Virus record (IMG/VR): IMGVR_UViG_3300028840_006257
Span: 62,001 to 126,000 of that record
Strand: one strand, 5' to 3'
Length of the DNA: 64,000 bases
In this document: positions 1 through 64,000 of the stretch, piece by piece
Layout of the letters: the number at the start of each line of letters is the position of its first letter
How positions within the stretch are numbered: position 1 is the first letter of the stretch
Notes under the pieces: model-generated
What the model saw: the letters and a program-made list of their open reading frames with translations, nothing else
The model's database searches: none
Told to the model about the DNA's origin: nothing
Translations under genes and position numbers: made by a program

Positions 1-115
1 ACCCACTTCTGATTTTCATGAAGAAAAGGTTCCATCAACCCGTGACGGCGCTCGGTAGTGCGCCTATGTTTCACTATGGTTGGTCTCACGTGACCTGAAA
101 GGGCAGTCGACCGCG

Positions 116-475
116 ATGGCACGCCGCGAACCCCAGACGAAACCTCTCCTGCAGGGGGACCTCACCCCTCGCATGACGGACGGGACGGACCTGCGGAACG
201 ACAACGCGGGCGACTACCAGAAGCAGGCCCGGAGCCTCGTGATCCGGTATCTCGAGAGCCTCCCGGCCGAGGCCACGGTGGACGTCGCGACGATGGCGCG
301 GGACATCGAGCGGCACTATCCTTTCCACGGAGAGGGAGAGGGCTTCTTCAACAAGATCGTGAACGGCCTCGCGAAGGAGGGCTGGGTCAAGAAGGAGGGC
401 AGTCAGGTCCACCTCCACAAGATCGCCCGCGTGACGCGCCGGTTCCTCTTGGCGAGCTGCGAGAAGTCCCGATAG
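116..475 (+). CDS. Small hypothetical protein, possible winged-helix fold, basic C-terminal tail (ARVTRRFLLAS)
   Basis: ORF 80..475; ATG at 116 preceded by GAAAGGG is the likelier start. Helix-helix-helix-beta-hairpin pattern (ARSLVIRYLESL...VATMARDIERHY...FFNKIVNGLAKEGWVKKEGSQVHL). Confidence 0.6.
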   Translation: MARREPQTKPLLQGDLTPRMTDGTDLRNDNAGDYQKQARSLVIRYLESLPAEATVDVATMARDIERHYPFHGEGEGFFNKIVNGLAKEGWVKKEGSQVHLHKIARVTRRFLLASCEKSR

Positions 476-480
476 CGCCT

Positions 481-500
481 CTATAGCAGATCCTCTGTAG
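481..500 (+). promoter_or_regulatory. Intergenic dyad motif CTAT-N12-GTAG (candidate late promoter/operator), copy 1
   Basis: CTAT 481-484, GTAG 497-500, just after the stop at 475. Same motif recurs in four other short intergenic gaps. Confidence 0.55.
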
Positions 501-554
501 GAGTTCTGCGTCCAGATGCCCTCTAGCTCGACCATCGCGACGAAGGAAGGCGCC

Positions 555-815
555 ATGAGGTTCTTCGACATTGCGCTGAAAGTCCTCTCGATGCTCGTGA
601 TCCCGGTCATCATCTGGGCCGTGAAGCTCGAGGTGAAGAACGCGATCCAGGACGAGAGGATCGTCGAACTTCAGGAGGACCTGGACAAGCTGTCCGACGT
701 GACGAACGTGGTCCAGGCGAACTCCCTCGCGCTGGTCCGGCTCGAGGGAAAGCTCGACAACGTCGACGAGAAGATCAGTGAGGTCAAGACGCTGCTTCGC
801 GACCGCGGTCAGTAG
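555..815 (+). CDS. Single-TM, coiled-coil membrane protein (i-spanin-like or holin-like)
   Basis: ATG 555 after GAAGGAAGG. N-terminal hydrophobic segment IALKVLSMLVIPVIIWAV followed by a heptad-rich coiled coil; 86 aa. Confidence 0.6.
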   Translation: MRFFDIALKVLSMLVIPVIIWAVKLEVKNAIQDERIVELQEDLDKLSDVTNVVQANSLALVRLEGKLDNVDEKISEVKTLLRDRGQ

Positions 816-1326
816 CCTCCTTCTGCTCGCGATTGCCTGCGAGGGCGCCGAACCGAGGGACGCCACGGTCCCGGCTCGCGCGGCGGGCGGGGGCGAGGTC
901 GAGCACAAGGAACCGCCTCCACCTCCGGTGCCCGGAGCTCCGCCGTCCGAGGCTCCCGAGCAGACCGGAGTCGAGGACGATCCTCCGCCCGAAAACGCGG
1001 ATCCTGGCTCGCCGCCGGAGGACGGTGTCTCTAAGACCAAGCGGCCCGAGCGAGGGAGGGACGGCTGCCGCCTGGGCGAGATGCGATTCGAGGGCGAGTG
1101 CTGGTCGAAGAAGTACGTGAAGATGCTGCTCAAGCGGCGCGAGCAGGAGGCCCTGGAGAAGGTCCAGAAGGCGCGGGACGTCGCCGACGCCGCGCAGGGA
1201 GCCCGCGACCTGCTCGAGCAGAAGACGGTCCAGATGGATAAGGTCGAGGACGACCTGGACGAGATCCTCGACGAGTTCAGGCGCCAGCAGGAGGAAGAGA
1301 AGAACAAGAAGGAGGAGGGCCCCTGA
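778..1326 (+). CDS. Predicted lipoprotein, Pro-rich linker plus C-terminal coiled coil (o-spanin-like)
   Basis: Signal peptide MRSRR-FATAVSSLLLLAIA|C21 with a lipobox-like end; PPPPPVP linker; start lies inside the 3' end of the upstream membrane gene. Confidence 0.55.
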   Translation: MRSRRCFATAVSSLLLLAIACEGAEPRDATVPARAAGGGEVEHKEPPPPPVPGAPPSEAPEQTGVEDDPPPENADPGSPPEDGVSKTKRPERGRDGCRLGEMRFEGECWSKKYVKMLLKRREQEALEKVQKARDVADAAQGARDLLEQKTVQMDKVEDDLDEILDEFRRQQEEEKNKKEEGP

Positions 1327-1369
1327 CGGTTTTCACGAAGGGATTTTCGCCGGTCGGTAGAGTTCCGGC

Positions 1370-1738
1370 GTGTCAGAGACCGAGATGAACACCCCACCCG
1401 AGACACCACCAAGCGACGACGGCGCCGCGACGCCGCCCGAGGATCCAGACGTGATCGGCAAGGTCACGCCCGAGGAGCAGGCGGCCATGATGGCGATTCG
1501 CGGCGAGCAGCAGCAGCTCATGCTGAAGATCGGAGAGCAGGAGTTCCTGAAGACGCGCATCCTCGCGCGACTGGACGAGCTCGAGCGCAAGCAGCAGGAG
1601 TTCGTCAACGGAATCTCGCAGCGCCTCGGCATCAAGGAGGGGCAGCAGTGGGTCGCCGTCGCCGACGGGACCATCCGGCTGGTCAAGCGCGGCGAGCCGG
1701 TCCAGACTCAGGAGGGAGCAGGACCACCCTCAGGATAG
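1370..1738 (+). CDS. Hypothetical coiled-coil protein
   Basis: ORF with host-like codon usage; alternative ATG at 1385; central amphipathic helix (QQQLMLKIGEQEFLKTRILARLDELERKQQEF). Confidence 0.65.
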   Translation: MSETEMNTPPETPPSDDGAATPPEDPDVIGKVTPEEQAAMMAIRGEQQQLMLKIGEQEFLKTRILARLDELERKQQEFVNGISQRLGIKEGQQWVAVADGTIRLVKRGEPVQTQEGAGPPSG

Positions 1739-4468
1739 GTGTCCATGACGTGCGTGAACAGCGGCAAGGAACCGTGGGCCAGCAAGGCTAATCCCCTGGA
1801 GCCGGCCTCGTGCGACGACGGTGACACGCCGCCCGACACGCCGCCGTGTCCCGATCCGTCGCCCAGTCCGGGTCCCTTCGGACCGGGCTGCGTGGGTTGG
1901 GAAGTTGGTCCCAACGAGTGCCCGGTTCCGCCGACCAACGTCCAGGTCGTGAGCCCGCTGTTCGCGGGAACCCTCGACGTCCGGTGGGATGATCCCGCGA
2001 TCCTGGCCAAGAACGGCAAGTTCAACGTGGTCGGGGTGAACGTCTACCGGAGCGACTCCTCCGAGCGAGGTCCCTACGCGCGCCTGAACAGGACGCCCGT
2101 CGGGGGCCTGTTCTACCGAGACTTCACGGACAACGTCCTGGTCGAGGACGAGGTGGTCGACTGGGACACGAGCTGGCTCTCGAGGGGGGAACAGTCGAAC
2201 GACCGCAAGTGGGTCTTCAGGACTAGCCGCTACCCCATCGTGAAGAAGTCGGGGCAGGCCATCGCGGCCGACAGCCCGATGGACGTGCGCCTCGTGATCG
2301 ACGGGCAGATCGTTCCGGTCCAGGCCGTGTTCGGACCGACGGGAGAGGTGACGCTCATCAACGTGCGGGGCTACAACTTCGCCACGGAGCGCTGGATCGA
2401 GCCGACCCTGCCGACGGGGCCCGAGACGGCGGTGTCGCTCAGCTACTGCTACAACGCCAACGCGATCCGCACGAGCCTGGACAGGAAGATCTGGTATCGG
2501 GTCACGACGGTCGCCGCCGATCCGAGCTCTCCGACGGGCTTCCGCGAGACGCCGCTCGACTTCGCCGAGCCCGCGACGCACAGGGCGGTCGAGTCCCTAG
2601 ACTACATGTGGCGAGAGGCGATCAGGCGCAACAACTGGGTGCTCGAGCAGGGCGGCGAGCGCGTCAAGATCTTCGTCAAGAAGACCTCGGGCGAGCAGTG
2701 CTTCTGCGGGCGCGACCCGCGGGCCATGGAATACGCGCAGCACCCGAGCGCGCGCTGCGAGACCTGCTTCCCGCTTGGCACCGAGGTCATGATGGGAGAC
2801 TTTACCCGCAAACCCATTGAGGAGGTGCAAGTCGGAGACGAAGTTCTGACCCACGCAGGTAAAGTCCGCCGCGTCTACGAGACGATGAGCCGTCCGGTTC
2901 GAGAGTGCCTCATCGACATCCAAGCGACCCACGGTGTGGGGTTCTCTCCGACCGGGAATCATCCGGTGCTCATTGTCAGACGTGAGGACGCGCGCTGCGT
3001 CAGGAACAAGAGGAGCTTGTGCACGGGGCCGGAGAGCAAAGTCATCTGCACCCGCAAGTCTTGGGCGGATCCTTGCCAACGAGACGTGCAGCAACATGCC
3101 CAGTGGGTGAGGGCTGACGAGGTCCGCGAAGGAGACTATCTCGTGTTCTGCCTGCCGAGCGACGAACTTTTCACGAACGGGATGAGTCGTGACCGGCTGC
3201 GTGTGCTCGGGTACTACGCGGCCGAAGGAAACACGGCCAAGAAGCAGCGCAAGGATGATGGGTCGACGACCCCGGACGACAAGACGACCGTCTTCGGATT
3301 CCACGTTGATGAGATTCCGTCGTTCGTGACCGAGCTTCAAGAATGTTTGCGGGATGAGTACGGGGCCTCCTCTTCTGTTCAGCCGTGCAGCAACACCGAG
3401 AACGGCTGCGCCTTGGTCGTGAGTCGTCAGGCCGTGGCTAAGGACATATTGGCTCACGTTGGGAAGTACAGTGTGGCCAAGCGACTCAGCCGAAATCTCG
3501 CGTGGCAGCGTCCAGAGATGGCGCGCGAGTTCCTGGGCGCCTATTTCAACGGGGATGGCTGGCAGTGTCTGAACGAGTCCAGGACGCACCTTGGAGTGAG
3601 TAGCGCTTCGTACGCCATGGCGCGGCAGGTGGAGGTCATGCTTCTCCGACAAGGAATAGTTCCGAGGTTCGACTCTCGGTATCGCACGGGGGTTGCGAAT
3701 CCGGGCCGTCCGGGCACGCACGAGACGACGGAGCACACGGTGGCTGTTCGCAAGACAGACATGCACGTGCTTGCCAGTACGATGCAGAAGATGACCGACG
3801 TGCCTTCGGAGAGGCGCCGAGGAGGATGGGCTGTCAGTGCAGGTCGTCTCGTTCTCTATCCCGTCCGCAGCGTTCGTCACATCCCGTACGAGGGCTCCGT
3901 CTACAATCTTGAAGTCGAGGAGGACCATTCCTACGTGGCCAACGGGGCGGTTGCCCACAACTGTTTTGGAACGGGTTTTATCGGTGGGTTTGAAGGGCCC
4001 TACGACGCCATCGTCGCCCCCGACGACGCCGACCGTGCCGTGCGCCAGACGCCGAACGGGCGCTACCTCGAACACATGCAGGACGTGTGGACGGGCCCGA
4101 GCCCGATGCTCACGCAGAGAGACTTCATCGTCAAGCAGACGAACGAGCGCTACAGCATCGGTCCCGTGCGGAAGCCGAGCAACCGGGGCAACGTCCTCCA
4201 GCAGCACTTCCAGATCCGGTACCTCGACGAGCAGGACATCCGGTACAGGGTGCCCCTGTTCGACACCACCGAGCTGTGCTGGCCCGAGACCCGCGAGCGT
4301 CCGGCCGTCCTGCAGCGGGGCGCGTGGGAGACGGAGTATCCGCCCGAGGGTCCGCACCCCGTGGGCGCCGACTACCAGCAGACTCCGATGGAGACCGAGA
4401 AGGAGAACGTCCCTGACGAGCGCGAGCAGAGAGGCCGGACGCCGGTCTGGTCCAACATATCGTACTGA
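1739..4468 (+). CDS. Neck/head-closure-like virion protein with N-terminal FN3-like domain and Zn-finger, interrupted by an intein (spliced product ~510 aa)
   Basis: FN3-like PPTNVQV...LDVRWDDP...GVNVYRS. After splicing the extein reads CFC...RCETCFGTGFIGGF (CxxCxGxG) then WTGPSPMLTQRDFIV...ERYSI. Sits at the start of the tail gene block; the neck assignment is by context. Confidence 0.6.
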   Translation: MSMTCVNSGKEPWASKANPLEPASCDDGDTPPDTPPCPDPSPSPGPFGPGCVGWEVGPNECPVPPTNVQVVSPLFAGTLDVRWDDPAILAKNGKFNVVGVNVYRSDSSERGPYARLNRTPVGGLFYRDFTDNVLVEDEVVDWDTSWLSRGEQSNDRKWVFRTSRYPIVKKSGQAIAADSPMDVRLVIDGQIVPVQAVFGPTGEVTLINVRGYNFATERWIEPTLPTGPETAVSLSYCYNANAIRTSLDRKIWYRVTTVAADPSSPTGFRETPLDFAEPATHRAVESLDYMWREAIRRNNWVLEQGGERVKIFVKKTSGEQCFCGRDPRAMEYAQHPSARCETCFPLGTEVMMGDFTRKPIEEVQVGDEVLTHAGKVRRVYETMSRPVRECLIDIQATHGVGFSPTGNHPVLIVRREDARCVRNKRSLCTGPESKVICTRKSWADPCQRDVQQHAQWVRADEVREGDYLVFCLPSDELFTNGMSRDRLRVLGYYAAEGNTAKKQRKDDGSTTPDDKTTVFGFHVDEIPSFVTELQECLRDEYGASSSVQPCSNTENGCALVVSRQAVAKDILAHVGKYSVAKRLSRNLAWQRPEMAREFLGAYFNGDGWQCLNESRTHLGVSSASYAMARQVEVMLLRQGIVPRFDSRYRTGVANPGRPGTHETTEHTVAVRKTDMHVLASTMQKMTDVPSERRRGGWAVSAGRLVLYPVRSVRHIPYEGSVYNLEVEEDHSYVANGAVAHNCFGTGFIGGFEGPYDAIVAPDDADRAVRQTPNGRYLEHMQDVWTGPSPMLTQRDFIVKQTNERYSIGPVRKPSNRGNVLQQHFQIRYLDEQDIRYRVPLFDTTELCWPETRERPAVLQRGAWETEYPPEGPHPVGADYQQTPMETEKENVPDEREQRGRTPVWSNISY
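2765..3961 (+). mobile_element. Intein (399 aa) with LAGLIDADG homing endonuclease
   Basis: Block A CFPLGTEVMMGD at 2765; block B PTGNHPVL; LAGLIDADG helices LGYYAAEG (3206-3229) and FLGAYFNGDG (3530-3559); block F/G VYNLEVEEDHSYVANGAVAHN ending 3961, then +1 Cys (TGT). Codon usage is more AT-rich than the exteins. Confidence 0.95.
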
Positions 4469-4484
4469 TCCGAGGACCTGATCG

Positions 4485-5018
4485 ATGCTCGGGATCAAGA
4501 TCAGGACGACGCGCGGCAAGACCTGGACGAACGTCGCGTCGGAGGACTTCATCACGCGGAAGTTCCTGCAGAAGGTCGGCAGGCTCTTCGTGAAGTCCAT
4601 CGTGTACGAGGCCCGCAAGGACTTCGCCAAGCAGGGGGGCTCGCGGACGCCGACGGGACAACCCGAGGGGATTCCGGCCGACGAGGCTTTCTACAAGTCG
4701 TTCAAGTTCAGGACCACGGAGAAGACCGTCGAGATCTACTGCTCGTGGCCCCAGATCGAGCAGATCACCGAGGGCAGGCGCCCGTACCCGATGGACTGGC
4801 TCACGCAGCAGGCCGGGATCTCCCGCGTGCCCATGAAGGGCCCGGGCGGTACAGTGCTGATCAAGACTACCCCCGCCAGCTCCGAGGACGCCTGGATCCA
4901 TCCGGGCTTCCGCAAGAACAACTTCCTTCGTCGGGGGTATGAGCGGGCACGGCGCGAGATGGACACGATGCTCCAGCAGCAGATAGTCGAGACCCTGAAG
5001 AAGCTGCCCCTTGCATGA
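4485..5018 (+). CDS. Putative neck/tail-completion protein (HK97 gp10-like)
   Basis: 177 aa basic protein with C-terminal IHPGF...FLRRGYERARREM pattern typical of this class; neck-region context. Confidence 0.45.
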   Translation: MLGIKIRTTRGKTWTNVASEDFITRKFLQKVGRLFVKSIVYEARKDFAKQGGSRTPTGQPEGIPADEAFYKSFKFRTTEKTVEIYCSWPQIEQITEGRRPYPMDWLTQQAGISRVPMKGPGGTVLIKTTPASSEDAWIHPGFRKNNFLRRGYERARREMDTMLQQQIVETLKKLPLA

Positions 5019-5719
5019 TCGAGGCCCACATCATCTGCTGTCGGAAGTGCGAGATCCGAGACCTCGGGCTCACGATGCTGCCCGGTCAGGAGCAGTGGGT
5101 CTCGGAGGTCGTCGCGGGGAACTCCGAGGACCTCCGCGCGGAGCAGCGCAAGGGGAACGTCCGCGTCTACCGGAGGACGCGGCCCGTGAATAGGGAGCCG
5201 AAGCGTCCTCCCCCTCCGTTCGTCGTGCGCTCTCGACCCCAGGTTCGGGAGCGCGAGGAGCCTAGGGTCATCCAGAAGGTCATCGAGAAGGTCGTGGAGG
5301 TCGTCGAGACCAAGGTCGACACCGAGGAGGTCGCGCGCCAGGTGCGAGGAGCCCTGCTGGGGGACATGAGGGAGATAATCGCGGAGGAGATGAGCAGGCT
5401 GCTCGAGGCCCAGGCGACGCCCCAAAGGGCCCAGGCGACGCCCCCGACGGTCGACGCGGCCGCCCTGGAAAGCGCCCTGGAGGCGGTCTTGGGGCGCCTG
5501 GCGGGTGCTGTGGCGCTTCCGGTCGCTCGGACGGCTCCTCCGTCTCCCGACAGGCCCCTCTACCTGCCCGAGAACCTGGTCGACAAGGACGCCAAGGTCA
5601 GGATCAGGGTGAGCGAGCGTGCTCAGGACGAGGGCGCCGACCTCGACGACGCCGCCGACGCGCTCCGAAAGTTCAAGAAGCGCCACGCGGGTAAAACGAA
5701 GGAGAGCGAGGAGAGCTGA
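5015..5719 (+). CDS. Hypothetical protein
   Basis: ATGA overlap with the upstream stop; 234 aa, helical centre, low-complexity Pro/Ala stretches. Confidence 0.7.
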   Translation: MIEAHIICCRKCEIRDLGLTMLPGQEQWVSEVVAGNSEDLRAEQRKGNVRVYRRTRPVNREPKRPPPPFVVRSRPQVREREEPRVIQKVIEKVVEVVETKVDTEEVARQVRGALLGDMREIIAEEMSRLLEAQATPQRAQATPPTVDAAALESALEAVLGRLAGAVALPVARTAPPSPDRPLYLPENLVDKDAKVRIRVSERAQDEGADLDDAADALRKFKKRHAGKTKESEES

Positions 5720-5723
5720 GACG

Positions 5724-6731
5724 ATGACCGAACGTGAAACTCCGATCCACGGCGTCGGGCTAGATTGCGGGACCATGAACCTCGTCGCGGCCAGGCGGAG
5801 CAAGGAGGGCGTCGTGACGACCCGCATCAGGGACGCCTTCCTCGACCTCCCCCGGGAGCACAAGAAGATGCTCCGGCTCTCCAACGTGAACTACGTCGAG
5901 AAGGGGGAGGACCTGGTAATCGTCGGGGACGCCGCCTACGAGATGGCCAACGTCCTCGGAAAGGAGGTGAGGCGTCCGCTGCATTCCGGGGTCGTCTCTC
6001 CACAGGAGATGGAGGCCCTCGAGATCCTCGCCATCCTGATCCGACACGTCCTCAAGGAACCGGTCCAGGAGGATGAGATCTGCTACTTCTCCGTCCCTGC
6101 TCCTCCCGTGGATCAGCCGGGGAGGGACGTGATCTACCACCGCGGCATCCTGGAACGCATCATCACGGAGTGCGGCTACCAGGCTCACGCCTCGAGCGAG
6201 GCGCTGGCCATCATCTACTCCGAGTGCGCACAGGACCAGTTCAGCGGCATCGGCATCTCCTTCGGCAGCGGCCTGTCGAACGTCACGCTCGCCATCAACA
6301 CGGTCGAGGGGCTCAGCTTCTCGGTCGCCAGGGCGGGCGACTGGCTCGATCGCGGCGCGGCCAGCAGCACGGACCTCACGCGGGCTCGGATGTGCACTCT
6401 CAAGGAGAAGGGCCTCAACCTGATGCAACCCGGAGGACGCGAGGAGGAGGCGCTGTGCGTCTACTACAAGTCCCTCGTCGAGTACGTGCTCGACCACATC
6501 GCGAGCGAGTTCGACAAGATCAAGGGTCGCTTCGCGCTGCCCCACCCGATCCCCATCGTGGTCTCGGGAGGCACGAGCAAGGCCGGGGGTTTCCTCGAGT
6601 TCTTCACGCGGGTCTTCGAGGAGAAGCGCCGGAAGTTCCCCATCGAGGTCAGCGAGGTCCGGGCCGCGAAGGAGCCGCTCGACGCCGTCGCCAGGGGGCT
6701 GCTCGTCCAGGCCCTCCAGGAATATGAGTAG
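5724..6731 (+). CDS. Actin-fold (MreB/ParM/FtsA superfamily) ATPase
   Basis: ATG 5724; phosphate-1 GLDCGTMNL, connect-1 SEALAII, phosphate-2 GISFGSGLSNV, adenosine IVVSGGTS, connect-2 PLDAVARG; 335 aa. Confidence 0.85.
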   Translation: MTERETPIHGVGLDCGTMNLVAARRSKEGVVTTRIRDAFLDLPREHKKMLRLSNVNYVEKGEDLVIVGDAAYEMANVLGKEVRRPLHSGVVSPQEMEALEILAILIRHVLKEPVQEDEICYFSVPAPPVDQPGRDVIYHRGILERIITECGYQAHASSEALAIIYSECAQDQFSGIGISFGSGLSNVTLAINTVEGLSFSVARAGDWLDRGAASSTDLTRARMCTLKEKGLNLMQPGGREEEALCVYYKSLVEYVLDHIASEFDKIKGRFALPHPIPIVVSGGTSKAGGFLEFFTRVFEEKRRKFPIEVSEVRAAKEPLDAVARGLLVQALQEYE

Positions 6732-7779
6732 GTCCGACGGCCTGTCGCTCTGGACGGGGACGAGGACCGACCTGTCGTGCGTCCCCGAGCGGCTCGAGGA
6801 GTACCAGCCCGTCGTCAGCTTCAGCGGCGGCAAGGACTCGGTCGCGACCACCCTCGCGCTGCGAGAGCACGAGATCGAGGCGCGGCACGTCTTCGCCGAC
6901 ACGGGCTGGGAGTCCGAGCAGACCACCGACTACGTCCGGGAGATCGGCCAGAAGCTCGGCATCCCGATAGAGGTCGTCGAGACGACGCCGCCCGAGCTCG
7001 AGCCGTGGGTCGAGGAGCTCGTCGCCGAGGCCGAGAAGCGCCTCGGTCGAAGGTTCGGCGCGCTCCCGAGGGGGATGCTGCACCGGGGAGGGACGCCGCT
7101 GAGGATCGGCCGGTGGTGCACCATCGAGTACAAGCTGCGCCCTATCAAGGCGTACCACGAACGCGTGAGCGACGAGACGGGACTAGACGTGGTCAACGTC
7201 GTGGGCGTCCGGGCCGAGGAGAGCCTGTCTAGGGCCCGGAGGGAGACGTGGTACCTCGACCGGCAGTGGGACGGCTACATGTGGCTGCCCATCCACCACT
7301 GGCGCACGGACGACGTCCTCCGCATCCACCAGAGGCACGGCATTCCCGTCAATCCCCTCTACAGGAAGGGCCACGACCGCGTCGGCTGCTACCCGTGCAT
7401 CCTCGCGCGGAAGGACGAGATCCGCCTCATCGCTCAGCTTGAGCCCGGGCGCATCGAGATGGTGCGCGAGCTCGAGCAGCTGTTCGAGAAGATCAGGACG
7501 CGCCGTAACAGGGAGCGGCCTGGGCGCTACGGCAAGGAGGATCCCGGTTTCTTCGAGGCCGTGATCGAGCGCGGCAACTCCACGGTCCCCGCGAAGATCG
7601 ACGACGTGGTGGACTGGGCGCGTACGGGACACGGCCGCAGGGTGAGGCTCACCGAGGTCCCGCCGGGCGGCGGCTGCTTCCGGTGGGGACTGTGCGAGAC
7701 GGTGGAGAGGCCCGACGATTCCGACCGGGAGTCCATCGCTGCCGTCCTGAACGAGGCCCTGGGCACCTCGAGCGAATGA
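6724..7779 (+). CDS. PAPS-reductase family (PP-loop, Fe-S) protein
   Basis: PP-loop VSFSGGKDS, VFADTGWE, RWCTIEYK, VVGVRAEES, RVGCYPCI, C-terminal GCFRWGLCE. Start overlaps the actin-like gene stop. Confidence 0.85.
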   Translation: MSRSDGLSLWTGTRTDLSCVPERLEEYQPVVSFSGGKDSVATTLALREHEIEARHVFADTGWESEQTTDYVREIGQKLGIPIEVVETTPPELEPWVEELVAEAEKRLGRRFGALPRGMLHRGGTPLRIGRWCTIEYKLRPIKAYHERVSDETGLDVVNVVGVRAEESLSRARRETWYLDRQWDGYMWLPIHHWRTDDVLRIHQRHGIPVNPLYRKGHDRVGCYPCILARKDEIRLIAQLEPGRIEMVRELEQLFEKIRTRRNRERPGRYGKEDPGFFEAVIERGNSTVPAKIDDVVDWARTGHGRRVRLTEVPPGGGCFRWGLCETVERPDDSDRESIAAVLNEALGTSSE

Positions 7780-7784
7780 TTCTC

Positions 7785-7805
7785 CTATCGGGCGCCCCTC
7801 GGTAG
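7785..7805 (+). promoter_or_regulatory. Dyad motif CTAT-N13-GTAG, copy 2
   Basis: CCTAT CGGGCGCCCCTCG GTAG in the 30-nt gap between stop 7779 and TTG 7810. Confidence 0.55.
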
Positions 7806-7809
7806 GATC

Positions 7810-8289
7810 TTGATCAGGAGGCCCCGCGCTGTGACCCTCGAGGAACGCGTCCGCGCCGTCAAGGCGAAGTTTGAAGAAGCGGCCGACGAGCTGCTCGCAC
7901 TCGTCTCCGAGAGTCCGAGCCAGGTCTCGGACATCATGCGGATCGCGCGGCCGAGCACGGAGGACGGGCCCTCCTTCTCGGTCAGCAGCGAGCTCGTGGA
8001 GCGGCTGCAAGTGGAGGGCCACCCTCCCAGCGAGGACCGTCTCTCGCTTCCGTGGGAGGGTCGCTTTCTCCAGGTCTCGTCTCGCAGCGTCCGACACGAG
8101 AAGGAGCCCGTAGACGTCCTCATCCCGGAGGGAGAGGTCTTCGTCCTGGTCAACGTCTGGCCCGAGAACCCGGCGCGCACCCAGGCGTTTCGCGAGCTGA
8201 ACGCGGGAGCCGGGGGGCCCGAGGAGATTCAGCGGCGTCTGGCCGAGATCAGCGAGGCTGAAGAGGCTGGTCCATGTACTACTTCCTGA
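7810..8289 (+). CDS. Hypothetical protein
   Basis: 159-aa ORF filling the gap, TTG start, overlaps the next gene's start. Confidence 0.55.
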   Translation: MIRRPRAVTLEERVRAVKAKFEEAADELLALVSESPSQVSDIMRIARPSTEDGPSFSVSSELVERLQVEGHPPSEDRLSLPWEGRFLQVSSRSVRHEKEPVDVLIPEGEVFVLVNVWPENPARTQAFRELNAGAGGPEEIQRRLAEISEAEEAGPCTTS

Positions 8290-9533
8290 CGGGTCAGCTC
8301 CAGCGCAAGTTCATCCACGAGCTTCGGCGCTACTGGCGGTACCACCCCAAGTACTCGGACATCGTCGAGCACATTCAGGGGAAGTACTCGCACCGGGAGC
8401 GGCCGCAGTACGGCATCGTCCTGAAGAACAGTTCGGGCAACCAGGTTCAGCTGGCGGCGGACAACTTCCAGGGGTACGTCCACTCCTACGTCTACCTGGC
8501 GCACGTGGAGGGGAGACCGAACCTGTCCGTGGAGTGGGTGCGCGAGGACATGATCGCCATCCAGGACAACGGCGGCATGTTCCCGTCGCCTCCCGGCATC
8601 TACTACCTCGACTTCTGCGACGCGAACGGGAACCCCACGGACGAGACGTTCTACGTCGACCCGCTCCTCGACGTGATCGACGAGACCGTCCTCAAGATCA
8701 ACGACACCCAGTACCAGCTCGAGGAGGGCAAGTTCCTCGCCGGAACGCTCAGACTCTACCGGATGCCGGGCAACATCAGGCTCTACGACGGCACGAACTA
8801 CACGGCCGTCCCGGAGACGGGTGTCGTCACGCTGATCGACACCCTGACCGACGACGAGTTCCTCTCGGCCGACTACCGCTGTCCCGCCGAGAGCACGGGA
8901 CCATGGGTCGTGCGGGAGGAGTACGCCCTGCGCGAGCCCATCCCGGGCTGCGTCCTGGCCTTCGGACGCCGCGTCACTCCCGGCGACCGGCTCGCCGTGG
9001 TCGTCCAGCAGAGGCGCACCATCGCCGCCCTCGAGTACGGGGGGCGCTGGGACCTCTCGCTCGACGTGGACGTCATCGCCCGGGACCCGGACTCGCAACG
9101 TGAAATTCTCGATCAGACCTCCCTGTACCTCTGGTCTACGGCGCGGCCGAGGCTCTCGAGCCAGGGCATCGAGATCTCGGCCGTGACCATGGGAGGCGAG
9201 ACCGAGGAGACCTACGATGACGTGGCGGACGACTGGTTCTACAATGCCAGCTTCAGCATCCAGGTCCAGACCGACTGGATGATCCACGTTCCGCTCGGCA
9301 TCTGCATCCGGGCCATCGAGCCCGGCAGCGGGGAGGCCATCGTGCCCGGAACTGCTCCCCTCGTGGCCCCGTTCGTCGAGCAGATCGCGGGCCTAACGGA
9401 CGAGCAGATCGCCCAGATCCAGGCCAACTTCCGCAAGATGGCCGACCTCGGATTGCGGGCTCCATGGGATCCGTGGTTCGTGGGCAAGGAGGGCCACCCG
9501 GGCGTCTACGGCACGGGTCCGATGCTCCGTTAA
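8274..9533 (+). CDS. Tail terminator/tail-completion-like protein with an inserted beta domain
   Basis: 419 aa. C-terminal RWDLSLDVDVIARD...ILDQTSLYLW...FYNASFSIQVQTDW pattern fits a gpU/gp15-like alpha/beta fold; lies just upstream of the sheath gene. Confidence 0.5.
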   Translation: MYYFLTGQLQRKFIHELRRYWRYHPKYSDIVEHIQGKYSHRERPQYGIVLKNSSGNQVQLAADNFQGYVHSYVYLAHVEGRPNLSVEWVREDMIAIQDNGGMFPSPPGIYYLDFCDANGNPTDETFYVDPLLDVIDETVLKINDTQYQLEEGKFLAGTLRLYRMPGNIRLYDGTNYTAVPETGVVTLIDTLTDDEFLSADYRCPAESTGPWVVREEYALREPIPGCVLAFGRRVTPGDRLAVVVQQRRTIAALEYGGRWDLSLDVDVIARDPDSQREILDQTSLYLWSTARPRLSSQGIEISAVTMGGETEETYDDVADDWFYNASFSIQVQTDWMIHVPLGICIRAIEPGSGEAIVPGTAPLVAPFVEQIAGLTDEQIAQIQANFRKMADLGLRAPWDPWFVGKEGHPGVYGTGPMLR

Positions 9534-9538
9534 TGGGC

Positions 9539-9558
9539 CTATGTAGGTCCCGATATAG
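9539..9558 (+). promoter_or_regulatory. Dyad motif CTAT-N12-ATAG, copy 3
   Basis: CCTAT GTAGGTCCCGAT ATAG in the gap between stop 9533 and TTG 9574. Confidence 0.55.
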
Positions 9559-9573
9559 ACGGAGCACGCGCGC

Positions 9574-10080
9574 TTGCCGATTTTCCAGTATCAGTGCCCG
9601 AGCTGCGCCCTGCGGTTCGGATCCATGCAGCCTCGGGAGGGGGTGCGCGACTCCCTTCCCTGCAGGCGCTGCGGCAGACCTGCGACTCGGCAGCTCAGCG
9701 CGTCGAAGTTCAAGTTCGGCCACCGACCCGACGGGCCTCGCCCCCAGAACACGGGCGCGAGCTCGGTCGACCACGACGTGGACGTGATCATCGGCCGGAG
9801 CGCGAAGCAGAACCTCCGCGAGTTCCAGAAACGCCAGGACCACAAGCGTCGCGTGATCGCCGCCAACGGCACCGCGGGCGACAACCTCAGTCGGCTCGAC
9901 GACGGCGACTACTTCGTCATGACCGAGCAGCAGAGGATCGCGGCGAAGAAGGCGCGCCTCTACAACCAGGAGGCGATGAGACGGATCGTCGAGTACCGAA
10001 AGGAGCGACGCGCGTACGGCGGCCAGCCCGAACGCGTCCTCACCAGCGTCCACGAGATTCCCGACGAGGCTGCTTCCTGA
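9574..10080 (+). CDS. FmdB-like zinc-ribbon protein
   Basis: N-terminus MPIFQYQCPSC...LPCRRCG is the FmdB-type MP(I/L)YEYxCxxC...CPxCG signature. Confidence 0.75.
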   Translation: MPIFQYQCPSCALRFGSMQPREGVRDSLPCRRCGRPATRQLSASKFKFGHRPDGPRPQNTGASSVDHDVDVIIGRSAKQNLREFQKRQDHKRRVIAANGTAGDNLSRLDDGDYFVMTEQQRIAAKKARLYNQEAMRRIVEYRKERRAYGGQPERVLTSVHEIPDEAAS

Positions 10081-10516
10081 GGAAGCGGTCGCGAACCCCG
10101 GCCTCCCTCGGGAGGACCCAGACGAACAGACAGACGGATCAGATGGAGACGAATCCCGCCTAGCGGACGAGACAGACTCCCCTCCCTCGGGAGGCGGTCA
10201 GACGGAAACCGACGGAACGAATGCGGACCTGAACGCGATGTGAATGTCAGCCCGCGCTGAGCGGGCAAACCGCGACTGCAACCAGGGCCTCGAGCTCCAC
10301 AGGAGTTGTGCGCCCTGAAGGCTCGGAGAGGCTACCTCTCGTTGACTCTTTCCATTCAGACATCCCCTGCGACCTGGCAGGGCGCCGCTGATCGCGGCAT
10401 CGGACTCGTGATGGCTCGAGCCCGACGTTCGGTGACGAGCGGGCGAGCCGTCCGTACAGGTTCCACGTTCACCAGAGACAACCGGGTTCCGCAGGAGCCC
10501 GCAAGGGGTTGAAACC
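10081..10516 (+). ncRNA. Candidate structured non-coding RNA or long leader upstream of the sheath gene
   Basis: 436-nt gap in an otherwise tightly packed operon. Hairpins: CCTCCC-TC-GGGAGG twice (10102, 10181), GCCCGC/GCGGGC, GAGAGG/CCTCTC, CCCTGC/GCAGGG, GCCGC/GCGGC, and a multi-segment stem at 10413-10449. Confidence 0.45.
10119..10245 (+). repeat. Dispersed non-coding element, copy A
   Basis: Shares CAGACG...ACGAA...TAGC...CTCCCTCGGGAG[G/A]CGGTCAGA...GAATG...GAAC...ATGTGAAT with 22234..22352. Confidence 0.8.
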
Positions 10517-13500
10517 ATGGCAAATTTCCCTGGGACCATCTACGCGCCTCCTGGCGTCTACACCCGCACCAGGTTCCAGAGCCCCGTCTCTGGCGTCCTG
10601 GCGGGCGTTCGCATCCCCGTCTTCATCGGCACCGGCAACGAGCTGCTTCAGCAGCAGGACCTCGAGGTCATTCGTGGCTCTAGCAGCTCGGTCGATCAGC
10701 AGGTCCCGCAGGAGGACGAGACCGGTCGTGCCGTCGTGAGCATCTCCGATACGGGTCAGGTGACCCTCGGGGACTTCAACGGCGCGCGACAGCGCATCCA
10801 GGTCCGCAACTTCCCGATCACGAACGGAGACGGAAGCGGGACCACCGCCACGGACCCGAGTTCCATCCTCGTGACCATCAACGGCAGGCCCGACGTGGTC
10901 CTGAGCGTGGCTCGCGCCGACATCGGCGTCATCGAGATCAGCACGGCGCCCGACCTGAACGACGACGTGCGGGTGACGTACTTCTTCAAGCGGCACGACA
11001 CGCAGATGACGGACAACGTGTCGGACCAGGTGACTCCCGAGTCGGCCATCCTCGAGGGCGCCATCGGCAACCTCTTCGAGTTCACCTCGGACGACAACGT
11101 GTTCACCGTCACGGTGGACGACGACCAGAACCAGGTCGTGACGGCCACCTTCCCGACGGGGAGCGTCTCGGCCTCGACGGTCGTCTCGCTGATCAACGGC
11201 GCCGCGGCGGGAACGTCGCTCATCGCGTCGGAGTACACGAACAACTTCGGCCTCACGGCCGTTCGCCTCGTGGCGGACCGCAACCTCCTCATCGGGAGCG
11301 GTTCGGCCAACGTCGTCCTCGGCTTCACGCAGGGCCAGGCGACGAGCCGCAACAAGAACTTCGTGACGTTCAACGGTCCCATCGTGGACGGGACGAACGG
11401 GGGCATCACGACGACAGACACGTCCAAGGTCACGGTCCGCGTGAACGGGACCCAGGTCATCCCGACCGAGCTCGACGGACGCAACCGCACCGTGACGCTG
11501 CCCTTCGCGCCGGCCGCCGGCGATCTCGTCACGATTCAGTACTACTTCAACACGTGGCAGGACACCTTCGACTACCTGGCCAACATCAACGTGACGGAGG
11601 TCCTCCGCTGCGGGATCGTGCCGGGCAACAACGACTTCATCGAGCAGGCGGACTTCGTCCTGAAGGACGACCTGATCGTGTGGGGGAGCGCTTTCCTGGT
11701 GAGCGCCGGCGTGACGAGCGTCGGGGCCCCGGCCTTCGGGCCGACGCAGATCAGCGGCCTTCTGGTCGACAACCGCTGGTTCCTGTCCGAGACGACCGTC
11801 GTCGTGGACGACACGGTCTCCCCGCCAGTCGAGAACCGTCGGCAGTTCCAGCTCCCGGCCCAACCCACGACGGGCAACGGCCGCGACACACCGCTCGGCC
11901 AGAACGTCTTCCTGTCCATCTCCAACCGGCGGGTGGACCTGCCGACCAACAACCCGAACCTCGTCAAGGCCTACTGGGGTTGGAGCGTGCAGGACGCCCT
12001 CCAGCGCGGTCCCGTGACTGTGACCGAGGTCAAGGGGTCGATCATCACCCTCGAGGAGTCCGTTCCCGTCGGAGCGGGCGTCTGGGCGACCTTCTGGTAC
12101 AACATCCTCGTCGACGAGGAGTACACGGTCCAGGTCGAGACCTCGGGACCGTCCGGCATCGGCACCTACTTCCTCTTCGACGGCGACGGAAACCCCGTCT
12201 ACACGCCGACCTTCGGGAGCAAGGGCCCCGCCATGACCGGGGTGACGATTTCGTTCCCCTCGGGCTCCGAGCTCACCCCCGACGTGCACTTCGAGGGCGG
12301 CACGAGTGGTCCCGTCGAGGAGACGGTGACGGTCCAGTTCGCGGACAAGGACGCCACCATCGCGAAGTTCACGGTCGGCGGCAGCGGTCCCTACGCGTTC
12401 GTCTCGGGCGAGTCCGACAGGGCCCGGTTCATGATCGACAGCAGCGCCCTCGCGGGCGGCACGGCCGGGATCGACCTGTCCGCGCCGCACGGCATCCAGG
12501 GACTCGGTTTCAGCGCGAGCCTCCTCGGAGAGGAGATCCAGTACGACGAGGATACCGGCACCACGACCTACGACGTCCTCGCGGGCATCAACGACGACGT
12601 GTCGATGTCCGTGGACGGCGTGGTCATCTCGGTGACGGTCCCGGCCCAGACCGGCGTGAACGCGGACGCCTACGTCGAGGCCATCAACGCCGAGGCGAAG
12701 CTGTCCGCGAACTCTCCGTACCTCGACGGCACCACCCGGTTCCTCGGGACCACGGTCGTGACCGCGGGCGAGTACGACAAGCTCGTGTTCAACTACACGG
12801 GCGTCACCAACCCCGCGACGGGCCCGGTGACCGCCGTCATCGCCCCGGGAACGTACGCCTCCCCGGCCTTCATGGCCGCGGCGGTGGACACGGCCCTGAA
12901 CACGGCCATCGCGGCCCTGCCGGCGGGGTATGCGGGCCTCGACATCGCCGTGACTGCGAACGCCGACGGACAGATGCGGTTCACCTACAAGGCGGCCGAC
13001 ACCGACCTGGGCACCTCCGCGAGCGGGACCGTCACCGAGGTGGGAGCCATCGTGGGAGACACGATCACCATCGACACGGTGACCTTGACCGGGGCTCTGA
13101 CGCAGGTTTCGGGCGGTCTCGACTTCGACACCGGGCAGGCTCGGGCGACTCTCGTGCCGACCGGCGTGGAACCCGGCGACAACTTCACGATCAACGCGGG
13201 GGGTGGCCCGATCACCATCACCGCGTTGGGCGCCCAGACCCCGGGTGGCCTGAACTTCGATGAGGGGGACCAGGCGACGGGCACTATCACCGTCTCGGGA
13301 CCAATTCCGAACGACACCGTCACGATCAACGGGATCACGCTGACGGCGCTCGGAGCTCAGACCCCGGGTGGCCTGAACTTCGACGAGGGCACGCGAGCCA
13401 CCGGCACCGCCACGCTCACCGGGGTCCAGTACGGCGACACGATCTCCATCGACACCACCGCGGTCGGGGGAGGTCCCGTCACTCTGACGGCTAGCAACAC

Positions 13501-16500
13501 GCTGACCCCGGGCGGCCTTGACTTCAACGTCGGCACGGCGGCGACGGGAAGCATTCAGCTCGTGGGCGTGCGGCCCGCGACCATCGCGCCGTTCCCGGTG
13601 ACCGCGGCCGACACCGTCACCATCGGCGGGAACGTCCTGACGGCGAACGAGGGGCCGCGCACGCCGGGCGCCGACGACTTCGACGCCGGGACCAGGGCGC
13701 TCGGGAGCGTCACGGTCGTCGTGGACGCGCTCCCGGCGACGGGCGTCCTGTACGGCGACACGATCACCGTCGGGGGCATCGCCCTCGTCGCGGACAACGT
13801 CACGACTCCGGGTGGCCTGAACTTCGACGCGGGCACCCAGGCGTTCGAGGTGCTGACCGTGCTCCTGGCTCCGGGCGTCCCGACGCCTCCCGCGGTCATC
13901 ACTATCGACGTGGGCGGCGCGGCGGGCGGACCGTTCCCGCTCATCCCGGCGGGCGGTCCGCGCACCCCGGGCGCGAACGACTACGACGAGACGCTCGGGA
14001 CCACGATGGCGATAGCGGCCGACATCGCGGCGGCGATCAACGATCCGCTCAACGTGTTCTCCGCGTTCATGAGCGCGGCCGTCGGGCCCGGTCCTTCGGA
14101 CGTGACGTTCACGTGGAACGTGCCCGGCGTGGTCGCCAACGGCATCGTGAACCTGACGGCCGATCCGATGCTCTCTCCGCTCGTCGGCTTCGCCGGCGGC
14201 GTTGGCACGGAGGTCACGACCGCGACGGCCCTCGTCACGGCGCTCAGCGATCCGCTGAACGGGCTCACGGGCCTCATCCAGGCGCACAACACCGGCGGCG
14301 TTTCCAACGTCGTGAACCTGCAGGCCCTCACCCCGGGCCTCGCGGGCAACTCGATCAGCCTCGTCTCCACGGCGCCGGCGCGGCTCGTGCCGTCGGCGGC
14401 GACCATGGCGGGCGGCGTAGGCGACGACCTCACGGCCGCAACCGACGTGCAGGCGGCGGTGAACGACGTCGCCAACTCGTTCGCCACGGCGGTGACGGCC
14501 CTCACGACCGGAGACACGGCGGCCCTCACGGCGGTCACGCCCGGAGCCGTGGGCAACCTCATCACGCTGACCACGACGGCGGCCGGGAGGTTCGTGCTGT
14601 CCGCCGGGACGCTCACGGGAGGGGTCGGCGACGACATCTCGGCGGCGACGAGCCTGGTCGCGGCAATCTCCGACGCGGGCAACGGACTCGTCGGCGGCGT
14701 CGTCGCGGACAACGCCTCGGGCACGACCAACGTCGTCACCATCGACTCGTACACGCCGGGACTGGTCGGTAACGGCGTCCTCCTGGCGGAGTCCACGGCC
14801 GGAGCTCGGATCGCGCTCTCGGGCGCCACGCTGCTCGGCGGCGTCGGCGACAACACGACGGTCGCGGCCTCCATCGCGGCGGCCATCAACGACGTCGGAA
14901 ACGGCATCGTGACCTCCGTGACGGCCCTCGCGGCCCTGGCCGTCGTCACGATGACGGCGGTGACGCCGGGCAACGCCGGAAATTTGATCGGTACCACGTC
15001 GTCAGACGCGACGCGCCTGCTCATGTCGGGCCTGACCCTCGCCGGGGGCTCGGGAACCGACCTCAGCGTCGCCACGAGCATCGTCGCGGCGATCAACGAC
15101 CCGGGCAACGGGCTCGCCGTGGACGTGATGGCCGACAACGCCAGCGGAACCTCGACCACGGTCACCGTGTGGGACCTGACTCCGGGCGTGCTCGGCAACA
15201 CGAACACCATCGCCTCGTCCACGGGCACGCGGCTCCCGGTCTCGGGCGCCAACTTCACGGGCGGCGACACGGTGGTGGGCGTGGGTTCGAACATCGTCAC
15301 CGCGATCAACGACGCGGCCAACGGCCTGAACGGAATCGTGACGGCCGACAACAGCGGGGGCACCTCGGCGGTCGTGGATGTCACGGCGGCCGTGCCGGGC
15401 CCGCAGGGGAACTTCATCGTGCTCGCCTCGAGCGACGCGGGGCGCCTCCCGGTCTCCGGCGCGACCCTCACGGGAGGTGCCGGCCTCGGCGGCGGCGTGT
15501 TCGAGTTCCTCGACGCGGCGACGGTCGCGGAGGACTTCGCGATTCTCGCGGGCCTCTCCACGGACGCGCTGCCCAGCCAGGAGCAGACCAAGGTCGTCGA
15601 CGGAGATCTCGTGCGCCGGTTCACGGCGTCGGGCAGCTCCGGGCGCCTGATCTACGACCGGCTCGTCGTCCGCAACCGCGTCGTGCCCGGCAGCGGGTCG
15701 CTCGCGGCCGAGTCTCAGGTCGACCAGACCCAGCTCGTCATCGAGGGCACGAACGCCGAGGACGAGACGGGCCTCCAGCCGAGGGCATTCGGATCGGCGG
15801 GGATCGAGGCGACGATCCGGTCCGCCTCCTTGTACGGGGAGGTGGGCTTCAAGGACGGTCAGGTGGCGTCGGGGACGTACGGGGACTCGCGCGACGGACA
15901 GCCCGCGGTGATGTTCTACGCCCAGGGTGGCATCAATCCCCAGAACAACGTGTTCAAGTTCAACATCGACGGGACGCCCGTGACGGTGGTGTTCACGGAC
16001 GGCGTCGGGGCCGCGATTCCCGCGGCCGGGAGCGCCAGCGTGCCTCTCGGTCCGGTCACGACGGCGAACACGGTCCTCGCCCAGATCCTCGCCGGGGCGG
16101 TCGGCGCCGGACTGCCAGCCTCGGTCGTGCTCCAGGAGGGCGCGGGCACCCGACTGCTGAGCGCCACCGCCACCACGGACTCCGCCGTCACGATAGGTGC
16201 CGGGAACGCGAACGACGTCCTCGGCTTCTCCGACGACGCCACGGCGGCCCGGACCCTGGTCGAGCCCGAGGTCACGGCCTCCGCGCTCATGATGCACCAC
16301 AGCGCGTCCCTCAACGACGCGCTCCTGGACTACCAGAACCCCGACGCGACGTACTTCGCAGAGCAGGCCCTCGCGGGCGTCGAGACCGACTCGAGCAACG
16401 CGCAGTTCCTCTTCATCGAGTCGCAGGCCAACAACATCGTGGGCCTCGGGGCCTCGTCCAACATTACGTTCCTCACCGCCACGAGTGACTCGTGGCTGCG

Positions 16501-17965
16501 CACGGGGACGGGAGTCGGCGTGGCGACGGGCGAGGGGGCCGCGGGCGAGAGCGGATTCCAGGGCTACTACGTCACGAGCTCGGACCCGGTCGACGGCTCG
16601 GGTTCCGCCAACACGTCGTCCCTCAACAACGGCACGGGCCAGGACGGCATCATCGGCACGACGTACCGCGACGCGGTGACGGGCCTCACCTTCACCGTCC
16701 TCGAGCGCGAGGGGGGCTCCGCCTACCCGACGGGCGCGGGGGCCTGGTTCACCTTCGAGGTGCGCAAGCTCGTCACCACGGACGCGAACATCCCGGTCAA
16801 CTCCATCCCGGGCCTCGAGATGACGGTCGCGAATACCGAGGGATCCACGATCCCGCAGGGAGACACGGCCATCGTCGAGACGTTCGACCGGGGCGGCCAG
16901 GAACCCGCGGTGGGGGACTCCTACTTCGTGACCTACAACTTCTCGAAGACGGAGGCCGACTTCGAGACGATGCTGTTCACGAATCAGCGGGCCGTGGAGG
17001 CGAACTACGGGGAGGTCAACCCGGACAACCCGGTGTCCCTCGCCGCCTACCTCGGCTTCCTGAACGGCGGGGTCGTCCTCGCCATCAAGCAGGTGCCGAA
17101 GATCCCGGGTTCGAACCAGGCGAGCACCCAGAGCTACCTCGACGCGCTCGACGACCTCAGGGGACCGCTGCCGGGAGGCGCCACGCTGGACACGATCACG
17201 CCGCTCAAGGGCGACGACGAGGACCTGTTCCTCTCCCTGTCGAACCACTGCGACATCCAGTCGAGCATCCGGTACCGCTCCGAGCGGACCGGGCTGATCG
17301 GGGTCTCGTCGGGGACGCAGCCGACGGACGTCGGCGGCATCGCGCAGCAGATCGCGAACACGCGCATCAGGCTCGTGTACCCGGACATCGTGACCCTCAC
17401 GATCCAGGACGCCCTCGGGAACGACAAGCAGTTCCTCGTGGACGGGACCTTCCTCGCGGCGGCGCTCTCGGGCAACCGAGCCGCCCCGAGGATCGACGTG
17501 GCGACCCCGTGGACGAGGGCCCGCATCGTCGGCTTCGACGAGCTCGCCCGTACCCTCGACGCGGTCGAGCAGAACCAGGTGGCCGTACAGGGCGTCACCG
17601 TCCTGGACCAGCGCGGCACGATCATCCGAGTCCGTCAGGGCCTCACGACGGACATGAGCAACATCCTCACCAAGCTCCCGACGGTCATCACCATCGCGGA
17701 CGAGGTGCAGCGCTCCGCTCGCAGGGATCTCGACAGGTTCATCGGGGTCAAGTTCCTGCCGGGCATCCTCTCGGAGATCGAGGGCCAGCTCGCGACCACC
17801 ATGAAGGCGCTCAAGAACGCCGAGATCATCGCGGCGTTCACGGGCATCCAGGCGCGGACCACCAACGACCCGACGCTGGTGGAGATCGAAGCATTTTATC
17901 AGCCGATTTTCCCGCTTTTATACATCGTTATAACCTTCAACCTTCGCAGCAACCTTGGAGGTTGA
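10517..17965 (+). CDS. Contractile tail sheath protein, greatly enlarged (2482 aa)
   Basis: N-terminal APPGVYTRT; C-terminal sheath core (VLAIKQVP...RTGLIG...RIRLVYP...VRQGLTTD...IADEVQRSARRDLDRFIG...EIEAFYQPIFPLLYIVITFNL). Tube gene lies downstream. Confidence 0.92.
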   Translation: MANFPGTIYAPPGVYTRTRFQSPVSGVLAGVRIPVFIGTGNELLQQQDLEVIRGSSSSVDQQVPQEDETGRAVVSISDTGQVTLGDFNGARQRIQVRNFPITNGDGSGTTATDPSSILVTINGRPDVVLSVARADIGVIEISTAPDLNDDVRVTYFFKRHDTQMTDNVSDQVTPESAILEGAIGNLFEFTSDDNVFTVTVDDDQNQVVTATFPTGSVSASTVVSLINGAAAGTSLIASEYTNNFGLTAVRLVADRNLLIGSGSANVVLGFTQGQATSRNKNFVTFNGPIVDGTNGGITTTDTSKVTVRVNGTQVIPTELDGRNRTVTLPFAPAAGDLVTIQYYFNTWQDTFDYLANINVTEVLRCGIVPGNNDFIEQADFVLKDDLIVWGSAFLVSAGVTSVGAPAFGPTQISGLLVDNRWFLSETTVVVDDTVSPPVENRRQFQLPAQPTTGNGRDTPLGQNVFLSISNRRVDLPTNNPNLVKAYWGWSVQDALQRGPVTVTEVKGSIITLEESVPVGAGVWATFWYNILVDEEYTVQVETSGPSGIGTYFLFDGDGNPVYTPTFGSKGPAMTGVTISFPSGSELTPDVHFEGGTSGPVEETVTVQFADKDATIAKFTVGGSGPYAFVSGESDRARFMIDSSALAGGTAGIDLSAPHGIQGLGFSASLLGEEIQYDEDTGTTTYDVLAGINDDVSMSVDGVVISVTVPAQTGVNADAYVEAINAEAKLSANSPYLDGTTRFLGTTVVTAGEYDKLVFNYTGVTNPATGPVTAVIAPGTYASPAFMAAAVDTALNTAIAALPAGYAGLDIAVTANADGQMRFTYKAADTDLGTSASGTVTEVGAIVGDTITIDTVTLTGALTQVSGGLDFDTGQARATLVPTGVEPGDNFTINAGGGPITITALGAQTPGGLNFDEGDQATGTITVSGPIPNDTVTINGITLTALGAQTPGGLNFDEGTRATGTATLTGVQYGDTISIDTTAVGGGPVTLTASNTLTPGGLDFNVGTAATGSIQLVGVRPATIAPFPVTAADTVTIGGNVLTANEGPRTPGADDFDAGTRALGSVTVVVDALPATGVLYGDTITVGGIALVADNVTTPGGLNFDAGTQAFEVLTVLLAPGVPTPPAVITIDVGGAAGGPFPLIPAGGPRTPGANDYDETLGTTMAIAADIAAAINDPLNVFSAFMSAAVGPGPSDVTFTWNVPGVVANGIVNLTADPMLSPLVGFAGGVGTEVTTATALVTALSDPLNGLTGLIQAHNTGGVSNVVNLQALTPGLAGNSISLVSTAPARLVPSAATMAGGVGDDLTAATDVQAAVNDVANSFATAVTALTTGDTAALTAVTPGAVGNLITLTTTAAGRFVLSAGTLTGGVGDDISAATSLVAAISDAGNGLVGGVVADNASGTTNVVTIDSYTPGLVGNGVLLAESTAGARIALSGATLLGGVGDNTTVAASIAAAINDVGNGIVTSVTALAALAVVTMTAVTPGNAGNLIGTTSSDATRLLMSGLTLAGGSGTDLSVATSIVAAINDPGNGLAVDVMADNASGTSTTVTVWDLTPGVLGNTNTIASSTGTRLPVSGANFTGGDTVVGVGSNIVTAINDAANGLNGIVTADNSGGTSAVVDVTAAVPGPQGNFIVLASSDAGRLPVSGATLTGGAGLGGGVFEFLDAATVAEDFAILAGLSTDALPSQEQTKVVDGDLVRRFTASGSSGRLIYDRLVVRNRVVPGSGSLAAESQVDQTQLVIEGTNAEDETGLQPRAFGSAGIEATIRSASLYGEVGFKDGQVASGTYGDSRDGQPAVMFYAQGGINPQNNVFKFNIDGTPVTVVFTDGVGAAIPAAGSASVPLGPVTTANTVLAQILAGAVGAGLPASVVLQEGAGTRLLSATATTDSAVTIGAGNANDVLGFSDDATAARTLVEPEVTASALMMHHSASLNDALLDYQNPDATYFAEQALAGVETDSSNAQFLFIESQANNIVGLGASSNITFLTATSDSWLRTGTGVGVATGEGAAGESGFQGYYVTSSDPVDGSGSANTSSLNNGTGQDGIIGTTYRDAVTGLTFTVLEREGGSAYPTGAGAWFTFEVRKLVTTDANIPVNSIPGLEMTVANTEGSTIPQGDTAIVETFDRGGQEPAVGDSYFVTYNFSKTEADFETMLFTNQRAVEANYGEVNPDNPVSLAAYLGFLNGGVVLAIKQVPKIPGSNQASTQSYLDALDDLRGPLPGGATLDTITPLKGDDEDLFLSLSNHCDIQSSIRYRSERTGLIGVSSGTQPTDVGGIAQQIANTRIRLVYPDIVTLTIQDALGNDKQFLVDGTFLAAALSGNRAAPRIDVATPWTRARIVGFDELARTLDAVEQNQVAVQGVTVLDQRGTIIRVRQGLTTDMSNILTKLPTVITIADEVQRSARRDLDRFIGVKFLPGILSEIEGQLATTMKALKNAEIIAAFTGIQARTTNDPTLVEIEAFYQPIFPLLYIVITFNLRSNLGG
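13016..15483 (+). repeat. Seven N-half repeats (ending TPGGLNFDxG-like) followed by seven C-half repeats (AAIND...TPG..GN...TLxGG) within the sheath
   Basis: N-half loop motifs near 13105, 13238, 13361, 13505, 13661, 13805 and 13964. C-halves contain AINDPLN, ALSDPLN, AVNDVAN, AISDAGN, AINDVGN, AINDPGN and AINDAAN. Confidence 0.9.
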
Positions 17966-17974
17966 TCTAAGCGG

Positions 17975-18002
17975 TTGCGGCAGTCCTACCGGGTGGTAGG
18001 AT
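17975..18002 (+). promoter_or_regulatory. Possible sigma70-type promoter (TTGCGG-N16-TAGGAT, extended -10 TG) overlapping hairpin TCCTACC-GGGT-GGTAGGA
   Basis: -10 ends at 18002 and the GTG start is at 18009 with no RBS, which fits a leaderless transcript. 7-bp perfect inverted repeat at 17984-18001. Confidence 0.35.
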
Positions 18003-18008
18003 TGGCAC

Positions 18009-20606
18009 GTGACCCCTGAACAACTCGAACAGGTTCTTGCGGCGTTTGCGTCCGACGACGCGGCCGCCGTGATTGCGAAATGCACAGGTGTGCCACGGGG
18101 TCACGTCTACAAGCTCTGGAAAGAACAGTTCGGACCGCGAGCTCTTCGGGATCGGGGCAACCGACTTCGCGGCCTGGCGAAGAGTCGTTCGGGAAACTCG
18201 GCCAGAACTGAGGTTCGCGACGCCGCCATCGCTGCCTTCGAAGAGGGGGAGGCGATGAAGGCCGTCGCGCTCCGGTTGGGGGTTCACTACACGCAGATTC
18301 GTGAGTGGTGGGTTGAGGTTTACGGGGTGGAGACGGTGGCCGAGCGGGGCCGTGCCCTTCAGAGGACTCGAACTCGTGCTAACCATGAGAGGCTCAGGGG
18401 AAAAGCGCGAAAGGTCCGCGTTATCTCGGTACCTTGTGACGCGTGCGGTCGGGATCTTGAGGTTTCTACCATCTCGGCGGCTAAAAGTTCGCGAATCGTG
18501 TGTTCCTCCTGCGAGCAGTCGGAACGAGGGGCCGACACCGCGTGTCCCGTCTGTGGTCGACTCTGCGTCGGGAAAAGGGGACTCGCGAGCCACTTAGGGA
18601 GCGCCAAAGATGAGGTCCATCGCGAGTATCTTCGGCACCAGGAAGAAGAGCGTCTTGGAGAGGAGGGTCACGGGCACGTGGTGTGCCTTGAGTGCGGCCA
18701 TCGTGCTCGGAATCTGTGGAAGCATCTTGAGGCGGAACACGAGATGACACCCTCCGAGTATGTCGGAAAGTGGCCGGGTGCGTGCTGGCGTACCGAGGCG
18801 GCAGAACGAGCACGAGTGCGACGGTCCTCTGAGGCACGTTCGGCCAGCGGCTTTGGAAAGGGGACGCGGAAGATCGTGGCATGTCCCCAGTGTTCAACGG
18901 AGGTCGAGGTCTCTCGTTTTGCGGGGCCGCTTCACGATCTACGCTGTGACGAGTGCAGGGCAGAGGACGAACTGAAGACATGGTGTGGGAAGAGCGAACC
19001 CGAGGACTACGTCTCCTGTCGAGAGTGTGGATTTCGGGCAGAATTTCTCATCTCTCATGTCCGATCCGCACACGACCTTGCAGAGTACGTGACTCGTCAT
19101 CCGGATGCGCCGTTCACGGCGTGTCGGGCTGGTCAGCGGAAATCACCGAGTACGAAGCTCGTGCTAACGAAGGAGCAGCTGGTGCCCTTCATGGATGAGG
19201 GGCGCGTTGTCGCGGCCGCCGCGGCGAGGGCCTTCGGGTGCGCGCAGTTTCAAATTCGTCGGGCGTGCAACGAGCTGGGGCTGCAAACCCGACGGCGGCT
19301 CGCCTGGCAGAAAGCGGTCCTGGATCGTGCCGCGTCGTATCTGGGCGTCGGCTACAAGTCGGAGTGGACCGATTCAAGGATCGTCAACGAGGCAACCGGC
19401 CGGAAGCTTCACTACGATGGCTTCTTTCCTTCCCGGAACTTGATCATCGAGGCTCACGGGGACCAGCATTTCTTCTTCATCGAAGCGTGGCACCGCACCT
19501 ACGAGGAGTTCGAACGCCTGCGCGAGTTGGATCGCTTCAAGCTCAGGCGCGCTCAGGAGCTCGGGTTTGCCGTGAAGGTCGTCCGGTACGGGGACGCGAT
19601 TCACGAGAGAGGCTTCTGGAGACGGCTCCTGGAGGACGACCGGGCGCTGTGGGCCAACAAGTCGGAGAGCGAGCGCCGGGACGACGTGGAGAGGGTGCTG
19701 CGGGAACTGAGGGTCTCGGGATTCCCCGACATCCTTCCCTCCCCGAAGACACGCGCCGAATTCACGAAACTCCAGAGACAGACGATCTATCTGGACTCGT
19801 CGGGAACGATCCGTCCACAGACGACGCGAGGCACGACGGCGTGTGCCTCTTTTTTTCCGAACAGGTACCGGGCCCGTTACAAGGGGGCGCCGAGCGTGCT
19901 GGAGGCGTGGGACGACGACGACAGGTTGCGCAGGGCAGTTCGGGTACAGATGGAGGCGGGACATCCCACCACCCCTCACCGTGTGCTGCGGGCCCTCCAG
20001 ATGATCTGTCGAACGCCCTCCGTGTTTCGTCCCGGAGTCGCCAAATACGTCTGTCAGACCTACTGTCGCGAGGGGGGGACCGTCTGGGATCCGTGTGCCG
20101 GCTACGGGGGGCGTCTTTTCGGCGCGATGGCAACGCACGTGGGGGCCTACCTGGGCACGGACGTCGAGCCCGAGATCGTCGAGGGAAATCGGAGATTGGC
20201 GCAGGAGATCGGCGTCTCCGATCGATGTCAAGTGGTTCAGGCGGCGGCCGAAGAGTTCGATCCCGAGTCCCCCCTCGATTTGGTATTCACGTCTCCACCG
20301 TACTACGACCTTGAAAGCTACGGGTCGCGGTCCGATGCTCGGGCCTACTCCGACGTGGGCGAGTGGCTTGAGCGTTTCCTGGTGCCCGTGATCAACAAGG
20401 GCGCCGAGCATCTCAGGTCCGGCGCCTACTTGATCCTGAATCTTCCGGCCAAACCCCGCGCCGGCGTCGTCCTTGCCGACGAGGCCGTCAAGATCGCCGT
20501 ACGAGCTGGTCTCGGGGTTCAGCCCGTCGTTTTCATGCCCGTCAGGCGCCTTCGGACCTCTCGATCTGCATGGAAGGACCCGCTAGTCGTTTTTCGCAAG
20601 CCGTAG
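18009..20606 (+). CDS. Fusion: HTH and Zn-finger array, Vsr/DUF559-like PD-(D/E)xK endonuclease, and amino-DNA methyltransferase (SPPY)
   Basis: Repeated CxxC/C2H2 units (CPVCG...SHL, CLECG...KHLEAEH, CRECG...SHVRSAH). Nuclease motif LHYDGFF...IIEAHGDQHF (19407-19472). MTase motif I DPCAGYGG (20088) and motif IV FTSPPYY (20286-20306). Codon usage is more AT-rich than the flanks. Confidence 0.85.
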   Translation: MTPEQLEQVLAAFASDDAAAVIAKCTGVPRGHVYKLWKEQFGPRALRDRGNRLRGLAKSRSGNSARTEVRDAAIAAFEEGEAMKAVALRLGVHYTQIREWWVEVYGVETVAERGRALQRTRTRANHERLRGKARKVRVISVPCDACGRDLEVSTISAAKSSRIVCSSCEQSERGADTACPVCGRLCVGKRGLASHLGSAKDEVHREYLRHQEEERLGEEGHGHVVCLECGHRARNLWKHLEAEHEMTPSEYVGKWPGACWRTEAAERARVRRSSEARSASGFGKGTRKIVACPQCSTEVEVSRFAGPLHDLRCDECRAEDELKTWCGKSEPEDYVSCRECGFRAEFLISHVRSAHDLAEYVTRHPDAPFTACRAGQRKSPSTKLVLTKEQLVPFMDEGRVVAAAAARAFGCAQFQIRRACNELGLQTRRRLAWQKAVLDRAASYLGVGYKSEWTDSRIVNEATGRKLHYDGFFPSRNLIIEAHGDQHFFFIEAWHRTYEEFERLRELDRFKLRRAQELGFAVKVVRYGDAIHERGFWRRLLEDDRALWANKSESERRDDVERVLRELRVSGFPDILPSPKTRAEFTKLQRQTIYLDSSGTIRPQTTRGTTACASFFPNRYRARYKGAPSVLEAWDDDDRLRRAVRVQMEAGHPTTPHRVLRALQMICRTPSVFRPGVAKYVCQTYCREGGTVWDPCAGYGGRLFGAMATHVGAYLGTDVEPEIVEGNRRLAQEIGVSDRCQVVQAAAEEFDPESPLDLVFTSPPYYDLESYGSRSDARAYSDVGEWLERFLVPVINKGAEHLRSGAYLILNLPAKPRAGVVLADEAVKIAVRAGLGVQPVVFMPVRRLRTSRSAWKDPLVVFRKP

Positions 20607-20659
20607 ATCTCTCCGCTTTTCCCCCTATCGGGCCCCCTCGGCATCAGGAGGGCACTGTC

Positions 20660-21055
20660 ATGCGGGACGACCTGTACGCGGGCTGGCATCTGCTCTTCGA
20701 TGCCTTCGTAGACCCCGAGCACGCCGAGCGTCTGGACGACGCCGAGTTTCTTGAACGGTTATTCCGAGATCTCGTGGAAGTGCTCGACATGGAGATCCTC
20801 GGGGAACCGGCGTTCAAGAAGATTCCCTGCGATCCCTCCAGGCTGGACACGGAGCATGACGAGGGCGGCGTGACGGGTACCGTCATCGTCACCACGAGCC
20901 ACCTGAGCATCCACACGTGGCCCCTGCGGAAACGCTTCTGCCTCGACGTGTTCTCGTGCAAGCAGTTCGATCACCTCGCGGTCGAGAGGCTCGTGAGGGC
21001 ACGCCTCCGCGTCGAGAGGCGGTCGAGTCGCTGGATCCCACGGACGTGGCCGTGA
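20660..21055 (+). CDS. speD: S-adenosylmethionine decarboxylase proenzyme family (class 1B)
   Basis: GWHLLFD...GGVTGTVIVTTSHLSIHTWP...LDVFSC; RBS AGGAGG before ATG 20660; 131 aa. Confidence 0.85.
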   Translation: MRDDLYAGWHLLFDAFVDPEHAERLDDAEFLERLFRDLVEVLDMEILGEPAFKKIPCDPSRLDTEHDEGGVTGTVIVTTSHLSIHTWPLRKRFCLDVFSCKQFDHLAVERLVRARLRVERRSSRWIPRTWP

Positions 21056-21258
21056 GCGATTTTCACGAACGGCTCTCCGAATTCATGAACGTGTCGCCGA
21101 CCGAGCTCGCGCGTCGGCTCAGAAGAGAGGATGACCCCGAGAAGCGCCGAGCGATGCGCCGGGCCCTCGAGGCATGGCGGCTGACGGAGGGGAATCCCCT
21201 GACCCGGAGTGCCTCGCGCGTCGCCCGCACGTGGCTGGCTTCGTTTCTACGTTTATAG
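21052..21258 (+). CDS. Small basic hypothetical protein (68 aa) ending SASRVARTWLASF
   Basis: GTGA overlap with the speD stop; alternative ATG at 21085. Confidence 0.55.
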   Translation: MSDFHERLSEFMNVSPTELARRLRREDDPEKRRAMRRALEAWRLTEGNPLTRSASRVARTWLASFLRL

Positions 21259-21333
21259 GCGGTCGATCTACAGGAGGGGACCGTCCTGTCCCCATTTTGA
21301 GCGGTGTAAGCCGCCTGACGAGAGGAAGGCAAC

Positions 21334-22125
21334 ATGGCTAACAAAGACCTCGCCCCCGCGAACGGCGTACAGGGCTCGAGCTACATCTACGACTTCGGAA
21401 CGTCCCCGCAGACGCGAACGGCGGTGAGTCAGAAGGTCCGTCTCCTGACGCCGGCCTACGGCTCGGATGCGAACCTCCTGTTCCAGATGGGGGTCCTGAG
21501 CTCCTTCACGCCGAACGAGACGCGCACGATCGACACCCTGCGCGGGATCGGCTTCGGCGACATGATCGCCGAGCTCGTGCCGTCGGTGACGGAGGCGATG
21601 ACGGCCGGCTTCGAGCGGGCACTCCTGTACCTCTCGAACCTCTGGCAGGCCACGGGCTACGCGGGGGGCGCCTCGGGCCCCGTCAGGAGCCTGCGGCACC
21701 ATCGCTGGCCCTTCGACATCGAGCAGCAGCTCGTGTTCTCGACCCTCGCCGACTACGACCTCACGGGTCAGGCGGGCGTCGGGTTCAACGGGGGCGGCGG
21801 CACCTTCGACGGGGGCGTGAAGGAGATCGTCTACCCGCAGGTCACCAACGATCCCAACAACTTCCCCGGCGACCTCCGGGGTCACACGGCGATCATCACG
21901 CTCTACGAGACCTGCTGGTTCAACTCCTGGTCCCTCACGAACGTGAGCCGCGACACGGGGATGCTGATGGAGACCGGGGACGTGACCATCAGCGACGTCC
22001 ACGACTTCAGCTCCGAGTACGGAGAGTTCCTCGCCACCGGCAACGACCCGACCATCGGTCAGGTCGGGTCCGTCCGGTTCAACGTGGGCGATCAGCGGAC
22101 CGCCTCCGACTTCATCACGACGTAA
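21334..22125 (+). CDS. Tail tube protein
   Basis: 263 aa, downstream of the sheath, RBS GAGGAAGG. Pattern QMGVLSSFTPNETRTIDTLRGIG...PFDIEQQ...TLYETCWFNSWS matches gp19-type tube strands. Confidence 0.8.
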   Translation: MANKDLAPANGVQGSSYIYDFGTSPQTRTAVSQKVRLLTPAYGSDANLLFQMGVLSSFTPNETRTIDTLRGIGFGDMIAELVPSVTEAMTAGFERALLYLSNLWQATGYAGGASGPVRSLRHHRWPFDIEQQLVFSTLADYDLTGQAGVGFNGGGGTFDGGVKEIVYPQVTNDPNNFPGDLRGHTAIITLYETCWFNSWSLTNVSRDTGMLMETGDVTISDVHDFSSEYGEFLATGNDPTIGQVGSVRFNVGDQRTASDFITT

Positions 22126-22233
22126 CCCTGAGACTTCGCGGGTAGGGTGAGGGAAAGCGCCCTTCCCGCACGGTGCCTCTCGGCCCCAGGGTTGGGAGGT
22201 CTTAGTGCTAACCGAGCAATCGGTGGAGCGTCG

Positions 22234-22352
22234 CAGACGCAAACGTGAATGTGAAACACATGGGAACGAACAGATCCCTCGAGCTGTAGCCTCCTCCTCT
22301 CCCTCGGGAGACGGTCAGATGTGGACGAGAATGGGATCGAACCAATGTGAAT
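22234..22352 (+). repeat. Dispersed non-coding element, copy B
   Basis: TCTCCC-TC-GGGAGA-CGGTCAGA (22298-22319), plus GAATGGGATCGAAC and ATGTGAAT, collinear with copy A. Confidence 0.8.
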
Positions 22353-22408
22353 CTCTTGCGCTGTGAAAACGACCCACCGGCTTGCTCCACGACAGAGTGG
22401 AGAGAGTC

Positions 22409-23857
22409 ATGGTCACTTTAAAAGCCCTTGAGGCCGCGATCGTTCAGGTCGAGCGCATCCGCGATTTCGAGTATTCGTTCGAAGCCAATGACGTCGAGAT
22501 CACGCTGAGACCTCTGCGTCCCGACGAAGAGACCGAGGTCCAGCGATATGCCCAGATCGCGATGGAGGACTTGGAGGAGGGTGAGGCGACTCAGGCGGCC
22601 TTCGCTGACTTCATGGATAGGATGCGGCATGCTTCGTTGGCGTTCGCCATCGTGCAGATTGGGGACCTGGATCTTCGGGACGTCGAGTACGTCGAGACTG
22701 GCGAGCAGGACGAACAGGGCAGGCCCGTCTCGGTGCCGAAGTGGGAGGGTCTCCGGAACATGATCGGGCAGGAGTGGACGCGCTCAATGCTCAGTCAAGT
22801 GTTCGCGCGATTCGGAGAACTTCTCGAACGAGTGGAGCTGAGAGCGTCCAAAAGCGTGAAATTCGACGCCGTCGACCTGGACGAGGAGATCGCTCGTGTG
22901 GAACGGCGGCTCGCCGAGCTCCGCGCCGCGAAGCAGACTCTTGAGGCATCTCCTGAGGAGGACAACGTACGCAAACAGCAGCGTCTCCTGACGGAGATTC
23001 AGAGGACTCGGCAGCAGCAACATGACAACATCCGCGGCGGCACGGCGACGGGGGACGTCGAGGAGTCCGCGAGCGCGTCGGAGCCCTCAGGAGAGAAAGT
23101 CGAGGCGTCGAAACCCGCACCGAGCGACGGTTCGGCAGTCGAACCCCGGCCCTCCTCGGCTGAGACGACCTCTCGACCCGTGGGAGAGCGGCCCTCGGCT
23201 TTCCCCGATGCCGGGCCTCCGCCTGAAGTCGATCGGCCGGACGCTTCTGAGGGGCCTCTCGGCGGCGCCGAGACGCAGGACCAGGAAGGTTCCGAATCCC
23301 CGTCGAAGCGTACCGAAGCCGTCGATTCACAGAACATTCCACTTCCACATGGAGGAGACTCCTTCTTTGATCCCACTGACCCAGATGAGGCCATGGAGAT
23401 CGAGGCCCATCGTCAGGAGATGCTGCATCGGCAGCACATCCTCCGACAACGCGAACGTAGGCTGGAGGAACAGAGACGCGAGGCTTTGGGGATGCCGAGT
23501 GCGGCTGAGGCGGCTCGAAAGGCGCAAGAGGCCCAGAGACAGGCGCAGGTCCCGCAGAAGGCAGCTCGGCTCGATCCTCGCACGAGCTCCCTGAGAGAGG
23601 CCGCCAACGTCTCCGATGCCGTCTTCGACGCAGGCACCGGCAGCATTCAGTCGGCGCGCCCCCCAACTCCTCGATCGCAGAGATCCGGTAAGGGGACGAC
23701 GGCCACCTTACACGGCAAGCCCGTCTACAAGATGCCCCCACAGACTCTTGAGAGGAAGGAGGCCACCGGAACGCCGGATCAAGGCGAACCCATGGTGCCG
23801 ATCAACCCGCCTCCGGGATCGAGGAACGAGCGATTCAGAGGTCCTGGCGAACGGTAG
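22409..23857 (+). CDS. Tail assembly chaperone-like protein with long low-complexity C-terminal region
   Basis: Lies between the tube and tape measure genes. Acidic folded N-terminal ~170 aa (ITLRPLR...SLAFAIVQIG) then a Pro/Ser/Glu-rich tail. ATG 22409 after GGAGAG. Confidence 0.6.
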   Translation: MVTLKALEAAIVQVERIRDFEYSFEANDVEITLRPLRPDEETEVQRYAQIAMEDLEEGEATQAAFADFMDRMRHASLAFAIVQIGDLDLRDVEYVETGEQDEQGRPVSVPKWEGLRNMIGQEWTRSMLSQVFARFGELLERVELRASKSVKFDAVDLDEEIARVERRLAELRAAKQTLEASPEEDNVRKQQRLLTEIQRTRQQQHDNIRGGTATGDVEESASASEPSGEKVEASKPAPSDGSAVEPRPSSAETTSRPVGERPSAFPDAGPPPEVDRPDASEGPLGGAETQDQEGSESPSKRTEAVDSQNIPLPHGGDSFFDPTDPDEAMEIEAHRQEMLHRQHILRQRERRLEEQRREALGMPSAAEAARKAQEAQRQAQVPQKAARLDPRTSSLREAANVSDAVFDAGTGSIQSARPPTPRSQRSGKGTTATLHGKPVYKMPPQTLERKEATGTPDQGEPMVPINPPPGSRNERFRGPGER

Positions 23858-23860
23858 AGA

Positions 23861-25105
23861 ATGCAGCTTCCCAAGACCACCTCAGACGAGAGGACGTCCA
23901 TTTATGACGACGTGCGAGCTCTGATCGTACCCGGATTCATTGCTCATCCTCTTGAGGTGCACGGAGCGCGTTTCGTCATGCGCTCACTCGATGCTTCGGA
24001 CTGGCATCTTTTGAGGTTCAGAGCACACGGTCTCCGGGATCGAGAGTGGATCGCGTGGGTGGTCGCATCGTCGATCTGGATGGCCGACGGCATCGTCTAC
24101 ATGGGTGAAGAAGAGGCGCTGCGAATGCTCGTCGAGATGTGTCGCAGGCTCCCGACGACGGTTCTCGACGACCTTTATGGAATCCTCGATGGTCTCATGC
24201 GGAGGATGCGGCGTGCCACAGAGATAATCGAAGCGTTCCTGTACGAGGCGGAGTCGCGTCAGCTCTGGCGCAGCGAGGGAAACGCCGTCTTGGCCCGCGT
24301 TGGAAGCCCAGGTCTGCTGCGTTCGCACAACCCTGTTTTGCAGCTGTGGATCTTCTTCAATCAGATGGAAGACGCTCGCGAGCATGACGACTACCTCTGG
24401 TCCTTGGCCAAGTTCGTGGCAGGTCCGCACGTCCCGAAGGGTGTCAAGAAGCTGAACGCCAAGGACAAGCAACGAGAGACCGACCTGCGGAATAGACGGC
24501 AGGGCGTGATGGATCGCGCCTACTACGAGACGAGAGGCGTCATTCCCAGGCGAGAACGGGATGCCAACGGGAAGAAATCGAGACGGCGATTCCAGGAAGT
24601 ACACATGGCCGAGTCTCCCGAGGAGCTCAGGGAGGAAATGCGTCGATGGGTCCTCGGAGTAAAGGACGACCATGATCGTGTCGTCGACGGGGTAAAGGCT
24701 CGGATCAAACACGAGGTCGAGATGCACCGACGAGAAGATGCGGAGCGTCGGATAGCTCTCCAGCGTGCGATGGAGGAGGAGGGCATGACCCGAACCGGGC
24801 TCGTCCCACTCGTCGGCGAGGCGGGACGAGAGTTCATCGAACGCATGAAGGCTCGCGTACCTGGTCTGTCGAGAGTGCACGACGAAAAGGGACACAACAG
24901 CGCTTACGAGAAGTACATCGCCAACAATCCCGAGGCAGGAGAACTTCGCGTTGCCGAAGATGGCCGCATCATCTCGGAGCGCCCCGTCGATCCTCGTTTG
25001 CTTGAGATGATGCGCGCCCCGGGGACCGGCGAAGAAACGCCGCTACAACGCCTAGTCGAAAAGCGTCGTCCCGTGGCGGTGATCGAGGAGGACGAGGAGC
25101 GGTAA
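23861..25105 (+). CDS. Second tail assembly chaperone-like protein
   Basis: 414 aa, directly before the tape measure gene; helical and charged. Confidence 0.55.
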   Translation: MQLPKTTSDERTSIYDDVRALIVPGFIAHPLEVHGARFVMRSLDASDWHLLRFRAHGLRDREWIAWVVASSIWMADGIVYMGEEEALRMLVEMCRRLPTTVLDDLYGILDGLMRRMRRATEIIEAFLYEAESRQLWRSEGNAVLARVGSPGLLRSHNPVLQLWIFFNQMEDAREHDDYLWSLAKFVAGPHVPKGVKKLNAKDKQRETDLRNRRQGVMDRAYYETRGVIPRRERDANGKKSRRRFQEVHMAESPEELREEMRRWVLGVKDDHDRVVDGVKARIKHEVEMHRREDAERRIALQRAMEEEGMTRTGLVPLVGEAGREFIERMKARVPGLSRVHDEKGHNSAYEKYIANNPEAGELRVAEDGRIISERPVDPRLLEMMRAPGTGEETPLQRLVEKRRPVAVIEEDEER

Positions 25106-25108
25106 CAG

Positions 25109-28100
25109 ATGCCAGACCGTCCGCAATTGATCGCCGACGTCATCCTGGAAACGAGGGGTGCGCGAGACTTCGCGAACAAGTTCGGAAGCCTGCTTTCGAA
25201 GGCCGCGACGTCGTGGCGCGACGAGCTCAAGAAGACGACGGCGGAGGGGGCCAACGCTGGTTTTAAGCTGGCGATGGCTTCCGGCAAGAGCGGCGCGGCT
25301 ATGCGCGCCTTCGTGAAGTCCAACATCGCGGACGTCTACGGGAAGTTCATGCAGGAGCTTCGAGCCGGCAACGTCGCGGAAGCCGAGAGACTTGAGCGAA
25401 TTTTGGAATCACGCACGCGTCGCTTTCAGAAGGAGGCCGACTCGATAGCCGAAGCCTTCGCTCGCATGCAGGAGAGGCAGGCGCGGACCTTTACAGAACA
25501 CACGGACCAGTTCAAGGAGAAAATCGGTTTCTTGCAGCGAGGTCTTTTCGGAGGGCTTGCGGGATTCGCTGACTTGGCTCGCGGAGGCGGTGCCCTGACA
25601 CGACGTCTGGGCGAGGAGAGAATGGAGAGAGGCCGACGGCTGCAGAAGGCCGCCGGAGAAGCGGATCCGGCGGCGACGGCCCGAGCCAACCGCATGGCCA
25701 AGATGGGCAAGGCCATCGCGACCATCGGGAAGGCGACCGTTGCCTTCGCGGCCGTTGCCGGAGCTCTCCTCATGCTCATCAAACTCTTCGCCGATCTTGA
25801 ATCGAAGATCAAGGACATGAACAAGGAGCTGATCGGCTCGGCGGGCGCGGCCCAGTTTGGTCTCACTCATGTTGAAATCGTGAGCGGTAAGCTGGCCGAT
25901 CAACTGGAACGCATGCGGAAGGAGACCACGGGGCTCAACAAGAACTTCATGGCCTTCCGAGCTGGTGCAGAGGAGCAGCAGAGGATCCTCGCGGGCTTCA
26001 ACCAGGCCGGTTTCACGTTCGCACGCATGAGCGAGGAGATCCGGAAGGGAACCAAGTTCATGGAGTCCTACTCGGACATCACGGCCTTGGCACTCACCTA
26101 CGCTCGAAACCTCGGAATGGAGTCGAGCGAGGTCACCGAGAAGATGGGTCAGTTCGCGTTCGAGACGGGGATGGGTCTTCGCGACGTCGCCGAGCAGTTC
26201 AGCATCATCTCCCGGGAGGCGATGCTCGCGGGGTTCGTGACGAAGCGATTCTACGCCGCGGTGATCGAAGTCACTTCGGGCATGGCCTTCTACGGGGTAC
26301 GAATCGAGGAGACCACGAAGCTCCTCAAGACATTCGACGCGCTCCTCGGAGAGGCCGTCGGCGCGGAGGCGTTCAAGAGGCTCGTCGGACAGTACAAGGA
26401 CAAAGGGGCACAGGATCGGATACGAGAACTGATCCTCAAGGATCAGGAGTTCGCGCAGGAACAGTTCGCGAGTGCCTTCGAACGCCGGATTCGGCAGCTC
26501 GGTCAGGAATTCAGCACGCAGCTGGGAATGGATCCTCAGGAGGTCAGGGAATTGTTGGCCCTCGATGAGATTAGCATGACCGCTGCGCTCGAGAGACAAG
26601 GATTGAAACCTGAGGAGATCGCGAGATTCCGGGGCGCCAGGCTGGTGGGCCGCGCTGCTGGTGGCGGCCTCGGGGCCATGGAGAGGGCGATGCCGTATGC
26701 CGGGCCCGGGTTCGATGTCGCCATGGCCGCTCAGGCCACGCGCATATTCGGAGGAAGGCGCATCGACGAGGTGCTTCGAGAGATGGGCACGGGCCCTGAG
26801 GCAGCCGCACAGATGGCCGCCCTTGAAGAGGCCACGGGTCTCAGTCGCGACCTGATCGAAACGGTGGGAGCGCAGTTCACCACGATGGAGGGACATTTCC
26901 GCAACCTGCGACAGATTCAAGAGAAGATGGCCACGGGGACGCCACTCTCCGAGGAGGATAAGAGGATCCTGGAGGATCTTCGTGATAAGTTCGGCATTTA
27001 TGTTGACGAGTCCACCAAGAAGATCATGAAGGGAGATTTCGACGCGAACAAACAGCTCATCAAAGGTACCGGGATAGAGTTGAAGAATGTGATGGATGCC
27101 GTCACCGAGACGACCACCATGGGCGAGAAGGAGATCGAAGAACAGATGACGAAAGACCAGGAGATCGCCACGGAGATCTCCCACAGGATCACGGGCCTGA
27201 CGGAAGTCATGCAGCAGACGGTCCTTGGCGTCCTCAATGACATCTACGACGTGCTCGTCAGCATGGCCAAGTTCTTCTTCGAGGACGAAACGGAAAAGCT
27301 GGCGAGGTTCGCCGCGTTAGACGAGGCACACAAACAGCGAGAAGCGGCACAGGCGGAGGCCGAGGAGGCGCGGGAGAAGGAGAGGAAAGCTCGTCAGGCT
27401 TTGGAGGAGGCCAAAGCCGGGGGTGACGAGGAGAAGATCGCCCTCGCGGAGGAGAACCTCAAGGAGACTACCCGCGCTGCCGACGAGACAACCCGTCAGG
27501 CGGTGGCCACGGAGGCGGCCGCGCGGACGGCCGAGAACTTGACGGCCGAGCAGATCGCCGCGCAGGGAGCTGGTTTCAAGGCAGAGGTCGACGCCATCGA
27601 AGGTGCAACCGGGGTGAAACTCTTTCGAAGCGAGTCCTTCAAGAAATCCTTCGGAACCGCCCTCGAAGACGTTCTACCACGTCTTGGCAAGGAAGTGACC
27701 GAGGCCTCCTTCGGCATGAAGGTTTCCGAGGCCATGCTGGGTCTCTTTACAGGTCAACGCCCGTTGACTCGCGAAGAGCGTGCGGCGAAAGAGCTGCAGC
27801 CCAAGAAATTCGCCGAACAGTTCATCGCCCAGATGTCGGCGAGGCCGGCACTGCTTGAACAGGCCGGAGGAATCGAGAACGTGAGATCGGCTGCCGCGGC
27901 AGGCATGGCCCAGATGATGAAACACGAGGACTGGTCGGACATGTGGTGGACCGATCAGAACAAGAAGGAGTTCGCGGCGATATTCTCCGCCGCTGCCTCG
28001 ACCGCACTTGCCGCCAATCTTCCCACCCAGGCCGAGCGGGAGCGACTGGAGGCCGAGCGTAAGGCGGAAACCGATCAGCTCATCAGAGGGCTGCAGGAAA

Positions 28101-28336
28101 TGGTCCAGGTTTGGACAGGGGCCACGGCGGCCAAGGATTTGATTCTGCCTGCCAGAGGAGGTGCCCCGATCATCACCGACATGGCCGACACAATCTTTGC
28201 CGCGCAACCGGGAGGTCCCGTCGCGGAAGCGATAACCGGAAGAGGCGGCACGGTCAACGTGAACGTTTATGGGGGCGACCAGAAGAAGGTCTACGAGACC
28301 GTCATGCGTGCCCTGAAGGTGACCGGAAATGCCTGA
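25109..28336 (+). CDS. Tape measure protein
   Basis: 1075 aa, Ala/Glu/Lys-rich and helical, hydrophobic segment AFAAVAGALLMLIKLF, C-terminal GGTVNVNVYGGD; canonical position. Confidence 0.8.
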   Translation: MPDRPQLIADVILETRGARDFANKFGSLLSKAATSWRDELKKTTAEGANAGFKLAMASGKSGAAMRAFVKSNIADVYGKFMQELRAGNVAEAERLERILESRTRRFQKEADSIAEAFARMQERQARTFTEHTDQFKEKIGFLQRGLFGGLAGFADLARGGGALTRRLGEERMERGRRLQKAAGEADPAATARANRMAKMGKAIATIGKATVAFAAVAGALLMLIKLFADLESKIKDMNKELIGSAGAAQFGLTHVEIVSGKLADQLERMRKETTGLNKNFMAFRAGAEEQQRILAGFNQAGFTFARMSEEIRKGTKFMESYSDITALALTYARNLGMESSEVTEKMGQFAFETGMGLRDVAEQFSIISREAMLAGFVTKRFYAAVIEVTSGMAFYGVRIEETTKLLKTFDALLGEAVGAEAFKRLVGQYKDKGAQDRIRELILKDQEFAQEQFASAFERRIRQLGQEFSTQLGMDPQEVRELLALDEISMTAALERQGLKPEEIARFRGARLVGRAAGGGLGAMERAMPYAGPGFDVAMAAQATRIFGGRRIDEVLREMGTGPEAAAQMAALEEATGLSRDLIETVGAQFTTMEGHFRNLRQIQEKMATGTPLSEEDKRILEDLRDKFGIYVDESTKKIMKGDFDANKQLIKGTGIELKNVMDAVTETTTMGEKEIEEQMTKDQEIATEISHRITGLTEVMQQTVLGVLNDIYDVLVSMAKFFFEDETEKLARFAALDEAHKQREAAQAEAEEAREKERKARQALEEAKAGGDEEKIALAEENLKETTRAADETTRQAVATEAAARTAENLTAEQIAAQGAGFKAEVDAIEGATGVKLFRSESFKKSFGTALEDVLPRLGKEVTEASFGMKVSEAMLGLFTGQRPLTREERAAKELQPKKFAEQFIAQMSARPALLEQAGGIENVRSAAAAGMAQMMKHEDWSDMWWTDQNKKEFAAIFSAAASTALAANLPTQAERERLEAERKAETDQLIRGLQEMVQVWTGATAAKDLILPARGGAPIITDMADTIFAAQPGGPVAEAITGRGGTVNVNVYGGDQKKVYETVMRALKVTGNA

Positions 28337-29108
28337 ACAGAGAGCCGTGTTCACGGGTTCATTCTCAGGGCCCGACGAGGAGAAACTCCGACGCGGGCGT
28401 CGCCCAGTCATCTTCGACGTGCTCGCTCCGGACCGGGAGACGAGCCTGCTCGACCTGGCGGAGAAGGACCTGCGCCTGGTCCTCCACGTCAACCCGCGGA
28501 CGATGCGGCTCGGTTATACGAAACAGACTGAACGCTTCCTGACGCGAGGTGGCTTCGTCGAGTACCACTGGGGCGACGCGGTCGAGGAGATCACGTTCGA
28601 CGCGGCCACGGGCGGTTTCATGCGGATGTACACGGGGCTCTCGAACATCGCGTCTTCAGGGGGGGGCCAGCCTGGACGTAGGGACACGATCGCCTATGAC
28701 AAGTACCTGGATCTCCTCGCGCTGTTCCACAACAACGGCGCGATCTACGACATGTTCGGAAACATCGCACTCCAGGGTTACCTGAAGATCATCTTCGACG
28801 GGGGCGTGCACATCGGATGGTTTGACGGGGCGTTCACGGTCACGGAGGACGCGAACGTCCCCTATATGTTCAGCCTCTCGGCCCGGTTCCTCATTGACCG
28901 CGAGATCATGCAGTTCCGCTCGCCCAACCTCTTCGACTACGGTGCCCAGGCGGTCTCCGCTCCGGGTGGCCTGGGCGACCAGCCGGAGGGCGCGACCTCG
29001 ACCATGCTGGCCGACCCCTTCGTCGGGCTGGAGGGTCGCGACTACGTCGGTCCGACGGCGGTCCCGTTCCGGTCTCAGACCGCGAACCCCTTCGAGGAGG
29101 AGCTGTAG
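28329..29108 (+). CDS. Tube initiator/baseplate tube-like protein (gp48/gp54-like)
   Basis: LHVNPRTMRLGY...EYHWGDAVEEITFDA...FSLSARF pattern; follows the tape measure gene. Confidence 0.6.
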   Translation: MPEQRAVFTGSFSGPDEEKLRRGRRPVIFDVLAPDRETSLLDLAEKDLRLVLHVNPRTMRLGYTKQTERFLTRGGFVEYHWGDAVEEITFDAATGGFMRMYTGLSNIASSGGGQPGRRDTIAYDKYLDLLALFHNNGAIYDMFGNIALQGYLKIIFDGGVHIGWFDGAFTVTEDANVPYMFSLSARFLIDREIMQFRSPNLFDYGAQAVSAPGGLGDQPEGATSTMLADPFVGLEGRDYVGPTAVPFRSQTANPFEEEL

Positions 29109-29111
29109 GCC

Positions 29112-30566
29112 GTGCCCGCCCAGACCGACAGGCAGCCGACCAGGTTCCAGCCGCTCGAGGCATACAGCGGCCCGGACGTCGGAGTCAACTTCGTGCGGGC
29201 GGCGATGGCGAGCGAGTCGGTCGCCTTCGACGGCACGAAGCAACGCCTCCGAGACGCGCGGCTCGGGTCGCCCTTCACGTTCAACTTCGCGCCCCCGTCC
29301 ATCCTGCTCGACGCCCTCCTGGGTCGCGGCCAGGCGCGCACGCAGGACGTGTTTGATCCCCTCCTTCGGAGGGCGTTCGACGACGCCGAGGCGAACTTCC
29401 TCGTCACCCAGGCGGCGTTCGAGGCCGGCAACGCGACCGCGGAGCAGGTCGAGGCGGCGCGCAAGGGCATGCTCGGGACGCGAGCTCCAGCTCCGGGCCA
29501 GAACATCGACATCATCGAGGGCGCCCAGCGGTCGATGAGCAACTTCTCGACTTTGGTGGAGCGGCGGAACCAGCTGAGGGCGTCCAACTTCTTCGCGACG
29601 GGTCCGACTAGGGGCGCCACGCTGACGCGGCTTGAGAACCTGATCGCGAGGAACGGAGTCCGCTTCAATCCGCGCGACGTCAACGAGTCGCAGGCGAACC
29701 AGGCGGCGGTCTCGGACCTGACCCAGGCGCTGGACGTGATCCTCCAGCTGAATCGCATCCTGGCCACTCCGTCCCTGACTCTGCTCGTCAATCCCGAGTC
29801 CCTGCAGATCACCTACTCGAAGAGGCAGGCGTACACCGACCGCAACAGATTCAACTACGTTTTCCAGTCGTGGGGGGAGGAGCAGGTTCGTCTCTCCGTC
29901 TCCGGACGGTCGGCGGGATTCGTCGTCGGGTCCCGAGGACCGGGAGACCTCGACCTCGCCCTCGAGCCCTCGGGAGGGGGCAACCTCGCCGTCTCCGAGA
30001 CGGCGGGCGTGAGCGGCTACCAGTACGCGTCGAAGTGGGACTCGGCCGCGTGGCAGAACCTCATGAGCCTCTTCACGATCTACCGCAACAACGGCTACAT
30101 CTACGACACGTCAGGGCGTCCCAAGTCGGAGGCGCACCTCTTCATCGGCAGCATCGAGATCGCCTACGACCAGTGGGTCTACGTCGGAAACTTCGACAAC
30201 TTCAACTACAACTACGAGGAGGACAAGCAGCACGGGGCCGTGCAGTTCAGCTTCGAGTTCACCGCGTCCTACATCTTCGACCGAAACCAGCGCGAGGCCG
30301 TGCGTCCCTACCAGACCCCTCCGACGCCCAGCCCGTCGGAGGCTCCCGAGGGCGACGTTCCCTTCATCCCGAACCAGCAGGCGAAGGCGACCCTCACCCA
30401 GACTCTTCCGACGCTCGGGCCTGGCGCGCAGACGTCCGGCGGCATGACTGAGGACCCCGTCCAGATCCAGGTCATCGACGAGCAGCCGATCGAGGTTCCG
30501 GCGCGGACCGAGCCCGTCTTCGACCCCGTGATCGACCCGCTCCCGTCGCTGGAGCCCGGAGGCTAG
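29112..30566 (+). CDS. Second tube-initiator-like baseplate protein
   Basis: LLVNPESLQITYSK...FQSWGEEQVRLSVSG...QFSFEF, paralogous in pattern to the preceding gene. Confidence 0.55.
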   Translation: MPAQTDRQPTRFQPLEAYSGPDVGVNFVRAAMASESVAFDGTKQRLRDARLGSPFTFNFAPPSILLDALLGRGQARTQDVFDPLLRRAFDDAEANFLVTQAAFEAGNATAEQVEAARKGMLGTRAPAPGQNIDIIEGAQRSMSNFSTLVERRNQLRASNFFATGPTRGATLTRLENLIARNGVRFNPRDVNESQANQAAVSDLTQALDVILQLNRILATPSLTLLVNPESLQITYSKRQAYTDRNRFNYVFQSWGEEQVRLSVSGRSAGFVVGSRGPGDLDLALEPSGGGNLAVSETAGVSGYQYASKWDSAAWQNLMSLFTIYRNNGYIYDTSGRPKSEAHLFIGSIEIAYDQWVYVGNFDNFNYNYEEDKQHGAVQFSFEFTASYIFDRNQREAVRPYQTPPTPSPSEAPEGDVPFIPNQQAKATLTQTLPTLGPGAQTSGGMTEDPVQIQVIDEQPIEVPARTEPVFDPVIDPLPSLEPGG

Positions 30567-30572
30567 TCGACG

Positions 30573-33500
30573 ATGGCGGGCATCCAGGACAGGCCCTACG
30601 CGGGCACGTGGAAGCTCAACAACCGGACGGTGGTGAAGTACACCCCGGACGCGCTCGTGTTTATCAACGGGGACACGTCGCTGCCCGGCTGCCCGCGCTG
30701 TCGGGGACGCCTCGACATCCAGCGGTACGTCACGTCTATTGGTGTCGAGGCCGGAACCGAGCCGGGATCCCACTCCGCGAACATCAGCCTCACGCTTCCG
30801 CGGGTTCAAGGACAGCAAGTCTTCATCGACGGCTACAACATCCTCCGCGCGGGCCTTGAAGTTCACGTCTTCTTCCGCGGGTACTTCCCGGTGCGGGGGA
30901 TGTTCAAGCACCTGGCCGATCCTCAGTCCGGGCGCAACGTGAACTTCCCGAACCCGACGGACGACGACGAGCTGGATCTCTCCAAGTATGCGAGCTACCC
31001 CTACTACCCCGTGTTCCACGGGGTGGTCACGCAGGTCACCTACCAGTACGCCGACGGCTTCTACAACGGGAGCCTCAACTGCGCGTCCCTGCTCCACTTC
31101 TGGAAGTTCCAAAACGTCGTGGCGGCTGGCGCGTGGCTAGCTCAGGGCAAACTCCCTGAGGGCGCCGAGGCACGACCCACGCTCTACGGGCACAACTTCT
31201 CGAACATGCACCCGTTCTCGATCATCTACACCCTGTATCGAGACGTGGCGGGTGCGGCGGCGGGCCTCGACTACGCTCTTGACGAGGAGTCCAACCTCGC
31301 CGCGACGACTAGTCGAAGAGGGCAGTCGCTTTATCATCAGATCTCCATCTACTGGGAGCAGCGTTTCAAGACGAGGGTCCAGAGCCTGCGGATGTACGGG
31401 GTCAATGGAAGGCTCTTCAACGCGGCCCAGCAGGCGTGGTTCGGGAAGGCGGGAAAAGAGGAGATGGAGGGGTTCATCTCTAACCCGACGTACAACGATC
31501 CGCAGACGACACGAACCGAGCATGACCCTCTTGCTAGTCGTTTGGACGTTGCCAAGGCTCTCGGACTCCAGGACCAAGGCGCAGACTTGATCTGGTCGCC
31601 GCTCATCGGTCAAGACGGCGAACTCGCCAATCTCTCGGTCCTGGACATGTGGGCATTCAATTTCCAGCTCAGCGAGTTGGGAGTCACGAACAAGTGGGTG
31701 ACGACCTACGAGACGAAGATGGACGTCGCTCAGGCGGTGATGGATGCCACGGGTTACGAGTTCTATCAGGACGTTGACGGGGACCTCGTGTTCAAGCCCC
31801 CGTTCTGGAACCTCGACACGTCGCCCAACCGCTACTACCGGCTCGAGGATCAGGACATCATCAACATCAGCTTCGTCGAGAAGGAACCACAGGCGACGTA
31901 CATCATCGTGCGTGGCGTCTGGATCGCCGGCGTGTCGGATGCGACCTCCAACAGTGGGCCGCAGCACAAGCGGGCCATGTACATCGACTACAGGCTCGTG
32001 GCGCAGTTCGGCTGGCGTCCCGCGCCGTCCGTCGATATCACCTACCAGACGGACCCGAAGGTCCTGTTCTGGATGGCGGTGGGACGTCTCGATGCGACGA
32101 ACGTCGATACTTTCGGCGCATCCGTGACAATCCCGATTCGACCGGAACTACGTCCTGGATATCCGGTCTACATACCGTTCGTCGATTCCTACTACTACAT
32201 CAGCCAGATGAGTCACCAGTTCACTTTCGGGGGGCGCCCGACGACGAGTCTGGTGCTGACCTGTCGCCGACGCAAGTGGCATGCTCCGGGGATTCTGGAA
32301 GCGGCTCCCGAAGGCGAGAGCGCGATCAAGTTGATTCATCTCGATCGTCCCGACTTGCCACCTCGTCCCCTCGAGATCTTCGACAACGGGATCTCAAGGA
32401 TCGCGGGGTTCCCCAACGTCGTCATGGCACTCGACCCTCGCAAGATGAACGCCAGCTTCTCACTCGTGGGGGCCGGAATCGACTACTTCGATTCCGTGGA
32501 CGGCCCGGCGGATCTCCTGTTCGACCTGCTCGTGCGTGATGTGGCCGATCTCGAGGCATTTGAGACCGTGGCACCGGAGCCTGATGCGGATGGTAGGGAA
32601 ACACCGACCGACCCGACGAAGCCTACGAGGCTGGGTCTGCGATACGGTCCGAAGGACGAGCTCATCGAGTTCGATTTGAAGGACCTGCAATCGGGTTTCC
32701 AGGCGTTGAAGGATGTCCGTGAAGATCTCAAGGCGACGGAGCGGCGGATCGAGGACGTGACGCTTGCCGAGATCATGGCACGATCTTCCGAAAACGCCTT
32801 CGATCCTGCTCGAGGAGGGGTAGATCCCCCCAGCACGAGCATAGATCGTCGGGATTCCCTGAGCGAACTCGATCGACTCTCCCAGGAGGAGCAGACGGCC
32901 CTTGAGAACATTCGCAAGAACCTGGGCAACAATAGGAACATACAGCTCCTTGCGCTCATTTTCGACGCCCTTCAACCTTCCGGAAACAAGGCCATCCGTC
33001 GCAGGGTCGGCGGGATTCCAGGCTCCGACGTCACGCTGTCCTACTTCGACAGCCTCACACACCTGAAGTCGCAGTACCTCGCGGGGGCACTACCAGGTCA
33101 CTACCGTTACTTCTCCTGCTCGCATCCCGATCCGGAAATGCAGGGAATGCCGATCATCGAGTGGGATGACGGTGAGCGTCCTCCGTCGCGGACTCCCTCG
33201 ACGGGCCAGACACGACAGAACGGACCCGGCGCCCAAACGCCCGGCACCCCCATATCTACAGATACCAATCGCAACAGACGGCTGAGAGGAGAGGCAGCCA
33301 ACCTACAGGGACGACTTGAAGAGAGTGGAATAACCTGGGTTGGCGCGGATAGTCTGTTGAGGGAACGTGATGAGGGATCGAGCACCGACGCCGAAAGCTC
33401 GGAAGAGGAGGTTCGTAATGCTTCGTTGACGAAGGATATCGCCGAGAATCTGACCAATGTTTCGGAAGCTGGCCAGGTGCTGGCTGACCGTCTAGCTGGT

Positions 33501-35984
33501 CGGTCGGATTTCGGCGGAAGAGGGTTGACTCTGAGTGTCGGGTCGGCGTGGCGCGTGAATGCCAGCGTGGAGGGTACCGGCAGAGCGAGCGCGCACCAGT
33601 ACGGGGCAGCTCTTGATCTTGGACCGCGGGGACCTGGGATTCCCAGGAGGATTCCTCCTGATCCGAAGAAGGACAAGAGCAATCTTTACGCGGCGCCCGT
33701 GGAGGACCTCGATCCCGTACTGCGGGACGGTTACAGGGCCCTGAAGGAGGAGGCCACCAAGATGTACCAGGAGGGGTTGATCAGTGGGATTGGTTTTTAC
33801 GAGGAACGCAAGGATGGGAGTCGAAAACCCTTCGTTCACATCGACGTGTTCTGGGGCCCCCGTCGTCCTGGACGCTGGGCACAGGTACAGGGTGTCGAGA
33901 CCTACAAAGAGAATGACAAGATCGTGCAGGACTGCAAGAGAGATCAGCCGGGAAACGTCCCGGCGTGTATCAGGGGGCAGAAACTTCTCCGAGACGAGAT
34001 AGGTCCTGAGCGCTTGGACAAGGCGCTCCGCACCGCCATCGACCAGGGGGCCCCCACACGCCGTCCTCGTGGAAAACTGCCACCTTACGGGCAGTCGCTT
34101 GAACCCGGGCTGGCTGCGGCTCCTCCTCCACCGACGACTGAAGGAGGCGCAGAGGAGATCTACAAGCGTCCTACGATCAAGACCCGCGACGTGGACGCCG
34201 ACGTCGCGAGACTCGTCGTCCAGTTCAAGCCGACGGTCAGTGCTCCCGACGGGGCTCACCGGGCACCCGAAGCCGAACTCACGACGGGCAAGTGCCGCAA
34301 GGGCTTGCAGATCGCCCTGGGGCCCCAGAAGGCACCTCGCGTGATCATGACGGACCAAATCCAGACGATCTCGTTCGTTCGTCACCAGGCATCGAAGTTC
34401 ACGCAGGTCGTGGGGACCTCGCAGGCGGGCCGTAGGCTCTCTTTCAATGCGACTGGCCTCGCCCTCCAGATCGCGGCGAAGTTCGACGAGGCATCCGAAC
34501 CCTTCCTCGACGACCCGAGTACGACGGTCGCCGGGGTTTTCGGAGGGGTTTACGAGCAGATGAAGGAGGACCTAGCCTCGGTGAAGATCCCACTCTACGA
34601 GAACGGGAACGAACTCAGCGATTTCAGGATCGAACTCAGCGACTTCAGGGACGCTGTCGTACCCCCCGATGACGTACCTCCCGACCTTGACACGGTACTG
34701 GCCGCCAGTCTCGGGGTGGCCTCACTTGATCAGGTCGAGATTCCCGACCTGCGATTCGACGAGCTGGCGACGATCCCCGGATACAAGGTCCAGGGCACGC
34801 AGAAGGACGACGGGATGTCGTACGAGAGGGCGACGAGGGCCCTCGGCACGAACTACGCGAAGAGCATCGCCAGGGACATCGAGGCCGCGTTTCTTAAGGG
34901 CCAGACCGCCGCGATGCCTCCCAGTCCGGGGCGCCCTGGTCGCCTTCAGAAGGTGCAGAAGGCGATCAACGAGGCCACAGCCAAGGCGTTCGGCTCCGAG
35001 CAGGCCGTGGTCGCCACCCAGGAGAACACCACCGAGGAGAAGACGCCGAAGCAGGGCAAGAACGCGACGGGGGTTCACTCGCCGGTGTTCCCCGTGTCGG
35101 ACGAGAAGGGCTACGAGCACTACGGGGCGTACCGCTACGGGCGCGGGCTGTCCGTCGAGCCCGGCGGCACGTTCGAGTTCATCCACAGCGGCCAGGACCC
35201 GTTCACCAACGTGACCGCCCAGACCGCCGAGGAGTTCTACCGCGTGTTCCTGCTCACGAAGACGCAGAAGACCTCCGTGGCAAGCAACATCCTCAAGGGG
35301 TCTCAGGAGGGGTTGGCGAAGATCGCGGAGTTTGTGCTCGGCCAGCGCGAGCAGCCGCTCACGAACACCCTGGGCCAGACGACCGCCGAGGGCGTCGTGG
35401 AGAGCGAGGACACGCTCCAGGAGCTCGGGGTGCAGGAGGTCGGGCTGAGCGACCGCGACCGGGCCGAGATCGAGGGGTCCGTGCAGGGGCTCGCGGAGAC
35501 CGTCACGGCGCTCGGCAAGACGGCCCGTGGACAGGACACGCTGCGCGAGCTCCTCGTCGCCAACGGCGACAATCCCAACCTGCTCAAGCAGGACTCCTTC
35601 GACATCACCGACACGCAGTTCGCCCGCAACTTCGTGAACTACGCCGTGAACTACGGCAAGAGCGACGTGTTCAAGACCACGGCCGCCAACGCGGCCTACC
35701 AGCTCGCCGACCTCACGGGTCACCTGGTTTCCCGCGCGGGCGAGGCGTGCACCTGCCGGGGGTCCTATGCCGACATCATGCTGGCCGCCTACACCCGTCG
35801 CAACTTCGTGGCGGTGGAGGGCATCGATCCTCGGGTGAGCCCCGCCACGGCCTTCCAGAGCGAGGAGATGCTCAAGAAGGTCGAGCAGCACGCTCTCCAG
35901 CAGCGTCGGTACCGCGGAGCGATCACCGAGGGCGCGGCCCCGGACGCGAAGACAAATCCGAGAGGGGGCACGACGGGAGGCTAG
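30573..35984 (+). CDS. Baseplate hub protein (gp27/VgrG-like) with inserted peptidoglycan hydrolase domain
   Basis: 1803 aa. Hub-type motifs YEFYQDVDGDLVFKPP and IPIRPELRPGYPVYI; internal M15 motifs. Confidence 0.75.
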   Translation: MAGIQDRPYAGTWKLNNRTVVKYTPDALVFINGDTSLPGCPRCRGRLDIQRYVTSIGVEAGTEPGSHSANISLTLPRVQGQQVFIDGYNILRAGLEVHVFFRGYFPVRGMFKHLADPQSGRNVNFPNPTDDDELDLSKYASYPYYPVFHGVVTQVTYQYADGFYNGSLNCASLLHFWKFQNVVAAGAWLAQGKLPEGAEARPTLYGHNFSNMHPFSIIYTLYRDVAGAAAGLDYALDEESNLAATTSRRGQSLYHQISIYWEQRFKTRVQSLRMYGVNGRLFNAAQQAWFGKAGKEEMEGFISNPTYNDPQTTRTEHDPLASRLDVAKALGLQDQGADLIWSPLIGQDGELANLSVLDMWAFNFQLSELGVTNKWVTTYETKMDVAQAVMDATGYEFYQDVDGDLVFKPPFWNLDTSPNRYYRLEDQDIINISFVEKEPQATYIIVRGVWIAGVSDATSNSGPQHKRAMYIDYRLVAQFGWRPAPSVDITYQTDPKVLFWMAVGRLDATNVDTFGASVTIPIRPELRPGYPVYIPFVDSYYYISQMSHQFTFGGRPTTSLVLTCRRRKWHAPGILEAAPEGESAIKLIHLDRPDLPPRPLEIFDNGISRIAGFPNVVMALDPRKMNASFSLVGAGIDYFDSVDGPADLLFDLLVRDVADLEAFETVAPEPDADGRETPTDPTKPTRLGLRYGPKDELIEFDLKDLQSGFQALKDVREDLKATERRIEDVTLAEIMARSSENAFDPARGGVDPPSTSIDRRDSLSELDRLSQEEQTALENIRKNLGNNRNIQLLALIFDALQPSGNKAIRRRVGGIPGSDVTLSYFDSLTHLKSQYLAGALPGHYRYFSCSHPDPEMQGMPIIEWDDGERPPSRTPSTGQTRQNGPGAQTPGTPISTDTNRNRRLRGEAANLQGRLEESGITWVGADSLLRERDEGSSTDAESSEEEVRNASLTKDIAENLTNVSEAGQVLADRLAGRSDFGGRGLTLSVGSAWRVNASVEGTGRASAHQYGAALDLGPRGPGIPRRIPPDPKKDKSNLYAAPVEDLDPVLRDGYRALKEEATKMYQEGLISGIGFYEERKDGSRKPFVHIDVFWGPRRPGRWAQVQGVETYKENDKIVQDCKRDQPGNVPACIRGQKLLRDEIGPERLDKALRTAIDQGAPTRRPRGKLPPYGQSLEPGLAAAPPPPTTEGGAEEIYKRPTIKTRDVDADVARLVVQFKPTVSAPDGAHRAPEAELTTGKCRKGLQIALGPQKAPRVIMTDQIQTISFVRHQASKFTQVVGTSQAGRRLSFNATGLALQIAAKFDEASEPFLDDPSTTVAGVFGGVYEQMKEDLASVKIPLYENGNELSDFRIELSDFRDAVVPPDDVPPDLDTVLAASLGVASLDQVEIPDLRFDELATIPGYKVQGTQKDDGMSYERATRALGTNYAKSIARDIEAAFLKGQTAAMPPSPGRPGRLQKVQKAINEATAKAFGSEQAVVATQENTTEEKTPKQGKNATGVHSPVFPVSDEKGYEHYGAYRYGRGLSVEPGGTFEFIHSGQDPFTNVTAQTAEEFYRVFLLTKTQKTSVASNILKGSQEGLAKIAEFVLGQREQPLTNTLGQTTAEGVVESEDTLQELGVQEVGLSDRDRAEIEGSVQGLAETVTALGKTARGQDTLRELLVANGDNPNLLKQDSFDITDTQFARNFVNYAVNYGKSDVFKTTAANAAYQLADLTGHLVSRAGEACTCRGSYADIMLAAYTRRNFVAVEGIDPRVSPATAFQSEEMLKKVEQHALQQRRYRGAITEGAAPDAKTNPRGGTTGG
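33430..33860 (+). other. Peptidase M15-type Zn peptidoglycan peptidase domain inside the hub
   Basis: SAWR (cf. SGYR) at 33543, SAHQYGAALD (SxHxxGxAxD) at 33588, GIGFY, and FVHIDV at 33831. Confidence 0.85.
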
Positions 35985-35987
35985 ACA

Positions 35988-38453
35988 ATGGCAGAGAAAA
36001 GACGACCTCCGAGCACCATCCACGACGAGGGAGTCATTCCCTCGATGCAGATGCAGTTCGACGAGTCGCCTGAGCATCGATTTAGGCGGCGCGATCCGAG
36101 CACTGGGCCGGGAGCCTTCGGCCTGTCCGTCGCCCGAGTCACCCGAGTGGACTACGCACAGAACGAGATCGACATCCAGGTCATATCGGGAGAGCACGGA
36201 GTCTCTCCCTACGCGGGAATCACCGTGACGTGCCCGGCGGCCGGTGCCCGGCACCTCATGACCGCGATGCCCGAGTCGGGCGACATGTGCATCGTGGGGT
36301 GGCTCGCCACCGAACCGAAGAGCCCCATCATCCTTTCCTGGATTCCTCACAGTCGGAAGGCTGGCCTGGAGTGGCTCCCGGTACAGGACGTGCTGCCCAC
36401 CGAGGCGGACATGAATCCGAAGACGCGGACGCACTTCGAGGGGATCTACTCGCGCACCCGGTACAAGACGCCCCCCCTGCGCCCGGGCTGCATCTACCTC
36501 TCCTCGAGTCAGGGCTCCGACGTGATGCTCGACGAGGGAGTGCTGCTCACGAACCGTCGGGGCAATGAGATCGTCCTGCGGGATCCCGACCAGGCCATCG
36601 TGTTCCGCTCCCTCCAGCAGTTCCACGCGACCGGGGGTGCCCGCGTTTACGCGGGGATGGTCCAGCGCGATGCGCAGTTCCTTCCGAGGCGCATGTTCAG
36701 CGACGGCATCGACTGGGCCGCCAGCGTGCAGCAGGACTCGAACGGAGATCCTCTACCTCCGTCTGCACTGGGTTCCAGTCCGCAGTCCATCAACCGCCTC
36801 ACTCCTCACGAGGTGTTCGTCCGCTCGGACGGGAACCAGCCCTTCGCGGACAGCGGCGTCCTGCTCCAGGACAACGTGGACCCGTACGCGTTCCTGAATC
36901 GCGGCTTCTACATCGGGACGGACGGCTTCGCCCTCGATCCGGCGACGGTCACCTCCGACGCGGAGTACGCGGGCAAGCCCATGTTCCGGGTGTCCATCGA
37001 CCCGAGCCCCGAGAACACGGCGCTTCCCACGAACGGCCTGACGGCGGAGGAGAGCACCGAGGCTGACACCCTGACGGAGTACCGGATCGAGGTCGACCAC
37101 TCCTGGGATGGGCGCCTTCCGGTCACCGAGCAGACCGACGGATTCGACGCCGACCGCCTCCCCTCCGACGCGGTCCAGGAGAGTCCCGTGAGCTTCGGGG
37201 GTCCGTTCGTCCAGTGGGTGCTCGGCTCCGTCGTGGGCAACGACCCGTACTCGAACCGAGGACGCCAAGTCTACGGGTTGCCCCTTGTGCCGAGGGTGTT
37301 CGACGGAGAGACGGTCGATCCGAGGCTCGAGTCGGGCGTCGGAATCTCACTCGGCGAGCACGCCGCTTCGCTGTTCCGAGTGGTCCCCCCGGTCGAGGAT
37401 CCCACGGCGGTTCCCCCGACCTTCCTCTCGACCACGAAGGACGGGAGGGTCAAAGGATTCATCAGCGGACCGCAGAACGAAAACTCCGTGGAGCTTGCCC
37501 TGAACGGGGGCCTCCGGCTCGACGCGAACGGCCCGCTCGAGCTCAACGCTCCCAACACGGTCCTGAACTTCTCGCAGGGCAGCGACCTGGACAACTGGGC
37601 GCTGGCGCTGAAGTCCGACACGGGAGGCATCCTGATTCGCTCGAGCGGCCCGACGACTAGGTCTAGCTTCTCCGCGCGCACCGGAAGTCCCGACAACCAG
37701 GAGCAGAACCAGCCCTCCGTCGCCGTCGAGAGTCCGAACGGAAACGTCCACGTCTCGGCCGGGCGCTTCGCGAAGATCTCGGCCGCGAACGGCGTGCAGA
37801 TCTGCGACACGGACGAGATCACGGCGATAGCCAAGAAGAACTACGCGAATTTCTCCGACAAGTGGTCTCTCCAGTGCAACACGAGCAGCCGCGTCGTCCA
37901 GGGGAAGGAAGACAACCTCTACTCGGGACCCAAGACGTTCCTGCCCACGAACCGGCCCATCCGCTCGACCAAGTTCATCGCGAACCCGCTGACGGGACAC
38001 TTCGGAGGGGAGACCGACAGCTATTTCATGCTCCTCGGCGACCGCGAGGAGACGTTCGTCGCGGGGAACCACCGTACCACCGTCGCGGTCGGCAACGCCA
38101 CGTGGCAGGCCGGACTCGGTACCGTCCGCCTCGCGTCGGGCACCGTGCCGATCCCGACGGGGTTCGCCCCCGCCACGAGCTCCGTGACGGTGTCTCCGAC
38201 GAGCGTCCAGACGTCGACGGTGGGCGTCGCGTCCACTCAGGCGCTTTCCATCTCGGGTCGCGCCCTCACCACCCTCACGCTCCAGTCGCTCGGTCCCGCC
38301 AGGGTCGGCTCGACCGCGATGTCCATCACCCTCACCGCGGGCGGCGGCAAGGCGGGCGGCATCGTCTGCTCGAGCGACCGCGATCCACTCACCAACCTGC
38401 CCTTCGCCACGTTCGGCGTCGGCAGCCCCACCCATCGCCTGGGGGCGATCTAG
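35988..38453 (+). CDS. Central spike protein (gp5/gpV-like OB fold plus beta-rich C-terminus)
   Basis: VARVTRVDYAQ...MPESGDMCIVGWL OB-fold pattern; beta-strand-rich C-terminal half; follows the hub gene. Confidence 0.7.
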   Translation: MAEKRRPPSTIHDEGVIPSMQMQFDESPEHRFRRRDPSTGPGAFGLSVARVTRVDYAQNEIDIQVISGEHGVSPYAGITVTCPAAGARHLMTAMPESGDMCIVGWLATEPKSPIILSWIPHSRKAGLEWLPVQDVLPTEADMNPKTRTHFEGIYSRTRYKTPPLRPGCIYLSSSQGSDVMLDEGVLLTNRRGNEIVLRDPDQAIVFRSLQQFHATGGARVYAGMVQRDAQFLPRRMFSDGIDWAASVQQDSNGDPLPPSALGSSPQSINRLTPHEVFVRSDGNQPFADSGVLLQDNVDPYAFLNRGFYIGTDGFALDPATVTSDAEYAGKPMFRVSIDPSPENTALPTNGLTAEESTEADTLTEYRIEVDHSWDGRLPVTEQTDGFDADRLPSDAVQESPVSFGGPFVQWVLGSVVGNDPYSNRGRQVYGLPLVPRVFDGETVDPRLESGVGISLGEHAASLFRVVPPVEDPTAVPPTFLSTTKDGRVKGFISGPQNENSVELALNGGLRLDANGPLELNAPNTVLNFSQGSDLDNWALALKSDTGGILIRSSGPTTRSSFSARTGSPDNQEQNQPSVAVESPNGNVHVSAGRFAKISAANGVQICDTDEITAIAKKNYANFSDKWSLQCNTSSRVVQGKEDNLYSGPKTFLPTNRPIRSTKFIANPLTGHFGGETDSYFMLLGDREETFVAGNHRTTVAVGNATWQAGLGTVRLASGTVPIPTGFAPATSSVTVSPTSVQTSTVGVASTQALSISGRALTTLTLQSLGPARVGSTAMSITLTAGGGKAGGIVCSSDRDPLTNLPFATFGVGSPTHRLGAI

Positions 38454-38457
38454 CTGC

Positions 38458-39048
38458 ATGGCCATCGTAGCTTCGGCGGCCCTTATCACCCAGCAGATCA
38501 TCCTCGCTGGACAGCCGACGTTCGCCGGCTCGAGCGTGCTTCCCAGGATCGCCTCGGCCGTGGGACGCTCGATCCCGGCCTGGATTCCGATCCCGACCAA
38601 CGTGTTCGTGACCGGAACCGCCGCGGGTCTGGCGGGCGTCGGCGCCGTCACGGGCAAGATGTTCTTCGCGGGCAACGCAGGCCTCGTCGTCGCCGCGCTG
38701 AACCAGGTGGGTTTGACCGGCGTGAACGCCCAGAGACTCGGTCTGGCCGTCGGACACGGCACATGGGCGGCGCTGAACCAGGCGACGCAGTACGTCGGCG
38801 TCTCTCCGGGAGTCGGCGTCGGCGGCGACGCCTCCTTCGTGTTGTACGCGAATGAGGCCGCGCTGCTCCCGATCCTCCAGGCCAACCTGGCCTCCGTCAC
38901 GGTCGCGGGGGCCACGTCGGCACAGCTCGCGCTCGGGTTGTCTCGCGGCATCGCTGACCTCGTCAGGACTGGCCTCGGAACGGGCGCGGTCGTGGGTTCT
39001 CCGTCTCCCGTCGCGACCGTGAGCACGAGCGTCTCGTCGGTATTCTGA
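38458..39048 (+). CDS. Small Gly/Ala/Val-rich protein after the spike (possible spike-tip/baseplate part)
   Basis: 196-aa ORF with host-like codon usage; function from position only. Confidence 0.55.
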   Translation: MAIVASAALITQQIILAGQPTFAGSSVLPRIASAVGRSIPAWIPIPTNVFVTGTAAGLAGVGAVTGKMFFAGNAGLVVAALNQVGLTGVNAQRLGLAVGHGTWAALNQATQYVGVSPGVGVGGDASFVLYANEAALLPILQANLASVTVAGATSAQLALGLSRGIADLVRTGLGTGAVVGSPSPVATVSTSVSSVF

Positions 39049-39055
39049 AGGACTC

Positions 39056-42000
39056 ATGAGCTTCGACCTCACAGGATTCGTTCTCAGGGCGCCGCGCACG
39101 GCCCCGTCGAACTTCACGACGACGGATGAAGCCTCGAACGGGGTCGACCGTGACTTCAAGCCGCTGTCCGACGACTACGCGATTCCGGCGCCGGAGTTCG
39201 TGGAAATCGCGGCGGACCAGTATCGCGCCGCGGTCCTGCTCAGGGGCCTCGACGGGCAGACCGAGTACCTCGTGTGGGCGGCCAACAGCGCTAACCTGAG
39301 CGACTCGGCCAGCTTCGAGGTCGAGAACGAGGGGAGCGTTACCTTCCCGCAGGGGGACACCATCGTCACCGACGAGGACTCCGAGTTCGGCGCCTCGGGT
39401 TCGAATCGGGCGATAGTCGTCGACGACGCGAACCGCACCGTCGACATGCTCACGAGCCTCGTCGTTCGTCGTGGAGACACAGGAGAGGACCTCGAGCTCG
39501 TCGACGGTGGCGATTTCAATCCCGTGAGCGGCGTGTTCACGGTCACCGACGAGGACCTGTTGACGGCGCTCGGCGGGGGCCTCTCGGCCCCTCGCGGCGA
39601 CAGGGCCAGGGAGGTCAAGTACGAGCTCGCGGCCCCGACGTTCTGGTGGTCTCGCAACGACAGGTACGAGAACAGGTTCCTCTGGGACGGCCGGACCCAG
39701 CGGTGGAGGCCCCTCAGGGGCACGCCCCCTCGAGACCTGGGGGCCCTCCTTCAGGACGAGGACTACGTGCTCTCTCCCGCGCCCAGCACGATCACCGTGG
39801 GAAACTACCTGCCGGGAAACAGCGCGGAACCCGACTCCTACTCGATGGTGCGGATCGGTACGCGTCCCGACGCGGCCTCGGTTCCCGTGGCCGAGCCCGT
39901 CGCCGCCTCCGGCTTCGGGGGCATCAAGGTCGTGAATGACGAGGAGGTCGAGGACTACGACTTCGGGGCCGAGCCGATGCTGGCTGGGGTCGTGGGCCAG
40001 GCAACCGGATCCGTCGCGTGGAATCCCGCGTTCCTCGACGAGTACGCGGGCCAGACCGTGTTCTACTCGTACCGGAGTTTCGTGGACCAGGCGGAGGTTG
40101 AGCCGCTCGGGTCGCTCGAGGACGCCGACCTGCGACCCCTGTTCCTCTCGCCCATCCCAGGGCCGACGGAGTACCCGTTCGTCCGCATCGGTTCCCGGCA
40201 GGCTCTCGAGGTCGTGTTCGCGGACACCGAGGCACTCCTCTCGACCACGACCGTCGAGGAGGGTCAGGTCGGCCTGGCGTTCTCCACCGGACGCCTGAAG
40301 TTCTCGGACGCGGACGTGGCCAAGGCGGACCCCGACGATCCCGGCTTCGACGAGAACTACCTGTCCGCCCAGGTCTTCTACGAGGGGGTCAGCCTGACGC
40401 AGAGGCCCGTGCCCATGCGGCGCCCGGTCGAGATCGTCGGCAAGGGCGGCTCCCCGACGGTCGTGGACGGGAAAGACAACAGCCTGTACATCCCGGACGC
40501 CCAGCCGACGCCAAGCCCGGGCGTCTCGGGGATTCTCCACCTTCCGGACGGGACGGGGACGATCCCCAACACCTCGACGGACGCCGGCATCCGTGCCGGA
40601 GAAGGTTCGGGACTCGTGCGTGCTCTCGAGGGGCCCTGGGACGTGCTCCTGTTCACCGAGAGCGGTCAGATCAGGACGATCCGCACCTTCGACGACGACG
40701 ACGAGGTCCCGCGCTTCCGTTTCCGCATTCCTCGTGGCACCGCGTACGTCGACCTTCGCAAGGGCTCGGGCGGCAGCGAGATCATCCTAGGGAACCAGGA
40801 CCTGAAGCGTTTCCACGGCGAGCAGATGTACTTTGTCCAGTCGGGGGTGCAGCCGTCGGCCTTCGCGAGGGAGGCGCGGATGTACTCGCGCGTCCGCGAC
40901 GAGTTCGTGCTCGAGGGCGACGAGGTTCTGGTGTTTCGCATCGGGGGTTCGACCTCGACGTGGGACGCCTCGGCCGATCCAGGAGGCATTCCGACCTCGG
41001 CGGGCGGCGCGTTCACTCCCGAGGACATCGCCGCGAGCCTCGACGCTGCGGCGGCGACGGGGAGCGTCGTGGCGGTGGGGGGTCGTCTCGTGCTCCAGAC
41101 GGACACGACCTCCAACCAGGCGCACTACGGCGAGATCGAGATCGGATTCGGTCCGGGAGGCGAGAAGAACCTCTCGGGCCCCGCGGCACTCGGCCTCCTT
41201 CCCGGCTGGAAGATCCGCATCGCCGGACCGTCCGAGGTCGACCCTCCGCCCGATCTCACGTGGCTTCCCGACAACGGCACGGTCCTCGGAGTGTTCCGCA
41301 GTCCGTTCAACCTGAACGGAACCAGGGACGACATCTCCGACGTCCGGCACCTGGGCCGGTTCGACGACGCGGTCATGCTCGGCTCGATCCCCGAGTCTCC
41401 GATAGTGCTCCTCGACCGGGCCCCGCTCGAGGACGTGGCCGGCTACGACGACGGCATCTTCTTCCGTATCGAGGACGGTCTCGTCAGCCGCGACCTCGAC
41501 AACTTCGAGGAGATCTACCACGAGTTCGGCATCGATCGCTTCTCCTGGGTGCACGACGACACCCAGAACTCCACGCTCGAGCAACCTGCGAACAGCCTGT
41601 TCGTGGGCCAGACGAACGTGATTCCCGACTCCTTCCGCCTTCCCGGCAAGGGCCTGAGGGTCTCCGATGGAGGTCAGCCTCTGGAGGACCAGACCCTCGA
41701 CGAGGACTTCCTCATGCTCGACGGAGGGGCTCCCGGGGTCGCGGCGCTGATAGACACGGTGGGCGCGCTGGTCCAGCTCGGAGGCGCCGGGACGTTCTCG
41801 AGCGGCACGACGACGTTCACGGACGACTCGCCCGACGTGGACTTCGTCGTCCTCGGAGTCAAGGCAGGCTACCAGCTCAAGGTGACGCAGGGGAACGCGG
41901 AGGGCACGTACGTGGTCGCGCAGGACGCGACGCAGACCAACACCCTGGAGGTCGAGCAGCGCTTCCCGGCGGACGGGGGCCCGGTTCCGTGGGAGTTGTA

Positions 42001-45000
42001 CGACGGGGTGACTCGCGAGGAGTTCGACCTGGGCCTCGTGGCGGACGCCCAGTACGTCCCTTTCAGCAGCCTGCCCGACGAAACCTTCCGCGTGCGCGTC
42101 CTGTCGCCCCTCGGAGACGTTCCGGTGGACCAGGACGCTCAGTACGCCCAGCGCCTCGTCGCCGTCCTGGGAGATGCGCTGGCGAGCGGAAGGACCATCT
42201 CGGTGCGCTTCGGCCGAGAACCGCAGAATCAGGAGGCGAGCATGGTCGCCCTGGGTCAGGAGAACCTCGGGGAGATCGCGAACTCCGCGCTGACGGTGCC
42301 TGATCCCGGTTCGGAGCGGTTCGCCAACGACAACTTCTCGATCCGTGTCGGAACCAAGACCTACAGCTTCGCGGCGGGAGACCTGATCAAGGTTTCCGGC
42401 GCACTGACCTATCCTTTGGTGGGAGACGTGATCGAGGTCCAAGAGGGATCGGGCTTGTTGAACTTCGGGACGGAGGTCTTCACCCAGTTCGACGGTCAGG
42501 ACGCGGTCTACGTGGAGGAGTTCCTGACGCCAAACTCCAGTCCCCAGGAGCTCCCGCCGAGCAAGGTCGAGTACCGGGCGAGCGACGGCGAGCTCAACTT
42601 CTCCGCCGTGGACATGCAGAACTACGGCGGAGTCGAGGCATATCTCGTCGAGCAGCTCGTGGCCACCAACGGAACGGACGTGACCCTCAATCCGATTCAG
42701 GGTTCGTTGCTGCTCACGAAGGCTCTGCGAGAGTTCCAGATCGTCGAGGTTCACTACTTCCAGGCCGAGACGGGAACGGGCAGCCTTCGGCTAGAGTCCG
42801 TCGATCCGGACGACCCCTCTCAGGGCACGCAGCCCGTCGAAATCACCGAGCAGCTTCCCCTGTTCGTGCGCCTGGAGGAGGCGACTCCCGAGGAGCCGAA
42901 CGCCACGGACAGGTGGAAGTTCAATCCGACCGAGCGTACCGTCGACGAGGACGTGGAGCCCGCGCTCTACGTCGGGTCGACGCTATACAACGTCGGGAGC
43001 AGTCCGACGGCCACCTTCGACCTGCCCAACAGCGTCGCCATCCTTGAGAACGCGGTGGCGGACACGAGCGAGGTGCTCGTGACCTACGCGGTGTTTGAGG
43101 CGTTCGGAGGCGAGCAGTCGTACACGGTGAGCACGCCCCCCGTTTACCGCCCTCCCTTCAGGATCGAGGCCGGAAGGACGAGGTTCACGCTCGAGACGGA
43201 CCGCACGGAGGACCTGTTCGTGGGACAGCTGCTCCGGGTCGGGGAGTTCCCATTCTACGTGACGGCGGTCTCCTACGACTCTGGCACGAACCAGACCACG
43301 GTGGACTTCACGCCACAGACGGATGTCGAGGTGGGTTCGCGCGACCCCGCCTCGGACTCGCTGTCGCTCGTCTCCGACGTCCCGCTCGCCACGGACCTAG
43401 CACCCGAGGCCCCCGACGGTTTCTGGGCTGAGGTCGTGGTGCCCTACGAGCCCGTGAATCGGGGCTTCAATCAGATCATCTTCCACGCCGACCTCACTGC
43501 CGTGGCCGTGACCGGGCATCTCCTTGAACTCGGCGGTCTGCCGTTCATCGTTGCCGCGGCCAGCCTGTCCGGTGACGGGTCGAGGACCGCGGTCGACCTG
43601 ACGAGTTTCTTCCCGCGTGGATTCGCCTTCGGTCAGGACGCCGCGAAGATCAGCGTCCGACCCGTCTACCAACCGCAACCGACTAGCTTCATCGGGCGCG
43701 GGGCCGTGCTCCCCGACGCGCCCTTCGAGCTGATCCTCTTCGGGGAGAGAGATGGTGCTGGCAACCTACTTCCTGGAAAGACGCTCCGGCCGTCGATCGA
43801 CTACGAACTCAACACCGACGACGGGGCGGTCGAGTTCCTCGATCCTCCGAAGGGTCCGCTCCTTCCTACGCAGAGCCTTTATCTACGGCACACGCGACAG
43901 CGGTCCGTGGCTCCGATAGTCTCGGGGGACATCCTCCTGAATCCGCGCTTCGTCGCGAAGTTCGTCTACGTGAGCACGCCGTCCGAGGAGGACAACCGCC
44001 TCGGCAAGATCCTGCGCGCCACCTACAGCTTCGCGAACCCGGACACGTTCTTCTACCGGACGCTCCCGCTCCTGGACTACCTGGGAGAGGTTTCAGACGA
44101 GGTGGCGCAGGACATCGCGGCGCAGCTCCCTTCGTTCGGTCCTGCCCCGGCCGTGATCCCGCCGACCGAGAACGCCGATCAGGGTCGGCTCGGACTCAAG
44201 TCCCAGCTGCGCGACCTCCAGGACACCGACCGCGCCGCCCGCGTCTTTCTCCAGTTCTACAACGAGGCCATCGTCGGCTTCGAGCAGGTGCAGGAGACGA
44301 TCTCTGGCAACATCGTCGGAGACCGCGACGGCAAGTTCAGGTTCCACGTCGGGCGCGGCTCGGACGTTCCGCCCCCCGGCTACGAGGACGCCATCACCGG
44401 CGAGCTGAACGAGCGCAACCTCTTCAGCGAGGTTTTCTTCGGCTACAACCCGAAGGTCACGTTCCTGGTACGCGACCCCCTCGTGGACCCGACCAACTTC
44501 GTCCTCGCCGGGGACCAGCTCGAGGGGGCCTTCATCGACCCCGACTTCCTCGGGGATCTTCAGGGGCTCCAGAGGGGGTTCTCCACCAACGACGTGGACG
44601 ACGTGGTGCTCGTCTCTCGCACGCGCAAGCGTCTGCGCATCCGCCCCCTTCGTCTTGAGGCGTTTGGCCGCTACAAGCGTCTCGGAGAGCCTAGCCGGTA
44701 CTCCCGGATCTTCCCTGAGCGTGCCGAGCTCTTTACCCTGACCGATCCCGGCATCCAGGCCGATCTCGAGGCCGATCCTGTCGATCCGGGCGTCTACGCC
44801 TTCCGCAAGAAGGTGAGGCGCCTGTCCATCAAGGGCGACGGCGGCCGCCTCAAGATTCAGCTCCCGAAGCGTGCTAGCACCTTCCTCAAACCCATCGCGG
44901 ACATCGGGAATCCGGTCCTCGGACAGGTCGAGAACGTCGGGTCGGTCAGCGCCCGCGTGCGGTTGCCCCGGGCGCGAATTTTCGCCTACTCCCGAACCGG

Positions 45001-48000
45001 CTTCCCCGAGCTCGATCACCTGATGGTCGGCTTCCCGACCTTCGCGTCCCAGCCTCGACCCGCCGTCATCGCGACGCCCCTCCCGCTGCACGAGTTTCCG
45101 CTCGGCGAGGACGGCCTTCCTGACGTGGCACAGTTCGTCGCCAACGGGGGGGACGTCATCGACCTGACGACGGGGGACCCCGATCTCTTCACACCGCCCT
45201 TCGCAGAGACCGACGCCGCGAGCAACTTCCGTCCCAAGATCACCTTCGGACGGCCCGACGGGCGCATCATAGACGTCCAGACCTCGGAGGTTGTCACCTT
45301 CGAGTTCCCGCCTTCGGGCGGCACGCTGACTCCGGTGGCGTACACGGTCGCCAAGTCCGTGTTCGTGGGCGAGGTAATCCTGGGTTGCATCATCACGTTC
45401 GCGGAGGAGACTCACGACGCGGGCGACACGGCCACGCTCATTACGAGCGACGAGAACCTGCTCGAGGTGTCCGAGGACCCCGCCGCCGCCGCCGGGCCCA
45501 TCGACCTGTCGCGCGGGGACACGGTCTTCGTGACCCCCTCGGATGCCGAGGTCGTCCCGGCGGCCAACATCGACGACCCCTCAACGAACAGCGAGAAGCA
45601 GGCGCAACTCGAGGGACTCACCAGCTACCGCATCGGCTTCGATCTGGGCGTGGACAGGCCCGACGGCGAGTTCCGAGACATCACGTTCTCCTCGTTCTCC
45701 GACCCGAGCTTCTTCGGTATCAAGGAGATCCTGGGCCAGAGTCCTCCGAAGCCGCTGAGTTACCTGGAGGGCCATGTCACCTTCCGCAGCGGCCGCACGG
45801 AACCCGCGCCCATTCCGGCCCTAGTCGGAGGGTTCACGAACGACAGCGGCGACTACACGCTACCGTACCTCTACGCGCAGAACACCGAGATCGACCAGCT
45901 CGGCATCGTGCAGGGCCTCTTCACCGACGTCCTCGCGGACACGGCGATCCCGAGCGCGGCGTTCCCCGACGAGGTTCAGGGGACCGACGGGGAGATCGTC
46001 GGAGTGCTGACGGGTTCGCTTCTCCCGGCGGCCCTCAACACCTCGCTCGACGCGACGCCCGTGACGACCGCGGGAGGTTACACGCCTCTGAGCGGCGTGG
46101 GTGACGTGGTCCCCTTCGACGTCCTACTCATCGAGACGGGCCAGACGGCCAAGGGTCTCCCGGCAGGTTCCCAGGGTATCCTGTCCGTCGGGTACGTGCG
46201 GGGCTCCGCGTCGGAAAGCTTGGTCGAGCCTCCGCGTTTCGTGTCCCCCACGGCTCCTCCAGCCGCGGCGGCCGACCGCATCCGCTACAAGTTCCGATCC
46301 GCCATGGGTTTCGTGAACCAGGCGGTGCTCGAGCAGCCTCCCGGCGTGGTCGCTCGGATCGTCGGAACCGTGACCCAGTTCGACATCACGGCGATCTCGA
46401 CCGGCATCCTCGTCTTCAACGACGGGTCTCCTGGCCTGCTCTCGGGCGGGCTCAACGACATCTTCAGTCCGCCCTTCGTGGGCGCGCACAACAACGTCGT
46501 CACGATCAACCTCTGGACGGCGGCCTCCAACGCGAACCCGGTGCCGGTTTTCCTCCAGAGCGTGGTCATCGACTTCGGTGCGGGAACCGTCACCGGAAAC
46601 CTCGGAGCCTCGGTGATCAACTCCGTGACGGCGGACGACAACGTGATCTACGTCGACACCGTGGCGCCCTTCCTCTCCATCGGGTTCGCGGGGCCGCCCG
46701 AGCTGCCCGCGGATCCCACGACGCCCGGGGACTCCCTTCCCCTGTGGTTCACCGTCGACATCGACCTGACGGTCGGGGGCGGCGTCGGAACGGGCGCGAG
46801 CACGACGGGCTTCATCAGCTCGGACAGGCTCACGCTCGACGAGAGTTTCGACCTTCGTGCCGTGCTCCCCCGAGACGAGCCCGCGGTCGCGGGCGTCCCG
46901 GTCTTCAGCGAACTCGACGTCGCGTTCGTGAGGAGCGAGAGCGTGCAGGACTGCACCGTCAACGCGATGGCCGAGGTGAACGGGGGGACGCCTTTCACCT
47001 TCGTCGCGCGCTCGGACTTTGCCCCGAAGGTCGGGACGTTCGATCCCGCTCCGGCCGGCTCCGGCCGCGGGACTGTCCGGGTGATGGGGTTCGAGGGACA
47101 CGGGAACACCCCCATCACGACGACGGGCGACGTGGTGTTCTCCGCGATCCCGTCGAGCGCCTACGCGACGGGGAGCGCGGTCAAGATCGCGGAGGGAACC
47201 GGCGTCGGAGGTGTCGGCACCGACCGCGACTTCCGCATCTCTAGCGACGGGGTCACGTCGCTGGCCGCGACGACGGGGGCCCTCGGAGACATCCGGCCCG
47301 CGGACGTGCTCTCCATCTCGTCCAGCGCGTCCGGCTTCGCCTCGACCAAGGCGGGAACCTACCTGGTAAAGCACGTGATCGAGCCGAACGCGAGCGCCAC
47401 GCAGACGCGCGAGCTGATGATGCGGACGACCACGCTACCCTACAACACGGGGCGCGGCTGGGCGGCCGTCGACTTTCCGACGCTCGTCTCGGCCGACCTG
47501 AGCGTCGCCAACGAGGTCGTCCTGTCGAGGACCCTCCTCGAGTCTGACGGGACGACGAGCGCGTTCGACCCGACGGGGGGCACGCTCTACTTCGTCGTAC
47601 GGCCTGACCCCGACGACCCCGACTACGGCACGCGCAACCTCAAGGTCGACTACACGAGCGTCAATACGGCAAGCAACCTCTTCCAGGTCGATAGGACGAC
47701 GGCCACGGACTTCGCGGGCTCGGCCCTTCCGCTCCAGACCTTCGTCGACGCCATCGAGGCCCTCCCCGACACCACGATAGTCACCGGTTTCTACCGCTTC
47801 GACGTCCTGATGGATCGGGTCGGGTTGAAGTTCGCGGGTCCACCCTACGTCCTTCCACTGCTCGAAGTGCCCGAGAACCTCCCCCGCAACGTGGTCGGGT
47901 TCGACTCTGGGATCACCACGGCGGCCGGGTTCTCTCACGTGTTCGTCCGCGGCCAAGGAATGGGTTCCGGCGGCTTCGGCGTGAGCTACGGCGGCGGCGA

Positions 48001-50077
48001 CCTCGTGCTCGACGTGCCTCCGGCGGCCGACGAGCTGGCCGTCTACCGGGCGACGCCCATCGCCAACACGGCGTTCGTAAACGACGAGAACGCCTACGTG
48101 TACCAGGACGTCCCGCAGTACGTGGAGATGAACCTCACGCAGGTCACGTGGGACCTCGTCCACGCGAACTCGGCCGCGGGAGTCGGGGCCCTCCTTCCGG
48201 GCGACAGCCTCACGACCAGTGACGGCGTCCTGACCGTCGGCTTCGTCGCCCAGGCCGGGATCTTCCTTGAACCCTCGTGGCCGAGGCCCACGCTGGATCT
48301 CGCGGGAGCGAACGAGCGCATCGTGGACGCGGCTCACTCGGTTCCGGCCGGGGCGATAGGCTTCAGGAACGAGACCCTCTTCGGGGAGCCCGGACCCGTC
48401 GAGGCCGTGGGCTGGGAGGTCCGCCGCGTCCGGCGATTCCACGAGGAGCTTGAGGCCGTGGGCGAGCTGCTCGGACCTCTTCGGTACGTCTACGAGACGC
48501 GCTCGGGCGTCGTGACGGGTTACGGCGAGGACCAGGTGGGACCCGACCTGGTGGACTACCCCTTCGTGGTGATCGCCAGCGCGGGCACGAACCTCGGTCC
48601 CTTCAATGACGAGCTCGTCAACGTCAATCCAGGCGACACCTTCCGGCTCCTGGACGATGACGGGACCCTCCTCGACGAGGTGGAGATCGGGGGCGTCCAG
48701 AGCGGAACCCAGATCTGGCTGAAGGAGCCCGGCATCACGGCGATCTCCGCCGGGGACGTGCCGGGCAAGACCTTCGAGGTCTATCTGCGACAGGTTCCGG
48801 TACCGCACACTCAGAGCAACGAGCAGCTCCTCGGTCAGGTCACCACCACGGTCCTGCTCGACCGGAAGGCCGACGTGTCGCTCCAGGAGGGAGGCGAGGT
48901 TCCCGTTCAGGCGGAGCCCACGGATCCGCGCGTCCTGGAAGACACCGACAAGTCCATAGACTTCGCGGGCCTGGGAATAGAGGAGGGCGACATCGTCATC
49001 GTCGATCCGGCCGGGGACCTGACGGGAAAGTTCGGAGCTGTTCCGACCACGGGTCAGGAGAGGGGCGTGCGCGCGTTCGGGGACCGGAGCGTTCCGGGCC
49101 GTACGACCGCGACGACCGGCCAGGAGGCGCCCTTCGTCGCCGGGGCACCCTCCGAGCTCGACGACAACCGCGGCTGGTACCGCGTCACTCAGGTGAGCGA
49201 GGACCAGATGGTCGTGAGCTCGCAGACCGAGTTCTCGGCCGATCCTGGCGGCGGCTTCGTGACGTTCGGCGTAGATGCCGAGTACGCCGTGCTGCCGACC
49301 ATCTCGAGCTCGACGGCCGCCTTCGCGGATCCGCCGGGAGGTCCCGGCGTCGAAGGCCAGATGGACCTGAGGCCCACGGCGTTCGCGGGGACTCTCGGGT
49401 CGCCCCCCAACTCCTTCCTCGGCAATGGCTTCTCGATAGCTCCCTTCTCCTACAAGGTGATCCGGCCCAACACCCTGTTCAGCGACGAGGCCATCGACCT
49501 CGTCCTCCTCATGCGCGAACGCACGCTGAGCTTCCTCGAGGAGTTCGACGTGTTCTTCTCCGAGAGCAAGCACGGGAGCTACTTCGTGTTCCAGCGCGAC
49601 GAGCACGTTGCGGACCTCGGCAATCCCCTGATCCCTGACGAGGGGAAGGGCGTCATGAGCAACGAGCTCATCGACGGCGTGAGGGGGCTCGTCGCGATCA
49701 GTCCGTTTGCCAACACGACGGACTGCCTCTCCGTCCTCGACCGGAGGTTCTGGGTCAACGACTACCGGCTGGACTCGGAGTTTCCTCCGGGTTCGCCTCC
49801 GGCGGTCCCGAGCTACTCGACGCTCGAGACCAACGCCAACAATCCGGCGGCCGACGAGGGCGACGGACGCCCCGTGCTGCCCGACCGAATCGACGACGTG
49901 CTCGACAACAACGATCAGTTCCGCGAGCTGCGCCTCGCGTGGCTCGACTTTCGGGTGAACCGCGAGGACGGCACCCTTGAAGAGATCGAGCGTTTCGTCG
50001 CCGCGCTCCCGAAGAAGCGGCGGGAGGAGATCCAGCAGCTTCGACTGTCTCAGTCGGTGGAGGACGCCGGGACGTGA
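39056..50077 (+). CDS. Giant (3673 aa) acidic, beta-rich virion protein, probably baseplate-associated
   Basis: Uninterrupted 11-kb ORF with RBS GAAGGA; lies between the spike and wedge genes; no catalytic motif recognised. Confidence 0.8.
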   Translation: MSFDLTGFVLRAPRTAPSNFTTTDEASNGVDRDFKPLSDDYAIPAPEFVEIAADQYRAAVLLRGLDGQTEYLVWAANSANLSDSASFEVENEGSVTFPQGDTIVTDEDSEFGASGSNRAIVVDDANRTVDMLTSLVVRRGDTGEDLELVDGGDFNPVSGVFTVTDEDLLTALGGGLSAPRGDRAREVKYELAAPTFWWSRNDRYENRFLWDGRTQRWRPLRGTPPRDLGALLQDEDYVLSPAPSTITVGNYLPGNSAEPDSYSMVRIGTRPDAASVPVAEPVAASGFGGIKVVNDEEVEDYDFGAEPMLAGVVGQATGSVAWNPAFLDEYAGQTVFYSYRSFVDQAEVEPLGSLEDADLRPLFLSPIPGPTEYPFVRIGSRQALEVVFADTEALLSTTTVEEGQVGLAFSTGRLKFSDADVAKADPDDPGFDENYLSAQVFYEGVSLTQRPVPMRRPVEIVGKGGSPTVVDGKDNSLYIPDAQPTPSPGVSGILHLPDGTGTIPNTSTDAGIRAGEGSGLVRALEGPWDVLLFTESGQIRTIRTFDDDDEVPRFRFRIPRGTAYVDLRKGSGGSEIILGNQDLKRFHGEQMYFVQSGVQPSAFAREARMYSRVRDEFVLEGDEVLVFRIGGSTSTWDASADPGGIPTSAGGAFTPEDIAASLDAAAATGSVVAVGGRLVLQTDTTSNQAHYGEIEIGFGPGGEKNLSGPAALGLLPGWKIRIAGPSEVDPPPDLTWLPDNGTVLGVFRSPFNLNGTRDDISDVRHLGRFDDAVMLGSIPESPIVLLDRAPLEDVAGYDDGIFFRIEDGLVSRDLDNFEEIYHEFGIDRFSWVHDDTQNSTLEQPANSLFVGQTNVIPDSFRLPGKGLRVSDGGQPLEDQTLDEDFLMLDGGAPGVAALIDTVGALVQLGGAGTFSSGTTTFTDDSPDVDFVVLGVKAGYQLKVTQGNAEGTYVVAQDATQTNTLEVEQRFPADGGPVPWELYDGVTREEFDLGLVADAQYVPFSSLPDETFRVRVLSPLGDVPVDQDAQYAQRLVAVLGDALASGRTISVRFGREPQNQEASMVALGQENLGEIANSALTVPDPGSERFANDNFSIRVGTKTYSFAAGDLIKVSGALTYPLVGDVIEVQEGSGLLNFGTEVFTQFDGQDAVYVEEFLTPNSSPQELPPSKVEYRASDGELNFSAVDMQNYGGVEAYLVEQLVATNGTDVTLNPIQGSLLLTKALREFQIVEVHYFQAETGTGSLRLESVDPDDPSQGTQPVEITEQLPLFVRLEEATPEEPNATDRWKFNPTERTVDEDVEPALYVGSTLYNVGSSPTATFDLPNSVAILENAVADTSEVLVTYAVFEAFGGEQSYTVSTPPVYRPPFRIEAGRTRFTLETDRTEDLFVGQLLRVGEFPFYVTAVSYDSGTNQTTVDFTPQTDVEVGSRDPASDSLSLVSDVPLATDLAPEAPDGFWAEVVVPYEPVNRGFNQIIFHADLTAVAVTGHLLELGGLPFIVAAASLSGDGSRTAVDLTSFFPRGFAFGQDAAKISVRPVYQPQPTSFIGRGAVLPDAPFELILFGERDGAGNLLPGKTLRPSIDYELNTDDGAVEFLDPPKGPLLPTQSLYLRHTRQRSVAPIVSGDILLNPRFVAKFVYVSTPSEEDNRLGKILRATYSFANPDTFFYRTLPLLDYLGEVSDEVAQDIAAQLPSFGPAPAVIPPTENADQGRLGLKSQLRDLQDTDRAARVFLQFYNEAIVGFEQVQETISGNIVGDRDGKFRFHVGRGSDVPPPGYEDAITGELNERNLFSEVFFGYNPKVTFLVRDPLVDPTNFVLAGDQLEGAFIDPDFLGDLQGLQRGFSTNDVDDVVLVSRTRKRLRIRPLRLEAFGRYKRLGEPSRYSRIFPERAELFTLTDPGIQADLEADPVDPGVYAFRKKVRRLSIKGDGGRLKIQLPKRASTFLKPIADIGNPVLGQVENVGSVSARVRLPRARIFAYSRTGFPELDHLMVGFPTFASQPRPAVIATPLPLHEFPLGEDGLPDVAQFVANGGDVIDLTTGDPDLFTPPFAETDAASNFRPKITFGRPDGRIIDVQTSEVVTFEFPPSGGTLTPVAYTVAKSVFVGEVILGCIITFAEETHDAGDTATLITSDENLLEVSEDPAAAAGPIDLSRGDTVFVTPSDAEVVPAANIDDPSTNSEKQAQLEGLTSYRIGFDLGVDRPDGEFRDITFSSFSDPSFFGIKEILGQSPPKPLSYLEGHVTFRSGRTEPAPIPALVGGFTNDSGDYTLPYLYAQNTEIDQLGIVQGLFTDVLADTAIPSAAFPDEVQGTDGEIVGVLTGSLLPAALNTSLDATPVTTAGGYTPLSGVGDVVPFDVLLIETGQTAKGLPAGSQGILSVGYVRGSASESLVEPPRFVSPTAPPAAAADRIRYKFRSAMGFVNQAVLEQPPGVVARIVGTVTQFDITAISTGILVFNDGSPGLLSGGLNDIFSPPFVGAHNNVVTINLWTAASNANPVPVFLQSVVIDFGAGTVTGNLGASVINSVTADDNVIYVDTVAPFLSIGFAGPPELPADPTTPGDSLPLWFTVDIDLTVGGGVGTGASTTGFISSDRLTLDESFDLRAVLPRDEPAVAGVPVFSELDVAFVRSESVQDCTVNAMAEVNGGTPFTFVARSDFAPKVGTFDPAPAGSGRGTVRVMGFEGHGNTPITTTGDVVFSAIPSSAYATGSAVKIAEGTGVGGVGTDRDFRISSDGVTSLAATTGALGDIRPADVLSISSSASGFASTKAGTYLVKHVIEPNASATQTRELMMRTTTLPYNTGRGWAAVDFPTLVSADLSVANEVVLSRTLLESDGTTSAFDPTGGTLYFVVRPDPDDPDYGTRNLKVDYTSVNTASNLFQVDRTTATDFAGSALPLQTFVDAIEALPDTTIVTGFYRFDVLMDRVGLKFAGPPYVLPLLEVPENLPRNVVGFDSGITTAAGFSHVFVRGQGMGSGGFGVSYGGGDLVLDVPPAADELAVYRATPIANTAFVNDENAYVYQDVPQYVEMNLTQVTWDLVHANSAAGVGALLPGDSLTTSDGVLTVGFVAQAGIFLEPSWPRPTLDLAGANERIVDAAHSVPAGAIGFRNETLFGEPGPVEAVGWEVRRVRRFHEELEAVGELLGPLRYVYETRSGVVTGYGEDQVGPDLVDYPFVVIASAGTNLGPFNDELVNVNPGDTFRLLDDDGTLLDEVEIGGVQSGTQIWLKEPGITAISAGDVPGKTFEVYLRQVPVPHTQSNEQLLGQVTTTVLLDRKADVSLQEGGEVPVQAEPTDPRVLEDTDKSIDFAGLGIEEGDIVIVDPAGDLTGKFGAVPTTGQERGVRAFGDRSVPGRTTATTGQEAPFVAGAPSELDDNRGWYRVTQVSEDQMVVSSQTEFSADPGGGFVTFGVDAEYAVLPTISSSTAAFADPPGGPGVEGQMDLRPTAFAGTLGSPPNSFLGNGFSIAPFSYKVIRPNTLFSDEAIDLVLLMRERTLSFLEEFDVFFSESKHGSYFVFQRDEHVADLGNPLIPDEGKGVMSNELIDGVRGLVAISPFANTTDCLSVLDRRFWVNDYRLDSEFPPGSPPAVPSYSTLETNANNPAADEGDGRPVLPDRIDDVLDNNDQFRELRLAWLDFRVNREDGTLEEIERFVAALPKKRREEIQQLRLSQSVEDAGT

Positions 50078-50361
50078 CGCGCGCCAAGTACGAGAGTCCG
50101 TTCGACTTCAACGTCGGCGAGATGTCCGTGGAGGAGGTGAAGGAGCGTCTCCGCGCGGAGGGGTTCCCGGTGGACTCCTGGGTGAGCAACGAGGGCCGGG
50201 TCAGGGAGGGAGACAAGGCCCGGCTCCCCACGTTCACCAAGTGCGCGGAGATGCTCATGCGGATCCGAGACCTCCTCGAGCAGCAGAAGAAGCACGATCT
50301 GCGCGAGATCGACGACCTGAGCTACCAGCTGCGGCGCCTGCAGCGGGGAGGGGGTCAGTAA
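50074..50361 (+). CDS. Small coiled-coil hypothetical protein
   Basis: GTGA overlap with the giant gene's stop; 95 aa. Confidence 0.65.
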   Translation: MTRAKYESPFDFNVGEMSVEEVKERLRAEGFPVDSWVSNEGRVREGDKARLPTFTKCAEMLMRIRDLLEQQKKHDLREIDDLSYQLRRLQRGGGQ

Positions 50362-53028
50362 GTGGCGAATCCCGAACAGGGACCCGAGGAGCAGGGAGTC
50401 CTCGGAACATGGCAGAGCGTCTCGCTGGAGGTACCGGACTTCCTTGAACCCGTCCGCGAGGCGATCGACGCGTTCTTCTCGTTCCTCATTCAGATCCTCA
50501 ACATCCTGATCGCCGTCCTCGAGCTCCTCAAGGTCTTCGCCACGGGGTTACTCGACCCCCTCATCGCGATCATCGAGGCGATCCGAGACCTGATAGAGGC
50601 GCTCCTCAATGACCTGCGGCAGCTCGGCATCTACATTCACGGAGACTTCTACCTGATCGAGGGCCCCGACTTCGCCGCGCTCAAGGGCGGCTACCTCGGC
50701 TACGAGGGCCGGATGACGGCACGCTTGACGGACACGTCGGACCCGAACCGGCCGGACATCAGCCAGTTCTCCACGTGCCTGGCCGTGTTCCTCTACGTGA
50801 GCGCGGACATCCGAGGAATCAACCGGATCATCCAGCTGATCAAGGCGATCCTTGGCCTCTTCAGGCGCAAGTTCCCGGGACGCCTGCACAACCAGGTCAC
50901 GAACATCCGAGCGACGTACGGCTATGACGGGGCCACTATCTTCTCGTTCAACAAGGGCTTCTTCCGCGGCTTCCAGCTCAACAAGGAGAACATCGAGGAC
51001 AACTTTACGGAACCCTACAACGCCGTGAACCTGACCTGGGAGATGGCCCCGATCCCAGGACAGGACATCCCGAGCAACCCGATCATGGCGCCCGCCGGAT
51101 TCCTTGTGGAGTTCTCGACGCTCGAGCAGCCGCTCAAGGTGGTCTGCGAGCGCGTCATCGAGGGCTCGGCCCAGGACATGCAGCTCCAGAACCAGCCCGC
51201 GAAGACGGAGGTTGTGGAGTGCCTGGACGAGGACGGGAACGTCATCCTCGTGCGCGGCGGGGCCGAGTCGCTGAGGATCGAGGGGACCGTCGACTGGAAC
51301 GACGCGGTGAACTTTAAGGGAGAGTTCAAGCCTGACGCCGTGCGTGCCTACGCCATCAAGAACCTGTCCGACAACTCGCCGGTTCAGCTCTCGGATCTGC
51401 AGGACGGAGACCGCCACTACCTCCAGAGGACGTTCTTCGTTCCCTTCGCGCAGAACGTGTTTTTCCCCGGCAAGGGATACGGTGCGACCTTCGAGTTCAA
51501 GGACATGCCGTACGCGGCGGAGTGGGAACTGAACACGGGCCTCTTCAGCGTCGACCGGGGCAAACTCGAGCGGATCAACGACGACCGCCAACCCGAGCGC
51601 TACTTCGTCCGCATACGAGCCGTCAGCCGCGCGATCAAGGACGCCGACGACTACCAATTCCTCGTGGACCAGACGAGCCTCCGCGACCGGGACGGTCCGG
51701 TCCTGCCGCTCGTCAAGTCCGACGAGGTCGACCTGAACGACGCCGGACCTCCATCGTTCGTGGTGCCTATCCTGTTTCCCGACGCGAGCACGCAGCTCTA
51801 CCTGCGGGCCGTGGCCGAGGCCCTCGCGATCATGGTCCTGAGCCGGTCGGACATCCCGGTCCTCTTGGGGAAGGAGGGTCCCGTGGACTTCCCGATGGCG
51901 GCCGGTCAGGTACTCGCGAACGGTCTCCGGGAGCCGTTCTGGGAGGCGTTCCAAGATCACGCGCGGCTCGCCACGGGACTTGAGGAGGTCGCTCAGTTCC
52001 TCATGGTGAAGGTCATCGGGCGACGGCACATCAAGAAGTACTTTGCTGACGCCGACGCCTCGGTCGCGAAGTTCCGTCGCAAGCTGTTCATCAGCTGCAT
52101 CAACTTGACCAATCGAATGCTCACGCAGAACCTCCCGCCCCTTCCCGCGCGCCAGCTCGTGGTGGAGAAGGCGGAGGACCTGCTGAACTTCCAGATCCTC
52201 CGGTCCCTGACCGACACGATCATCTCGACGGTGGATCCGAACTTTCCGGGCGACCTTCAGGGCGGCTCGGTGCTCGAGCTTCTCCAGAGCGACGACACGC
52301 TCTTCGGCGTGTCTCCGAACCCCCTGTCGCTGGCGATAGCGGACGGCCGCGCGGCCGACGGGGTCCTGGTCTCCACGAGCGACCGCACTGTGCTGCCCCG
52401 AGAGCCCCACTTCTTCTTCGCGCAGCAGGGGAACACCACCCGAGGGCGAGGCTCCCTGGACATGGCGCCCGTCGTCTACAGCCGCGACGGCTCGAGGCTT
52501 CGGGACATCGAGTTCTTCCGCAACCTGGTCCCCGACAGCGTGTACGAGGGGGCACAGTTCGCCCTTCAGGTCGCCGCGGGTCCCCAGGTGCGGCCGAAGG
52601 AGCGCGGCTGGATCGCTTTCCGCGTTTTCCCGCAGGGCATCCCGTCCATCGACAGGTTCTTCGACCAGATCCTCGCCCTGCTTCGGGCGGTGCAGGCGGC
52701 CATCGAGAGCATCGCCGAGACGATCCGCCGCTACATCGAGTTCCTCCAGTCTCGTCTCCGCGAGCTACAGTCGTTCCTGAATCGCCTGAACGCCCTGATC
52801 CAGCGGCTGCTTCGTTTCTTCTTCTCCATCACGCCCGCCGCCGGGCTCATCGTGGCGGCGCCTGGTACCGACGGCGTCACGACGGCCTTCCTCTCGGCGG
52901 AGAACAAGCCGCTTGAACCCGCCAACCCGCAGGCGGACTCCTACGCGGGTGGCGTCGTGTTGTTCGCTGGTGGGATCCCCAACCTCGCCCTCGACGTGTT
53001 CCGGGCGCTCTTCAGGGGGGACACCTGA
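50362..53028 (+). CDS. Baseplate-region protein with long amphipathic helices at both termini
   Basis: 888 aa; AIDAFFSFLIQILNILIAVLELLKVF at the N-terminus, LQSFLNRLNALIQRLLRFFFSI near the C-terminus. Confidence 0.7.
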   Translation: MANPEQGPEEQGVLGTWQSVSLEVPDFLEPVREAIDAFFSFLIQILNILIAVLELLKVFATGLLDPLIAIIEAIRDLIEALLNDLRQLGIYIHGDFYLIEGPDFAALKGGYLGYEGRMTARLTDTSDPNRPDISQFSTCLAVFLYVSADIRGINRIIQLIKAILGLFRRKFPGRLHNQVTNIRATYGYDGATIFSFNKGFFRGFQLNKENIEDNFTEPYNAVNLTWEMAPIPGQDIPSNPIMAPAGFLVEFSTLEQPLKVVCERVIEGSAQDMQLQNQPAKTEVVECLDEDGNVILVRGGAESLRIEGTVDWNDAVNFKGEFKPDAVRAYAIKNLSDNSPVQLSDLQDGDRHYLQRTFFVPFAQNVFFPGKGYGATFEFKDMPYAAEWELNTGLFSVDRGKLERINDDRQPERYFVRIRAVSRAIKDADDYQFLVDQTSLRDRDGPVLPLVKSDEVDLNDAGPPSFVVPILFPDASTQLYLRAVAEALAIMVLSRSDIPVLLGKEGPVDFPMAAGQVLANGLREPFWEAFQDHARLATGLEEVAQFLMVKVIGRRHIKKYFADADASVAKFRRKLFISCINLTNRMLTQNLPPLPARQLVVEKAEDLLNFQILRSLTDTIISTVDPNFPGDLQGGSVLELLQSDDTLFGVSPNPLSLAIADGRAADGVLVSTSDRTVLPREPHFFFAQQGNTTRGRGSLDMAPVVYSRDGSRLRDIEFFRNLVPDSVYEGAQFALQVAAGPQVRPKERGWIAFRVFPQGIPSIDRFFDQILALLRAVQAAIESIAETIRRYIEFLQSRLRELQSFLNRLNALIQRLLRFFFSITPAAGLIVAAPGTDGVTTAFLSAENKPLEPANPQADSYAGGVVLFAGGIPNLALDVFRALFRGDT

Positions 53029-53981
53029 TGCCCTTCAACTTTCTCGGGACGATGAGAGAGACCCAGTGGCGGTTCTTCCGCAACTGGGTGCTGAACGAGC
53101 GCCGCAGCGTCTCTCCGCGCCTCAAGGTGATTAACGCCGAGCTTCGTCGCATCGGACGCATCACTGTCTTCTACCGACGCAGGACGGAGACGGTAAACAC
53201 GCCCGACGGCGCCGTGCGGGAGCTCGAGACGGTGACGGAGGAGCGCGAAGCCTTCTTCGTCTCGCCTGGGTCATCTCTCGAGAAGCTCGTTCAGGCCTAC
53301 GTCGCGGCCGGGGGCAATCCCATGTCCATCTCCCTGTGGTTGCAGCCCGACCAGGTTCAGTTCACGACGGAGAACGATCCCACGGCCGACGCGAAGGACG
53401 ACCCGAACGAGAAGACGACGGAGAAGGGGTTTCAGAGCACGCCCTTCGACCAGCCGTACGGCGGGGTCGTGGCCCCTCGAAGCGCGGACTCGTACGGGCC
53501 GGGCGGACGCTACGTGGGAGGACTGCCGACCTTCATCCGAGACGTGCCCACGCAGATGGGACGCGATGCTGCCCAGGCGGACGAGACGGCGAAGATTGCG
53601 ATCAGGGTCGACCACGCTCGCAGGTGGGTGAGGCAGGAGATCGCCACGATCCAGGCCCTCGAGGCCCGGATCATGAAGTTGATGGATCTGCGCGAGCAGC
53701 TTATGGACGAGCGAGAGATGGTCATCCAGCAGGCCGTCGGCGGCTCCGTCGAAGACTTCCCGTTCGCTCCCGACCCCGACAGGTTCGCCCGAAACCTGCA
53801 CCTGACGAAGATTCAGGAAATCGACAGCGCTTTTTACAAAAGAAACGAGGACGGGAGCCTCGACTTCAACACCATCAACGTCGGTGACACGTCGGATCCG
53901 CACAACGTCGTCGTGGCGGGCATCTCCGGGGAGCCGGGCCTCCTTCGGAATCCCAGGGGGGCCGATCCCTTCGCGGAGTGA
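53028..53981 (+). CDS. Hypothetical baseplate-region protein
   Basis: 317 aa, TGATG stop-start overlap. Confidence 0.7.
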   Translation: MPFNFLGTMRETQWRFFRNWVLNERRSVSPRLKVINAELRRIGRITVFYRRRTETVNTPDGAVRELETVTEEREAFFVSPGSSLEKLVQAYVAAGGNPMSISLWLQPDQVQFTTENDPTADAKDDPNEKTTEKGFQSTPFDQPYGGVVAPRSADSYGPGGRYVGGLPTFIRDVPTQMGRDAAQADETAKIAIRVDHARRWVRQEIATIQALEARIMKLMDLREQLMDEREMVIQQAVGGSVEDFPFAPDPDRFARNLHLTKIQEIDSAFYKRNEDGSLDFNTINVGDTSDPHNVVVAGISGEPGLLRNPRGADPFAE

Positions 53982-53986
53982 TTCGC

Positions 53987-54007
53987 CTATAGAAGACCCC
54001 GAGGTAG
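53987..54007 (+). promoter_or_regulatory. Dyad motif CTAT-N13-GTAG, copy 4
   Basis: CCTAT AGAAGACCCCGAG GTAG between stop 53981 and ATG 54011. Confidence 0.55.
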
Positions 54008-54010
54008 ACC

Positions 54011-55183
54011 ATGAGTTTCGACTTCCAGCTCGCGCACGCGTGTCCTCACCTCACGATAGAGGAGGAGGTGCTCCTGGGCGACGACCGCCGCGAGCTCAGG
54101 ACCCGGCAACCCGTGGCCTCGGCCAACCACATCCGCATCACCGCCAACGATCAGGTGTCGATCCCGCGCCAGGGTCTCCTCTCGAACGCGTCGCTCACGG
54201 GTTCGAGCAGCGGTCCCTTCAAGGTCGTCAAGAACGAGAACGAGGTCACCCTCTCCAACCGGACCCAGTCGGTCGCGGACGTTGTGCTCCCCACCGGGAC
54301 GCGGGTGCCCACGGATCGTATCGTCGAGGTGCTCAACTCGGCCGTCCGCAACGCCGACGTCCAGATCCGCGTGGTCAACAGGAACGGCTCCCTCGTCCTC
54401 ACGGATTCTTCCGACCAGGGCAACTCGTCCCAGATTCGGGTCGAGGGCCCGGCCGCGGCCTTTCTGGGGTTCGTGAACCAGACGCGCGCCCGGGGGCGAA
54501 AGGTCTATCCGGCCTGGGACTTCGCGGAGCGCGAGCTCGTCGAGACCGGACGGTACCTCAACGTGAGGAGGGTGCCCACGCGCTTCCCGAAGTTTCGCGA
54601 GCCGGTCAGGGGCAACCCGGTGTTCAAGGTCTCCTACACGACCTATCAACAGCACTGCCGGCGTTGTCTCGGATACGGCATCGAGAACGACTACCGAGTC
54701 GGGGCGAACGGCGAACCCTCGACCATCGAGAACGAGGACCTCCTGAACCAGGACTGCCTCAAGGTCCTCAGCACGGTCAAGAACTCCAACCCGTTCCATC
54801 CGGAGTATGGCACGCAGCTCCTGAACCGAATAGGCACCAAGGCGCTCGGCACAGGCGTGGCGACCATCAACGAGGACGTCATCACGGCCCTGACCGTGTT
54901 CCAGCGCACGCAGGACTTCGCGGGCCGCTGGCAGGAGATCACGGCGCGGCAGAGGCTGGCCTCGGTCATCTCGATAGACACGACCCCGTCGCCGTTCGAT
55001 CCGACGATCTTCGAGGTCGTCATCGTGGCCGCGAACGCGGCCAACGTCCCGGTGGTGATCTCGACGGTGTACGCGGCCCCGGGCACGGCCGCCCTGGCAG
55101 GCTCGAACGGGCTGTCGCTCGGACTCGAGGGATTCGGACTGGATCCGCGCACGCGGGCGCTTCCAGGGATGGCGCCCAGCTAG
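54011..55183 (+). CDS. gp25-like baseplate wedge/sheath initiator with N-terminal extension and CxxCxGxG motif
   Basis: C-terminal LLNQDCLKVLSTVKNSNPFHPEYGTQL...IFEVVIV is the GPW/gp25 pattern; CRRCLGYG precedes it. Confidence 0.75.
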   Translation: MSFDFQLAHACPHLTIEEEVLLGDDRRELRTRQPVASANHIRITANDQVSIPRQGLLSNASLTGSSSGPFKVVKNENEVTLSNRTQSVADVVLPTGTRVPTDRIVEVLNSAVRNADVQIRVVNRNGSLVLTDSSDQGNSSQIRVEGPAAAFLGFVNQTRARGRKVYPAWDFAERELVETGRYLNVRRVPTRFPKFREPVRGNPVFKVSYTTYQQHCRRCLGYGIENDYRVGANGEPSTIENEDLLNQDCLKVLSTVKNSNPFHPEYGTQLLNRIGTKALGTGVATINEDVITALTVFQRTQDFAGRWQEITARQRLASVISIDTTPSPFDPTIFEVVIVAANAANVPVVISTVYAAPGTAALAGSNGLSLGLEGFGLDPRTRALPGMAPS

Positions 55184-55192
55184 GAGTCAACG

Positions 55193-58100
55193 ATGGTAGC
55201 CACTCCAAAAGTCATCGGCCCCGACGGCGTGGCGCGCGAGACCACCATTTTCTCGACCACCATGTCCTCCAGGTTTTTCCAGGGGACCATCGACTCCGAC
55301 ACGGTGGACATGCAGATCTCGGTTCGCGGAGGCGCCTTCACCTCCGATCCCGACCTCATTGTGTTCGAGGGTGATACTTTCGCGTTTCCCAACACGACGG
55401 TGTTCCCCGAGGGCCTCGAGCTGGTGGCGGGGCTCAACGTGATCGAGGTGCGCTCCATCTCGTTCTCCGGGGCCGTCTCGGCGTCCGCCGTCGTCCAGGT
55501 CACCCTCGTCCAGGAGGCGGATGTCGGCCTGATCGGCACGACGCCGACCGACATCAGTATCGAGCAGCGCGAGGACGAGGTCGAGATCCGCATCGAGGGC
55601 GTCTCGGACGCCACCTTTCGTGGCTGCAACTTCTACGCCTCCCGCTTCGAGGGAGGCGGCGCCACGGGTTTCCAGCGTATCAACGTCAACACGATCACGG
55701 ACTCGGAGACGGTGTTTGAGACGAGCACCCTGGCGACCATCGAGTCGGACAACGCGGTCGCCACGAATCCTGATGGTACCCCCGCGGCCGATCCCCTCTA
55801 CGTGAAGACGAGGCAGACTCAGACGAGCAGCCCGGACGTCATCGAGGACCTCGAGGACATCACGCTGACCCCGGAGCTCGCCGCCGCAATCACGGAGCAG
55901 GAGCAGGAGAACCTCCTCAAGACCGACTTCGTCGAGGTCACGGAGGTCCCCGAGACCGCCACGGTTCTCCGGACGACCGTCACGGTCGACTTGGTCGTCG
56001 AGCGTTCGTTCTACACCTTCCGGCATAACCGGCAGTTCGGTCCCTCGAACGATCCGCCGACGATTCCGGTCGGCGAGTTCGCTAGCGCGCCAATCACGGA
56101 GTCCCTGTACTACGTCGCGACAGCCGTGTTCTTCGACTCTGATCGGCAGGTCGAGATCGAGTCCCCCTTCTCGGCCGAGGTCGTCGGCAAGCCGGTCCTG
56201 ATCGAGCAGAACGTGGGCACCTTCCCGGCTCCGGCTCGTCTTCAGATCGTAGAGGACACGATCTCCTCGCTCTCCCGGACCACCCCGCAGCTCGCGGTCC
56301 AACCCGGGGCCGTCATCCGGGACACTTTCGTGGATCCGTTCTCGAACGAGGTGACGCGGCTTCGGCTGCTCGTCGACTTCATGTACCGGGTCCAGTCGTT
56401 CGACACGCTGCTCCAGGTCGACGGGATCGAGCCCGACGGAACCTCCACCCCGGTCCTGCGTTCCCCGTACAAGCAGGCCCTTGCCCGCGTGTTCGAGATC
56501 AGCAATCCGAACGACGTCCAGACTATCGTGGACACCGCGTTCGAGCAGCTCGCCTCGCGCGACAACGTGTTCCGCAGCGCCGGCATCCGGGCGCGCGGCT
56601 TCGTCACGTTCTTCACGCGCACGACGCCGACCTCGACCATCTACATCCCGCTCGGAACCCGCGTCGCCAGCGGCACCGTGCAGTTCGTCACGACGACGGA
56701 CGCCTCGATTCCCATCAGCAACGTGGGGGCGTTCTTCAACCCGACGACCGGGCTCTACCAGATCGACGTACCCGTCGAGGCCGAGCAGCCGGGTGCGGCG
56801 AGCATCCTCGGGGCGGGCCAGATTCGCACCATAGTGAGCGCCCTGCCGGGCCTCTCGGTCACGAACCAGAACGCGACGTTCGGCGGCACGGATCAGGAGA
56901 CGAACCTCCGGCTGTCCGTCAGGGCGCGCAATGCCCTGGCCTCCGTGGACAGCGGCACGGAGCGCGGAATTCTCCAGACGGCGGCCGACGTGGCCGGCGT
57001 CCAGGACGTGCGCGTGGTGGCGGGCGGCGACTCGCTCATGCAGCGAGACTTCGATACCGACTACGACAAGCACACTGGAGGGAAGGTGGACGTGTGGGCG
57101 CGTGGGGAGTCTCTCGGCACCGTCACGGACACCTTCGCCTTCTCGTTCGAGGTGGCGAACGACGTCCAGTTCCAGATCATCGGCAACCCGCTGAGCTACA
57201 CGTTCCGTGCCCTCGACCCGAACCTCTCCGAGAGCAACCCCATCGCGGAGATGCTCGACGACGAGACGCTGGGCCTGGGACTGCGCAACGCGTCGAGCGG
57301 GATCTTCTTCGACCTCACCGACGTGCAGGTCGTCGACTACCGGACGGTCCAGCTTTCGACGGACGTAGTCCAGCCGACGGTCACCTTCGGGGATATCGTC
57401 CTGGGGGACTACAGGTACGTCACCTCCACGAGGTTTGTCTTCACACGCCAGCCCGTGGACTCCGTCGTCAGCGTGACCGGAGAGATCTCCGGGGAGCTCC
57501 CCGAGGACAACTACAGCTTCGTGCGTCCCGACGATCCGCTCCTCGACGGGCGCTCCACGAGGGCGCAGGCGTACCTCGACATCGTGCAGGTCGACGGGAT
57601 CCCAAGCGGAGAGTTGGTGTCCGTGACGAGCGAGCAGCACATCCTGCTCGGCCAGTACAACGAGTTTTTGCACAGTCTCGGCGCCAACCCCCTGACCGTG
57701 CAGGTGTTCAACTCGACCGGGACCGTCCAGTTCAAGGGACCTGAGGACCCGAGCGGCCAACCCGACTACGTGATCGTGCCCGGATCGCAGACGGTGGCTC
57801 TGGCCATCCGAAGGACCTTGAACAGCCAGATCAGGAGCGGCGAGACGGTCCTCGTCGACTACGAGCACGCCGAGAACTTCACGGTCGAGTACCAGTCGAA
57901 CTTCGTGATCCCCACCGTCCAGGACGCCCTGGACGCCCGCAAGCACGCGACCGCGGACGAGCTCGCGAAGGCCTCGATCCCGGTTCCGGTCGACCTCACG
58001 GCGACGATAGTCACGCGATCTGGCTCCCGCGTCTCCACGGTAGACAGCAACGTGAGGACCAACCTGACGGCCTTCCTGCGCGCCGTGCCGCAGGGCGGCG

Positions 58101-58741
58101 CCGTCCGGGAGTCGGACATCATCGCAGTGATTGACAACACGCGAGGCGTCTCCTTCGTGGAGAACCCGCTGACGAAACAGGCGCGTTCCGAGGGGGCGCT
58201 CGTCGTGCGCGAGAGCGTCCCGTCCACAACCGGCGAGGTGGAGATGCTCCTCGGCACGAGCGACGTGCCCTACTCGACCACCACCGTCAAGACGTGGCTG
58301 CTCGAGAATGAACTCGAGAATCCCACGTCGCAGGGAGGCGGCGACGGCACGCAGTTCGCGGGCGTCTTCAAGGACGACGTCCTTATGTCGCTGCTCACCT
58401 CTAACCCTACGGCCCTCAAGAACAGGGCCGACCAGGCGTTCCTCATCGGGAACGACGGACTCGTGATCCCGGGTTTCAGCGACGACGCCACGATCCAGGC
58501 AAACTACCCGGCCGCCAACACGCCCGAGGAGATCGAGGACGTACGTCAGCAGATCACGGGAAACCGCGTGCTGGTCTCGCTCGCGGCCGACGACCGGCCG
58601 CAGCTCCACTCGTTCACGGCGACCTACGCCGTGGCGTTCGTGGAGACCCGCGTGCAGGACCTCGAGGCGAGCAGCCTTGAGTTCTTCTCCGTGGGCAACT
58701 TCATTTTCACCTTCGCGGAGGACGTGCGCGATGTCGTGTAA
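55193..58741 (+). CDS. Baseplate J-like (gp6) wedge protein with extra domains
   Basis: GIRARGFVTF...IPLGTRVASG...VPVEAEQPG...GAGQI...VTNQNATFGGTDQETNLRLSVRA baseplate-J motifs; 1182 aa. Confidence 0.85.
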   Translation: MVATPKVIGPDGVARETTIFSTTMSSRFFQGTIDSDTVDMQISVRGGAFTSDPDLIVFEGDTFAFPNTTVFPEGLELVAGLNVIEVRSISFSGAVSASAVVQVTLVQEADVGLIGTTPTDISIEQREDEVEIRIEGVSDATFRGCNFYASRFEGGGATGFQRINVNTITDSETVFETSTLATIESDNAVATNPDGTPAADPLYVKTRQTQTSSPDVIEDLEDITLTPELAAAITEQEQENLLKTDFVEVTEVPETATVLRTTVTVDLVVERSFYTFRHNRQFGPSNDPPTIPVGEFASAPITESLYYVATAVFFDSDRQVEIESPFSAEVVGKPVLIEQNVGTFPAPARLQIVEDTISSLSRTTPQLAVQPGAVIRDTFVDPFSNEVTRLRLLVDFMYRVQSFDTLLQVDGIEPDGTSTPVLRSPYKQALARVFEISNPNDVQTIVDTAFEQLASRDNVFRSAGIRARGFVTFFTRTTPTSTIYIPLGTRVASGTVQFVTTTDASIPISNVGAFFNPTTGLYQIDVPVEAEQPGAASILGAGQIRTIVSALPGLSVTNQNATFGGTDQETNLRLSVRARNALASVDSGTERGILQTAADVAGVQDVRVVAGGDSLMQRDFDTDYDKHTGGKVDVWARGESLGTVTDTFAFSFEVANDVQFQIIGNPLSYTFRALDPNLSESNPIAEMLDDETLGLGLRNASSGIFFDLTDVQVVDYRTVQLSTDVVQPTVTFGDIVLGDYRYVTSTRFVFTRQPVDSVVSVTGEISGELPEDNYSFVRPDDPLLDGRSTRAQAYLDIVQVDGIPSGELVSVTSEQHILLGQYNEFLHSLGANPLTVQVFNSTGTVQFKGPEDPSGQPDYVIVPGSQTVALAIRRTLNSQIRSGETVLVDYEHAENFTVEYQSNFVIPTVQDALDARKHATADELAKASIPVPVDLTATIVTRSGSRVSTVDSNVRTNLTAFLRAVPQGGAVRESDIIAVIDNTRGVSFVENPLTKQARSEGALVVRESVPSTTGEVEMLLGTSDVPYSTTTVKTWLLENELENPTSQGGGDGTQFAGVFKDDVLMSLLTSNPTALKNRADQAFLIGNDGLVIPGFSDDATIQANYPAANTPEEIEDVRQQITGNRVLVSLAADDRPQLHSFTATYAVAFVETRVQDLEASSLEFFSVGNFIFTFAEDVRDVV

Positions 58742-60164
58742 AGACGACCCTCTCGTCTTCCCGAAAGACCCGTACCTCCCGTTCACTCGGGACCAGAACC
58801 CGGCCCCGGTTTCCCAGACGGGACAGCAGGCCATCAGGACCCTCCGCGACATCGTGGACTCCATCCTGCGGACTTTCCAGCAGGTGCTCCCCTCGAACTA
58901 CGTCGCGGAGATCCCCGGTCCGTACTACGTCCTCCAGTTCCAAGCGGCCGCGGAGGAGCTCGCCAAGATCCAGCTCGCTCTTGAGGAGATCGGCCTCGAG
59001 TCGGACGTGGACTTCGCCCGGCCCGAGTACCTCTGGCAGATGATCGGGACCCTGGTGTTCCCGGACACCACGAAGGCGCCGGTGGGCATCCCCGAGGTGG
59101 ACGGCGACCTCACCTACCGGGAGTTCCTGCGTCGGATGATCCTCCTGCTCCTCCAGGGGGCGACGCTCAAGGTGCAGGAGCAGGGGCTGGAGCTGCTTAC
59201 CCAGGCCGTGATCGACGTCATCGCGAAGGTGGACTGGAGCGACCGGGAGATCTCGGCGTGGGGCTTCGGCGAGCAGCACGAGTTCGAGATCAACGTCCTG
59301 TGTCGGACGATCTTCACGGACCCGACGACCGGGGAACTCATCGAGGGCGCGCTGGGCACCGGCTTCCCGCCCGATCCCTTCGTCGCGCTGCGGAACAACC
59401 TGCGCATCTTGAGGGCCCTCAAGCCGGGCAAGGCTCTCTTCGAGTACCGGCACCTCTTCCTCGACGCCTTCGGGGACCTGTTCACGGCCGAACCTTTCAT
59501 CCAGCTTGACCCCTGGTACTACGAGGACTTCCGCAAGTTCTGCTGCGGCATGAAGGAGGTCTCGGGAGACGAGGGGGAGACCCTCGCCTCTCGCATGCTG
59601 TTCTCCGACGTGACCCGCGACTTCAGCTCCGTCTGTTCGGGCGCGAACCTCGAGGTCCTCGACGGCCCGAACAGCAAGCCGACCAGCGGGGGCGACGACT
59701 TCGCGACGCTCGGGTTCTACCGGGTCGTGGGGGTCCGGCGCCTGATCACCGAGCTCGAGACGGACGAGGACGGCGAGGTCGTCCCCGACATCCAGGAGTA
59801 CACGACGAGCCCGACCGGGCTCTCGGGCACGCTCGCGATCCTGAACGACGACGGCGATCTTGAAGATACGAACCAGGATTTTTCCGATGCCGTCGAGGGC
59901 GAGGTTCTCACGATCCTCGGAGGGACGAACGCTGGCGATTACCGGCTTGGCACCCTTTTGGGAAACTCGGGAGGGCCGGTCGGGAAGGTGCCTCCCGGCT
60001 CTGGAGTCACGCGAGTGCGTGTCGCGCCTAGCATTCTCCAGATCCTCACTCGGATGCCTCGACAGGCCACAGGACAGGCCTACCGAGTCTCCATCGAACG
60101 ACTCGGAACACGCACGCCCTTCACCGTCCTGGGGGAGGACGCGTCCGCTCAGTTCTACATCTAG
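58731..60164 (+). CDS. Baseplate wedge protein (gpI/gp7-like)
   Basis: ARPEYLWQMIG...YREFLRRMILLLLQGAT...RALKPG pattern; ATG 58731 overlaps the baseplate-J end; 477 aa. Confidence 0.6.
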   Translation: MSCKDDPLVFPKDPYLPFTRDQNPAPVSQTGQQAIRTLRDIVDSILRTFQQVLPSNYVAEIPGPYYVLQFQAAAEELAKIQLALEEIGLESDVDFARPEYLWQMIGTLVFPDTTKAPVGIPEVDGDLTYREFLRRMILLLLQGATLKVQEQGLELLTQAVIDVIAKVDWSDREISAWGFGEQHEFEINVLCRTIFTDPTTGELIEGALGTGFPPDPFVALRNNLRILRALKPGKALFEYRHLFLDAFGDLFTAEPFIQLDPWYYEDFRKFCCGMKEVSGDEGETLASRMLFSDVTRDFSSVCSGANLEVLDGPNSKPTSGGDDFATLGFYRVVGVRRLITELETDEDGEVVPDIQEYTTSPTGLSGTLAILNDDGDLEDTNQDFSDAVEGEVLTILGGTNAGDYRLGTLLGNSGGPVGKVPPGSGVTRVRVAPSILQILTRMPRQATGQAYRVSIERLGTRTPFTVLGEDASAQFYI

Positions 60165-60177
60165 CTCGGTGGCGGGC

Positions 60178-60198
60178 CTATAAGGGCATCAAGGATAG
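60178..60198 (+). promoter_or_regulatory. Dyad motif CTAT-N13-ATAG, copy 5
   Basis: CCTAT AAGGGCATCAAGG ATAG between stop 60164 and ATG 60229. Confidence 0.55.
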
Positions 60199-60228
60199 AA
60201 CCGTGGAAATCCGGGCCGAGGAATCGTC

Positions 60229-62574
60229 ATGACCGCACTGATCCAGAGCCAAGTGATCGCTCCCACGCCGAAGCCTCCGGTGGTGGGGGCGAGCCGCGAC
60301 GACCTCCGTGCCGGGGACGTCGTGCAGCTGGACCACGTGGGCCCCCCGGCCTCGACGTACGCCTGGTCGATCGCGTTCGCGCCACAGGACCGGAATCGAA
60401 ACCCCTCCGCCGCCGTCCTGGTCGGAAACGTCCTGGGCCCGGGCCCCGTGACCTTCACGGTCGACAACGAGGGCCCCTACCTCATCCGTCTCGTCACCGA
60501 TGCTGGCCTCCCGAGTTTCGACGAGCAGTACGTCCGTCTCAGGTACGACACGTTCTTCGCCGACCTCAAGCTGGTCGCCGCGGGCGAGCGCCGGGACGGC
60601 ACGGGAATCATCCCCGTGGATGTGGATGCCGAGGGGTGGGCGAACGACCAGAACTTCAACCTGAACCAGCTCCTCTGGCTCGTCCAGCACGTCAGCGCGA
60701 GCGGTCGCATCATCTACGTCGACGCCAACCGCGGCAAGGACAACCTCCACGCGCAGAACGATCCCGCGGTGGCCGAGGGCTTCGCCGACTTCTACTCGAT
60801 CAACTCCGCCATCCTGGCGGCCGAGACCGACGCGAACTACAACGGAGGCATCCCGCCGAGCGCGACGCAGCCCATGATCGTCGCGGTGCGTCCGGGCCTG
60901 TATCAGGAGGACCTCCTGTGGAAGCCGTACGTGCACGTCATCGGCTGGCCGAGTACGGGCGGGGGCCGGGGCGAGCATCCCGACTACGACAGGTCGGTGA
61001 CCGTCCGCTGTGCCAACTCGGGCGGCCCTCCGGCCGGGACGCACACTGCGAACCTCCCGAACCTCGGGGAGTATTGCTACGTCGCCAACCTCGTCTTCGA
61101 GAACACGGGCGCCACGACGAACGGCTTGGTCCGAAAGGTCGGTGAGGGCGACGTCTACTTCTTGAACTGCGAGCTCCTTCAGAGCGGCGGCGGGGCACCG
61201 AACCAGGGTCCCGGCATCGCACCCGAGCGTGGCCGCGTGTTCATGCACGACTGCCGGACGATCCAGGAGGACACCTTCAGCGGAACATCGCTGGCCTTCC
61301 AGGTCCAGTCCCCCGCGGCCCAGAGCGCGCAGCTCATCGCCCGCGAGTCGGCCTTCATCGGTCCCAGCATCGGTACCGTGGATCAGAACCTGGTCGGCAA
61401 CAACACCGCCGTCCTCTCGAGGTGCTCGCTCCAGCAGACGGGCATCGACCCGACCTCGTTCGCGATCCGCACTTGGGGCGAGAACCTCATCGTCGAGGAG
61501 AGCGAGCTGACCGTCGAGCTCGGCGCCATCACCGACGGTATCGAGGCGAACCCGGACGCGACCGGGGCGGCCACCGATCTGGTCGTCTGCGTGCGCCGGT
61601 CCCTCCTGGGAGACGAGAGCAACGTCCCCGCCTCCTACCTCGGGATCTCGATGAACCAGACGAACGTGCCGGGCAACGCCGAGCTGAGGCTCGGTTCGTC
61701 CGAGTACGGACCGATCACCACGGTGGGGGCCGTCACCCGGACGGCCCTGACCATCGGTACGTCGCTGTACTACGACAACACGATCTCGGGCCTCGTCTCC
61801 GAGAACGTGCAGGACGCCATCGACGAGATCGCGGGCGGCGGCGGGGGCGGCGCGGCGCCGAGCAACGCGGAGTTCGTCACGTACGCGGTCGCGGCAGGGC
61901 TCACGAACGAGCGCGTCCTGAGCGCGGGCAGCGGCACGGCCGTGAACCTGGCCGTCCCGAACGCCGTTTCCGTGGACCTCACGAACACCGGCATCGCCCC
62001 GGGAACGTACACGAACGCGACGGTGGTCGTCGACGCCCAGGGACGCCTCGGTCCCGGCACCGCCTCGGGAATCGTCGAGCAGACGTACTCGCGGCAGATG
62101 TTCATCCCGACGCAGGCGATCCCGGTGCCTCCTCTCGTCGTGCAGGAGTTCGACGTCATCTACGTGACGAGCGCGGCTGGCTTCCTCGCGCCGGCGAATC
62201 CGGGAGTGCAGCCCGCCGGTCCGGGTCCGGGTCCGCTCCAGTTCTACTTCAACGTGGGAGGTCCCTTCGCGCCAGACACGTGGCTTCAGGTCTACTACGG
62301 ACCCGCGGGAGCACTCGTCCCGATCCTCGATCCGGGCGCGACGGGCCCGCAGGGAGTCTACGCCGCCACGGGACTGGACTTGGGCACGCTGCCCGGAATT
62401 CCGATTCCGCCCGGCGTCCCGACCGGACCCGGTCTCTCGATGCCCCTCGCCACGATCCTGCCCGTCTCGGTGCCTCCGCTGACGGCGGCGATCCTCCTCA
62501 TCGAGGTTACCTATCCGGCCCAGGCGGCGGCCGGAACGGATGGCCTCACCGTCTCCCTCACGGGTACGGTGTAA
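60229..62574 (+). CDS. Tail fibre/spike-like protein: Ig/PKD-like N-terminus, right-handed beta-helix, fibre linker
   Basis: IIYVDANRG...SINSAILAA...VRPGLYQED beta-helix entry motif; ENVQDAIDEI fibre linker; 781 aa. Confidence 0.6.
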   Translation: MTALIQSQVIAPTPKPPVVGASRDDLRAGDVVQLDHVGPPASTYAWSIAFAPQDRNRNPSAAVLVGNVLGPGPVTFTVDNEGPYLIRLVTDAGLPSFDEQYVRLRYDTFFADLKLVAAGERRDGTGIIPVDVDAEGWANDQNFNLNQLLWLVQHVSASGRIIYVDANRGKDNLHAQNDPAVAEGFADFYSINSAILAAETDANYNGGIPPSATQPMIVAVRPGLYQEDLLWKPYVHVIGWPSTGGGRGEHPDYDRSVTVRCANSGGPPAGTHTANLPNLGEYCYVANLVFENTGATTNGLVRKVGEGDVYFLNCELLQSGGGAPNQGPGIAPERGRVFMHDCRTIQEDTFSGTSLAFQVQSPAAQSAQLIARESAFIGPSIGTVDQNLVGNNTAVLSRCSLQQTGIDPTSFAIRTWGENLIVEESELTVELGAITDGIEANPDATGAATDLVVCVRRSLLGDESNVPASYLGISMNQTNVPGNAELRLGSSEYGPITTVGAVTRTALTIGTSLYYDNTISGLVSENVQDAIDEIAGGGGGGAAPSNAEFVTYAVAAGLTNERVLSAGSGTAVNLAVPNAVSVDLTNTGIAPGTYTNATVVVDAQGRLGPGTASGIVEQTYSRQMFIPTQAIPVPPLVVQEFDVIYVTSAAGFLAPANPGVQPAGPGPGPLQFYFNVGGPFAPDTWLQVYYGPAGALVPILDPGATGPQGVYAATGLDLGTLPGIPIPPGVPTGPGLSMPLATILPVSVPPLTAAILLIEVTYPAQAAAGTDGLTVSLTGTV

Positions 62575-62599
62575 CCGGATCGACTTTGTGCTGTGCTAG

Positions 62600-64000
62600 A
62601 TGAGCGTCCTCGGATACGGACTTGAGCCCTTCGGCATGGGCCCCTACGGGGGGCTCGGCGGGGTCATGCTTCCGGCCATGGTGCCTCCTCTAGGAGGCTA
62701 CGGAGGCTACGCCTACGGGACGAGCTCGTACGGGTCGCTCGGCAGCTTCGGATCGCCTGCCATCGGGACCACGAGCGGCTTCGGCGGCTGCGGCTACGGG
62801 ATCAACTCCTACGGCTGCATCGGCATGCTCACGATGCCGCCCATGGTCATCTCGGCCGTGTCGATCACGGGGTTCATCATCGAGGTGTTCTTCTCGAACG
62901 AGATGTCGCCCGACGCCGACCTGTTCGACCCGGCAAGCTACACTCTGACCGACCTGGCCGGGGCGGCTCCGGCGACGGTCCTGAGCGTGCAGTCGGGCGT
63001 CCCCGGCGTGTGGGGACCTACCTCGGTGCTCCTGCACCACACGGGGACGACGCTGGGCGGCCTCTATCGCGTGACCGTGGTCGGCCCGCGCGACGTCTCC
63101 GGAGTTGAAATCGCCGCGTACGCGCCGCTCAACGAGGCCGACTGCCTCTGCAAGGGGGAGCCGCCGCCCTTCACGATCACGCCCACCTCGGGTACGGACC
63201 TGCTCTACGAGTTCGAGCAGGACATGCTGCCCGAGAGCGGGTTCACCCCCGGGATCCTCCAGACCGACGCCTACGACTACGAGACCGACTATCCCCAGAA
63301 CCTGATCCCGGTCGCCGTGGACCATCCGTTCGGCGGGAACCCGAAGCACGTGGAGGTGGAGGTCGTCGGGATGACGGCCGCCGAGTACCTCGGGATCGTG
63401 AGCTCCGCGACGGCCATCGACTACGACGGGACCTACCTGCCCGACGACCCCCAGGCGGACTTCACGGGGCAGCAGGTCGGCACCGGCACGACCACCCAGG
63501 GCACAGACGAGGTGCTGCTCTCGAGCGCGGTGGGGTTCTCCTACGGCTGGCGGTTCCTCGACACGTCGGGGCGCGTGCTGCCGAACTCGAGCTACCGCGT
63601 GGACGTCACCTTCGACGCGTCGGCCGCCGTCCTCCTCGATCCGGCCCCCGGGGTCGACCCGGTCGTGCTCGTGCTGATCAACGACGGCGCCGTGCAGGTC
63701 GAGCTGTCGTTCAAGCGCGTGGTGGGGGTGGATACCCTCGAGGTCGCCTCGGGCGCGTTCGTGGCCTCGTCGAGCATCGGCTGGACGGCCCAGGAGACAA
63801 CCGTCTCGCTCGCGCGTAACCAGAAGGCGGACACCTATACGGTGGTCGTCAACGGGGAACCCATCGTGGCGGGCCCCACCGCGAGCTTCACGGCGCCCCC
63901 GGGATTCCCCGCCGGCGTCCAGTTCATGGTCGATCCGAACGGGACGTACGAGGTCGTCGACCTCCCGCTCAAGGCGCTCCTGTTCACGGCGACCCAGACC
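62600..64000 (+). CDS. Partial virion protein with Gly/Tyr-rich N-terminus and Ig-like domains (runs off the window)
   Basis: Translated by hand from ATG 62600 (MSVLGYGLEPFGMGPYGG...YGTSSYG...YGINSYG...EVFFSNEM...DPASYTLT); no stop codon seen before 64000. Confidence 0.75.
   Translation, partial: MSVLGYGLEPFGMGPYGGLGGVMLPAMVPPLGGYGGYAYGTSSYGSLGSFGSPAIGTTSGFGGCGYGINSYGCIGMLTMPPMVISAVSITGFIIEVFFSNEMSPDADLFDPASYTLTDLAGAAPATVLSVQSGVPGVWGPTSVLLHHTGTTLGGLYRVTVVGPRDVSGVEIAAYAPLNEADCLCKGEPPPFTITPTSGTDLLYEFEQDMLPESGFTPGILQTDAYDYETDYPQNLIPVAVDHPFGGNPKHVEVEVVGMTAAEYLGIVSSATAIDYDGTYLPDDPQADFTGQQVGTGTTTQGTDEVLLSSAVGFSYGWRFLDTSGRVLPNSSYRVDVTFDASAAVLLDPAPGVDPVVLVLINDGAVQVELSFKRVVGVDTLEVASGAFVASSSIGWTAQETTVSLARNQKADTYTVVVNGEPIVAGPTASFTAPPGFPAGVQFMVDPNGTYEVVDLPLKALLFTATQT

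What the first reader, a model, noticed from the sequence alone, without database searches (positions are those of the whole stretch)
481..60198. Recurrent intergenic dyad CTAT-N12/13-RTAG: candidate phage late promoter or operator
Seen: five full copies (481-500, 7785-7805, 9539-9558, 53987-54007, 60178-60198), each in a short gap just after a stop codon and 3-30 nt before the next possible start (54 nt before the likelier ATG 555 for copy 1). Two partial copies are at 20625-20644 (CCTATCGGGCCCCCTCGGCAT, nearly identical to copy 2) and 21253-21273, before the tube gene. The half-sites are inverted complements and AT-rich for this genome, and they do not resemble sigma70 -35/-10. Inference: a recognition site for a phage-encoded sigma factor, RNA polymerase or dimeric regulator, or an RNA stem for translational control. 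Starts only 3-4 nt downstream at 7810 and 54011 suggest leaderless messages.
Basis: seen in the sequence. Interest (0 to 1): 0.65.

Follow-up and report, generated by a model that had tools for sequence, protein, structure and literature searches.

The report
Huge-phage promoter-like intergenic motif
The repeated "dyad" is real, but it is one part of a longer, one-directional signal (CGGTAG, 5 bases, CTATAG, about 11 bases, GTAG) that sits in front of genes across a clade of uncultivated 200-620 kb phages and is most likely their own promoter type, not a symmetric operator or an RNA hairpin.

Summary
All five full copies and both partial copies are at the stated coordinates. They are far above chance: 5 observed in the window's 3.2 kb of intergenic DNA against 0.04 expected.

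The window is part of a 213-kb fragment of a roughly 500-600-kb phage. The motif is kept at the same gene junctions in relatives whose proteins are only 50-79% identical.

The conserved unit is asymmetric and has three parts:
- C-G-G/T-T at -11..-8, often overlapping the upstream stop codon as CGGTAG.
- CTAT(A)G at 0..5.
- A C-rich spacer of fixed length followed by (G)GTAG at +17/18.

The first two boxes are conserved across 53 relatives (GC 37-68%). One 297-kb relative carries 43 copies on one strand.

There is no consistent RNA stem and no covariation. Copies run with the genes and sit at the head of gene blocks after strand switches. A Shine-Dalgarno or start codon follows the last box within 0-18 nt.

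Best reading (about 0.6): a phage-specific promoter class whose RNA start lies at or just before the GTAG box. A conserved sigma-H-like factor encoded by relatives may read it. The transcription start is unmapped, because no RNA data exist.

The parts
470..503 (+). Copy 1. CGATAG 470-475 (TAG is the stop of the upstream ORF), CTATAG 481-486, GTAG 497-500 followed by GAG. The next gene starts at ATG 516.
   Evidence: 28 bits. The orthologous junction in G001 keeps TAGCGCCTCTATAG and ..CAGGAG.
7774..7805 (+). Copy 2. Stop TGA 7777-7779 sits in the upstream-box position, then CTATCG 7785-7790, C-rich spacer, GGTAG 7801-7805.
   Evidence: 23.5 bits. This is the only window copy with a good hairpin (z -2.3).
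9528..9558 (+). Copy 3. CGTTAA 9528-9533 (TAA is the stop), CTATGT 9539-9544, ATAG 9555-9558, then GACGGAG (Shine-Dalgarno) and TTG 9574 (zinc-ribbon gene).
   Evidence: Both boxes and the spacing are kept in L011, L012, L013 and G001 while the spacer sequence changes. Zn_ribbon_8 hit.
20614..20644 (+). Partial copy. CGCTTT 20614-20619, CTATCG 20625-20630. The third box is degenerate (CAT 20642-20644), then CAGGAGG and ATG 20660 (AdoMet decarboxylase).
   Evidence: (15.9 bits). The G001 counterpart is at 148222.
21242..21274 (+). Most deeply conserved copy. CGTTTC 21242-21247, TTATAG 21253-21258 (its TAG is the stop of a small conserved ORF, about 21085-21258), CTACAGG 21268-21274. It lies upstream of the 263-aa virion protein gene (21334).
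   Evidence: Across 53 non-identical relatives: C-11 in 45/53, G-10 in 42/53, T-8 in 50/53, A+4 in 48/53. Position 0 and TAT at +1..+3 (45/53 and 53/53) were fixed by the anchoring and are not a test.
21276..21299 (+). Stem-loop GGGGAC/GTCCCC (21276-21293) plus ATTTTG, directly after the copy at 21253. Either a 5'-proximal RNA hairpin or a weak terminator/attenuator.
   Evidence: It is kept in 11 relatives with an invariant CCAyTTTGCGCGGT. Covariation is weak (2 of 5 pairs).
53976..54007 (+). Copy 4. Stop TGA 53979-53981, CTATAG 53987-53992, GGTAG 54003-54007, then ACC and ATG 54011 (baseplate wedge-like gene).
   Evidence: GCCTATAG and GTAGACC-ATG are kept in L014, L016/17 and L018/G001 with unrelated spacers. 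L015 keeps only the CCTATA box.
60167..60198 (+). Copy 5. CGGTGG 60167-60172, CTATAA 60178-60183, GATAG 60194-60198. GAGGAA Shine-Dalgarno and ATG 60229 follow.
   Evidence: CTCGGTGGCGGGCCTATAG...GGATAGAAC is kept in L014, L016, L018 and G001.

Best explanation
The copies are instances of a phage-specific promoter class used by a clade of huge, uncultivated, contractile-tailed phages.

The recognised DNA is a directional unit of about 32 bp:
- an upstream box C-G-G/T-T(-A-G) at -11..-6 relative to the C of CTAT;
- five weakly constrained bases;
- the core box CTAT(A)G;
- a C-rich spacer of fixed length;
- a (G)GTAG box at +15..+19.

Inference: RNA synthesis starts between the CTATAG box and the end of the GTAG box. 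The messages would then begin directly with a Shine-Dalgarno sequence or within a few bases of the start codon, giving minimal or no leader.

Inference: the motif is read either by host core polymerase carrying a phage factor, or by a polymerase not yet recognised. Two candidates are conserved in the clade: a sigma-H-like sigma factor, and a small protein with a sigma region-4 helix-turn-helix.

Because the motif contains stop triplets it cannot easily lie inside genes. The phage therefore packs the upstream gene's stop codon into the first box and places the next gene right after the last box.

Shown: motif anatomy, enrichment, orientation, conservation, position at heads of gene blocks, absence of a conserved RNA stem, and the existence of the sigma-like gene in relatives. 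Inferred: promoter function, the position of the start site, the identity of the reading factor, and the timing class.
For: 1. Enrichment and orientation.
- CTAT-N11-13-GTAG in G000+G001: 13 intergenic sense, 3 intergenic antisense, 9 in 730 kb of coding DNA.
- CGKT-N7-CTAT in G001: 25 intergenic sense against 2 for the reversed control.
- Position-matrix scan at 18 bits or more: G000 11 against 0, G001 21 against 1.

2. Purifying selection. The boxes and their spacing are kept at orthologous junctions between genomes with 50-79% protein identity, while the spacer sequences differ.

3. Clade-wide conservation.
- Upstream of the conserved 263-aa virion gene in 53 relatives, C-11 G-10 T-8 and A at +4 are kept; the CTAT core was the anchor, so it does not count as a test.
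- In AT-richer relatives the core box reads CTATAAT or CTATAAA, like a -10 element.
- G009 (297 kb) has 43 copies forward against 4 reverse, with controls of 4 and 4.

4. Position where transcription must begin.
- In G009, copies head the + strand gene blocks after strand switches at 38773, 60315, 120018, 188172, 223952, 235532 and 248637.
- In G001, copies head leftward units at 313778, 591844 (a 26-gene run with only a 56-nt divergent gap) and 608867.
- Strong hairpins immediately precede some G009 copies.
- In the distant cultured relative Tunturi_5, a terminator is followed by TTATAG before the orthologous gene.

5. The downstream signals abut the motif. The distance from the TAG to the first in-frame start is bimodal: 3-7 nt in 16 of 47 sites, and 11-18 nt in 17 of 47. 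In the sites of the second group read by eye, GGAG or GAGG follows the TAG directly.

6. No canonical sigma70 promoters lie in window 1-20000 beyond chance (2 against 1.0), and none are at the copies.

7. A conserved sigma70-family factor exists in relatives G001, G007, G009 and G006. Its profile matches the PDB sigma-H factor 3mzy at E 9e-9. A region-4 HTH protein is 50-55% identical across the clade and is directly followed by a motif copy in both G001 and G009.
Against: - No transcript 5' ends are available. Only DNA runs hold this sequence.
- The box spacing fits no characterised sigma70-family geometry. The upstream box lies only 5 nt from the core box, and nothing is conserved at a -35 distance.
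- The window's own 213-kb fragment lacks the sigma-like gene, although the fragment is only about 40% complete.
- In G001 only 3 of 53 gene runs are headed by the motif, so it is one promoter class among several at best.
- The tight packing next to stop and start codons, and the (G/A)TAGGAG form of the last box, would equally suit an RNA-level signal such as the start-associated sequences of cluster K mycobacteriophages.
Confidence: 0.6

Rival explanations
1. RNA-level signal inside polycistronic messages. The unit would be recognised on the mRNA, either as a binding site for a translational regulator or enhancer, or as a cleavage site that separates cistrons. It would act on the ribosome-binding site that follows it, in the manner proposed for the start-associated sequences (SAS/ESAS) of cluster K mycobacteriophages.
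For: - The motif begins at the upstream stop codon and ends 0-18 nt from the next start.
- The last box often reads (G/A)TAGGAG, close to the SAS core ATAGGAG, and is one-directional like SAS.
- In G009 a purine-rich GG..AGGA element sits at a fixed distance from CTAT.
Against: - Copies stand at the head of gene blocks in divergent regions where no upstream co-directional transcript is expected. One such gap is only 56 nt.
- The most conserved boxes (CGGT, CTATA) lie 25-45 nt from the start codon, while the box next to the start is the least conserved.
- There is no conserved RNA structure.
- In low-GC relatives the core box drifts to TATAAT-like sequences.
Confidence: 0.17
2. Stoperator-like sites. 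These would be asymmetric DNA sites for a phage regulator that blocks or modulates elongating polymerase in short intergenic gaps, as the L5 immunity repressor does, rather than sites where transcription starts.
For: - Many copies are spread along the genome in short gaps at stop codons.
- Orientation strictly follows the direction of transcription.
- A conserved small HTH protein exists in the clade.
Against: - The unit is about 32 bp with three boxes, not a 13-mer.
- The copies are tied to the following ribosome-binding site at a fixed distance.
- In G009 30 of 38 intergenic copies do not use the upstream gene's stop codon.
- No integrase or immunity module was looked for or seen.
- The core box resembles a -10 element in AT-rich relatives.
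Confidence: 0.1
3. RNA hairpin formed by the CTAT and RTAG arms, acting as a translational operator, an RNase III-type site or a stabiliser.
For: Some copies fold well, including copy 2 and G001 277507, 27765 and 608867. Three of 30 have z below -2.
Against: - Mean z is -0.52.
- Orthologous copies do not keep a stem.
- In a 12-site alignment 71.9% of cells pair against 71.3% in shuffles, and the covariation score is 0.110 against 0.122. Only the invariant C-G, U-A, A-U and U.G pairs hold.
- There is no Rfam match.
Confidence: 0.03

Closest known systems
T7-group single-subunit RNA polymerase promoters (T7, SP6, K11). The consensus is recalled from general knowledge.
   Same: The core CTATA followed mostly by G is identical to positions -5..-1/+1 of T7 and SP6 promoters. 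The conserved span upstream of the virion gene is 17 nt and ends abruptly after CTATA. Both are compact, directional, and placed just before genes.
   Different: The middle of the 17-nt span is barely conserved. There is an extra downstream GTAG box. No T7-like polymerase gene was detected in G000 or in the 92%-complete G001, although that search had no positive control. The start site is unknown.
Sigma54 -24/-12 promoters (TGGCAC-N5-TTGCW, from general knowledge)
   Same: The geometry is the same: a hexamer with GG at positions 2-3, five bases, then a pentamer. Counting 12 nt from the second box puts the start at the GGTAG box, which fits the requirement that the RNA begin at or before it.
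   Different: The second box has no GC (it is CTATA). No sigma54 DNA-binding domain and no sigma54-activator ATPase was found in five genomes of the clade.
T4-type late promoters (TATAAATA read by gp55, from general knowledge)
   Same: An AT-rich TATA-type box with no -35 element, placed directly before late structural genes in tightly packed arrays. Some relatives read CTATAAA or CTATAAT.
   Different: There is a conserved CGGT(AG) box 7 nt upstream and a GTAG box downstream. The last positions of the would-be -10 hexamer are not conserved. Genes for gp55, gp33 and the clamp were not searched.
Start-associated sequences and extended SAS of cluster K mycobacteriophages (PMC3203893; function still untested in PMC12699233)
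   Same: An asymmetric, one-directional repeat within a few bases of start codons, sometimes containing the upstream stop codon. The core ATAGGAG resembles (G/A)TAGGAG here. A second conserved element lies upstream. No support for an RNA hairpin was found in either case.
   Different: The 13-mer GGGATAGGAGCCC is not present as such. The upstream element here is CGGTAG-N5-CTATAG, not 17-bp inverted repeats. The copies lie in structural modules, whereas SAS are restricted to the non-structural arm. The phages are unrelated.
Stoperators of cluster A mycobacteriophages (L5 repressor sites; PMC9283540)
   Same: Many asymmetric sites in short intergenic spaces near stop codons, with orientation tied to the direction of transcription.
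   Different: Those are 13-mers bound by a monomeric immunity repressor of temperate phages. Here the unit is three boxes over 32 bp at a fixed distance from the next ribosome-binding site, and no repressor is known.

Membership tests
Sigma70-type -35/-10 promoter | -35-like hexamer 16-18 nt upstream of a -10-like hexamer | tested here: not met
   The consensus scan finds no match at any copy. The conservation profile shows nothing at a -35 distance from CTATA. The only upstream box lies 5-7 nt away.
Sigma70-type -35/-10 promoter | -10 hexamer TAnnnT with a conserved final T, and the start 5-9 nt downstream | tested here: inconclusive
   TATA is invariant but positions 5-6 are free. If the GTAG box were the -10 element, 16 of 47 downstream starts would lie upstream of the RNA start. 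No start-site data exist.
T7-like single-subunit RNAP promoter | Contiguous conserved block of about 17-23 bp ending at the start site with CTATA | tested here: inconclusive
   The 17-nt span ending in CTATA is seen, but only its two ends are conserved. The start site is not mapped.
T7-like single-subunit RNAP promoter | Cognate T7-like polymerase gene in the phage | tested here: inconclusive
   PF00940 gave no candidate in G000 or G001, but the search rang in no control genome. The giant orphan ORFs have no Pfam, PHROG or PDB matches.
Sigma54 -24/-12 promoter | GG at -24 and GC at -12, spaced by one helical turn | tested here: not met
   The GG and the spacing are present, but the second box is CTATA without GC.
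Sigma54 -24/-12 promoter | Sigma54 and an enhancer-binding ATPase are available | tested here: not met
   PF04552 and PF00158 are absent from five clade genomes. The host genome is unknown.
Cluster K SAS/ESAS | 13-bp GGGATAGGAGCCC (2 mismatches or fewer) 3-7 bp upstream of start codons | tested here: not met
   Only the core (G/A)TAGGAG recurs. Distances to the start are 0-18 nt or more, and many copies lack GGAG.
Cluster K SAS/ESAS | Upstream 17-bp imperfect inverted repeats with a variable spacer | tested here: not met
   The upstream element is CGGTAG-N5-CTATAG at fixed spacing.
L5-type stoperator | Asymmetric sites in short intergenic gaps, oriented with transcription | tested here: met
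L5-type stoperator | Bound by the phage immunity repressor and halts elongation | not testable with these tools
   This needs binding and transcription assays. No repressor was identified.
Structured RNA element (hairpin operator or processing site) | Base pairing kept by compensatory changes | tested here: not met
   No Rfam family matched.

The most novel reading that the evidence does not exclude
The three-box unit is the promoter of a transcription system not yet described. One version has the clade's divergent sigma-H-like factor (or its region-4 HTH partner) directing host polymerase to a -24/-12-like layout (CGGTAG-N5-CTATA). The other has a polymerase hidden among the 1,800-3,700-aa orphan proteins. 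Either way the system would start RNA exactly at the GGTAG box, so that dozens of structural-gene messages are leaderless or begin with their Shine-Dalgarno sequence.
Probability: 0.2. Interest if true: 0.7.

Novelty: new member of a known kind. Interest (0 to 1): 0.5.

Why it matters
Huge phages of 200-700 kb are known almost only from metagenomes, and nothing is known about how they time their gene expression.

A clade-wide, easily scanned signal (CGGTAG-N5-CTATAG) gives four things:
- a first map of probable transcription units;
- a handle for sorting genes into temporal classes;
- a candidate pairing between a DNA element and a conserved phage sigma-like factor that can be tested in vitro;
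- a help for calling gene starts in these genomes, including leaderless or minimal-leader genes.

If the layout proves to be read by a sigma70-family factor at a sigma54-like spacing, that would be unusual for bacterial transcription. If it is an ordinary phage promoter, the result is useful annotation but not surprising.

Tried and rejected
- RNA evidence. The run search found only DNA metagenomes from sediment and seawater and no RNA run, so read laying was not used and no start site could be mapped.
- Near-identity search against GenBank phages: no match.
- Pfam, PHROGs and PDB sequence searches of the giant ORFs (3,673, 2,482, 1,803, 2,044 aa and others): nothing informative.
- A DxDGD motif conserved in the 1,803-aa protein was seen but not pursued. 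It lies in the tail module and need not be a polymerase.
- Multisubunit polymerase families PF00623 and PF00562: absent.
- Sigma70 region 2 in the window's own record: absent.
- GTAG box as a sigma70 -10 element: rejected, because Shine-Dalgarno or start codons follow within 0-7 nt at many sites.
- Three TAGs as stops in all three frames: rejected, because the N12 and N13 spacings and the CTATCG/CTATGG variants do not keep it.
- RNA hairpin: rejected.
- Sigma54 membership: rejected on sequence and on gene content.
- Composite motif in the distant cultured relative Tunturi_5: not enriched (1 against 1), so the motif is specific to the clade.
- G006 (485 kb) shows no enrichment for the exact CGKT-N7-CTAT pattern.
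- My gene calls come from a simple codon-bias script. Some starts are approximate and small genes are missed.

Full report
**Context**

The window is bases 62,001-126,000 of a single 213,010-bp IMG/VR virus record (G000). The record is 65% GC, linear, and estimated about 40% complete. Almost all genes in the window lie on the + strand.

The recognisable genes are a spike OB-fold protein (35988-38453), a baseplate wedge/sheath-initiator-like protein (54011-55183) and Baseplate_J (55193-58741). The window therefore covers the tail and baseplate module of a contractile-tailed phage. Several giant ORFs (3,673, 2,482 and 1,803 aa) match nothing in Pfam, PHROGs or the PDB.

Relatives exist only as metagenomic contigs:
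- G001: 618,736 bp, 92% complete, 58% GC, syntenic with G000 over about 150 kb at 50-79% protein identity.
- G007: 435 kb, complete.
- G006: 485 kb.
- G009: 297 kb.

The nearest GenBank records are an uncultured 485-kb phage (LR745208.1) and, distantly, Tunturiibacter (Acidobacteriota) phage Tunturi_5.

**Observation check**

Whole-window shuffles expect 0.29 matches against 7 found on both strands. Shuffling only the window's 22 intergenic segments (3,220 nt) expects 0.043, and 0 of 1000 shuffles reach the observed 5. Intergenic AT-richness therefore does not explain the copies.

In G000 plus G001 the asymmetric form CTAT-N11-13-GTAG occurs 13 times in intergenic DNA in the sense orientation, 3 times antisense, and 9 times in 730 kb of coding DNA. 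CTAT start positions peak sharply 5 nt after stop codons.

**What the motif really is**

Aligning 26-30 sites from G000 and G001 shows an asymmetric unit. Positions are counted from the C of CTAT:

| Position | Base | Frequency |
|---|---|---|
| -11 | C | 20/26 |
| -10 | G | 19/26 |
| -8 | T | 24/26 |
| 0..3 | CTAT | all (used as the anchor) |
| +5 | G | 18/26 |
| +17 or +18 | TAG | 20/26 (range 14-19) |
| base before TAG | G | 17/26 |

The spacer between CTAT and TAG is C-rich, and an A or G follows the TAG.

The T at -8 is very often the first base of the upstream gene's stop codon (CGGTAG, CGGTGA, CGGTAA). In those cases the last sense codon is CGG. Where the stop lies further upstream, the same positions read CGGTTTTC. 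The upstream box is therefore part of the signal and not a by-product of stop codons.

G009 confirms this. CGKT-N7-CTAT occurs 43 times forward against 4 reverse, with reversed-pattern controls of 4 and 4. Thirty-eight of these copies are intergenic. Their logo reads CGGTAG..cgcCTAT...cc..c...GG..Agga. Only 8 of the 38 use the upstream gene's stop codon.

The more strongly conserved partner of CTAT is the upstream CGGT box.

**Conservation**

At the orthologous junctions of copies 1, 3, 4 and 5, the boxes and their spacing are kept in genomes with 50-79% protein identity, while the spacer sequences are unrelated. The same holds at G000 41260, 130116, 142937 and 206776.

The partial copy at 21253 lies upstream of a 263-aa virion protein gene that has 286 relatives in IMG/VR. 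In 53 non-identical relatives (GC 37-68%), anchored on [C/T]TATA, the upstream profile is T-12 35/53, C-11 45/53, G-10 42/53 and T-8 50/53, with A+4 at 48/53. Information content then drops to zero at +5. My anchoring rule favoured T-rich or GGT-containing upstream sequence, but it did not fix positions.

In AT-richer relatives the core reads CTATAAT, CTATAAA or CTATAAG. The downstream TAG box is weaker across the wide clade. In G009 it takes the form GG..AGGAG.

**RNA stem**

Thirty sites folded as RNA give a mean z of -0.52 against dinucleotide shuffles, and only 3 have z below -2. On a gap-free alignment of 12 sites, the dyad structure pairs 71.9% of cells against 71.3% in shuffles. The covariation score is 0.110 against 0.122. 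Only the invariant C-G, U-A and A-U pairs and a U.G pair hold, and the inner pairs are mostly broken. Rfam has no match in the window. The RNA-stem reading is not supported.

**Where the RNA must begin**

I measured the distance from the T of the TAG box to the first in-frame start of the next gene for 47 intergenic sites scoring 15.5 bits or more. The distribution is bimodal:
- 3-7 nt in 16 sites, for example GGTAG-ATG, GTAGG-ATG and GTAGACC-ATG.
- 11-18 nt in 17 sites. In those I read by eye, GGAG, GAGG or AGGA follows the TAG directly, at a normal 5-9 nt from the start.

The start at 54011 is confirmed by conservation of MSFDFQL with synonymous differences.

If the next gene is expressed from this signal, the RNA 5' end must lie at or upstream of the TAG box. 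That box therefore cannot be a sigma70-type -10 element. This step is inference.

Three geometries would satisfy it:
- a start about 7 nt after a -10-like TATAGN;
- a start directly after CTATA, as in T7-group promoters;
- a start about 12 nt after the second box, as in -24/-12 promoters, which lands on the GG of GGTAG.

I cannot choose among them.

**Why a promoter rather than an RNA or elongation signal**

- In G009 the motif stands at the head of + strand gene blocks that follow strand switches (38773, 60315, 120018, 188172, 223952, 235532, 248637). One of these blocks has 39 genes. The minus-strand blocks carry almost none.
- In G001 it heads three leftward runs. One run has 26 genes, and its whole divergent gap is only 56 nt.
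- Strong hairpins directly precede some G009 copies.
- In Tunturi_5 a clear terminator is followed by TTATAG before the orthologous gene.
- Canonical sigma70 promoter matches in window 1-20000 are at chance level and none lie at the copies.
- In G001 the motif is found at 12-345 kb and 518-609 kb. It is absent from 437-474 kb, where a different and clearly sigma70-like class occurs (TTGAC, 16-18 nt, CATAGT or CATACT, then ATG 7 nt later). This suggests separate temporal classes.

Each of these points is indirect. Together they favour initiation over read-through signals.

**Who reads it**

No T7-like or multisubunit polymerase family was detected in G000 or G001. The PF00940 search had no ringing control, so it proves little.

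G001 481076-482236 encodes a protein whose C-terminal roughly 190 residues are conserved in G007, G009 and G006 at 36-43% identity. A profile of the four proteins matches the solved sigma-H factor 3mzy at E 9e-9 over nearly its whole length. Single-sequence Pfam hits to Sigma70_r2 and Sigma70_ECF are weak.

A 184-aa protein with an N-terminal Sigma70_r4 domain (E 2e-13) is 50-55% identical across the clade. It is immediately followed by a motif copy in both G001 (277507) and G009 (272375). Its neighbour in G001 has faint NusG/KOW similarity.

Neither gene lies in the window's own fragment. Linking either protein to the motif is inference.

Sigma54 and its activators are absent from five clade genomes.

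**Comparison with known systems**

The core CTATA(G) equals positions -5..+1 of T7 and SP6 promoters, and the 17-nt conserved span is of the same size. However, the middle of the span is unconstrained and no such polymerase is seen.

The hexamer-N5-pentamer layout with GG at hexamer positions 2-3 mirrors sigma54 promoters, but the GC of the -12 box is missing.

T4 late promoters share the lone TATA-type box before late genes, but not the flanking boxes.

The start-associated sequences of cluster K mycobacteriophages resemble the last box in sequence and in position (GGGATAGGAGCCC, 3-7 bp before starts, one orientation, sometimes including the upstream stop, function still untested). They fail on the 13-mer, on the upstream inverted repeats, and on genome region.

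L5 stoperators share the location and the orientation rule, but not the size or the link to the next ribosome-binding site.

I therefore file the motif under phage-specific promoters as a new member whose geometry is unresolved. I do not file it under any of these named families.

**Verdict**

Promoter function is the best-supported mechanism at about 0.6. An RNA-level start-associated signal stands at about 0.17 and a stoperator-like site at about 0.1.

Noticed in passing
G001 (L040-L042), about 437-474 kb: About 25 near-identical promoter-like units: TTGACnnCTATCACAyCGGnCCCCATAGTA or CATACTA, followed 5-6 nt later by ATG. This is a sigma70-type -35/-10 layout that would give leaderless messages. 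It also fits CTAT-N12-ATAG. It is probably the early class of the relative and is not present in the window's fragment.
   Followed up: partly
window 13-22, 1330-1339, 21060-21069 (and elsewhere in G000): The 10-mer TTTTCACGAA and its complement TTCGTGAAAA recur, often directly after stop codons and sometimes as CGGTTTTCACGAA. With one mismatch or fewer there are 16 intergenic against 24 coding hits in G000, about 6-fold enriched per base. It may be a second promoter or regulator site that shares the CGGTTTTC start with the main motif.
   Followed up: partly
window 10081-10516 and 22126-22396: Two long non-coding regions share a core (CTCCCTCGGGAGrCGGTCAGAyG ... GCTCCAC). One lies before the 2,482-aa gene and the other after the 263-aa gene. 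Both are conserved in G001. There is no Rfam match. They may be structured RNAs or long leaders.
   Followed up: partly
window 21276-21305: A stem-loop GGGGAC/GTCCCC followed by CCAyTTTGCGCGGT, which is invariant in 11 relatives, lies directly after the motif copy before the conserved virion gene. It is either a 5' hairpin of the message or an attenuator. Covariation is weak.
   Followed up: partly
window about 21085-21258: A small conserved ORF (about 57 aa, MNVSPTELARRL...) ends in the TAG of the TTATAG box. It is conserved in G001 and L012.
   Followed up: no
window 10517-17965, 30573-35984, 39056-50077: Giant ORFs of 2,482, 1,803 and 3,673 aa have no Pfam, PHROG or PDB sequence match, yet are 62-76% identical to G001 counterparts. 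The 1,803-aa protein has a conserved YQDVDGDLVFKPPFW segment.
   Followed up: partly
window 18009-20606 and 20660-21055: An 865-aa ORF combines a ROS/MucR zinc-finger region, an HTH and a methyltransferase-like domain. The next gene is an S-adenosylmethionine decarboxylase, which is absent at this place in G001.
   Followed up: no
L001 (G000 59-17,030): GGGGTATAAG boxes stand 5-20 nt before several gene starts in the first 17 kb of the record. This looks like a further, -10-like promoter class.
   Followed up: no
L005:12041-12831 (G000 132,041-132,831): A 790-nt insertion with a zinc-finger ORF, absent from G001, is followed by a motif-like unit (CGGTATTCCGTCTTT...TAGaATG) before the next large gene. 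It looks like a free-standing mobile gene that brings or requires its own signal.
   Followed up: no
G001 276.4-280.6 kb (L032) and G009 271.8-272.4 kb (L143): A conserved region-4 HTH protein gene lies next to a gene with faint NusG/KOW similarity in G001. In both genomes it is directly followed by a motif copy. This may be a transcription-regulation module of the clade.
   Followed up: partly

What the first reader, a model, noticed from the sequence alone, without database searches (positions are those of the whole stretch)
2765..3999. Homing intein in a virion neck-like protein, inserted at a Zn-finger cysteine, with a one-sided co-conversion tract
Seen: the intein splits CET|CFGTG, so the CxxCxGxG ligand Cys is the +1 nucleophile and the Zn site forms only after splicing. 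The ~12 extein codons after the intein (TGT TTT GGA ACG GGT TTT ATC GGT GGG TTT GAA) keep donor-like AT-rich usage, while the upstream flank does not. The intein also has a four-Cys insert (CVRNKRSLC...VIC...DPC) before the endonuclease. Known: most inteins sit in nucleic-acid enzymes, and phage ones often in terminase or portal genes. Inference: recent homing into a structural gene, and virion assembly could become sensitive to metal or redox control of splicing.
Basis: partly seen in the sequence, partly recalled or inferred. Interest (0 to 1): 0.6.

Follow-up and report, generated by a model that had tools for sequence, protein, structure and literature searches.

The report
Homing intein in phage neck stopper
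A self-splicing, mobile protein insert (an intein) sits exactly at a zinc-binding cysteine of the neck "stopper" protein of a very large phage, at a site that two intein lineages have invaded repeatedly in related phages; it is an ordinary intein in an unusual structural host protein.

Summary
Window 2765-3961 is a complete 399-aa class-1 intein with a two-motif LAGLIDADG endonuclease. It is in frame in a 909-aa ORF (1739-4468) of a 213-kb fragment of a huge phage.

The host protein is best read as the neck stopper (head-closure) protein. Its C-terminal beta-barrel matches Staphylococcus phage 812 stopper gp97 (Z 10.2). It shares gp97's tetra-cysteine loop, which binds zinc in the gp97 crystal. 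The gene lies upstream of tail-terminator and sheath homologues. The +1 Cys is the fourth ligand.

The site is a recurrent hot spot: about 30 other alleles carry an intein there, from two lineages. Each intein-bearing allele near the window has an intein-free sister, and the intein tree disagrees with the extein tree. So the homing is real, but "recent" is not shown.

The 11-codon AT-ending tract (3962-3994) is a real anomaly (P about 8e-6). It recurs in a second high-GC intein-bearing allele and is absent from 22 high-GC intein-free alleles. Co-conversion is the simplest reading. However, the tract is more AT-rich than the intein itself.

Control of splicing by zinc or redox state is untested speculation.

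The parts
1739..2764 (+). N-extein (342 aa) of the stopper-like neck protein. It holds an N-terminal low-confidence region, an FN3-like outer domain with an inserted subdomain, the start of the beta-barrel core and three of the four loop cysteines. The database protein P0123 starts at ATG 1745.
   Evidence: ORF list. FN3-like matches Z about 11 for residues 53-281 of the homologue model, and stopper match from residue 285. More than 300 intein-free homologues.
2699..2707 (+). Cys321-Phe-Cys323, the first two cysteines of the tetra-cysteine loop (CxC).
   Evidence: Sequence. C319 invariant and C321 at least 90% conserved in alignment A1. Aligned to Cys66-Pro-Cys68 of phage 812 gp97.
2756..2758 (+). 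Cys340, extein position -3: the third loop cysteine. It forms a CxxC with the intein's Cys1 in the precursor and with the +1 Cys after splicing.
   Evidence: Sequence. Invariant in A1. Present in every intein-bearing allele.
2765..3961 (+). Class-1 intein, 399 aa, with a LAGLIDADG homing endonuclease domain. GC 0.60 and GC3 0.73, against 0.67 and 0.91 in the exteins.
   Evidence: Pfam. AF2 model pLDDT 88, pTM 0.87. Foldseek matches to TliVMA, PI-SceI and PI-PfuI inteins at E 1e-18 to 1e-15. Composition.
2765..2767 (+). Cys1, the N-terminal splicing nucleophile (block A, CFPLGTEV).
   Evidence: Invariant in 30 aligned inteins.
2951..2962 (+). Block B, Thr63-Gly-Asn-His66 (the TxxH motif).
   Evidence: T63 and H66 are invariant in alignment A2.
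2996..3076 (+). Four-Cys insert (Cys78, Cys86, Cys95, Cys104) in the Hint domain after block B. It is probably a small metal-binding knuckle, at the place where PI-SceI carries its DNA-recognition region.
   Evidence: Conserved in about 12 of the 18 other type-A inteins (P0128 departs at the fourth Cys) and absent in the P0130-P0135 subclade. Kept in the endonuclease-less mini-intein of L036. AF2 pLDDT below 50 for residues 83-100.
3197..3229 (+). LAGLIDADG motif 1 (LRVLGYYAAEG), with Glu154.
   Evidence: G149, A153 and G155 are invariant and E154 is nearly invariant.
3530..3562 (+). LAGLIDADG motif 2 (FLGAYFNGDGW), with Asp264.
   Evidence: G263, D264 and G265 are invariant. Pfam LAGLIDADG_3 covers intein residues 252-307.
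3956..3961 (+). His398-Asn399, the block G C-terminal splice residues.
   Evidence: N399 is invariant and H398 nearly invariant.
3962..3964 (+). The +1 Cys: the splicing nucleophile and the fourth cysteine of the tetra-cysteine loop.
   Evidence: Aligned to Cys83 of gp97.
3962..3994 (+). Eleven-codon tract with A/T-ending codons (TGT TTT GGA ACG GGT TTT ATC GGT GGG TTT GAA), the putative co-conversion footprint.
3962..4468 (+). C-extein (168 aa plus stop): the rest of the stopper beta-barrel and a disordered tail.
8274..9533 (+). Context: a homologue of the protein annotated as tail terminator in Tunturi_5.
   Evidence: tblastn with gp324, E 1e-8.
10517..17965 (+). Context: a giant tail sheath homologue (2482 aa).
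   Evidence: tblastn with the Tunturi_5 sheath, E 3e-53 and 3e-46.

Best explanation
Window 2765-3961 is a complete, probably active, class-1 homing intein (Hint splicing domain plus a two-motif LAGLIDADG endonuclease). It is inserted in frame in the gene for the neck stopper (head-closure) protein of a huge phage.

The insertion lies inside the stopper's tetra-cysteine loop (CxC-x16-CxxC-x-G-x-G), directly before the fourth cysteine. That cysteine is therefore both the +1 splicing nucleophile and a metal ligand of the mature protein.

Splicing would give a roughly 510-aa stopper with the junction CETC-FGTG, the sequence that intein-free homologues have. In phage 812 the tetra-cysteine loop is the rigid element that the tail terminator pushes on. 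A 399-aa intein in that loop should therefore block neck assembly, so splicing must come before head-tail joining (inferred).

The site is a long-standing intein hot spot in this protein family. It is used by two intein lineages that move horizontally and are gained or lost between close relatives.

The 33-nt tract of A/T-ending codons just downstream is linked to the intein. It is most simply donor flank copied in with the intein during double-strand-break repair (co-conversion), possibly the endonuclease's preferred half-site carried along through repeated homing.

Shown here: intein anatomy and boundaries, the fold and motif match, gene order, distribution, tree conflict and tract statistics. 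Inferred: splicing and endonuclease activity, Zn binding in this protein, the block to assembly, and the co-conversion mechanism.
For: Intein:
- Pfam finds Hint, LAGLIDADG and Intein_splicing domains.
- All catalytic residues are conserved across 30 inteins.
- The AF2 model has pLDDT 88 and matches PI-SceI, TliVMA and PI-PfuI at E down to 1e-18.
- Intein-free homologues are colinear at exactly this junction.

Stopper:
- The model of intein-free homologue P0003, residues 285-440, matches the phage 812 neck chain 8q01_S at Z 10.2 (136 residues, rmsd 3.6).
- It also matches neck chains of Pam3, FCWL1 and T1 at Z 8.0-8.5.
- PMC12886913 describes gp97 as a beta-barrel plus a Zn-binding tetra-cysteine loop.
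- hhalign puts CFC...CxxCFGTG on gp97's CPC...CPRCHGKG.
- Terminator and sheath homologues lie downstream. In Tunturi_5 the homologue sits between the connector and the terminator/sheath genes.

Hot spot and mobility:
- 30 other intein-bearing proteins all have the intein at C-x-x|C, with two intein types.
- In the N-extein tree the window is sister to intein-free P0007 (100/99). P0124 groups with intein-free P0009 and P0004. Type-B P0126 groups with intein-free P0006.
- The inteins of P0123, P0124 and P0125 form a 100/100 clade, although the extein of P0125 is distant.
- L036 carries a degenerate mini-intein.

Tract:
- P = 7.9e-6.
- An independent high-GC allele, L032, has tract GC3 0.36 against 0.87-0.91 in its exteins, and 1.00 on the N side.
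- 22 intein-free alleles with background GC3 of 0.76 or more never fall below 0.55.
- There is no promoter, terminator or unusual RNA fold there.
Against: - No Pfam or PHROG family places the exteins. gp97's own family, phrog_1004, does not hit.
- Foldseek E-values against PDB are all above 0.001, and the hhalign probability is only 8.7%. The stopper call therefore rests on structure, motif and gene order together.
- The adaptor homologue lies 17 kb upstream, not next to this gene.
- The tract is more AT3-rich than the intein (P = 5e-4). Some mid-GC intein-free relatives (L008, L009) carry partly similar codons.
- Type-B intein alleles show no such tract.
- No donor allele was found.
- Nothing here measures splicing, cleavage or metal binding.
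Confidence: 0.8

Rival explanations
1. The downstream tract is not a co-conversion footprint. It is ordinary local codon heterogeneity of a Gly/Phe-rich motif, or simply chance.
For: Intein-free alleles also run a little lower in this tract than in the rest of the gene. Among those with background GC3 of 0.76 or more, tract GC3 ranges from 0.55 to 1.00, and L008 has 0.55 against 0.80. The tract is only 11 codons long. Only two independent high-GC intein-bearing alleles could be examined.
Against: P = 7.9e-6 under amino-acid-specific codon usage, and only 8 of 14,037 windows elsewhere reach this level. TTT is used three times, although it makes up 5% of Phe codons. The same one-sided drop is seen in L032. 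No high-GC intein-free allele falls below 0.55.
Confidence: 0.1
2. The tract is kept by selection rather than by history. It could be a cluster of rare codons that slows the ribosome just after the intein to help folding or splicing. It could also be a nucleotide string maintained because it is the endonuclease's preferred half-site.
For: The tract is more AT3-rich than the intein itself (P = 5e-4), which simple same-age import does not predict. Type-A alleles from very different GC backgrounds share TGT TTT GGN ACN GGT TTT.
Against: While these codons are read, the last 30-40 intein residues are still inside the ribosome, so a pause there is badly placed to help folding. A disrupted target is under no selection in an allele that already holds the intein. 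There is no RNA structure signal.
Confidence: 0.15
3. The extein is some other neck or tail component, not the stopper: a tail terminator, a tail completion protein, or the 'minor tail protein' that Tunturi_5 annotates.
For: The Tunturi_5 homologue is annotated as a minor tail protein. The beta-barrel fold is shared by stoppers, terminators and tube proteins, and PBSX XkdH also matches at Z 8.2. No family-level sequence hit was found.
Against: The best structural match is the 812 stopper, which has the same tetra-cysteine loop in the same place. A separate homologue of the annotated terminator lies downstream. The gene order stopper, small ORF, terminator, small ORF, sheath is the same as in phage 812 and Tunturi_5.
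Confidence: 0.12
4. Splicing is conditional. Zinc or oxidation acting on the junction cysteines (Cys-3, Cys1, Cys+1) would hold the precursor, making neck completion sensitive to metal or redox state.
For: The precursor has a native C-x-x-C across the N-terminal junction, the geometry of the engineered 'redox trap' and of the native Cys-3/Cys1 disulfide of the Pab MoaA intein. Cys1-Cys+1 disulfides and Zn inhibition of splicing are documented for other inteins (PMC3922620; PMC7360933). Cys1 is invariant in all 30 inteins at this site.
Against: No data bear on this here. Cys-3 and Cys+1 are already explained by the Zn site of the mature protein. The phage cytoplasm is reducing. Most inteins splice constitutively.
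Confidence: 0.15
5. The intein is a dead remnant and the gene is non-functional.
For: None specific. Mini-inteins and degenerate forms do exist at this site (L036).
Against: All splicing and endonuclease residues are intact and the 909-codon frame is open. The same sequence with no differences is found in contigs from three runs. The gene is a conserved virion component.
Confidence: 0.03

Closest known systems
PI-SceI / TliVMA / PI-PfuI type inteins (class-1 inteins with a LAGLIDADG homing endonuclease)
   Same: The domain order is the same: Hint-N, an insert after block B, a two-motif LAGLIDADG domain, then Hint-C. The catalytic residues are the same: Cys1, TxxH, HN and +1 Cys. The structural match is E 1e-18. 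The four-Cys insert lies where PI-SceI has its DNA-recognition region (from my own knowledge of PI-SceI).
   Different: Sequence identity is only 12-16%. The insert is a short four-cysteine element that AF2 cannot place. The host protein is a virion structural protein, not an ATPase or polymerase.
Staphylococcus phage 812 stopper protein gp97 (PDB 8Q01, 8QKH; PMC12886913)
   Same: Beta-barrel core (Z 10.2). A tetra-cysteine loop CxC-Xn-CxxC-x-G-x-G at the same place in the fold. The gene lies ahead of the tail terminator and sheath genes.
   Different: No detectable family-level sequence similarity; phrog_1004 does not hit. The extra domain here is an N-terminal FN3-like module rather than gp97's external beta-sandwich. 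gp97 has no intein. The paper states that the motif is confined to Herelleviridae, which these data contradict.
Phage inteins catalogued in mycobacteriophages (Kelley et al. 2016, PMC5050341) and in phiCbK TerL/RNR (PMC3556154)
   Same: Inteins sit at conserved, functionally critical residues of phage proteins. Their distribution is patchy and consistent with homing. Several inteins occur per genome.
   Different: Those exteins are terminases, portal, helicases, methylases, nucleases and similar. A stopper or head-closure protein is not among them. Four of the six full-text searches I ran bore on inteins in phages or in neck proteins, and none found an intein described in a stopper or neck protein.
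Redox-trap and Zn-inhibited inteins (Ssp DnaE CPGC trap, Pab MoaA Cys-3/Cys1, Pab PolII Cys1/Cys+1, mycobacterial DnaB)
   Same: A native C-x-x-C spans the N-terminal junction, and there is a +1 Cys.
   Different: Here the cysteines are explained by the extein's own metal site. No regulation has been shown.

Membership tests
Class-1 intein (Hint superfamily) | N-terminal Cys or Ser nucleophile and the block B TxxH motif | tested here: met
   Cys1 (2765-2767) and Thr63...His66 (2951-2962) are invariant in 30 aligned inteins.
Class-1 intein (Hint superfamily) | C-terminal His-Asn followed by a +1 Cys, Ser or Thr | tested here: met
   AHN|C at 3953-3964. N399 is invariant.
Class-1 intein (Hint superfamily) | Hint fold | tested here: met
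   Pfam Hom_end_hint and Intein_splicing score above their cut-offs. The AF2 model has pLDDT 88 and matches solved inteins at E 1e-18.
Class-1 intein (Hint superfamily) | Precise in-frame insertion relative to intein-free homologues | tested here: met
   More than 60 intein-free alleles read CxxC[FY]G[TV]G across the junction.
Class-1 intein (Hint superfamily) | Protein splicing activity | not testable with these tools
   Needs expression plus a western blot or mass spectrometry.
LAGLIDADG homing endonuclease (two-motif, monomeric) | Two LAGLIDADG motifs, each with a catalytic acidic residue | tested here: met
   LGYYAAEG (Glu154) and YFNGDG (Asp264). The G/A/G and GDG positions are invariant. 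Pfam LAGLIDADG_3 E 6e-10. The I-DmoI-like fold matches at E 7e-7.
LAGLIDADG homing endonuclease (two-motif, monomeric) | Site-specific cleavage of the intein-free allele | not testable with these tools
   Indirect evidence only: patchy distribution and conflict between intein and extein trees.
Phage neck stopper / head-closure protein (812 gp97, SPP1 gp16 type) | Beta-barrel core fold | tested here: met
   Z 10.2 to 8q01_S, and Z 8.0-8.5 to neck chains of Pam3, FCWL1 and T1. Foldseek probability 0.97-1.00 but E above 0.001.
Phage neck stopper / head-closure protein (812 gp97, SPP1 gp16 type) | Tetra-cysteine loop CxC-Xn-CxxC (gp97 subgroup) | tested here: met
   Three Cys (C319, C338, C341) are invariant and C321 is at least 90% conserved. 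They align on gp97 Cys66, 68, 80 and 83. Zn binding in this protein was not tested.
Phage neck stopper / head-closure protein (812 gp97, SPP1 gp16 type) | Gene lies between the adaptor and tail terminator genes | tested here: inconclusive
   Terminator and sheath homologues are downstream. The adaptor homologue is 17 kb upstream, with other genes in between.
Phage neck stopper / head-closure protein (812 gp97, SPP1 gp16 type) | Sequence-family membership (phrog_1004 or a Pfam stopper family) | tested here: not met
   No hit for the exteins or for P0003. gp97 itself hits phrog_1004 at 1e-114. So I file this as stopper-like by fold and motif, not as a member of that sequence family.
Phage neck stopper / head-closure protein (812 gp97, SPP1 gp16 type) | Hexameric ring in the virion between adaptor and terminator | not testable with these tools
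   Needs cryo-EM or virion proteomics.
Homing co-conversion tract | Flank composition departs from the host gene and from intein-free alleles in a similar background | tested here: met
Homing co-conversion tract | Flank matches the donor's flank or the intein's composition | tested here: inconclusive
   No donor was found. Codons are shared with other type-A alleles, but the tract is more AT3-rich than the intein (P = 5e-4).

The most novel reading that the evidence does not exclude
The stopper intein acts as an assembly checkpoint. In the precursor, the intein's Cys1 stands in for the +1 Cys, completing a surrogate tetra-cysteine site or forming a Cys-3/Cys1 disulfide. Zinc or oxidation would then hold the stopper unspliced and delay head closure and tail joining until conditions allow. 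The same phage's adaptor gene is also interrupted by an intein, so neck assembly as a whole would be gated by protein splicing.
Probability: 0.1. Interest if true: 0.75.

Novelty: new member of a known kind. Interest (0 to 1): 0.45.

Why it matters
- It extends the list of intein host proteins from nucleic-acid enzymes, terminases and portals to a non-enzymatic virion neck protein. The insertion is at a metal-ligand cysteine rather than an ATPase or polymerase motif.
- It gives a natural, well-populated test bed. About 30 intein-bearing alleles of two lineages and hundreds of intein-free alleles span GC3 from 0.14 to 0.92. These can be used to study homing, co-conversion and intein loss in uncultured huge phages.
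- It shows that the Zn-binding tetra-cysteine loop of the stopper, reported as specific to Herelleviridae, also occurs in huge-phage stoppers, Bacillus phage G gp175 and Tunturi_5 gp322.
- For annotation, it assigns a function to a large family of "hypothetical" or "minor tail" proteins of huge phages.

Tried and rejected
- Pfam and PHROGs on the two exteins, searched separately, and on homologues gave nothing usable.
- A profile of 60 homologues against PDB sequences gave only a weak FN3-like match.
- Foldseek against PDB gave no E below 0.001. The neck matches came through only with VIA-align Z-scores.
- DNA could not be fetched for the most informative alleles: intein-free sister P0007, P0003, intein-bearing P0124, and P0129. 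The direct sister-allele test of the tract was therefore not possible.
- Reads: the three runs are held as contigs only, so rare intein-free variants of the same strain cannot be seen. All full-length pieces are identical to the window.
- A promoter/terminator scan and an RNA fold of the tract found no signal (z = 0.65). A regulatory or structural RNA reading of the tract is rejected.
- AF2 could not place the four-Cys insert (pLDDT about 44), so whether the four Cys cluster remains open.
- The insert in type-B inteins looked to me like an AP2 DNA-binding domain, but Pfam did not confirm it. It remains a lead only.
The exteins were searched by reference one at a time, the natural intein-free homologue P0003 stood in for the mature protein, and the extein tree used the N-extein alone.
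- The large representative-protein search was not used, because the word search and the structure search settled the question.


Full report
**Setting**

The window is bases 62,001-126,000 of a single 213,010-bp virus record. CheckV rates the record about 40% complete. All long ORFs lie on the + strand, and GC is about 65% with GC3 about 0.9.

The region encodes a structural module:
- a volactin-like actin (5619-6731, Pfam E 1e-74) and a PAPS reductase;
- baseplate J and V domains further down;
- homologues of the tail terminator (8274-9533) and tail sheath (10517-17965, 2482 aa) of Tunturiibacter phage Tunturi_5.

Relatives are huge phages with contigs up to about 650 kb.

**The observation**

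The 909-aa ORF 1739-4468 reads ...CFCGRDPRAMEYAQHPSARCET | CFPLGTEV...GAVAHN | CFGTGFIGGFEG....

- The middle 399 residues (2765-3961) carry Hom_end_hint, LAGLIDADG_3 and Intein_splicing.
- An AlphaFold model built on 30 related inteins has pLDDT 88 and pTM 0.87.
- That model matches the solved TliVMA, PI-SceI and PI-PfuI inteins at E 1e-18 to 1e-15. Its endonuclease part matches I-DmoI.
- Cys1, Thr63, His66, Asn399 and the G-A-G and G-D-G positions of the two LAGLIDADG motifs are invariant in the alignment. Glu154, Asp387 and His398 are at least 90% conserved. The +1 Cys is present in every intein-bearing allele examined.
- Intein-free homologues run straight through the junction as C-x-x-C-[FY]-G-[TV]-G.

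**What the host protein is**

Neither extein hits Pfam or PHROGs. I searched them one at a time and used a natural intein-free homologue, P0003, as a stand-in for the mature protein. P0003 is 508 aa and 81% identical over the exteins.

Its model (pLDDT 74.5) has two main parts:
- an FN3-like module with an inserted subdomain (residues 53-281, Z about 11);
- a C-terminal beta-barrel (residues 285-440).

The beta-barrel matches the phage 812 neck chain 8q01_S at Z 10.2 (136 residues, rmsd 3.6). It also matches neck chains of Pam3, FCWL1 and T1 at Z 8.0-8.5.

[quoted passage not shown] The loop has the pattern Cys-Pro-Cys-Xn-Cys-X-X-Cys and holds a zinc atom in the 2.2 A crystal structure. The tail terminator pushes on this loop when the tail docks.

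I read gp97 from the phage record...FCPCLNPDTGHPRVDCPRCHGKGIAY... A profile comparison puts the family's C-F-C...C-x-x-C-F-G-T-G on it in register (E 0.0038 pairwise).

Of the four cysteines in 60 intein-free homologues, three (C319, C338, C341) are invariant and C321 is at least 90% conserved. They are also present in Bacillus phage G gp175 and Tunturi_5 gp322. BFVD gives gp175 as the top structural match (E 1.5e-14).

Gene order agrees:
- phage 812: adaptor, stopper, small ORF, terminator, small ORF, sheath;
- Tunturi_5: connector ... gp322, gp323, terminator, gp325, sheath;
- here: this gene, a small ORF, a few inserted genes, terminator homologue, small ORF, sheath.

"Virion neck-like" is therefore right, and the protein is best called stopper-like. 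The call rests on fold, motif and gene order together. It is not a member of gp97's sequence family; phrog_1004 does not hit.

**Where the intein sits**

It lies between the third and fourth cysteines of the loop, directly before the fourth. The fourth cysteine is the +1 nucleophile.

That does not follow from the sequence. The intein's own Cys1 occupies the same position (C-E-T-C-F in both precursor and product). Intein termini lie close together in the fold. So a surrogate four-Cys site, or a Cys-3/Cys1 disulfide, is possible in the precursor.

That geometry is the one used in the engineered "redox trap" and seen in the Pab MoaA intein. Zn inhibition and Cys1/Cys+1 disulfides are known in other inteins (PMC3922620; PMC7360933). 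None of this is tested here.

One thing can be inferred with more weight. A 399-aa domain in the loop that contacts the tail terminator should prevent proper neck assembly, so splicing should come before head-tail joining.

**How common, and how mobile**

- A search with the whole precursor found 30 other intein-bearing homologues. Every one has the intein at the same C-x-x|C point.
- They fall into two intein types. Type A (CFPPGTE...VAHN) includes the window's intein. Type B (CFVPGTLVRTE...THN) is about 30% identical to type A and has a different insert.
- DNA pattern scans also found inteins at the same motif in more distant branches of the extein family, in genomes with GC as low as 0.30.
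- Intein-free alleles outnumber intein-bearing ones roughly ten to one.

In a tree of the N-extein alone, each intein-bearing allele near the window has an intein-free sister:
- the window is sister to intein-free P0007 (support 100/99; 91% extein identity);
- type-A P0124 groups with intein-free P0009 and P0004;
- type-B P0126 is sister to intein-free P0006;
- type-A P0135 sits inside a type-B pair.

In the intein tree, P0123, P0124 and P0125 form a 100/100 clade, although the extein of P0125 belongs to a distant branch (intein 68.5% identical, extein 52%).

L036 carries a 232-aa type-A mini-intein that has lost the LAGLIDADG domain.

This is the expected picture of a homing cycle: invasion, spread, decay and loss. 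It does not show that the window's copy is recent. Its nearest relative is only 77% identical and no donor was found.

The intein's lower GC (0.60 against 0.67; GC3 0.73 against 0.91) fits incomplete adaptation to this genome. Inteins in L032, L118 and L030 lag behind their hosts in the same direction.

**The downstream tract**

Codons 3962-3994 have 8 of 11 A/T-ending codons, including TTT three times. TTT makes up 5% of Phe codons in this window.

- Under amino-acid-specific codon usage, P = 7.9e-6. Only 8 of 14,037 eleven-codon windows in the other genes reach this level.
- The 12 codons before the intein are host-like (GC3 0.92).
- I collected 60 distinct intein-free alleles and 12 intein-bearing ones with DNA.
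- Among 22 intein-free alleles with background GC3 of 0.76 or more, the tract GC3 is 0.55-1.00.
- The only other high-GC type-A allele, L032 (Ga0129333_10006254), repeats the pattern: 0.36 in the tract, 0.87-0.91 in its exteins and 1.00 on the N side.
- Type-A alleles from many GC backgrounds share TGT TTT GGN ACN GGT TTT. Phe at +10 is seen in 5 of the 19 type-A alleles (window, P0124, P0130, P0133, P0135), while this position is Tyr in at least 90% of intein-free alleles.
- There is no promoter, terminator or unusual RNA fold there.

Co-conversion of donor flank is the simplest account. A cut or resection biased to the C-extein side would make it one-sided.

Three things do not fit neatly:
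- the tract is more AT3-rich than the intein itself (P = 5e-4 under the intein's codon usage);
- mid-GC intein-free relatives L008 and L009 carry partly similar codons (0.55 and 0.45, against 0.80 and 0.69);
- type-B alleles show no tract.

A half-site carried along and renewed by repeated homing, or selection on these codons, cannot be excluded.

**The four-Cys insert**

Cys78, Cys86, Cys95 and Cys104 (2996-3076) follow block B.
- They are conserved in about 12 of the 18 other type-A inteins (P0128 departs at the fourth Cys).
- They are missing in one subclade, where the whole segment is deleted.
- They are kept in the endonuclease-less mini-intein.
- AlphaFold gives the segment pLDDT about 44.

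Its position corresponds to the DNA-recognition region of PI-SceI (from my own knowledge). A small metal-binding, DNA-contacting knuckle is a reasonable guess, but it is untested.

**Population**

The same sequence, with no differences, is in contigs of three runs from three studies; two of them may be the source of this record. It is also in IMG/VR and JGI contigs of 78.5 and 151 kb. One run also holds a more abundant related phage with an intein-free allele, so partners for homing coexist with this phage. Contigs cannot show rare variants.

**Verdict**

This is a textbook intein in an unusual host: a structural neck protein, at a metal-ligand cysteine, at a site that has been invaded repeatedly. 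I found no description of an intein in a stopper or neck protein. That is based on six full-text searches, four of which bore on phage or neck-protein inteins, and on the mycobacteriophage catalogue (PMC5050341). The finding is a new member of a known kind and of moderate interest. The co-conversion reading is plausible but not proven. Metal or redox control is speculation.

Noticed in passing
Outside the window, same genome: G000:C1:44696-47041 (loci L119/L124): The head-tail connector (adaptor) homologue also looks interrupted by an intein, in a 'fractured gene' layout. The ORF ends in an intein N-part (...DEF|SVDGETLVRV...). A free-standing DUF559/Vsr-like endonuclease ORF follows, and then an ORF with the intein C-part and extein (...IVAHN|SYSIGG...). 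Both neck genes of this phage would then carry inteins.
   Followed up: partly
Outside the window, same genome: G000:C1:154191-158369 and 172634-176920: There are more inteins in this genome: two in an SNF2-like helicase (at GLGK|C and DEC|F) and one in a family-A DNA polymerase (PIQG|C...VVHN|T). That makes at least five intein signals in 213 kb.
   Followed up: partly
window 2699-2758 and 3962-3964; L001 7206-8477; L002 7470-8321; L042 12197-13075: The stopper tetra-cysteine loop (CxC-Xn-CxxC-x-G-x-G) is shared by huge-phage homologues, Bacillus phage G gp175, Tunturi_5 gp322 and phage 812 gp97. PMC12886913 states that it is not found outside Herelleviridae.
   Followed up: partly
Proteins P0126, P0143-P0183; loci L019, L038, L041: A second, unrelated intein lineage (type B, about 30% identical to type A) occupies exactly the same site. 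It has a different insert (CGPKC plus LPSGRWWARVQ...GRKALGTY.T.EEA) that looked AP2-like to me, but Pfam did not confirm this.
   Followed up: partly
L036 1833-2528: A 232-aa type-A mini-intein at the same site has lost the LAGLIDADG domain but keeps the four-Cys insert. This suggests the insert belongs to the splicing domain rather than to the endonuclease domain.
   Followed up: partly
L008/L014 and L009/L010 (intein-free alleles), the junction codons: These intein-free relatives have a partly A/T-ending tract (GC3 0.55 and 0.45, against backgrounds of 0.80 and 0.69), with codons like the window's (GGA ACN GGN TTT NTN GGT GGG TAT). They could be alleles that lost an intein, or preferred targets of the endonuclease. 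This is unexplained.
   Followed up: no
window 5619-6731 and 6724-7779: A volactin-family actin homologue (Pfam E 1e-74) and a PAPS reductase lie between the stopper and tail terminator genes. The same neighbours are seen in related contigs.
   Followed up: no
window 2186-2356: The subdomain inserted in the stopper's FN3-like module resembles a segment of the Tunturi_5 tail sheath (tblastn E 1.5e-4). It may be a shared decoration domain.
   Followed up: no
window 10517-17965 and 39056-50077: The virion genes are very large: a 2482-aa sheath homologue whose N and C ends match a 1204-aa sheath, which implies a large insertion, and a 3673-aa ORF of unknown function.
   Followed up: no

What the first reader, a model, noticed from the sequence alone, without database searches (positions are those of the whole stretch)
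10081..10516. Hairpin-dense 436-nt non-coding region before the sheath gene, part of it repeated 12 kb downstream
Seen: genes here usually overlap or lie under 45 nt apart, yet this gap is 436 nt and holds at least seven stem-loops. Its 10119-10245 part is collinear with 22234-22352. The shared core is CCTCCC-TC-GGGAGG-CGGTCAGA versus TCTCCC-TC-GGGAGA-CGGTCAGA, so the outer C:G pair becomes T:A, a compensatory change. A third hairpin copy is at 10102-10115. The flanks are purine-rich with repeated GGA words (ACGGA x3, ATGGA, GCGGA x2). Inference: a phage structured RNA or cis-leader controlling the highly expressed tail genes. One hypothesis is a CsrA/RsmA-binding element, since these proteins bind multiple ANGGA motifs. 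Others are an RNase processing site or a site for the adjacent FmdB-like Zn-ribbon protein.
Basis: partly seen in the sequence, partly recalled or inferred. Interest (0 to 1): 0.75.

Follow-up and report, generated by a model that had tools for sequence, protein, structure and literature searches.

The report
Conserved folded RNA leader before sheath gene
The long gap before the tail-sheath gene of this huge phage holds a roughly 200-base folded RNA element with no Rfam match that is conserved in related huge phages and has a diverged second copy 12 kb downstream, followed by the decayed stump of a homing-endonuclease gene; it most likely tunes tail-protein output after transcription.

Summary
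The 436-nt gap (10081-10516) is real, non-coding and composite.

- **Leader (10085-10345):** a structured + strand RNA conserved upstream of the sheath-like gene in a clade of huge phages. A 9-bp long-range helix closes a ~190-nt domain with four hairpins and single-stranded CAGAY-rich boxes. In 27 distinct sequences, 91% of pair cells are paired, against 82% when shuffled and 34-60% when slid. Ten of 13 pairs show compensatory changes.
- **Homing-endonuclease stump (10342-10512):** the decayed 3' end of a GIY-YIG homing endonuclease gene. Sister phages carry the intact gene at the same spot.
- **Second copy (22214-22387):** the 12-kb-downstream repeat is a diverged paralog of the whole domain. 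There, the 3' strand of the closing helix overlaps the anti-Shine-Dalgarno arm of a strong hairpin that buries the start of the 482-aa gene. This two-state design is found in all 8 homologs.
- **Copy number:** two to three clear hairpin+box matches per 435-618 kb relative, all on one strand and all in these two gene gaps. It is not a dispersed repeat.
- **Databases and rivals:** there is no Rfam match. The CsrA idea is not supported.

Best reading: a new cis-acting post-transcriptional control RNA of the tail operon, probably read by a trans factor. No RNA-level function was shown.

The parts
9574..10080 (+). Upstream gene: a 168-aa Zn_ribbon_8 (FmdB-like) protein. It is always the gene immediately 5' of the leader.
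   Evidence: Pfam Zn_ribbon_8 at 32.6 bits, below the 34.4-bit cut-off. The atlas places it in phage Zn_ribbon_8 clusters, score 0.96. Synteny holds in 40 of 53 related loci by tblastn. Weak match to Tunturi_5 gp325, E 4e-4.
10072..10086 (+). Small hairpin P0, GCUUCC-UGA-GGAAGC, with the Zn-ribbon stop codon in its loop. It abuts the P1 5' strand.
   Evidence: Read from the sequence. GCUGCUUC and GRRAGC are kept in close relatives. Inference only.
10085..10093 (+). P1 5' strand, GCGGUCGCG, of the long-range closing helix.
   Evidence: RNAalifold. Single-sequence minimum-free-energy fold. In A7, helix 1 is 95% paired and 5 of 7 pairs show changes on both sides.
10102..10128 (+). Module 1: hairpin P2 (CCUCCC-UC-GGGAGG, 10102-10115) plus its 3' box ACCCAGACGAACA.
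   Evidence: The box co-varies with the P4 box within genomes.
10156..10166 (+). Hairpin P3 (CCGC-CUA-GCGG). Its sequence and length vary among relatives, but a hairpin is kept.
10181..10211 (+). Module 2: hairpin P4 (CCUCCC-UC-GGGAGG, 10181-10194) plus its box CGGUCAGACGGAAACCG. This is the core shared with gap 2.
   Evidence: Model R1 scores 43.2 bits here. In A5 (40 distinct copies), 5 of 6 pairs change on both sides. The stem is replaced by CCGAUC/GAUCGG in the L109 clade.
10238..10244 (+). Conserved single-stranded word AUGUGAA. It also occurs at 22249 and 22345.
10250..10266 (+). Hairpin P5 (GCCCGC-GCUGA-GCGGGC). It covaries with GCGCUC/GAGCGC in relatives.
10271..10283 (+). P1 3' strand, CGCGACUGC, followed by the conserved AACC (the CUGCAACC word).
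10283..10317 (+). Nested hairpin P6/P7 (CAGGGC...CUCC-ACA-GGAG...GCCCUG) between the domain and the ancestral start site.
   Evidence: It covaries in L020 and L022 (GGCGGG/CCCGCC).
10325..10331 (+). Ancestral Shine-Dalgarno position (GGAGAGG). In relatives without the insertion, the sheath ATG follows about 10 nt later.
   Evidence: Alignment.
10342..10512 (+). Decayed 3' remnant of a GIY-YIG homing endonuclease gene (C-terminal DNA-binding part only). It is not part of the RNA element.
   Evidence: BLASTP to the endonuclease C-terminus in L102: 45% identity over 31 aa, E 6e-7. The intact gene at the same spot in L010 has Pfam GIY-YIG at 25.2 bits and NUMOD3 at 40 bits. Alignment. GC3 is about 0.64 by hand count, against about 0.9 for real genes.
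10517..17965 (+). Downstream gene: a 2482-aa sheath-like virion protein with internal repeats of about 70 aa. Its translation start is unstructured.
   Evidence: Start-region fold z +0.3.
22138..22199 (+). Gap 2: two hairpins after the 263-aa gene. In relatives the second is followed by a U-tract, making an intrinsic terminator.
22214..22242 (+). Gap 2 closing helix, 5' strands: GAGCAAUCGGUGG and GCGUCGCAGACGCAA.
   Evidence: It covaries in G003 (GAGCAG/CUGCUU) and G004 (GCAGCC/GGUUGC); these pairings were read by eye from the alignment.
22298..22324 (+). Gap 2 module: hairpin UCUCCC-UC-GGGAGA plus box CGGUCAGAUGUGG.
   Evidence: R1 scores 39.2 bits. Orthologs in L063-L065, L078, L082 and L084.
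22356..22387 (+). Gap 2 closing helix, 3' strands: UUGCGCUGUGA and CCACCGGCUUGCUC.
22374..22412 (+). Hairpin burying the Shine-Dalgarno sequence and start codon of the 482-aa gene (GGCUU-G-CUCCAC / GUGGAG-A-GAGUC). Its 5' arm shares 9 nt with the closing-helix 3' strand.
   Evidence: -18.8 kcal/mol, z -3.3, 0 of 200 shuffles. An equivalent hairpin and overlap occur in all 8 homologs.
22409..23857 (+). Gene downstream of gap 2: a 482-aa protein of unknown function. There is a weak lead to tail assembly chaperones.

Best explanation
The gap is composite.

(1) 10085-10345 is a conserved, folded, intercistronic leader RNA on the + strand, made as part of the tail-gene transcript.
- A 9-bp long-range helix (P1) starts 5 nt after the Zn-ribbon stop codon. 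It closes a ~190-nt domain that holds four stable hairpins (loops mostly UC or UUCG) and U-poor single strands rich in CAGAY.
- Two hairpins (P2, P4) are each followed by the same kind of box (CCARAYKGAAAC).
- A diverged paralog of the whole domain precedes the 482-aa gene at 22409.

(2) 10342-10512 is the dead 3' end of a GIY-YIG homing endonuclease that once sat between the leader and the sheath start.

Mechanism (inferred, not shown): the domain is a cis-acting post-transcriptional control element that is read by a trans factor, most likely a protein, at the hairpin+box modules.
- At the downstream copy the logic is visible. The 3' strand of the closing helix is also the anti-Shine-Dalgarno arm of a strong hairpin over the start of the 482-aa gene. 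A closed domain therefore frees the ribosome site and an open domain buries it, giving a translational switch.
- At the sheath copy the start site is open, and the leader tolerates a 0.9-kb insertion between itself and the sheath ATG. There it more likely acts at a distance, by protecting or processing the transcript at the step from low-copy genes (tail terminator, Zn-ribbon) to the high-copy sheath.
For: Structure
- R2 alignment A7 (27 distinct sequences): 91% of cells paired vs 82% shuffled and 34-60% slid. Ten of 13 pairs have changes on both sides (39 cells). None of 500 shuffles reaches the observed value on any of the five measures.
- P1 is recovered by RNAalifold and by single-sequence folding.
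- Strand asymmetry: z -3.2 on + vs -0.9 on -.
- The P4 stem is wholly replaced in one clade while the hairpin is kept.

Conservation
- The leader lies at the same syntenic spot in the relatives' loci.
- It is as conserved in nucleotides as the flanking genes are in protein.

Paralogy
- Local alignment z 10.7.
- R2 finds gap 2 full-length as the second-best hit genome-wide in G000, G001 and G003.
- R1 gives only two to three clear hairpin+box matches per 435-618 kb genome, all in these two gaps and all on one strand.

Switch at gap 2
- Start-site hairpin of -18.8 kcal/mol, z -3.3.
- It overlaps the closing-helix 3' strand in all 8 homologs, with different sequences in G003 and G004.

Trans factor
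- CAGAY occurs 6 times vs 0.5 expected (P 1.6e-5), on the + strand only, and 8 times in G002 gap 2.
- The P2 and P4 boxes co-vary within genomes (1 of 5000 permutations).

Homing-endonuclease remnant.

Stoichiometry context: the upstream 419-aa gene is homologous to the Tunturi_5 'tail terminator', and the downstream gene to its 'tail sheath'.
Against: - No RNA data. No RNA run holding this sequence was listed, so transcript ends, processing and expression are unknown.
- No binding partner was identified. No complementary RNA exists in the 213 kb held.
- A7 was fitted to the model's structure, which leans the counts towards it. The sequences are related, and the permutation tests do not control for relatedness.
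- P1 is mostly conserved rather than variable, so much of its support comes from a few clades.
- The gap-1 leader stays intact when a 0.9-kb gene separates it from the sheath start (L010, L012). This argues against direct control of sheath translation.
- Gap 2 in G002 lacks the hairpin, so the hairpin itself is not indispensable.
Confidence: 0.55

Rival explanations
1. A purely structural punctuation element with no dedicated trans factor. The stable hairpins and closing helix are RNase (III, E or J) processing and barrier structures. They cut the polycistronic tail mRNA and give the sheath segment a protected 5' end, and the upstream segment a protected 3' end. This would set different half-lives for low-copy and high-copy tail genes.
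For: - It sits between genes at steps in protein copy number.
- Its role does not depend on distance from the sheath start (L010 and L012 with an intact homing endonuclease still score 124-129 bits).
- The UUCG/UC tetraloop-type hairpins are typical stability elements.
- Gap 2 has a composite closing helix of about 24 bp, similar to a processing stalk.
Against: - It does not explain the conserved single-stranded boxes, the CAGAY enrichment or their co-variation within genomes.
- It does not explain the conserved overlap of the closing helix with the anti-Shine-Dalgarno arm in gap 2.
- P1 in gap 1 is only 9 bp, too short for a classical RNase III site (established knowledge).
Confidence: 0.2
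2. A processive antitermination element in the RNA, like HK022 putL/putR or nut/boxA-boxB, or a loading site for a NusG paralog. The element would make RNA polymerase read through terminators in the very long tail operon. That would explain two copies per genome and action at a distance.
For: - Two similar cis elements per genome in one long same-strand operon.
- Action at a distance is compatible with the homing-endonuclease insertions.
- The hairpin-plus-conserved-box layout resembles boxB/boxA.
- The box GGCGGUCAGACG faintly resembles ops, GGCGGTAGnnTG (recalled from memory).
- Weak NusG-like ORFs occur in G003 and G004.
Against: - No NusG-like gene in the window's own contig, nor in the 92-94% complete G001 and G002.
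- The box is not conserved as ops across clades.
- The gap-2 copy lies just after, not before, the only clear intrinsic terminator.
- The gap-2 coupling to the start-site hairpin points to translation.
Confidence: 0.08
3. A separate small RNA gene that acts in trans on host or phage targets, rather than part of the tail mRNA.
For: A compact closed domain of about 190 nt with a defined closing helix. There is no Rfam match, so it would be a new sRNA.
Against: - No promoter-like or terminator-like signals flank it.
- P1 starts 2-5 nt after the upstream stop codon, and a small hairpin spans that stop codon.
- In gap 2 the domain is physically coupled to the downstream start site.
Confidence: 0.07
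4. A CsrA/RsmA binding leader or sponge.
For: Four ANGGA and two GCGGA words lie in purine-rich single strands of 10119-10245.
Against: - ANGGA occurs 4 times vs 1.5 expected (P 0.06) and 0 times in 22201-22408.
- Counts in relatives are 1-4, and the positions are not conserved.
- No GGA lies in the P2, P4 or other UC/UUCG hairpin loops.
- No CsrA gene in five phage genomes.
Confidence: 0.03
5. A DNA-level feature: a homing-endonuclease recognition and co-conversion tract, or iteron-like protein-binding sites or a promoter. Conservation would then be due to gene conversion or DNA binding, not RNA folding.
For: - Homing endonuclease genes are inserted at this exact spot in several lineages and in both orientations.
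- Short words (CAGAY) are repeated.
Against: - Compensatory changes keep the helices, including a long-range one 180 nt apart.
- Folding and word bias are strand-specific.
- A second copy exists at a locus without any homing endonuclease.
Confidence: 0.05

Closest known systems
Translational riboswitches and protein-responsive mRNA operators (for example ribosomal-protein leaders, the thrS operator)
   Same: - A conserved multi-hairpin domain closed by a P1 helix.
- In gap 2 the 3' strand of that helix doubles as the anti-Shine-Dalgarno strand of a start-site hairpin, giving two mutually exclusive folds.
   Different: - No ligand or protein is known, and there is no Rfam match.
- The gap-1 copy has an open start site and tolerates 0.9 kb between itself and the gene.
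Phage Mu Com/mom translational activation
   Same: - A small zinc-binding protein gene lies immediately upstream of the target.
- A hairpin-containing RNA site lies between the two genes.
- A Shine-Dalgarno-burying stem exists, though here only at the gap-2 copy. The Mu system is recalled from memory.
   Different: - The Zn-ribbon protein here is a Zn_ribbon_8 family member, not Com.
- The sheath start next to it is unstructured.
- The structured start site is 12 kb away.
- Binding is untested.
HK022 putL/putR and lambda nut antitermination RNAs
   Same: - Two related cis-acting structured RNA elements per phage genome within long operons.
- A hairpin-plus-box layout.
   Different: - The domain is about 190 nt with a closing helix, against about 70 nt for put.
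- No sequence likeness.
- One copy lies after a terminator and is coupled to a ribosome binding site.
5' mRNA stabilisers and intercistronic processing structures (T7 RNase III sites, the SP82 stabiliser, STAB-SD, puf/pap operon hairpins)
   Same: - Stable hairpins between genes of very different expression level in one operon.
- Shine-Dalgarno-like GGGAGG words in the leader.
- Action at a distance on the downstream message.
   Different: - The Shine-Dalgarno-like words are paired inside hairpins.
- The conserved single-stranded boxes and the long-range closing helix are not features of those elements.
Free-standing GIY-YIG homing endonucleases of T4-like phages (seg genes); applies to 10342-10512 only
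   Same: - Inserted between two conserved genes.
- Intact copies in sister genomes carry GIY-YIG and NUMOD3 domains.
- Presence or absence is patchy across relatives.
   Different: In the window only about 55 codons of the C-terminal DNA-binding part remain, with no catalytic domain.

Membership tests
CsrA/RsmA-binding RNAs (CsrB/RsmZ-type sponges or CsrA-regulated leaders) | Multiple A(N)GGA motifs, above chance | tested here: not met
   4 vs 1.5 expected in 10081-10345 (P 0.06). 0 in 22201-22408.
CsrA/RsmA-binding RNAs (CsrB/RsmZ-type sponges or CsrA-regulated leaders) | GGA presented in hairpin loops and conserved among homologs | tested here: not met
   The P2, P4 and most other loops are UC, UUC or UUCG; none carries GGA. 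The AUGGA position varies (AUGGG, AUUGA, ACGUGA, AUAGA).
Any Rfam 15 family | Score at or above the family gathering threshold | tested here: not met
   No hit in the whole window. The best sub-threshold hits are at most 17.6 bits with E of about 0.5 or more.
REP/BIME-like dispersed intergenic repeats | Many copies scattered in intergenic regions regardless of gene and orientation | tested here: not met
   Two to three clear matches in each 435-618 kb relative, all in the same two syntenic gaps and on one strand. One extra weak match in the window's own contig.
Intrinsic (Rho-independent) terminator | GC-rich hairpin followed by a U-tract | tested here: not met
   No such site in 9500-10700; P2 and P4 lack U-tracts. 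A separate hairpin in gap 2 (22176-22199) does carry a U-tract in relatives.
Riboswitch-like translational switch | Conserved sensor domain closed by a helix whose 3' strand competes with a Shine-Dalgarno-sequestering hairpin | tested here: met
   Met for the gap-2 copy only: (8 of 8 homologs). Not met for the gap-1 copy, whose start site is open.
Riboswitch-like translational switch | Specific ligand or protein binding that shifts the fold | not testable with these tools
   Needs in-line probing, EMSA or pull-down.
RfaH/ops or NusG-paralog recruitment element | ops-type consensus, and a cognate NusG paralog encoded or available | tested here: not met
   The box varies between clades. NusG-like ORFs occur only in G003 and G004, at 21-23 bits, and not in G000, G001 or G002.
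GIY-YIG homing endonuclease gene (10342-10512) | GIY-YIG catalytic domain | tested here: not met
   Absent from the window's stump (protein 1). Present in the L010 gene at the same site (25.2 bits vs a 22.6-bit cut-off).
GIY-YIG homing endonuclease gene (10342-10512) | Homology of the remaining frame to the C-terminal DNA-binding part of the intact genes at the same locus | tested here: met
   45% identity over 31 aa to the L102 endonuclease C-terminus, E 6e-7. No significant alignment to L115.
Contractile-tail sheath protein (the downstream gene) | Sequence or profile match to sheath families, or homology to an annotated sheath | tested here: inconclusive
   No Pfam, PHROG or PDB hit. Homologous to Tunturi_5 gp326, annotated 'tail sheath' (E 4e-31).

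The most novel reading that the evidence does not exclude
The two paralogous domains are receptors for one phage-encoded regulator. Candidates are the Zn-ribbon protein always encoded just upstream, or a small-molecule or assembly-state signal. The regulator would read the hairpin+CAGAY boxes and so couple the output of the sheath and of the downstream tail-assembly genes. That would be a dedicated RNA-based stoichiometry controller for the contractile tail of huge phages, and its recognition code would drift together with the boxes from clade to clade.
Probability: 0.25. Interest if true: 0.75.

Novelty: new member of a known kind. Interest (0 to 1): 0.55.

Why it matters
- Very little is known about how huge phages (200-700 kb) set the very different copy numbers of their tail proteins.
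- This is a covariation-supported RNA motif with no Rfam match. It has two copies per genome at fixed places in the tail operon of a widespread clade; the search for homologs of the downstream protein returned 969 proteins.
- One copy shows a clear two-state ribosome-site switch.
- A distant cultured relative (Tunturi 5 on an acidobacterial host) keeps the gene order and a suggestive module. That phage makes the question testable at the bench.
- The locus is also a clean natural series of homing-endonuclease invasion and decay: intact, truncated, stump and absent.

Tried and rejected
- **RNA evidence:** two run searches listed only DNA metagenomes and no RNA run.
- **Sigma-70 promoter and terminator scan of 9500-10700:** nothing found.
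- **8-mer enrichment in the contig's intergenic regions, to find a phage promoter motif:** only tRNA-like words, nothing shared with the leaders.
- **Upstream small ORF idea (GGGAGG, 7 nt, AUG in the box):** the AUG is present in only about 60% of copies. The window has ACG; others have AUU, AUC or AUA. Frames and stops are not conserved, so this was rejected as the conserved function (by-eye reading).
- **Antisense partner for the boxes:** none in 213 kb.
- **All-against-all covariation scan for pseudoknots:** only noise.
- **Small ORF TTG 10342-10512 as a real gene:** rejected. It has low GC3, no homolog as an independent gene, and matches the tail of a homing endonuclease.
- **Sheath start-site sequestration:** not significant.
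- **R1 on Tunturi_5:** no significant hit. The by-eye likeness (hairpin plus UUAGAUGAG) is only suggestive.
Full report
**Context.** The window is bases 62001-126000 of a 213-kb IMG/VR viral contig that CheckV estimates to be 40% complete, so it comes from a huge phage (GC about 65%). Nearly all genes lie on the + strand and are tightly packed.

The gap 10081-10516 lies between a 168-aa Zn_ribbon_8 protein (9574-10080) and a 2482-aa ORF (10517-17965). That ORF has no Pfam, PHROG or PDB sequence match. Its first 400 residues, however, are homologous to gp326 of Tunturiibacter phage Tunturi_5, annotated 'tail sheath' (32% identity, E 4e-31). Tunturi 5 is a 309-kb myovirus (PMC11924767).

The 419-aa gene at 8274-9533 matches that phage's 'tail terminator' (E 5e-11). 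A protein further downstream carries a weak Phage_base_V domain.

**Checking the observation.** All the sequence statements hold.
- CCTCCCTCGGGAGG occurs at 10102-10115 and 10181-10194, and TCTCCCTCGGGAGA at 22298-22311.
- The 12-mer CTCCCTCGGGAG occurs only these three times in 213 kb, always on the + strand.
- The best local alignment between the two gaps (10176-10248 vs 22293-22355) scores 47, against 19.3 +/- 2.6 for dinucleotide shuffles (z 10.7).
- The whole 436 nt folds only slightly better than chance (z -1.7).
- The conserved domain alone gives z -3.2 on the + strand and -0.9 on the - strand.

**Relatives.** Protein-anchored searches fetched 56 viral and 60 metagenomic loci with the same gene order. 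Close relatives have a gap of 252-274 nt. The first ~260 nt of the window's gap align with the whole gap of these relatives, including their Shine-Dalgarno site and ATG. The window therefore carries about 175 extra nucleotides between the conserved leader and the present ATG.

**The extra 175 nt.** In L010, L012, L013 and L115, an intact GIY-YIG plus NUMOD3 homing endonuclease gene sits at exactly this place (Pfam). L102 has an internally deleted one. L025 and L026 have one on the other strand.

The only open frame in the window's extra piece (10342-10512) aligns with the C-terminal DNA-binding end of the L102 enzyme (45% identity over 31 aa, E 6e-7). It shares the last ~70 nt at the DNA level. 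This part is thus a decayed homing-endonuclease stump and not part of the RNA element.

**The leader.** RNAalifold on 12 and then 23 distinct sequences predicts a long-range helix. It pairs GCGGUCGCG (10085-10093), which starts 5 nt after the upstream stop codon, with CGCGACUGC (10271-10279).

This helix encloses the following:
- hairpin P2 (10102-10115);
- hairpin P3 (10156-10166);
- hairpin P4 (10181-10194);
- hairpin P5 (10250-10266);
- U-poor single strands between them.

A nested hairpin P6/P7 (10283-10317) follows. Single-sequence folding of the window recovers P1, P2, P4 and P5.

A covariance model built from 23 sequences (R2) re-aligned 29 matches, 27 of them distinct. On that alignment:
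- 91% of pair cells are standard pairs, against 82% after shuffling and 34-60% when the partner is slid;
- 10 of 13 pairs have changes on both sides (39 cells);
- none of 500 shuffles reaches the observed value for any measure;
- P1 is 95% paired, with both-sided changes in 5 of 7 pairs.

The P4 stem is CCUCCC/GGGAGG in most relatives, but CCGAUC/GAUCGG in the L109/L110 clade and GCGCC/GGGC in the L020 clade.

Two caveats apply. The alignment was fitted to the model, and the sequences are related.

**Conserved single strands.** Each of P2 and P4 is followed by a box of the form CCARAYKGAAAC. The two boxes change together from clade to clade. Within-genome similarity exceeds between-genome similarity in all but 1 of 5000 permutations (relatedness not controlled).

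The word CAGAY occurs 6 times in 10081-10345 against 0.5 expected (P 1.6e-5). It never occurs on the opposite strand there. It is frequent in most relatives, and G002 gap 2 has eight copies.

ANGGA, the basis of the CsrA idea, occurs 4 times against 1.5 expected. It is absent from 22201-22408 and is not conserved. No CsrA gene was found in five phage genomes.

**The second copy.** The hairpin+box model R1 finds only two to three clear matches in each near-complete relative of 435-618 kb. They always lie before the sheath-like gene and before the homolog of the 482-aa gene. The window's own contig has one extra weak match (G000:43839, 21.9 bits).

The whole-domain model R2, built only from gap-1 sequences, finds gap 2 over its full length as the second-best hit genome-wide. 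This holds in G000 (E 0.13), G001 (E 0.008) and G003 (E 0.2). These E-values are individually weak; the point is that the same locus ranks second in all three genomes.

Gap 2 begins with two hairpins; in relatives the second carries a U-tract, making an intrinsic terminator. A composite closing helix then encloses the hairpin+box module and AUGUGAA words:
- GAGCAAUCGGUGG pairs with CCACCGGCUUGCUC;
- GCGUCGCAGACGCAA pairs with UUGCGCUGUGA.

Directly after it, a hairpin (GGCUU-G-CUCCAC / GUGGAG-A-GAGUC) buries the Shine-Dalgarno sequence and reaches the AUG (-18.8 kcal/mol, z -3.3, 0 of 200 shuffles). Its 5' arm shares nine nucleotides with the 3' strand of the closing helix, so the two folds compete.

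The same arrangement is found in all eight gap-2 homologs, with different sequences in the distant genomes:
- G003 has closing helix GAGCAG/CUGCUU and start-site hairpin GCUUCCCU/AGGGAAGC;
- G004 has closing helix GCAGCC/GGUUGC and start-site hairpin GUUGCUUCCC/GGGGAAAGCAAC.

By contrast, the sheath gene's start region is unstructured in the window and in four relatives (z -0.6 to +1.1).

**Interpretation.**

*Shown:*
- a conserved, + strand-specific, covariation-supported RNA fold;
- two paralogous copies at fixed places in the tail operon;
- a homing-endonuclease stump at the 3' end of the gap;
- no membership in any Rfam family;
- no tRNA;
- no dispersed-repeat behaviour.

*Inferred:* the domains are cis-acting post-transcriptional control elements. 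For gap 2 the anatomy is that of a translational switch. For gap 1 a role at a distance is more likely, such as transcript protection or processing at the step from low-copy to high-copy tail genes, or polymerase modification. Two facts point that way. The start site is open, and the leader is fully kept when 0.9 kb of endonuclease gene separates it from the sheath ATG (124-129 bits in L010 and L012).

The conserved boxes and their drift within genomes suggest a co-evolving trans factor. The Zn-ribbon protein encoded just upstream is a candidate by position only.

In nearly all relatives P1 starts 2-5 nt after the upstream stop codon. A ribosome terminating there would melt it, which is a possible link to upstream translation. 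This is inference.

**Limits.** No RNA-level data could be obtained. The host is unknown. The functions of the 482-aa and 263-aa proteins are unknown.

Noticed in passing
window 1739-4468 (+): The 909-aa ORF carries an intein: Hint/Hom_end_hint, a LAGLIDADG_3 endonuclease domain and Intein_splicing. The host protein was not identified.
   Followed up: no
window 5619-6731 (+): The 370-aa ORF is a strong match to Pfam Volactin, an actin-like family (252 bits, E 1e-74). This is a phage-encoded actin homolog.
   Followed up: no
window 18009-20606 (+): An 865-aa fusion-like ORF lies right after the sheath-like gene, in a dip of GC (about 0.62). It combines a Ros/MucR zinc finger, HTH motifs, HNH-like and methyltransferase-like parts. 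It looks like another mobile or inserted gene.
   Followed up: no
window 6724-7779 and 20570-21055 (+): A PAPS-reductase-like gene (phrog_424) and an S-adenosylmethionine decarboxylase-like gene sit among the tail genes.
   Followed up: no
window 13200-15470 (inside the 2482-aa gene): Several families of diverged direct repeats, with spacings of 207-444 nt; the commonest unit of 207-213 nt corresponds to about 70 aa. These are probably repeated decoration domains that account for the giant size of the sheath-like protein.
   Followed up: no
window 30573-35984 and 39056-50077 (+): Giant ORFs of 1803 and 3673 aa lie in the tail region. The neighbouring 821-aa ORF (35988-38453) has a weak Phage_base_V domain.
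   Followed up: no
G000:C1:43839-43879 (outside the window, about 18 kb upstream): A third, weaker hairpin+box copy (CCCCCUCUCGGGG ACGGCCAAAC, R1 21.9 bits) lies directly before the ribosome site of a small gene.
   Followed up: partly
L025/L026 (1182-nt gap) and L010/L012/L013/L102/L115: GIY-YIG homing endonuclease genes lie at the same leader-sheath junction in both orientations and in different states of decay. This suggests repeated invasion of this site.
   Followed up: partly
G003:C1:32345-32620 and G004:C1:162669-162974: Weak NusG-N-terminal-like ORFs (21-23 bits) occur in two complete related huge-phage genomes. Weak sigma-70 region-2-like ORFs occur in four.
   Followed up: no
L163 8854-8979 (Tunturi_5, gap before gp326): The cultured relative keeps the order tail terminator, small Zn-ribbon-like protein, 126-nt gap, sheath. 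The gap has a hairpin followed by CGGACCUUAGAUGAGG, which resembles the box, but model R1 does not score it.
   Followed up: partly
window 21056-21258 (+): The apparent 278-nt gap before the 263-aa gene holds a possible small ORF, followed by a hairpin with a T-run (21270-21298). No hairpin+box module is present.
   Followed up: no
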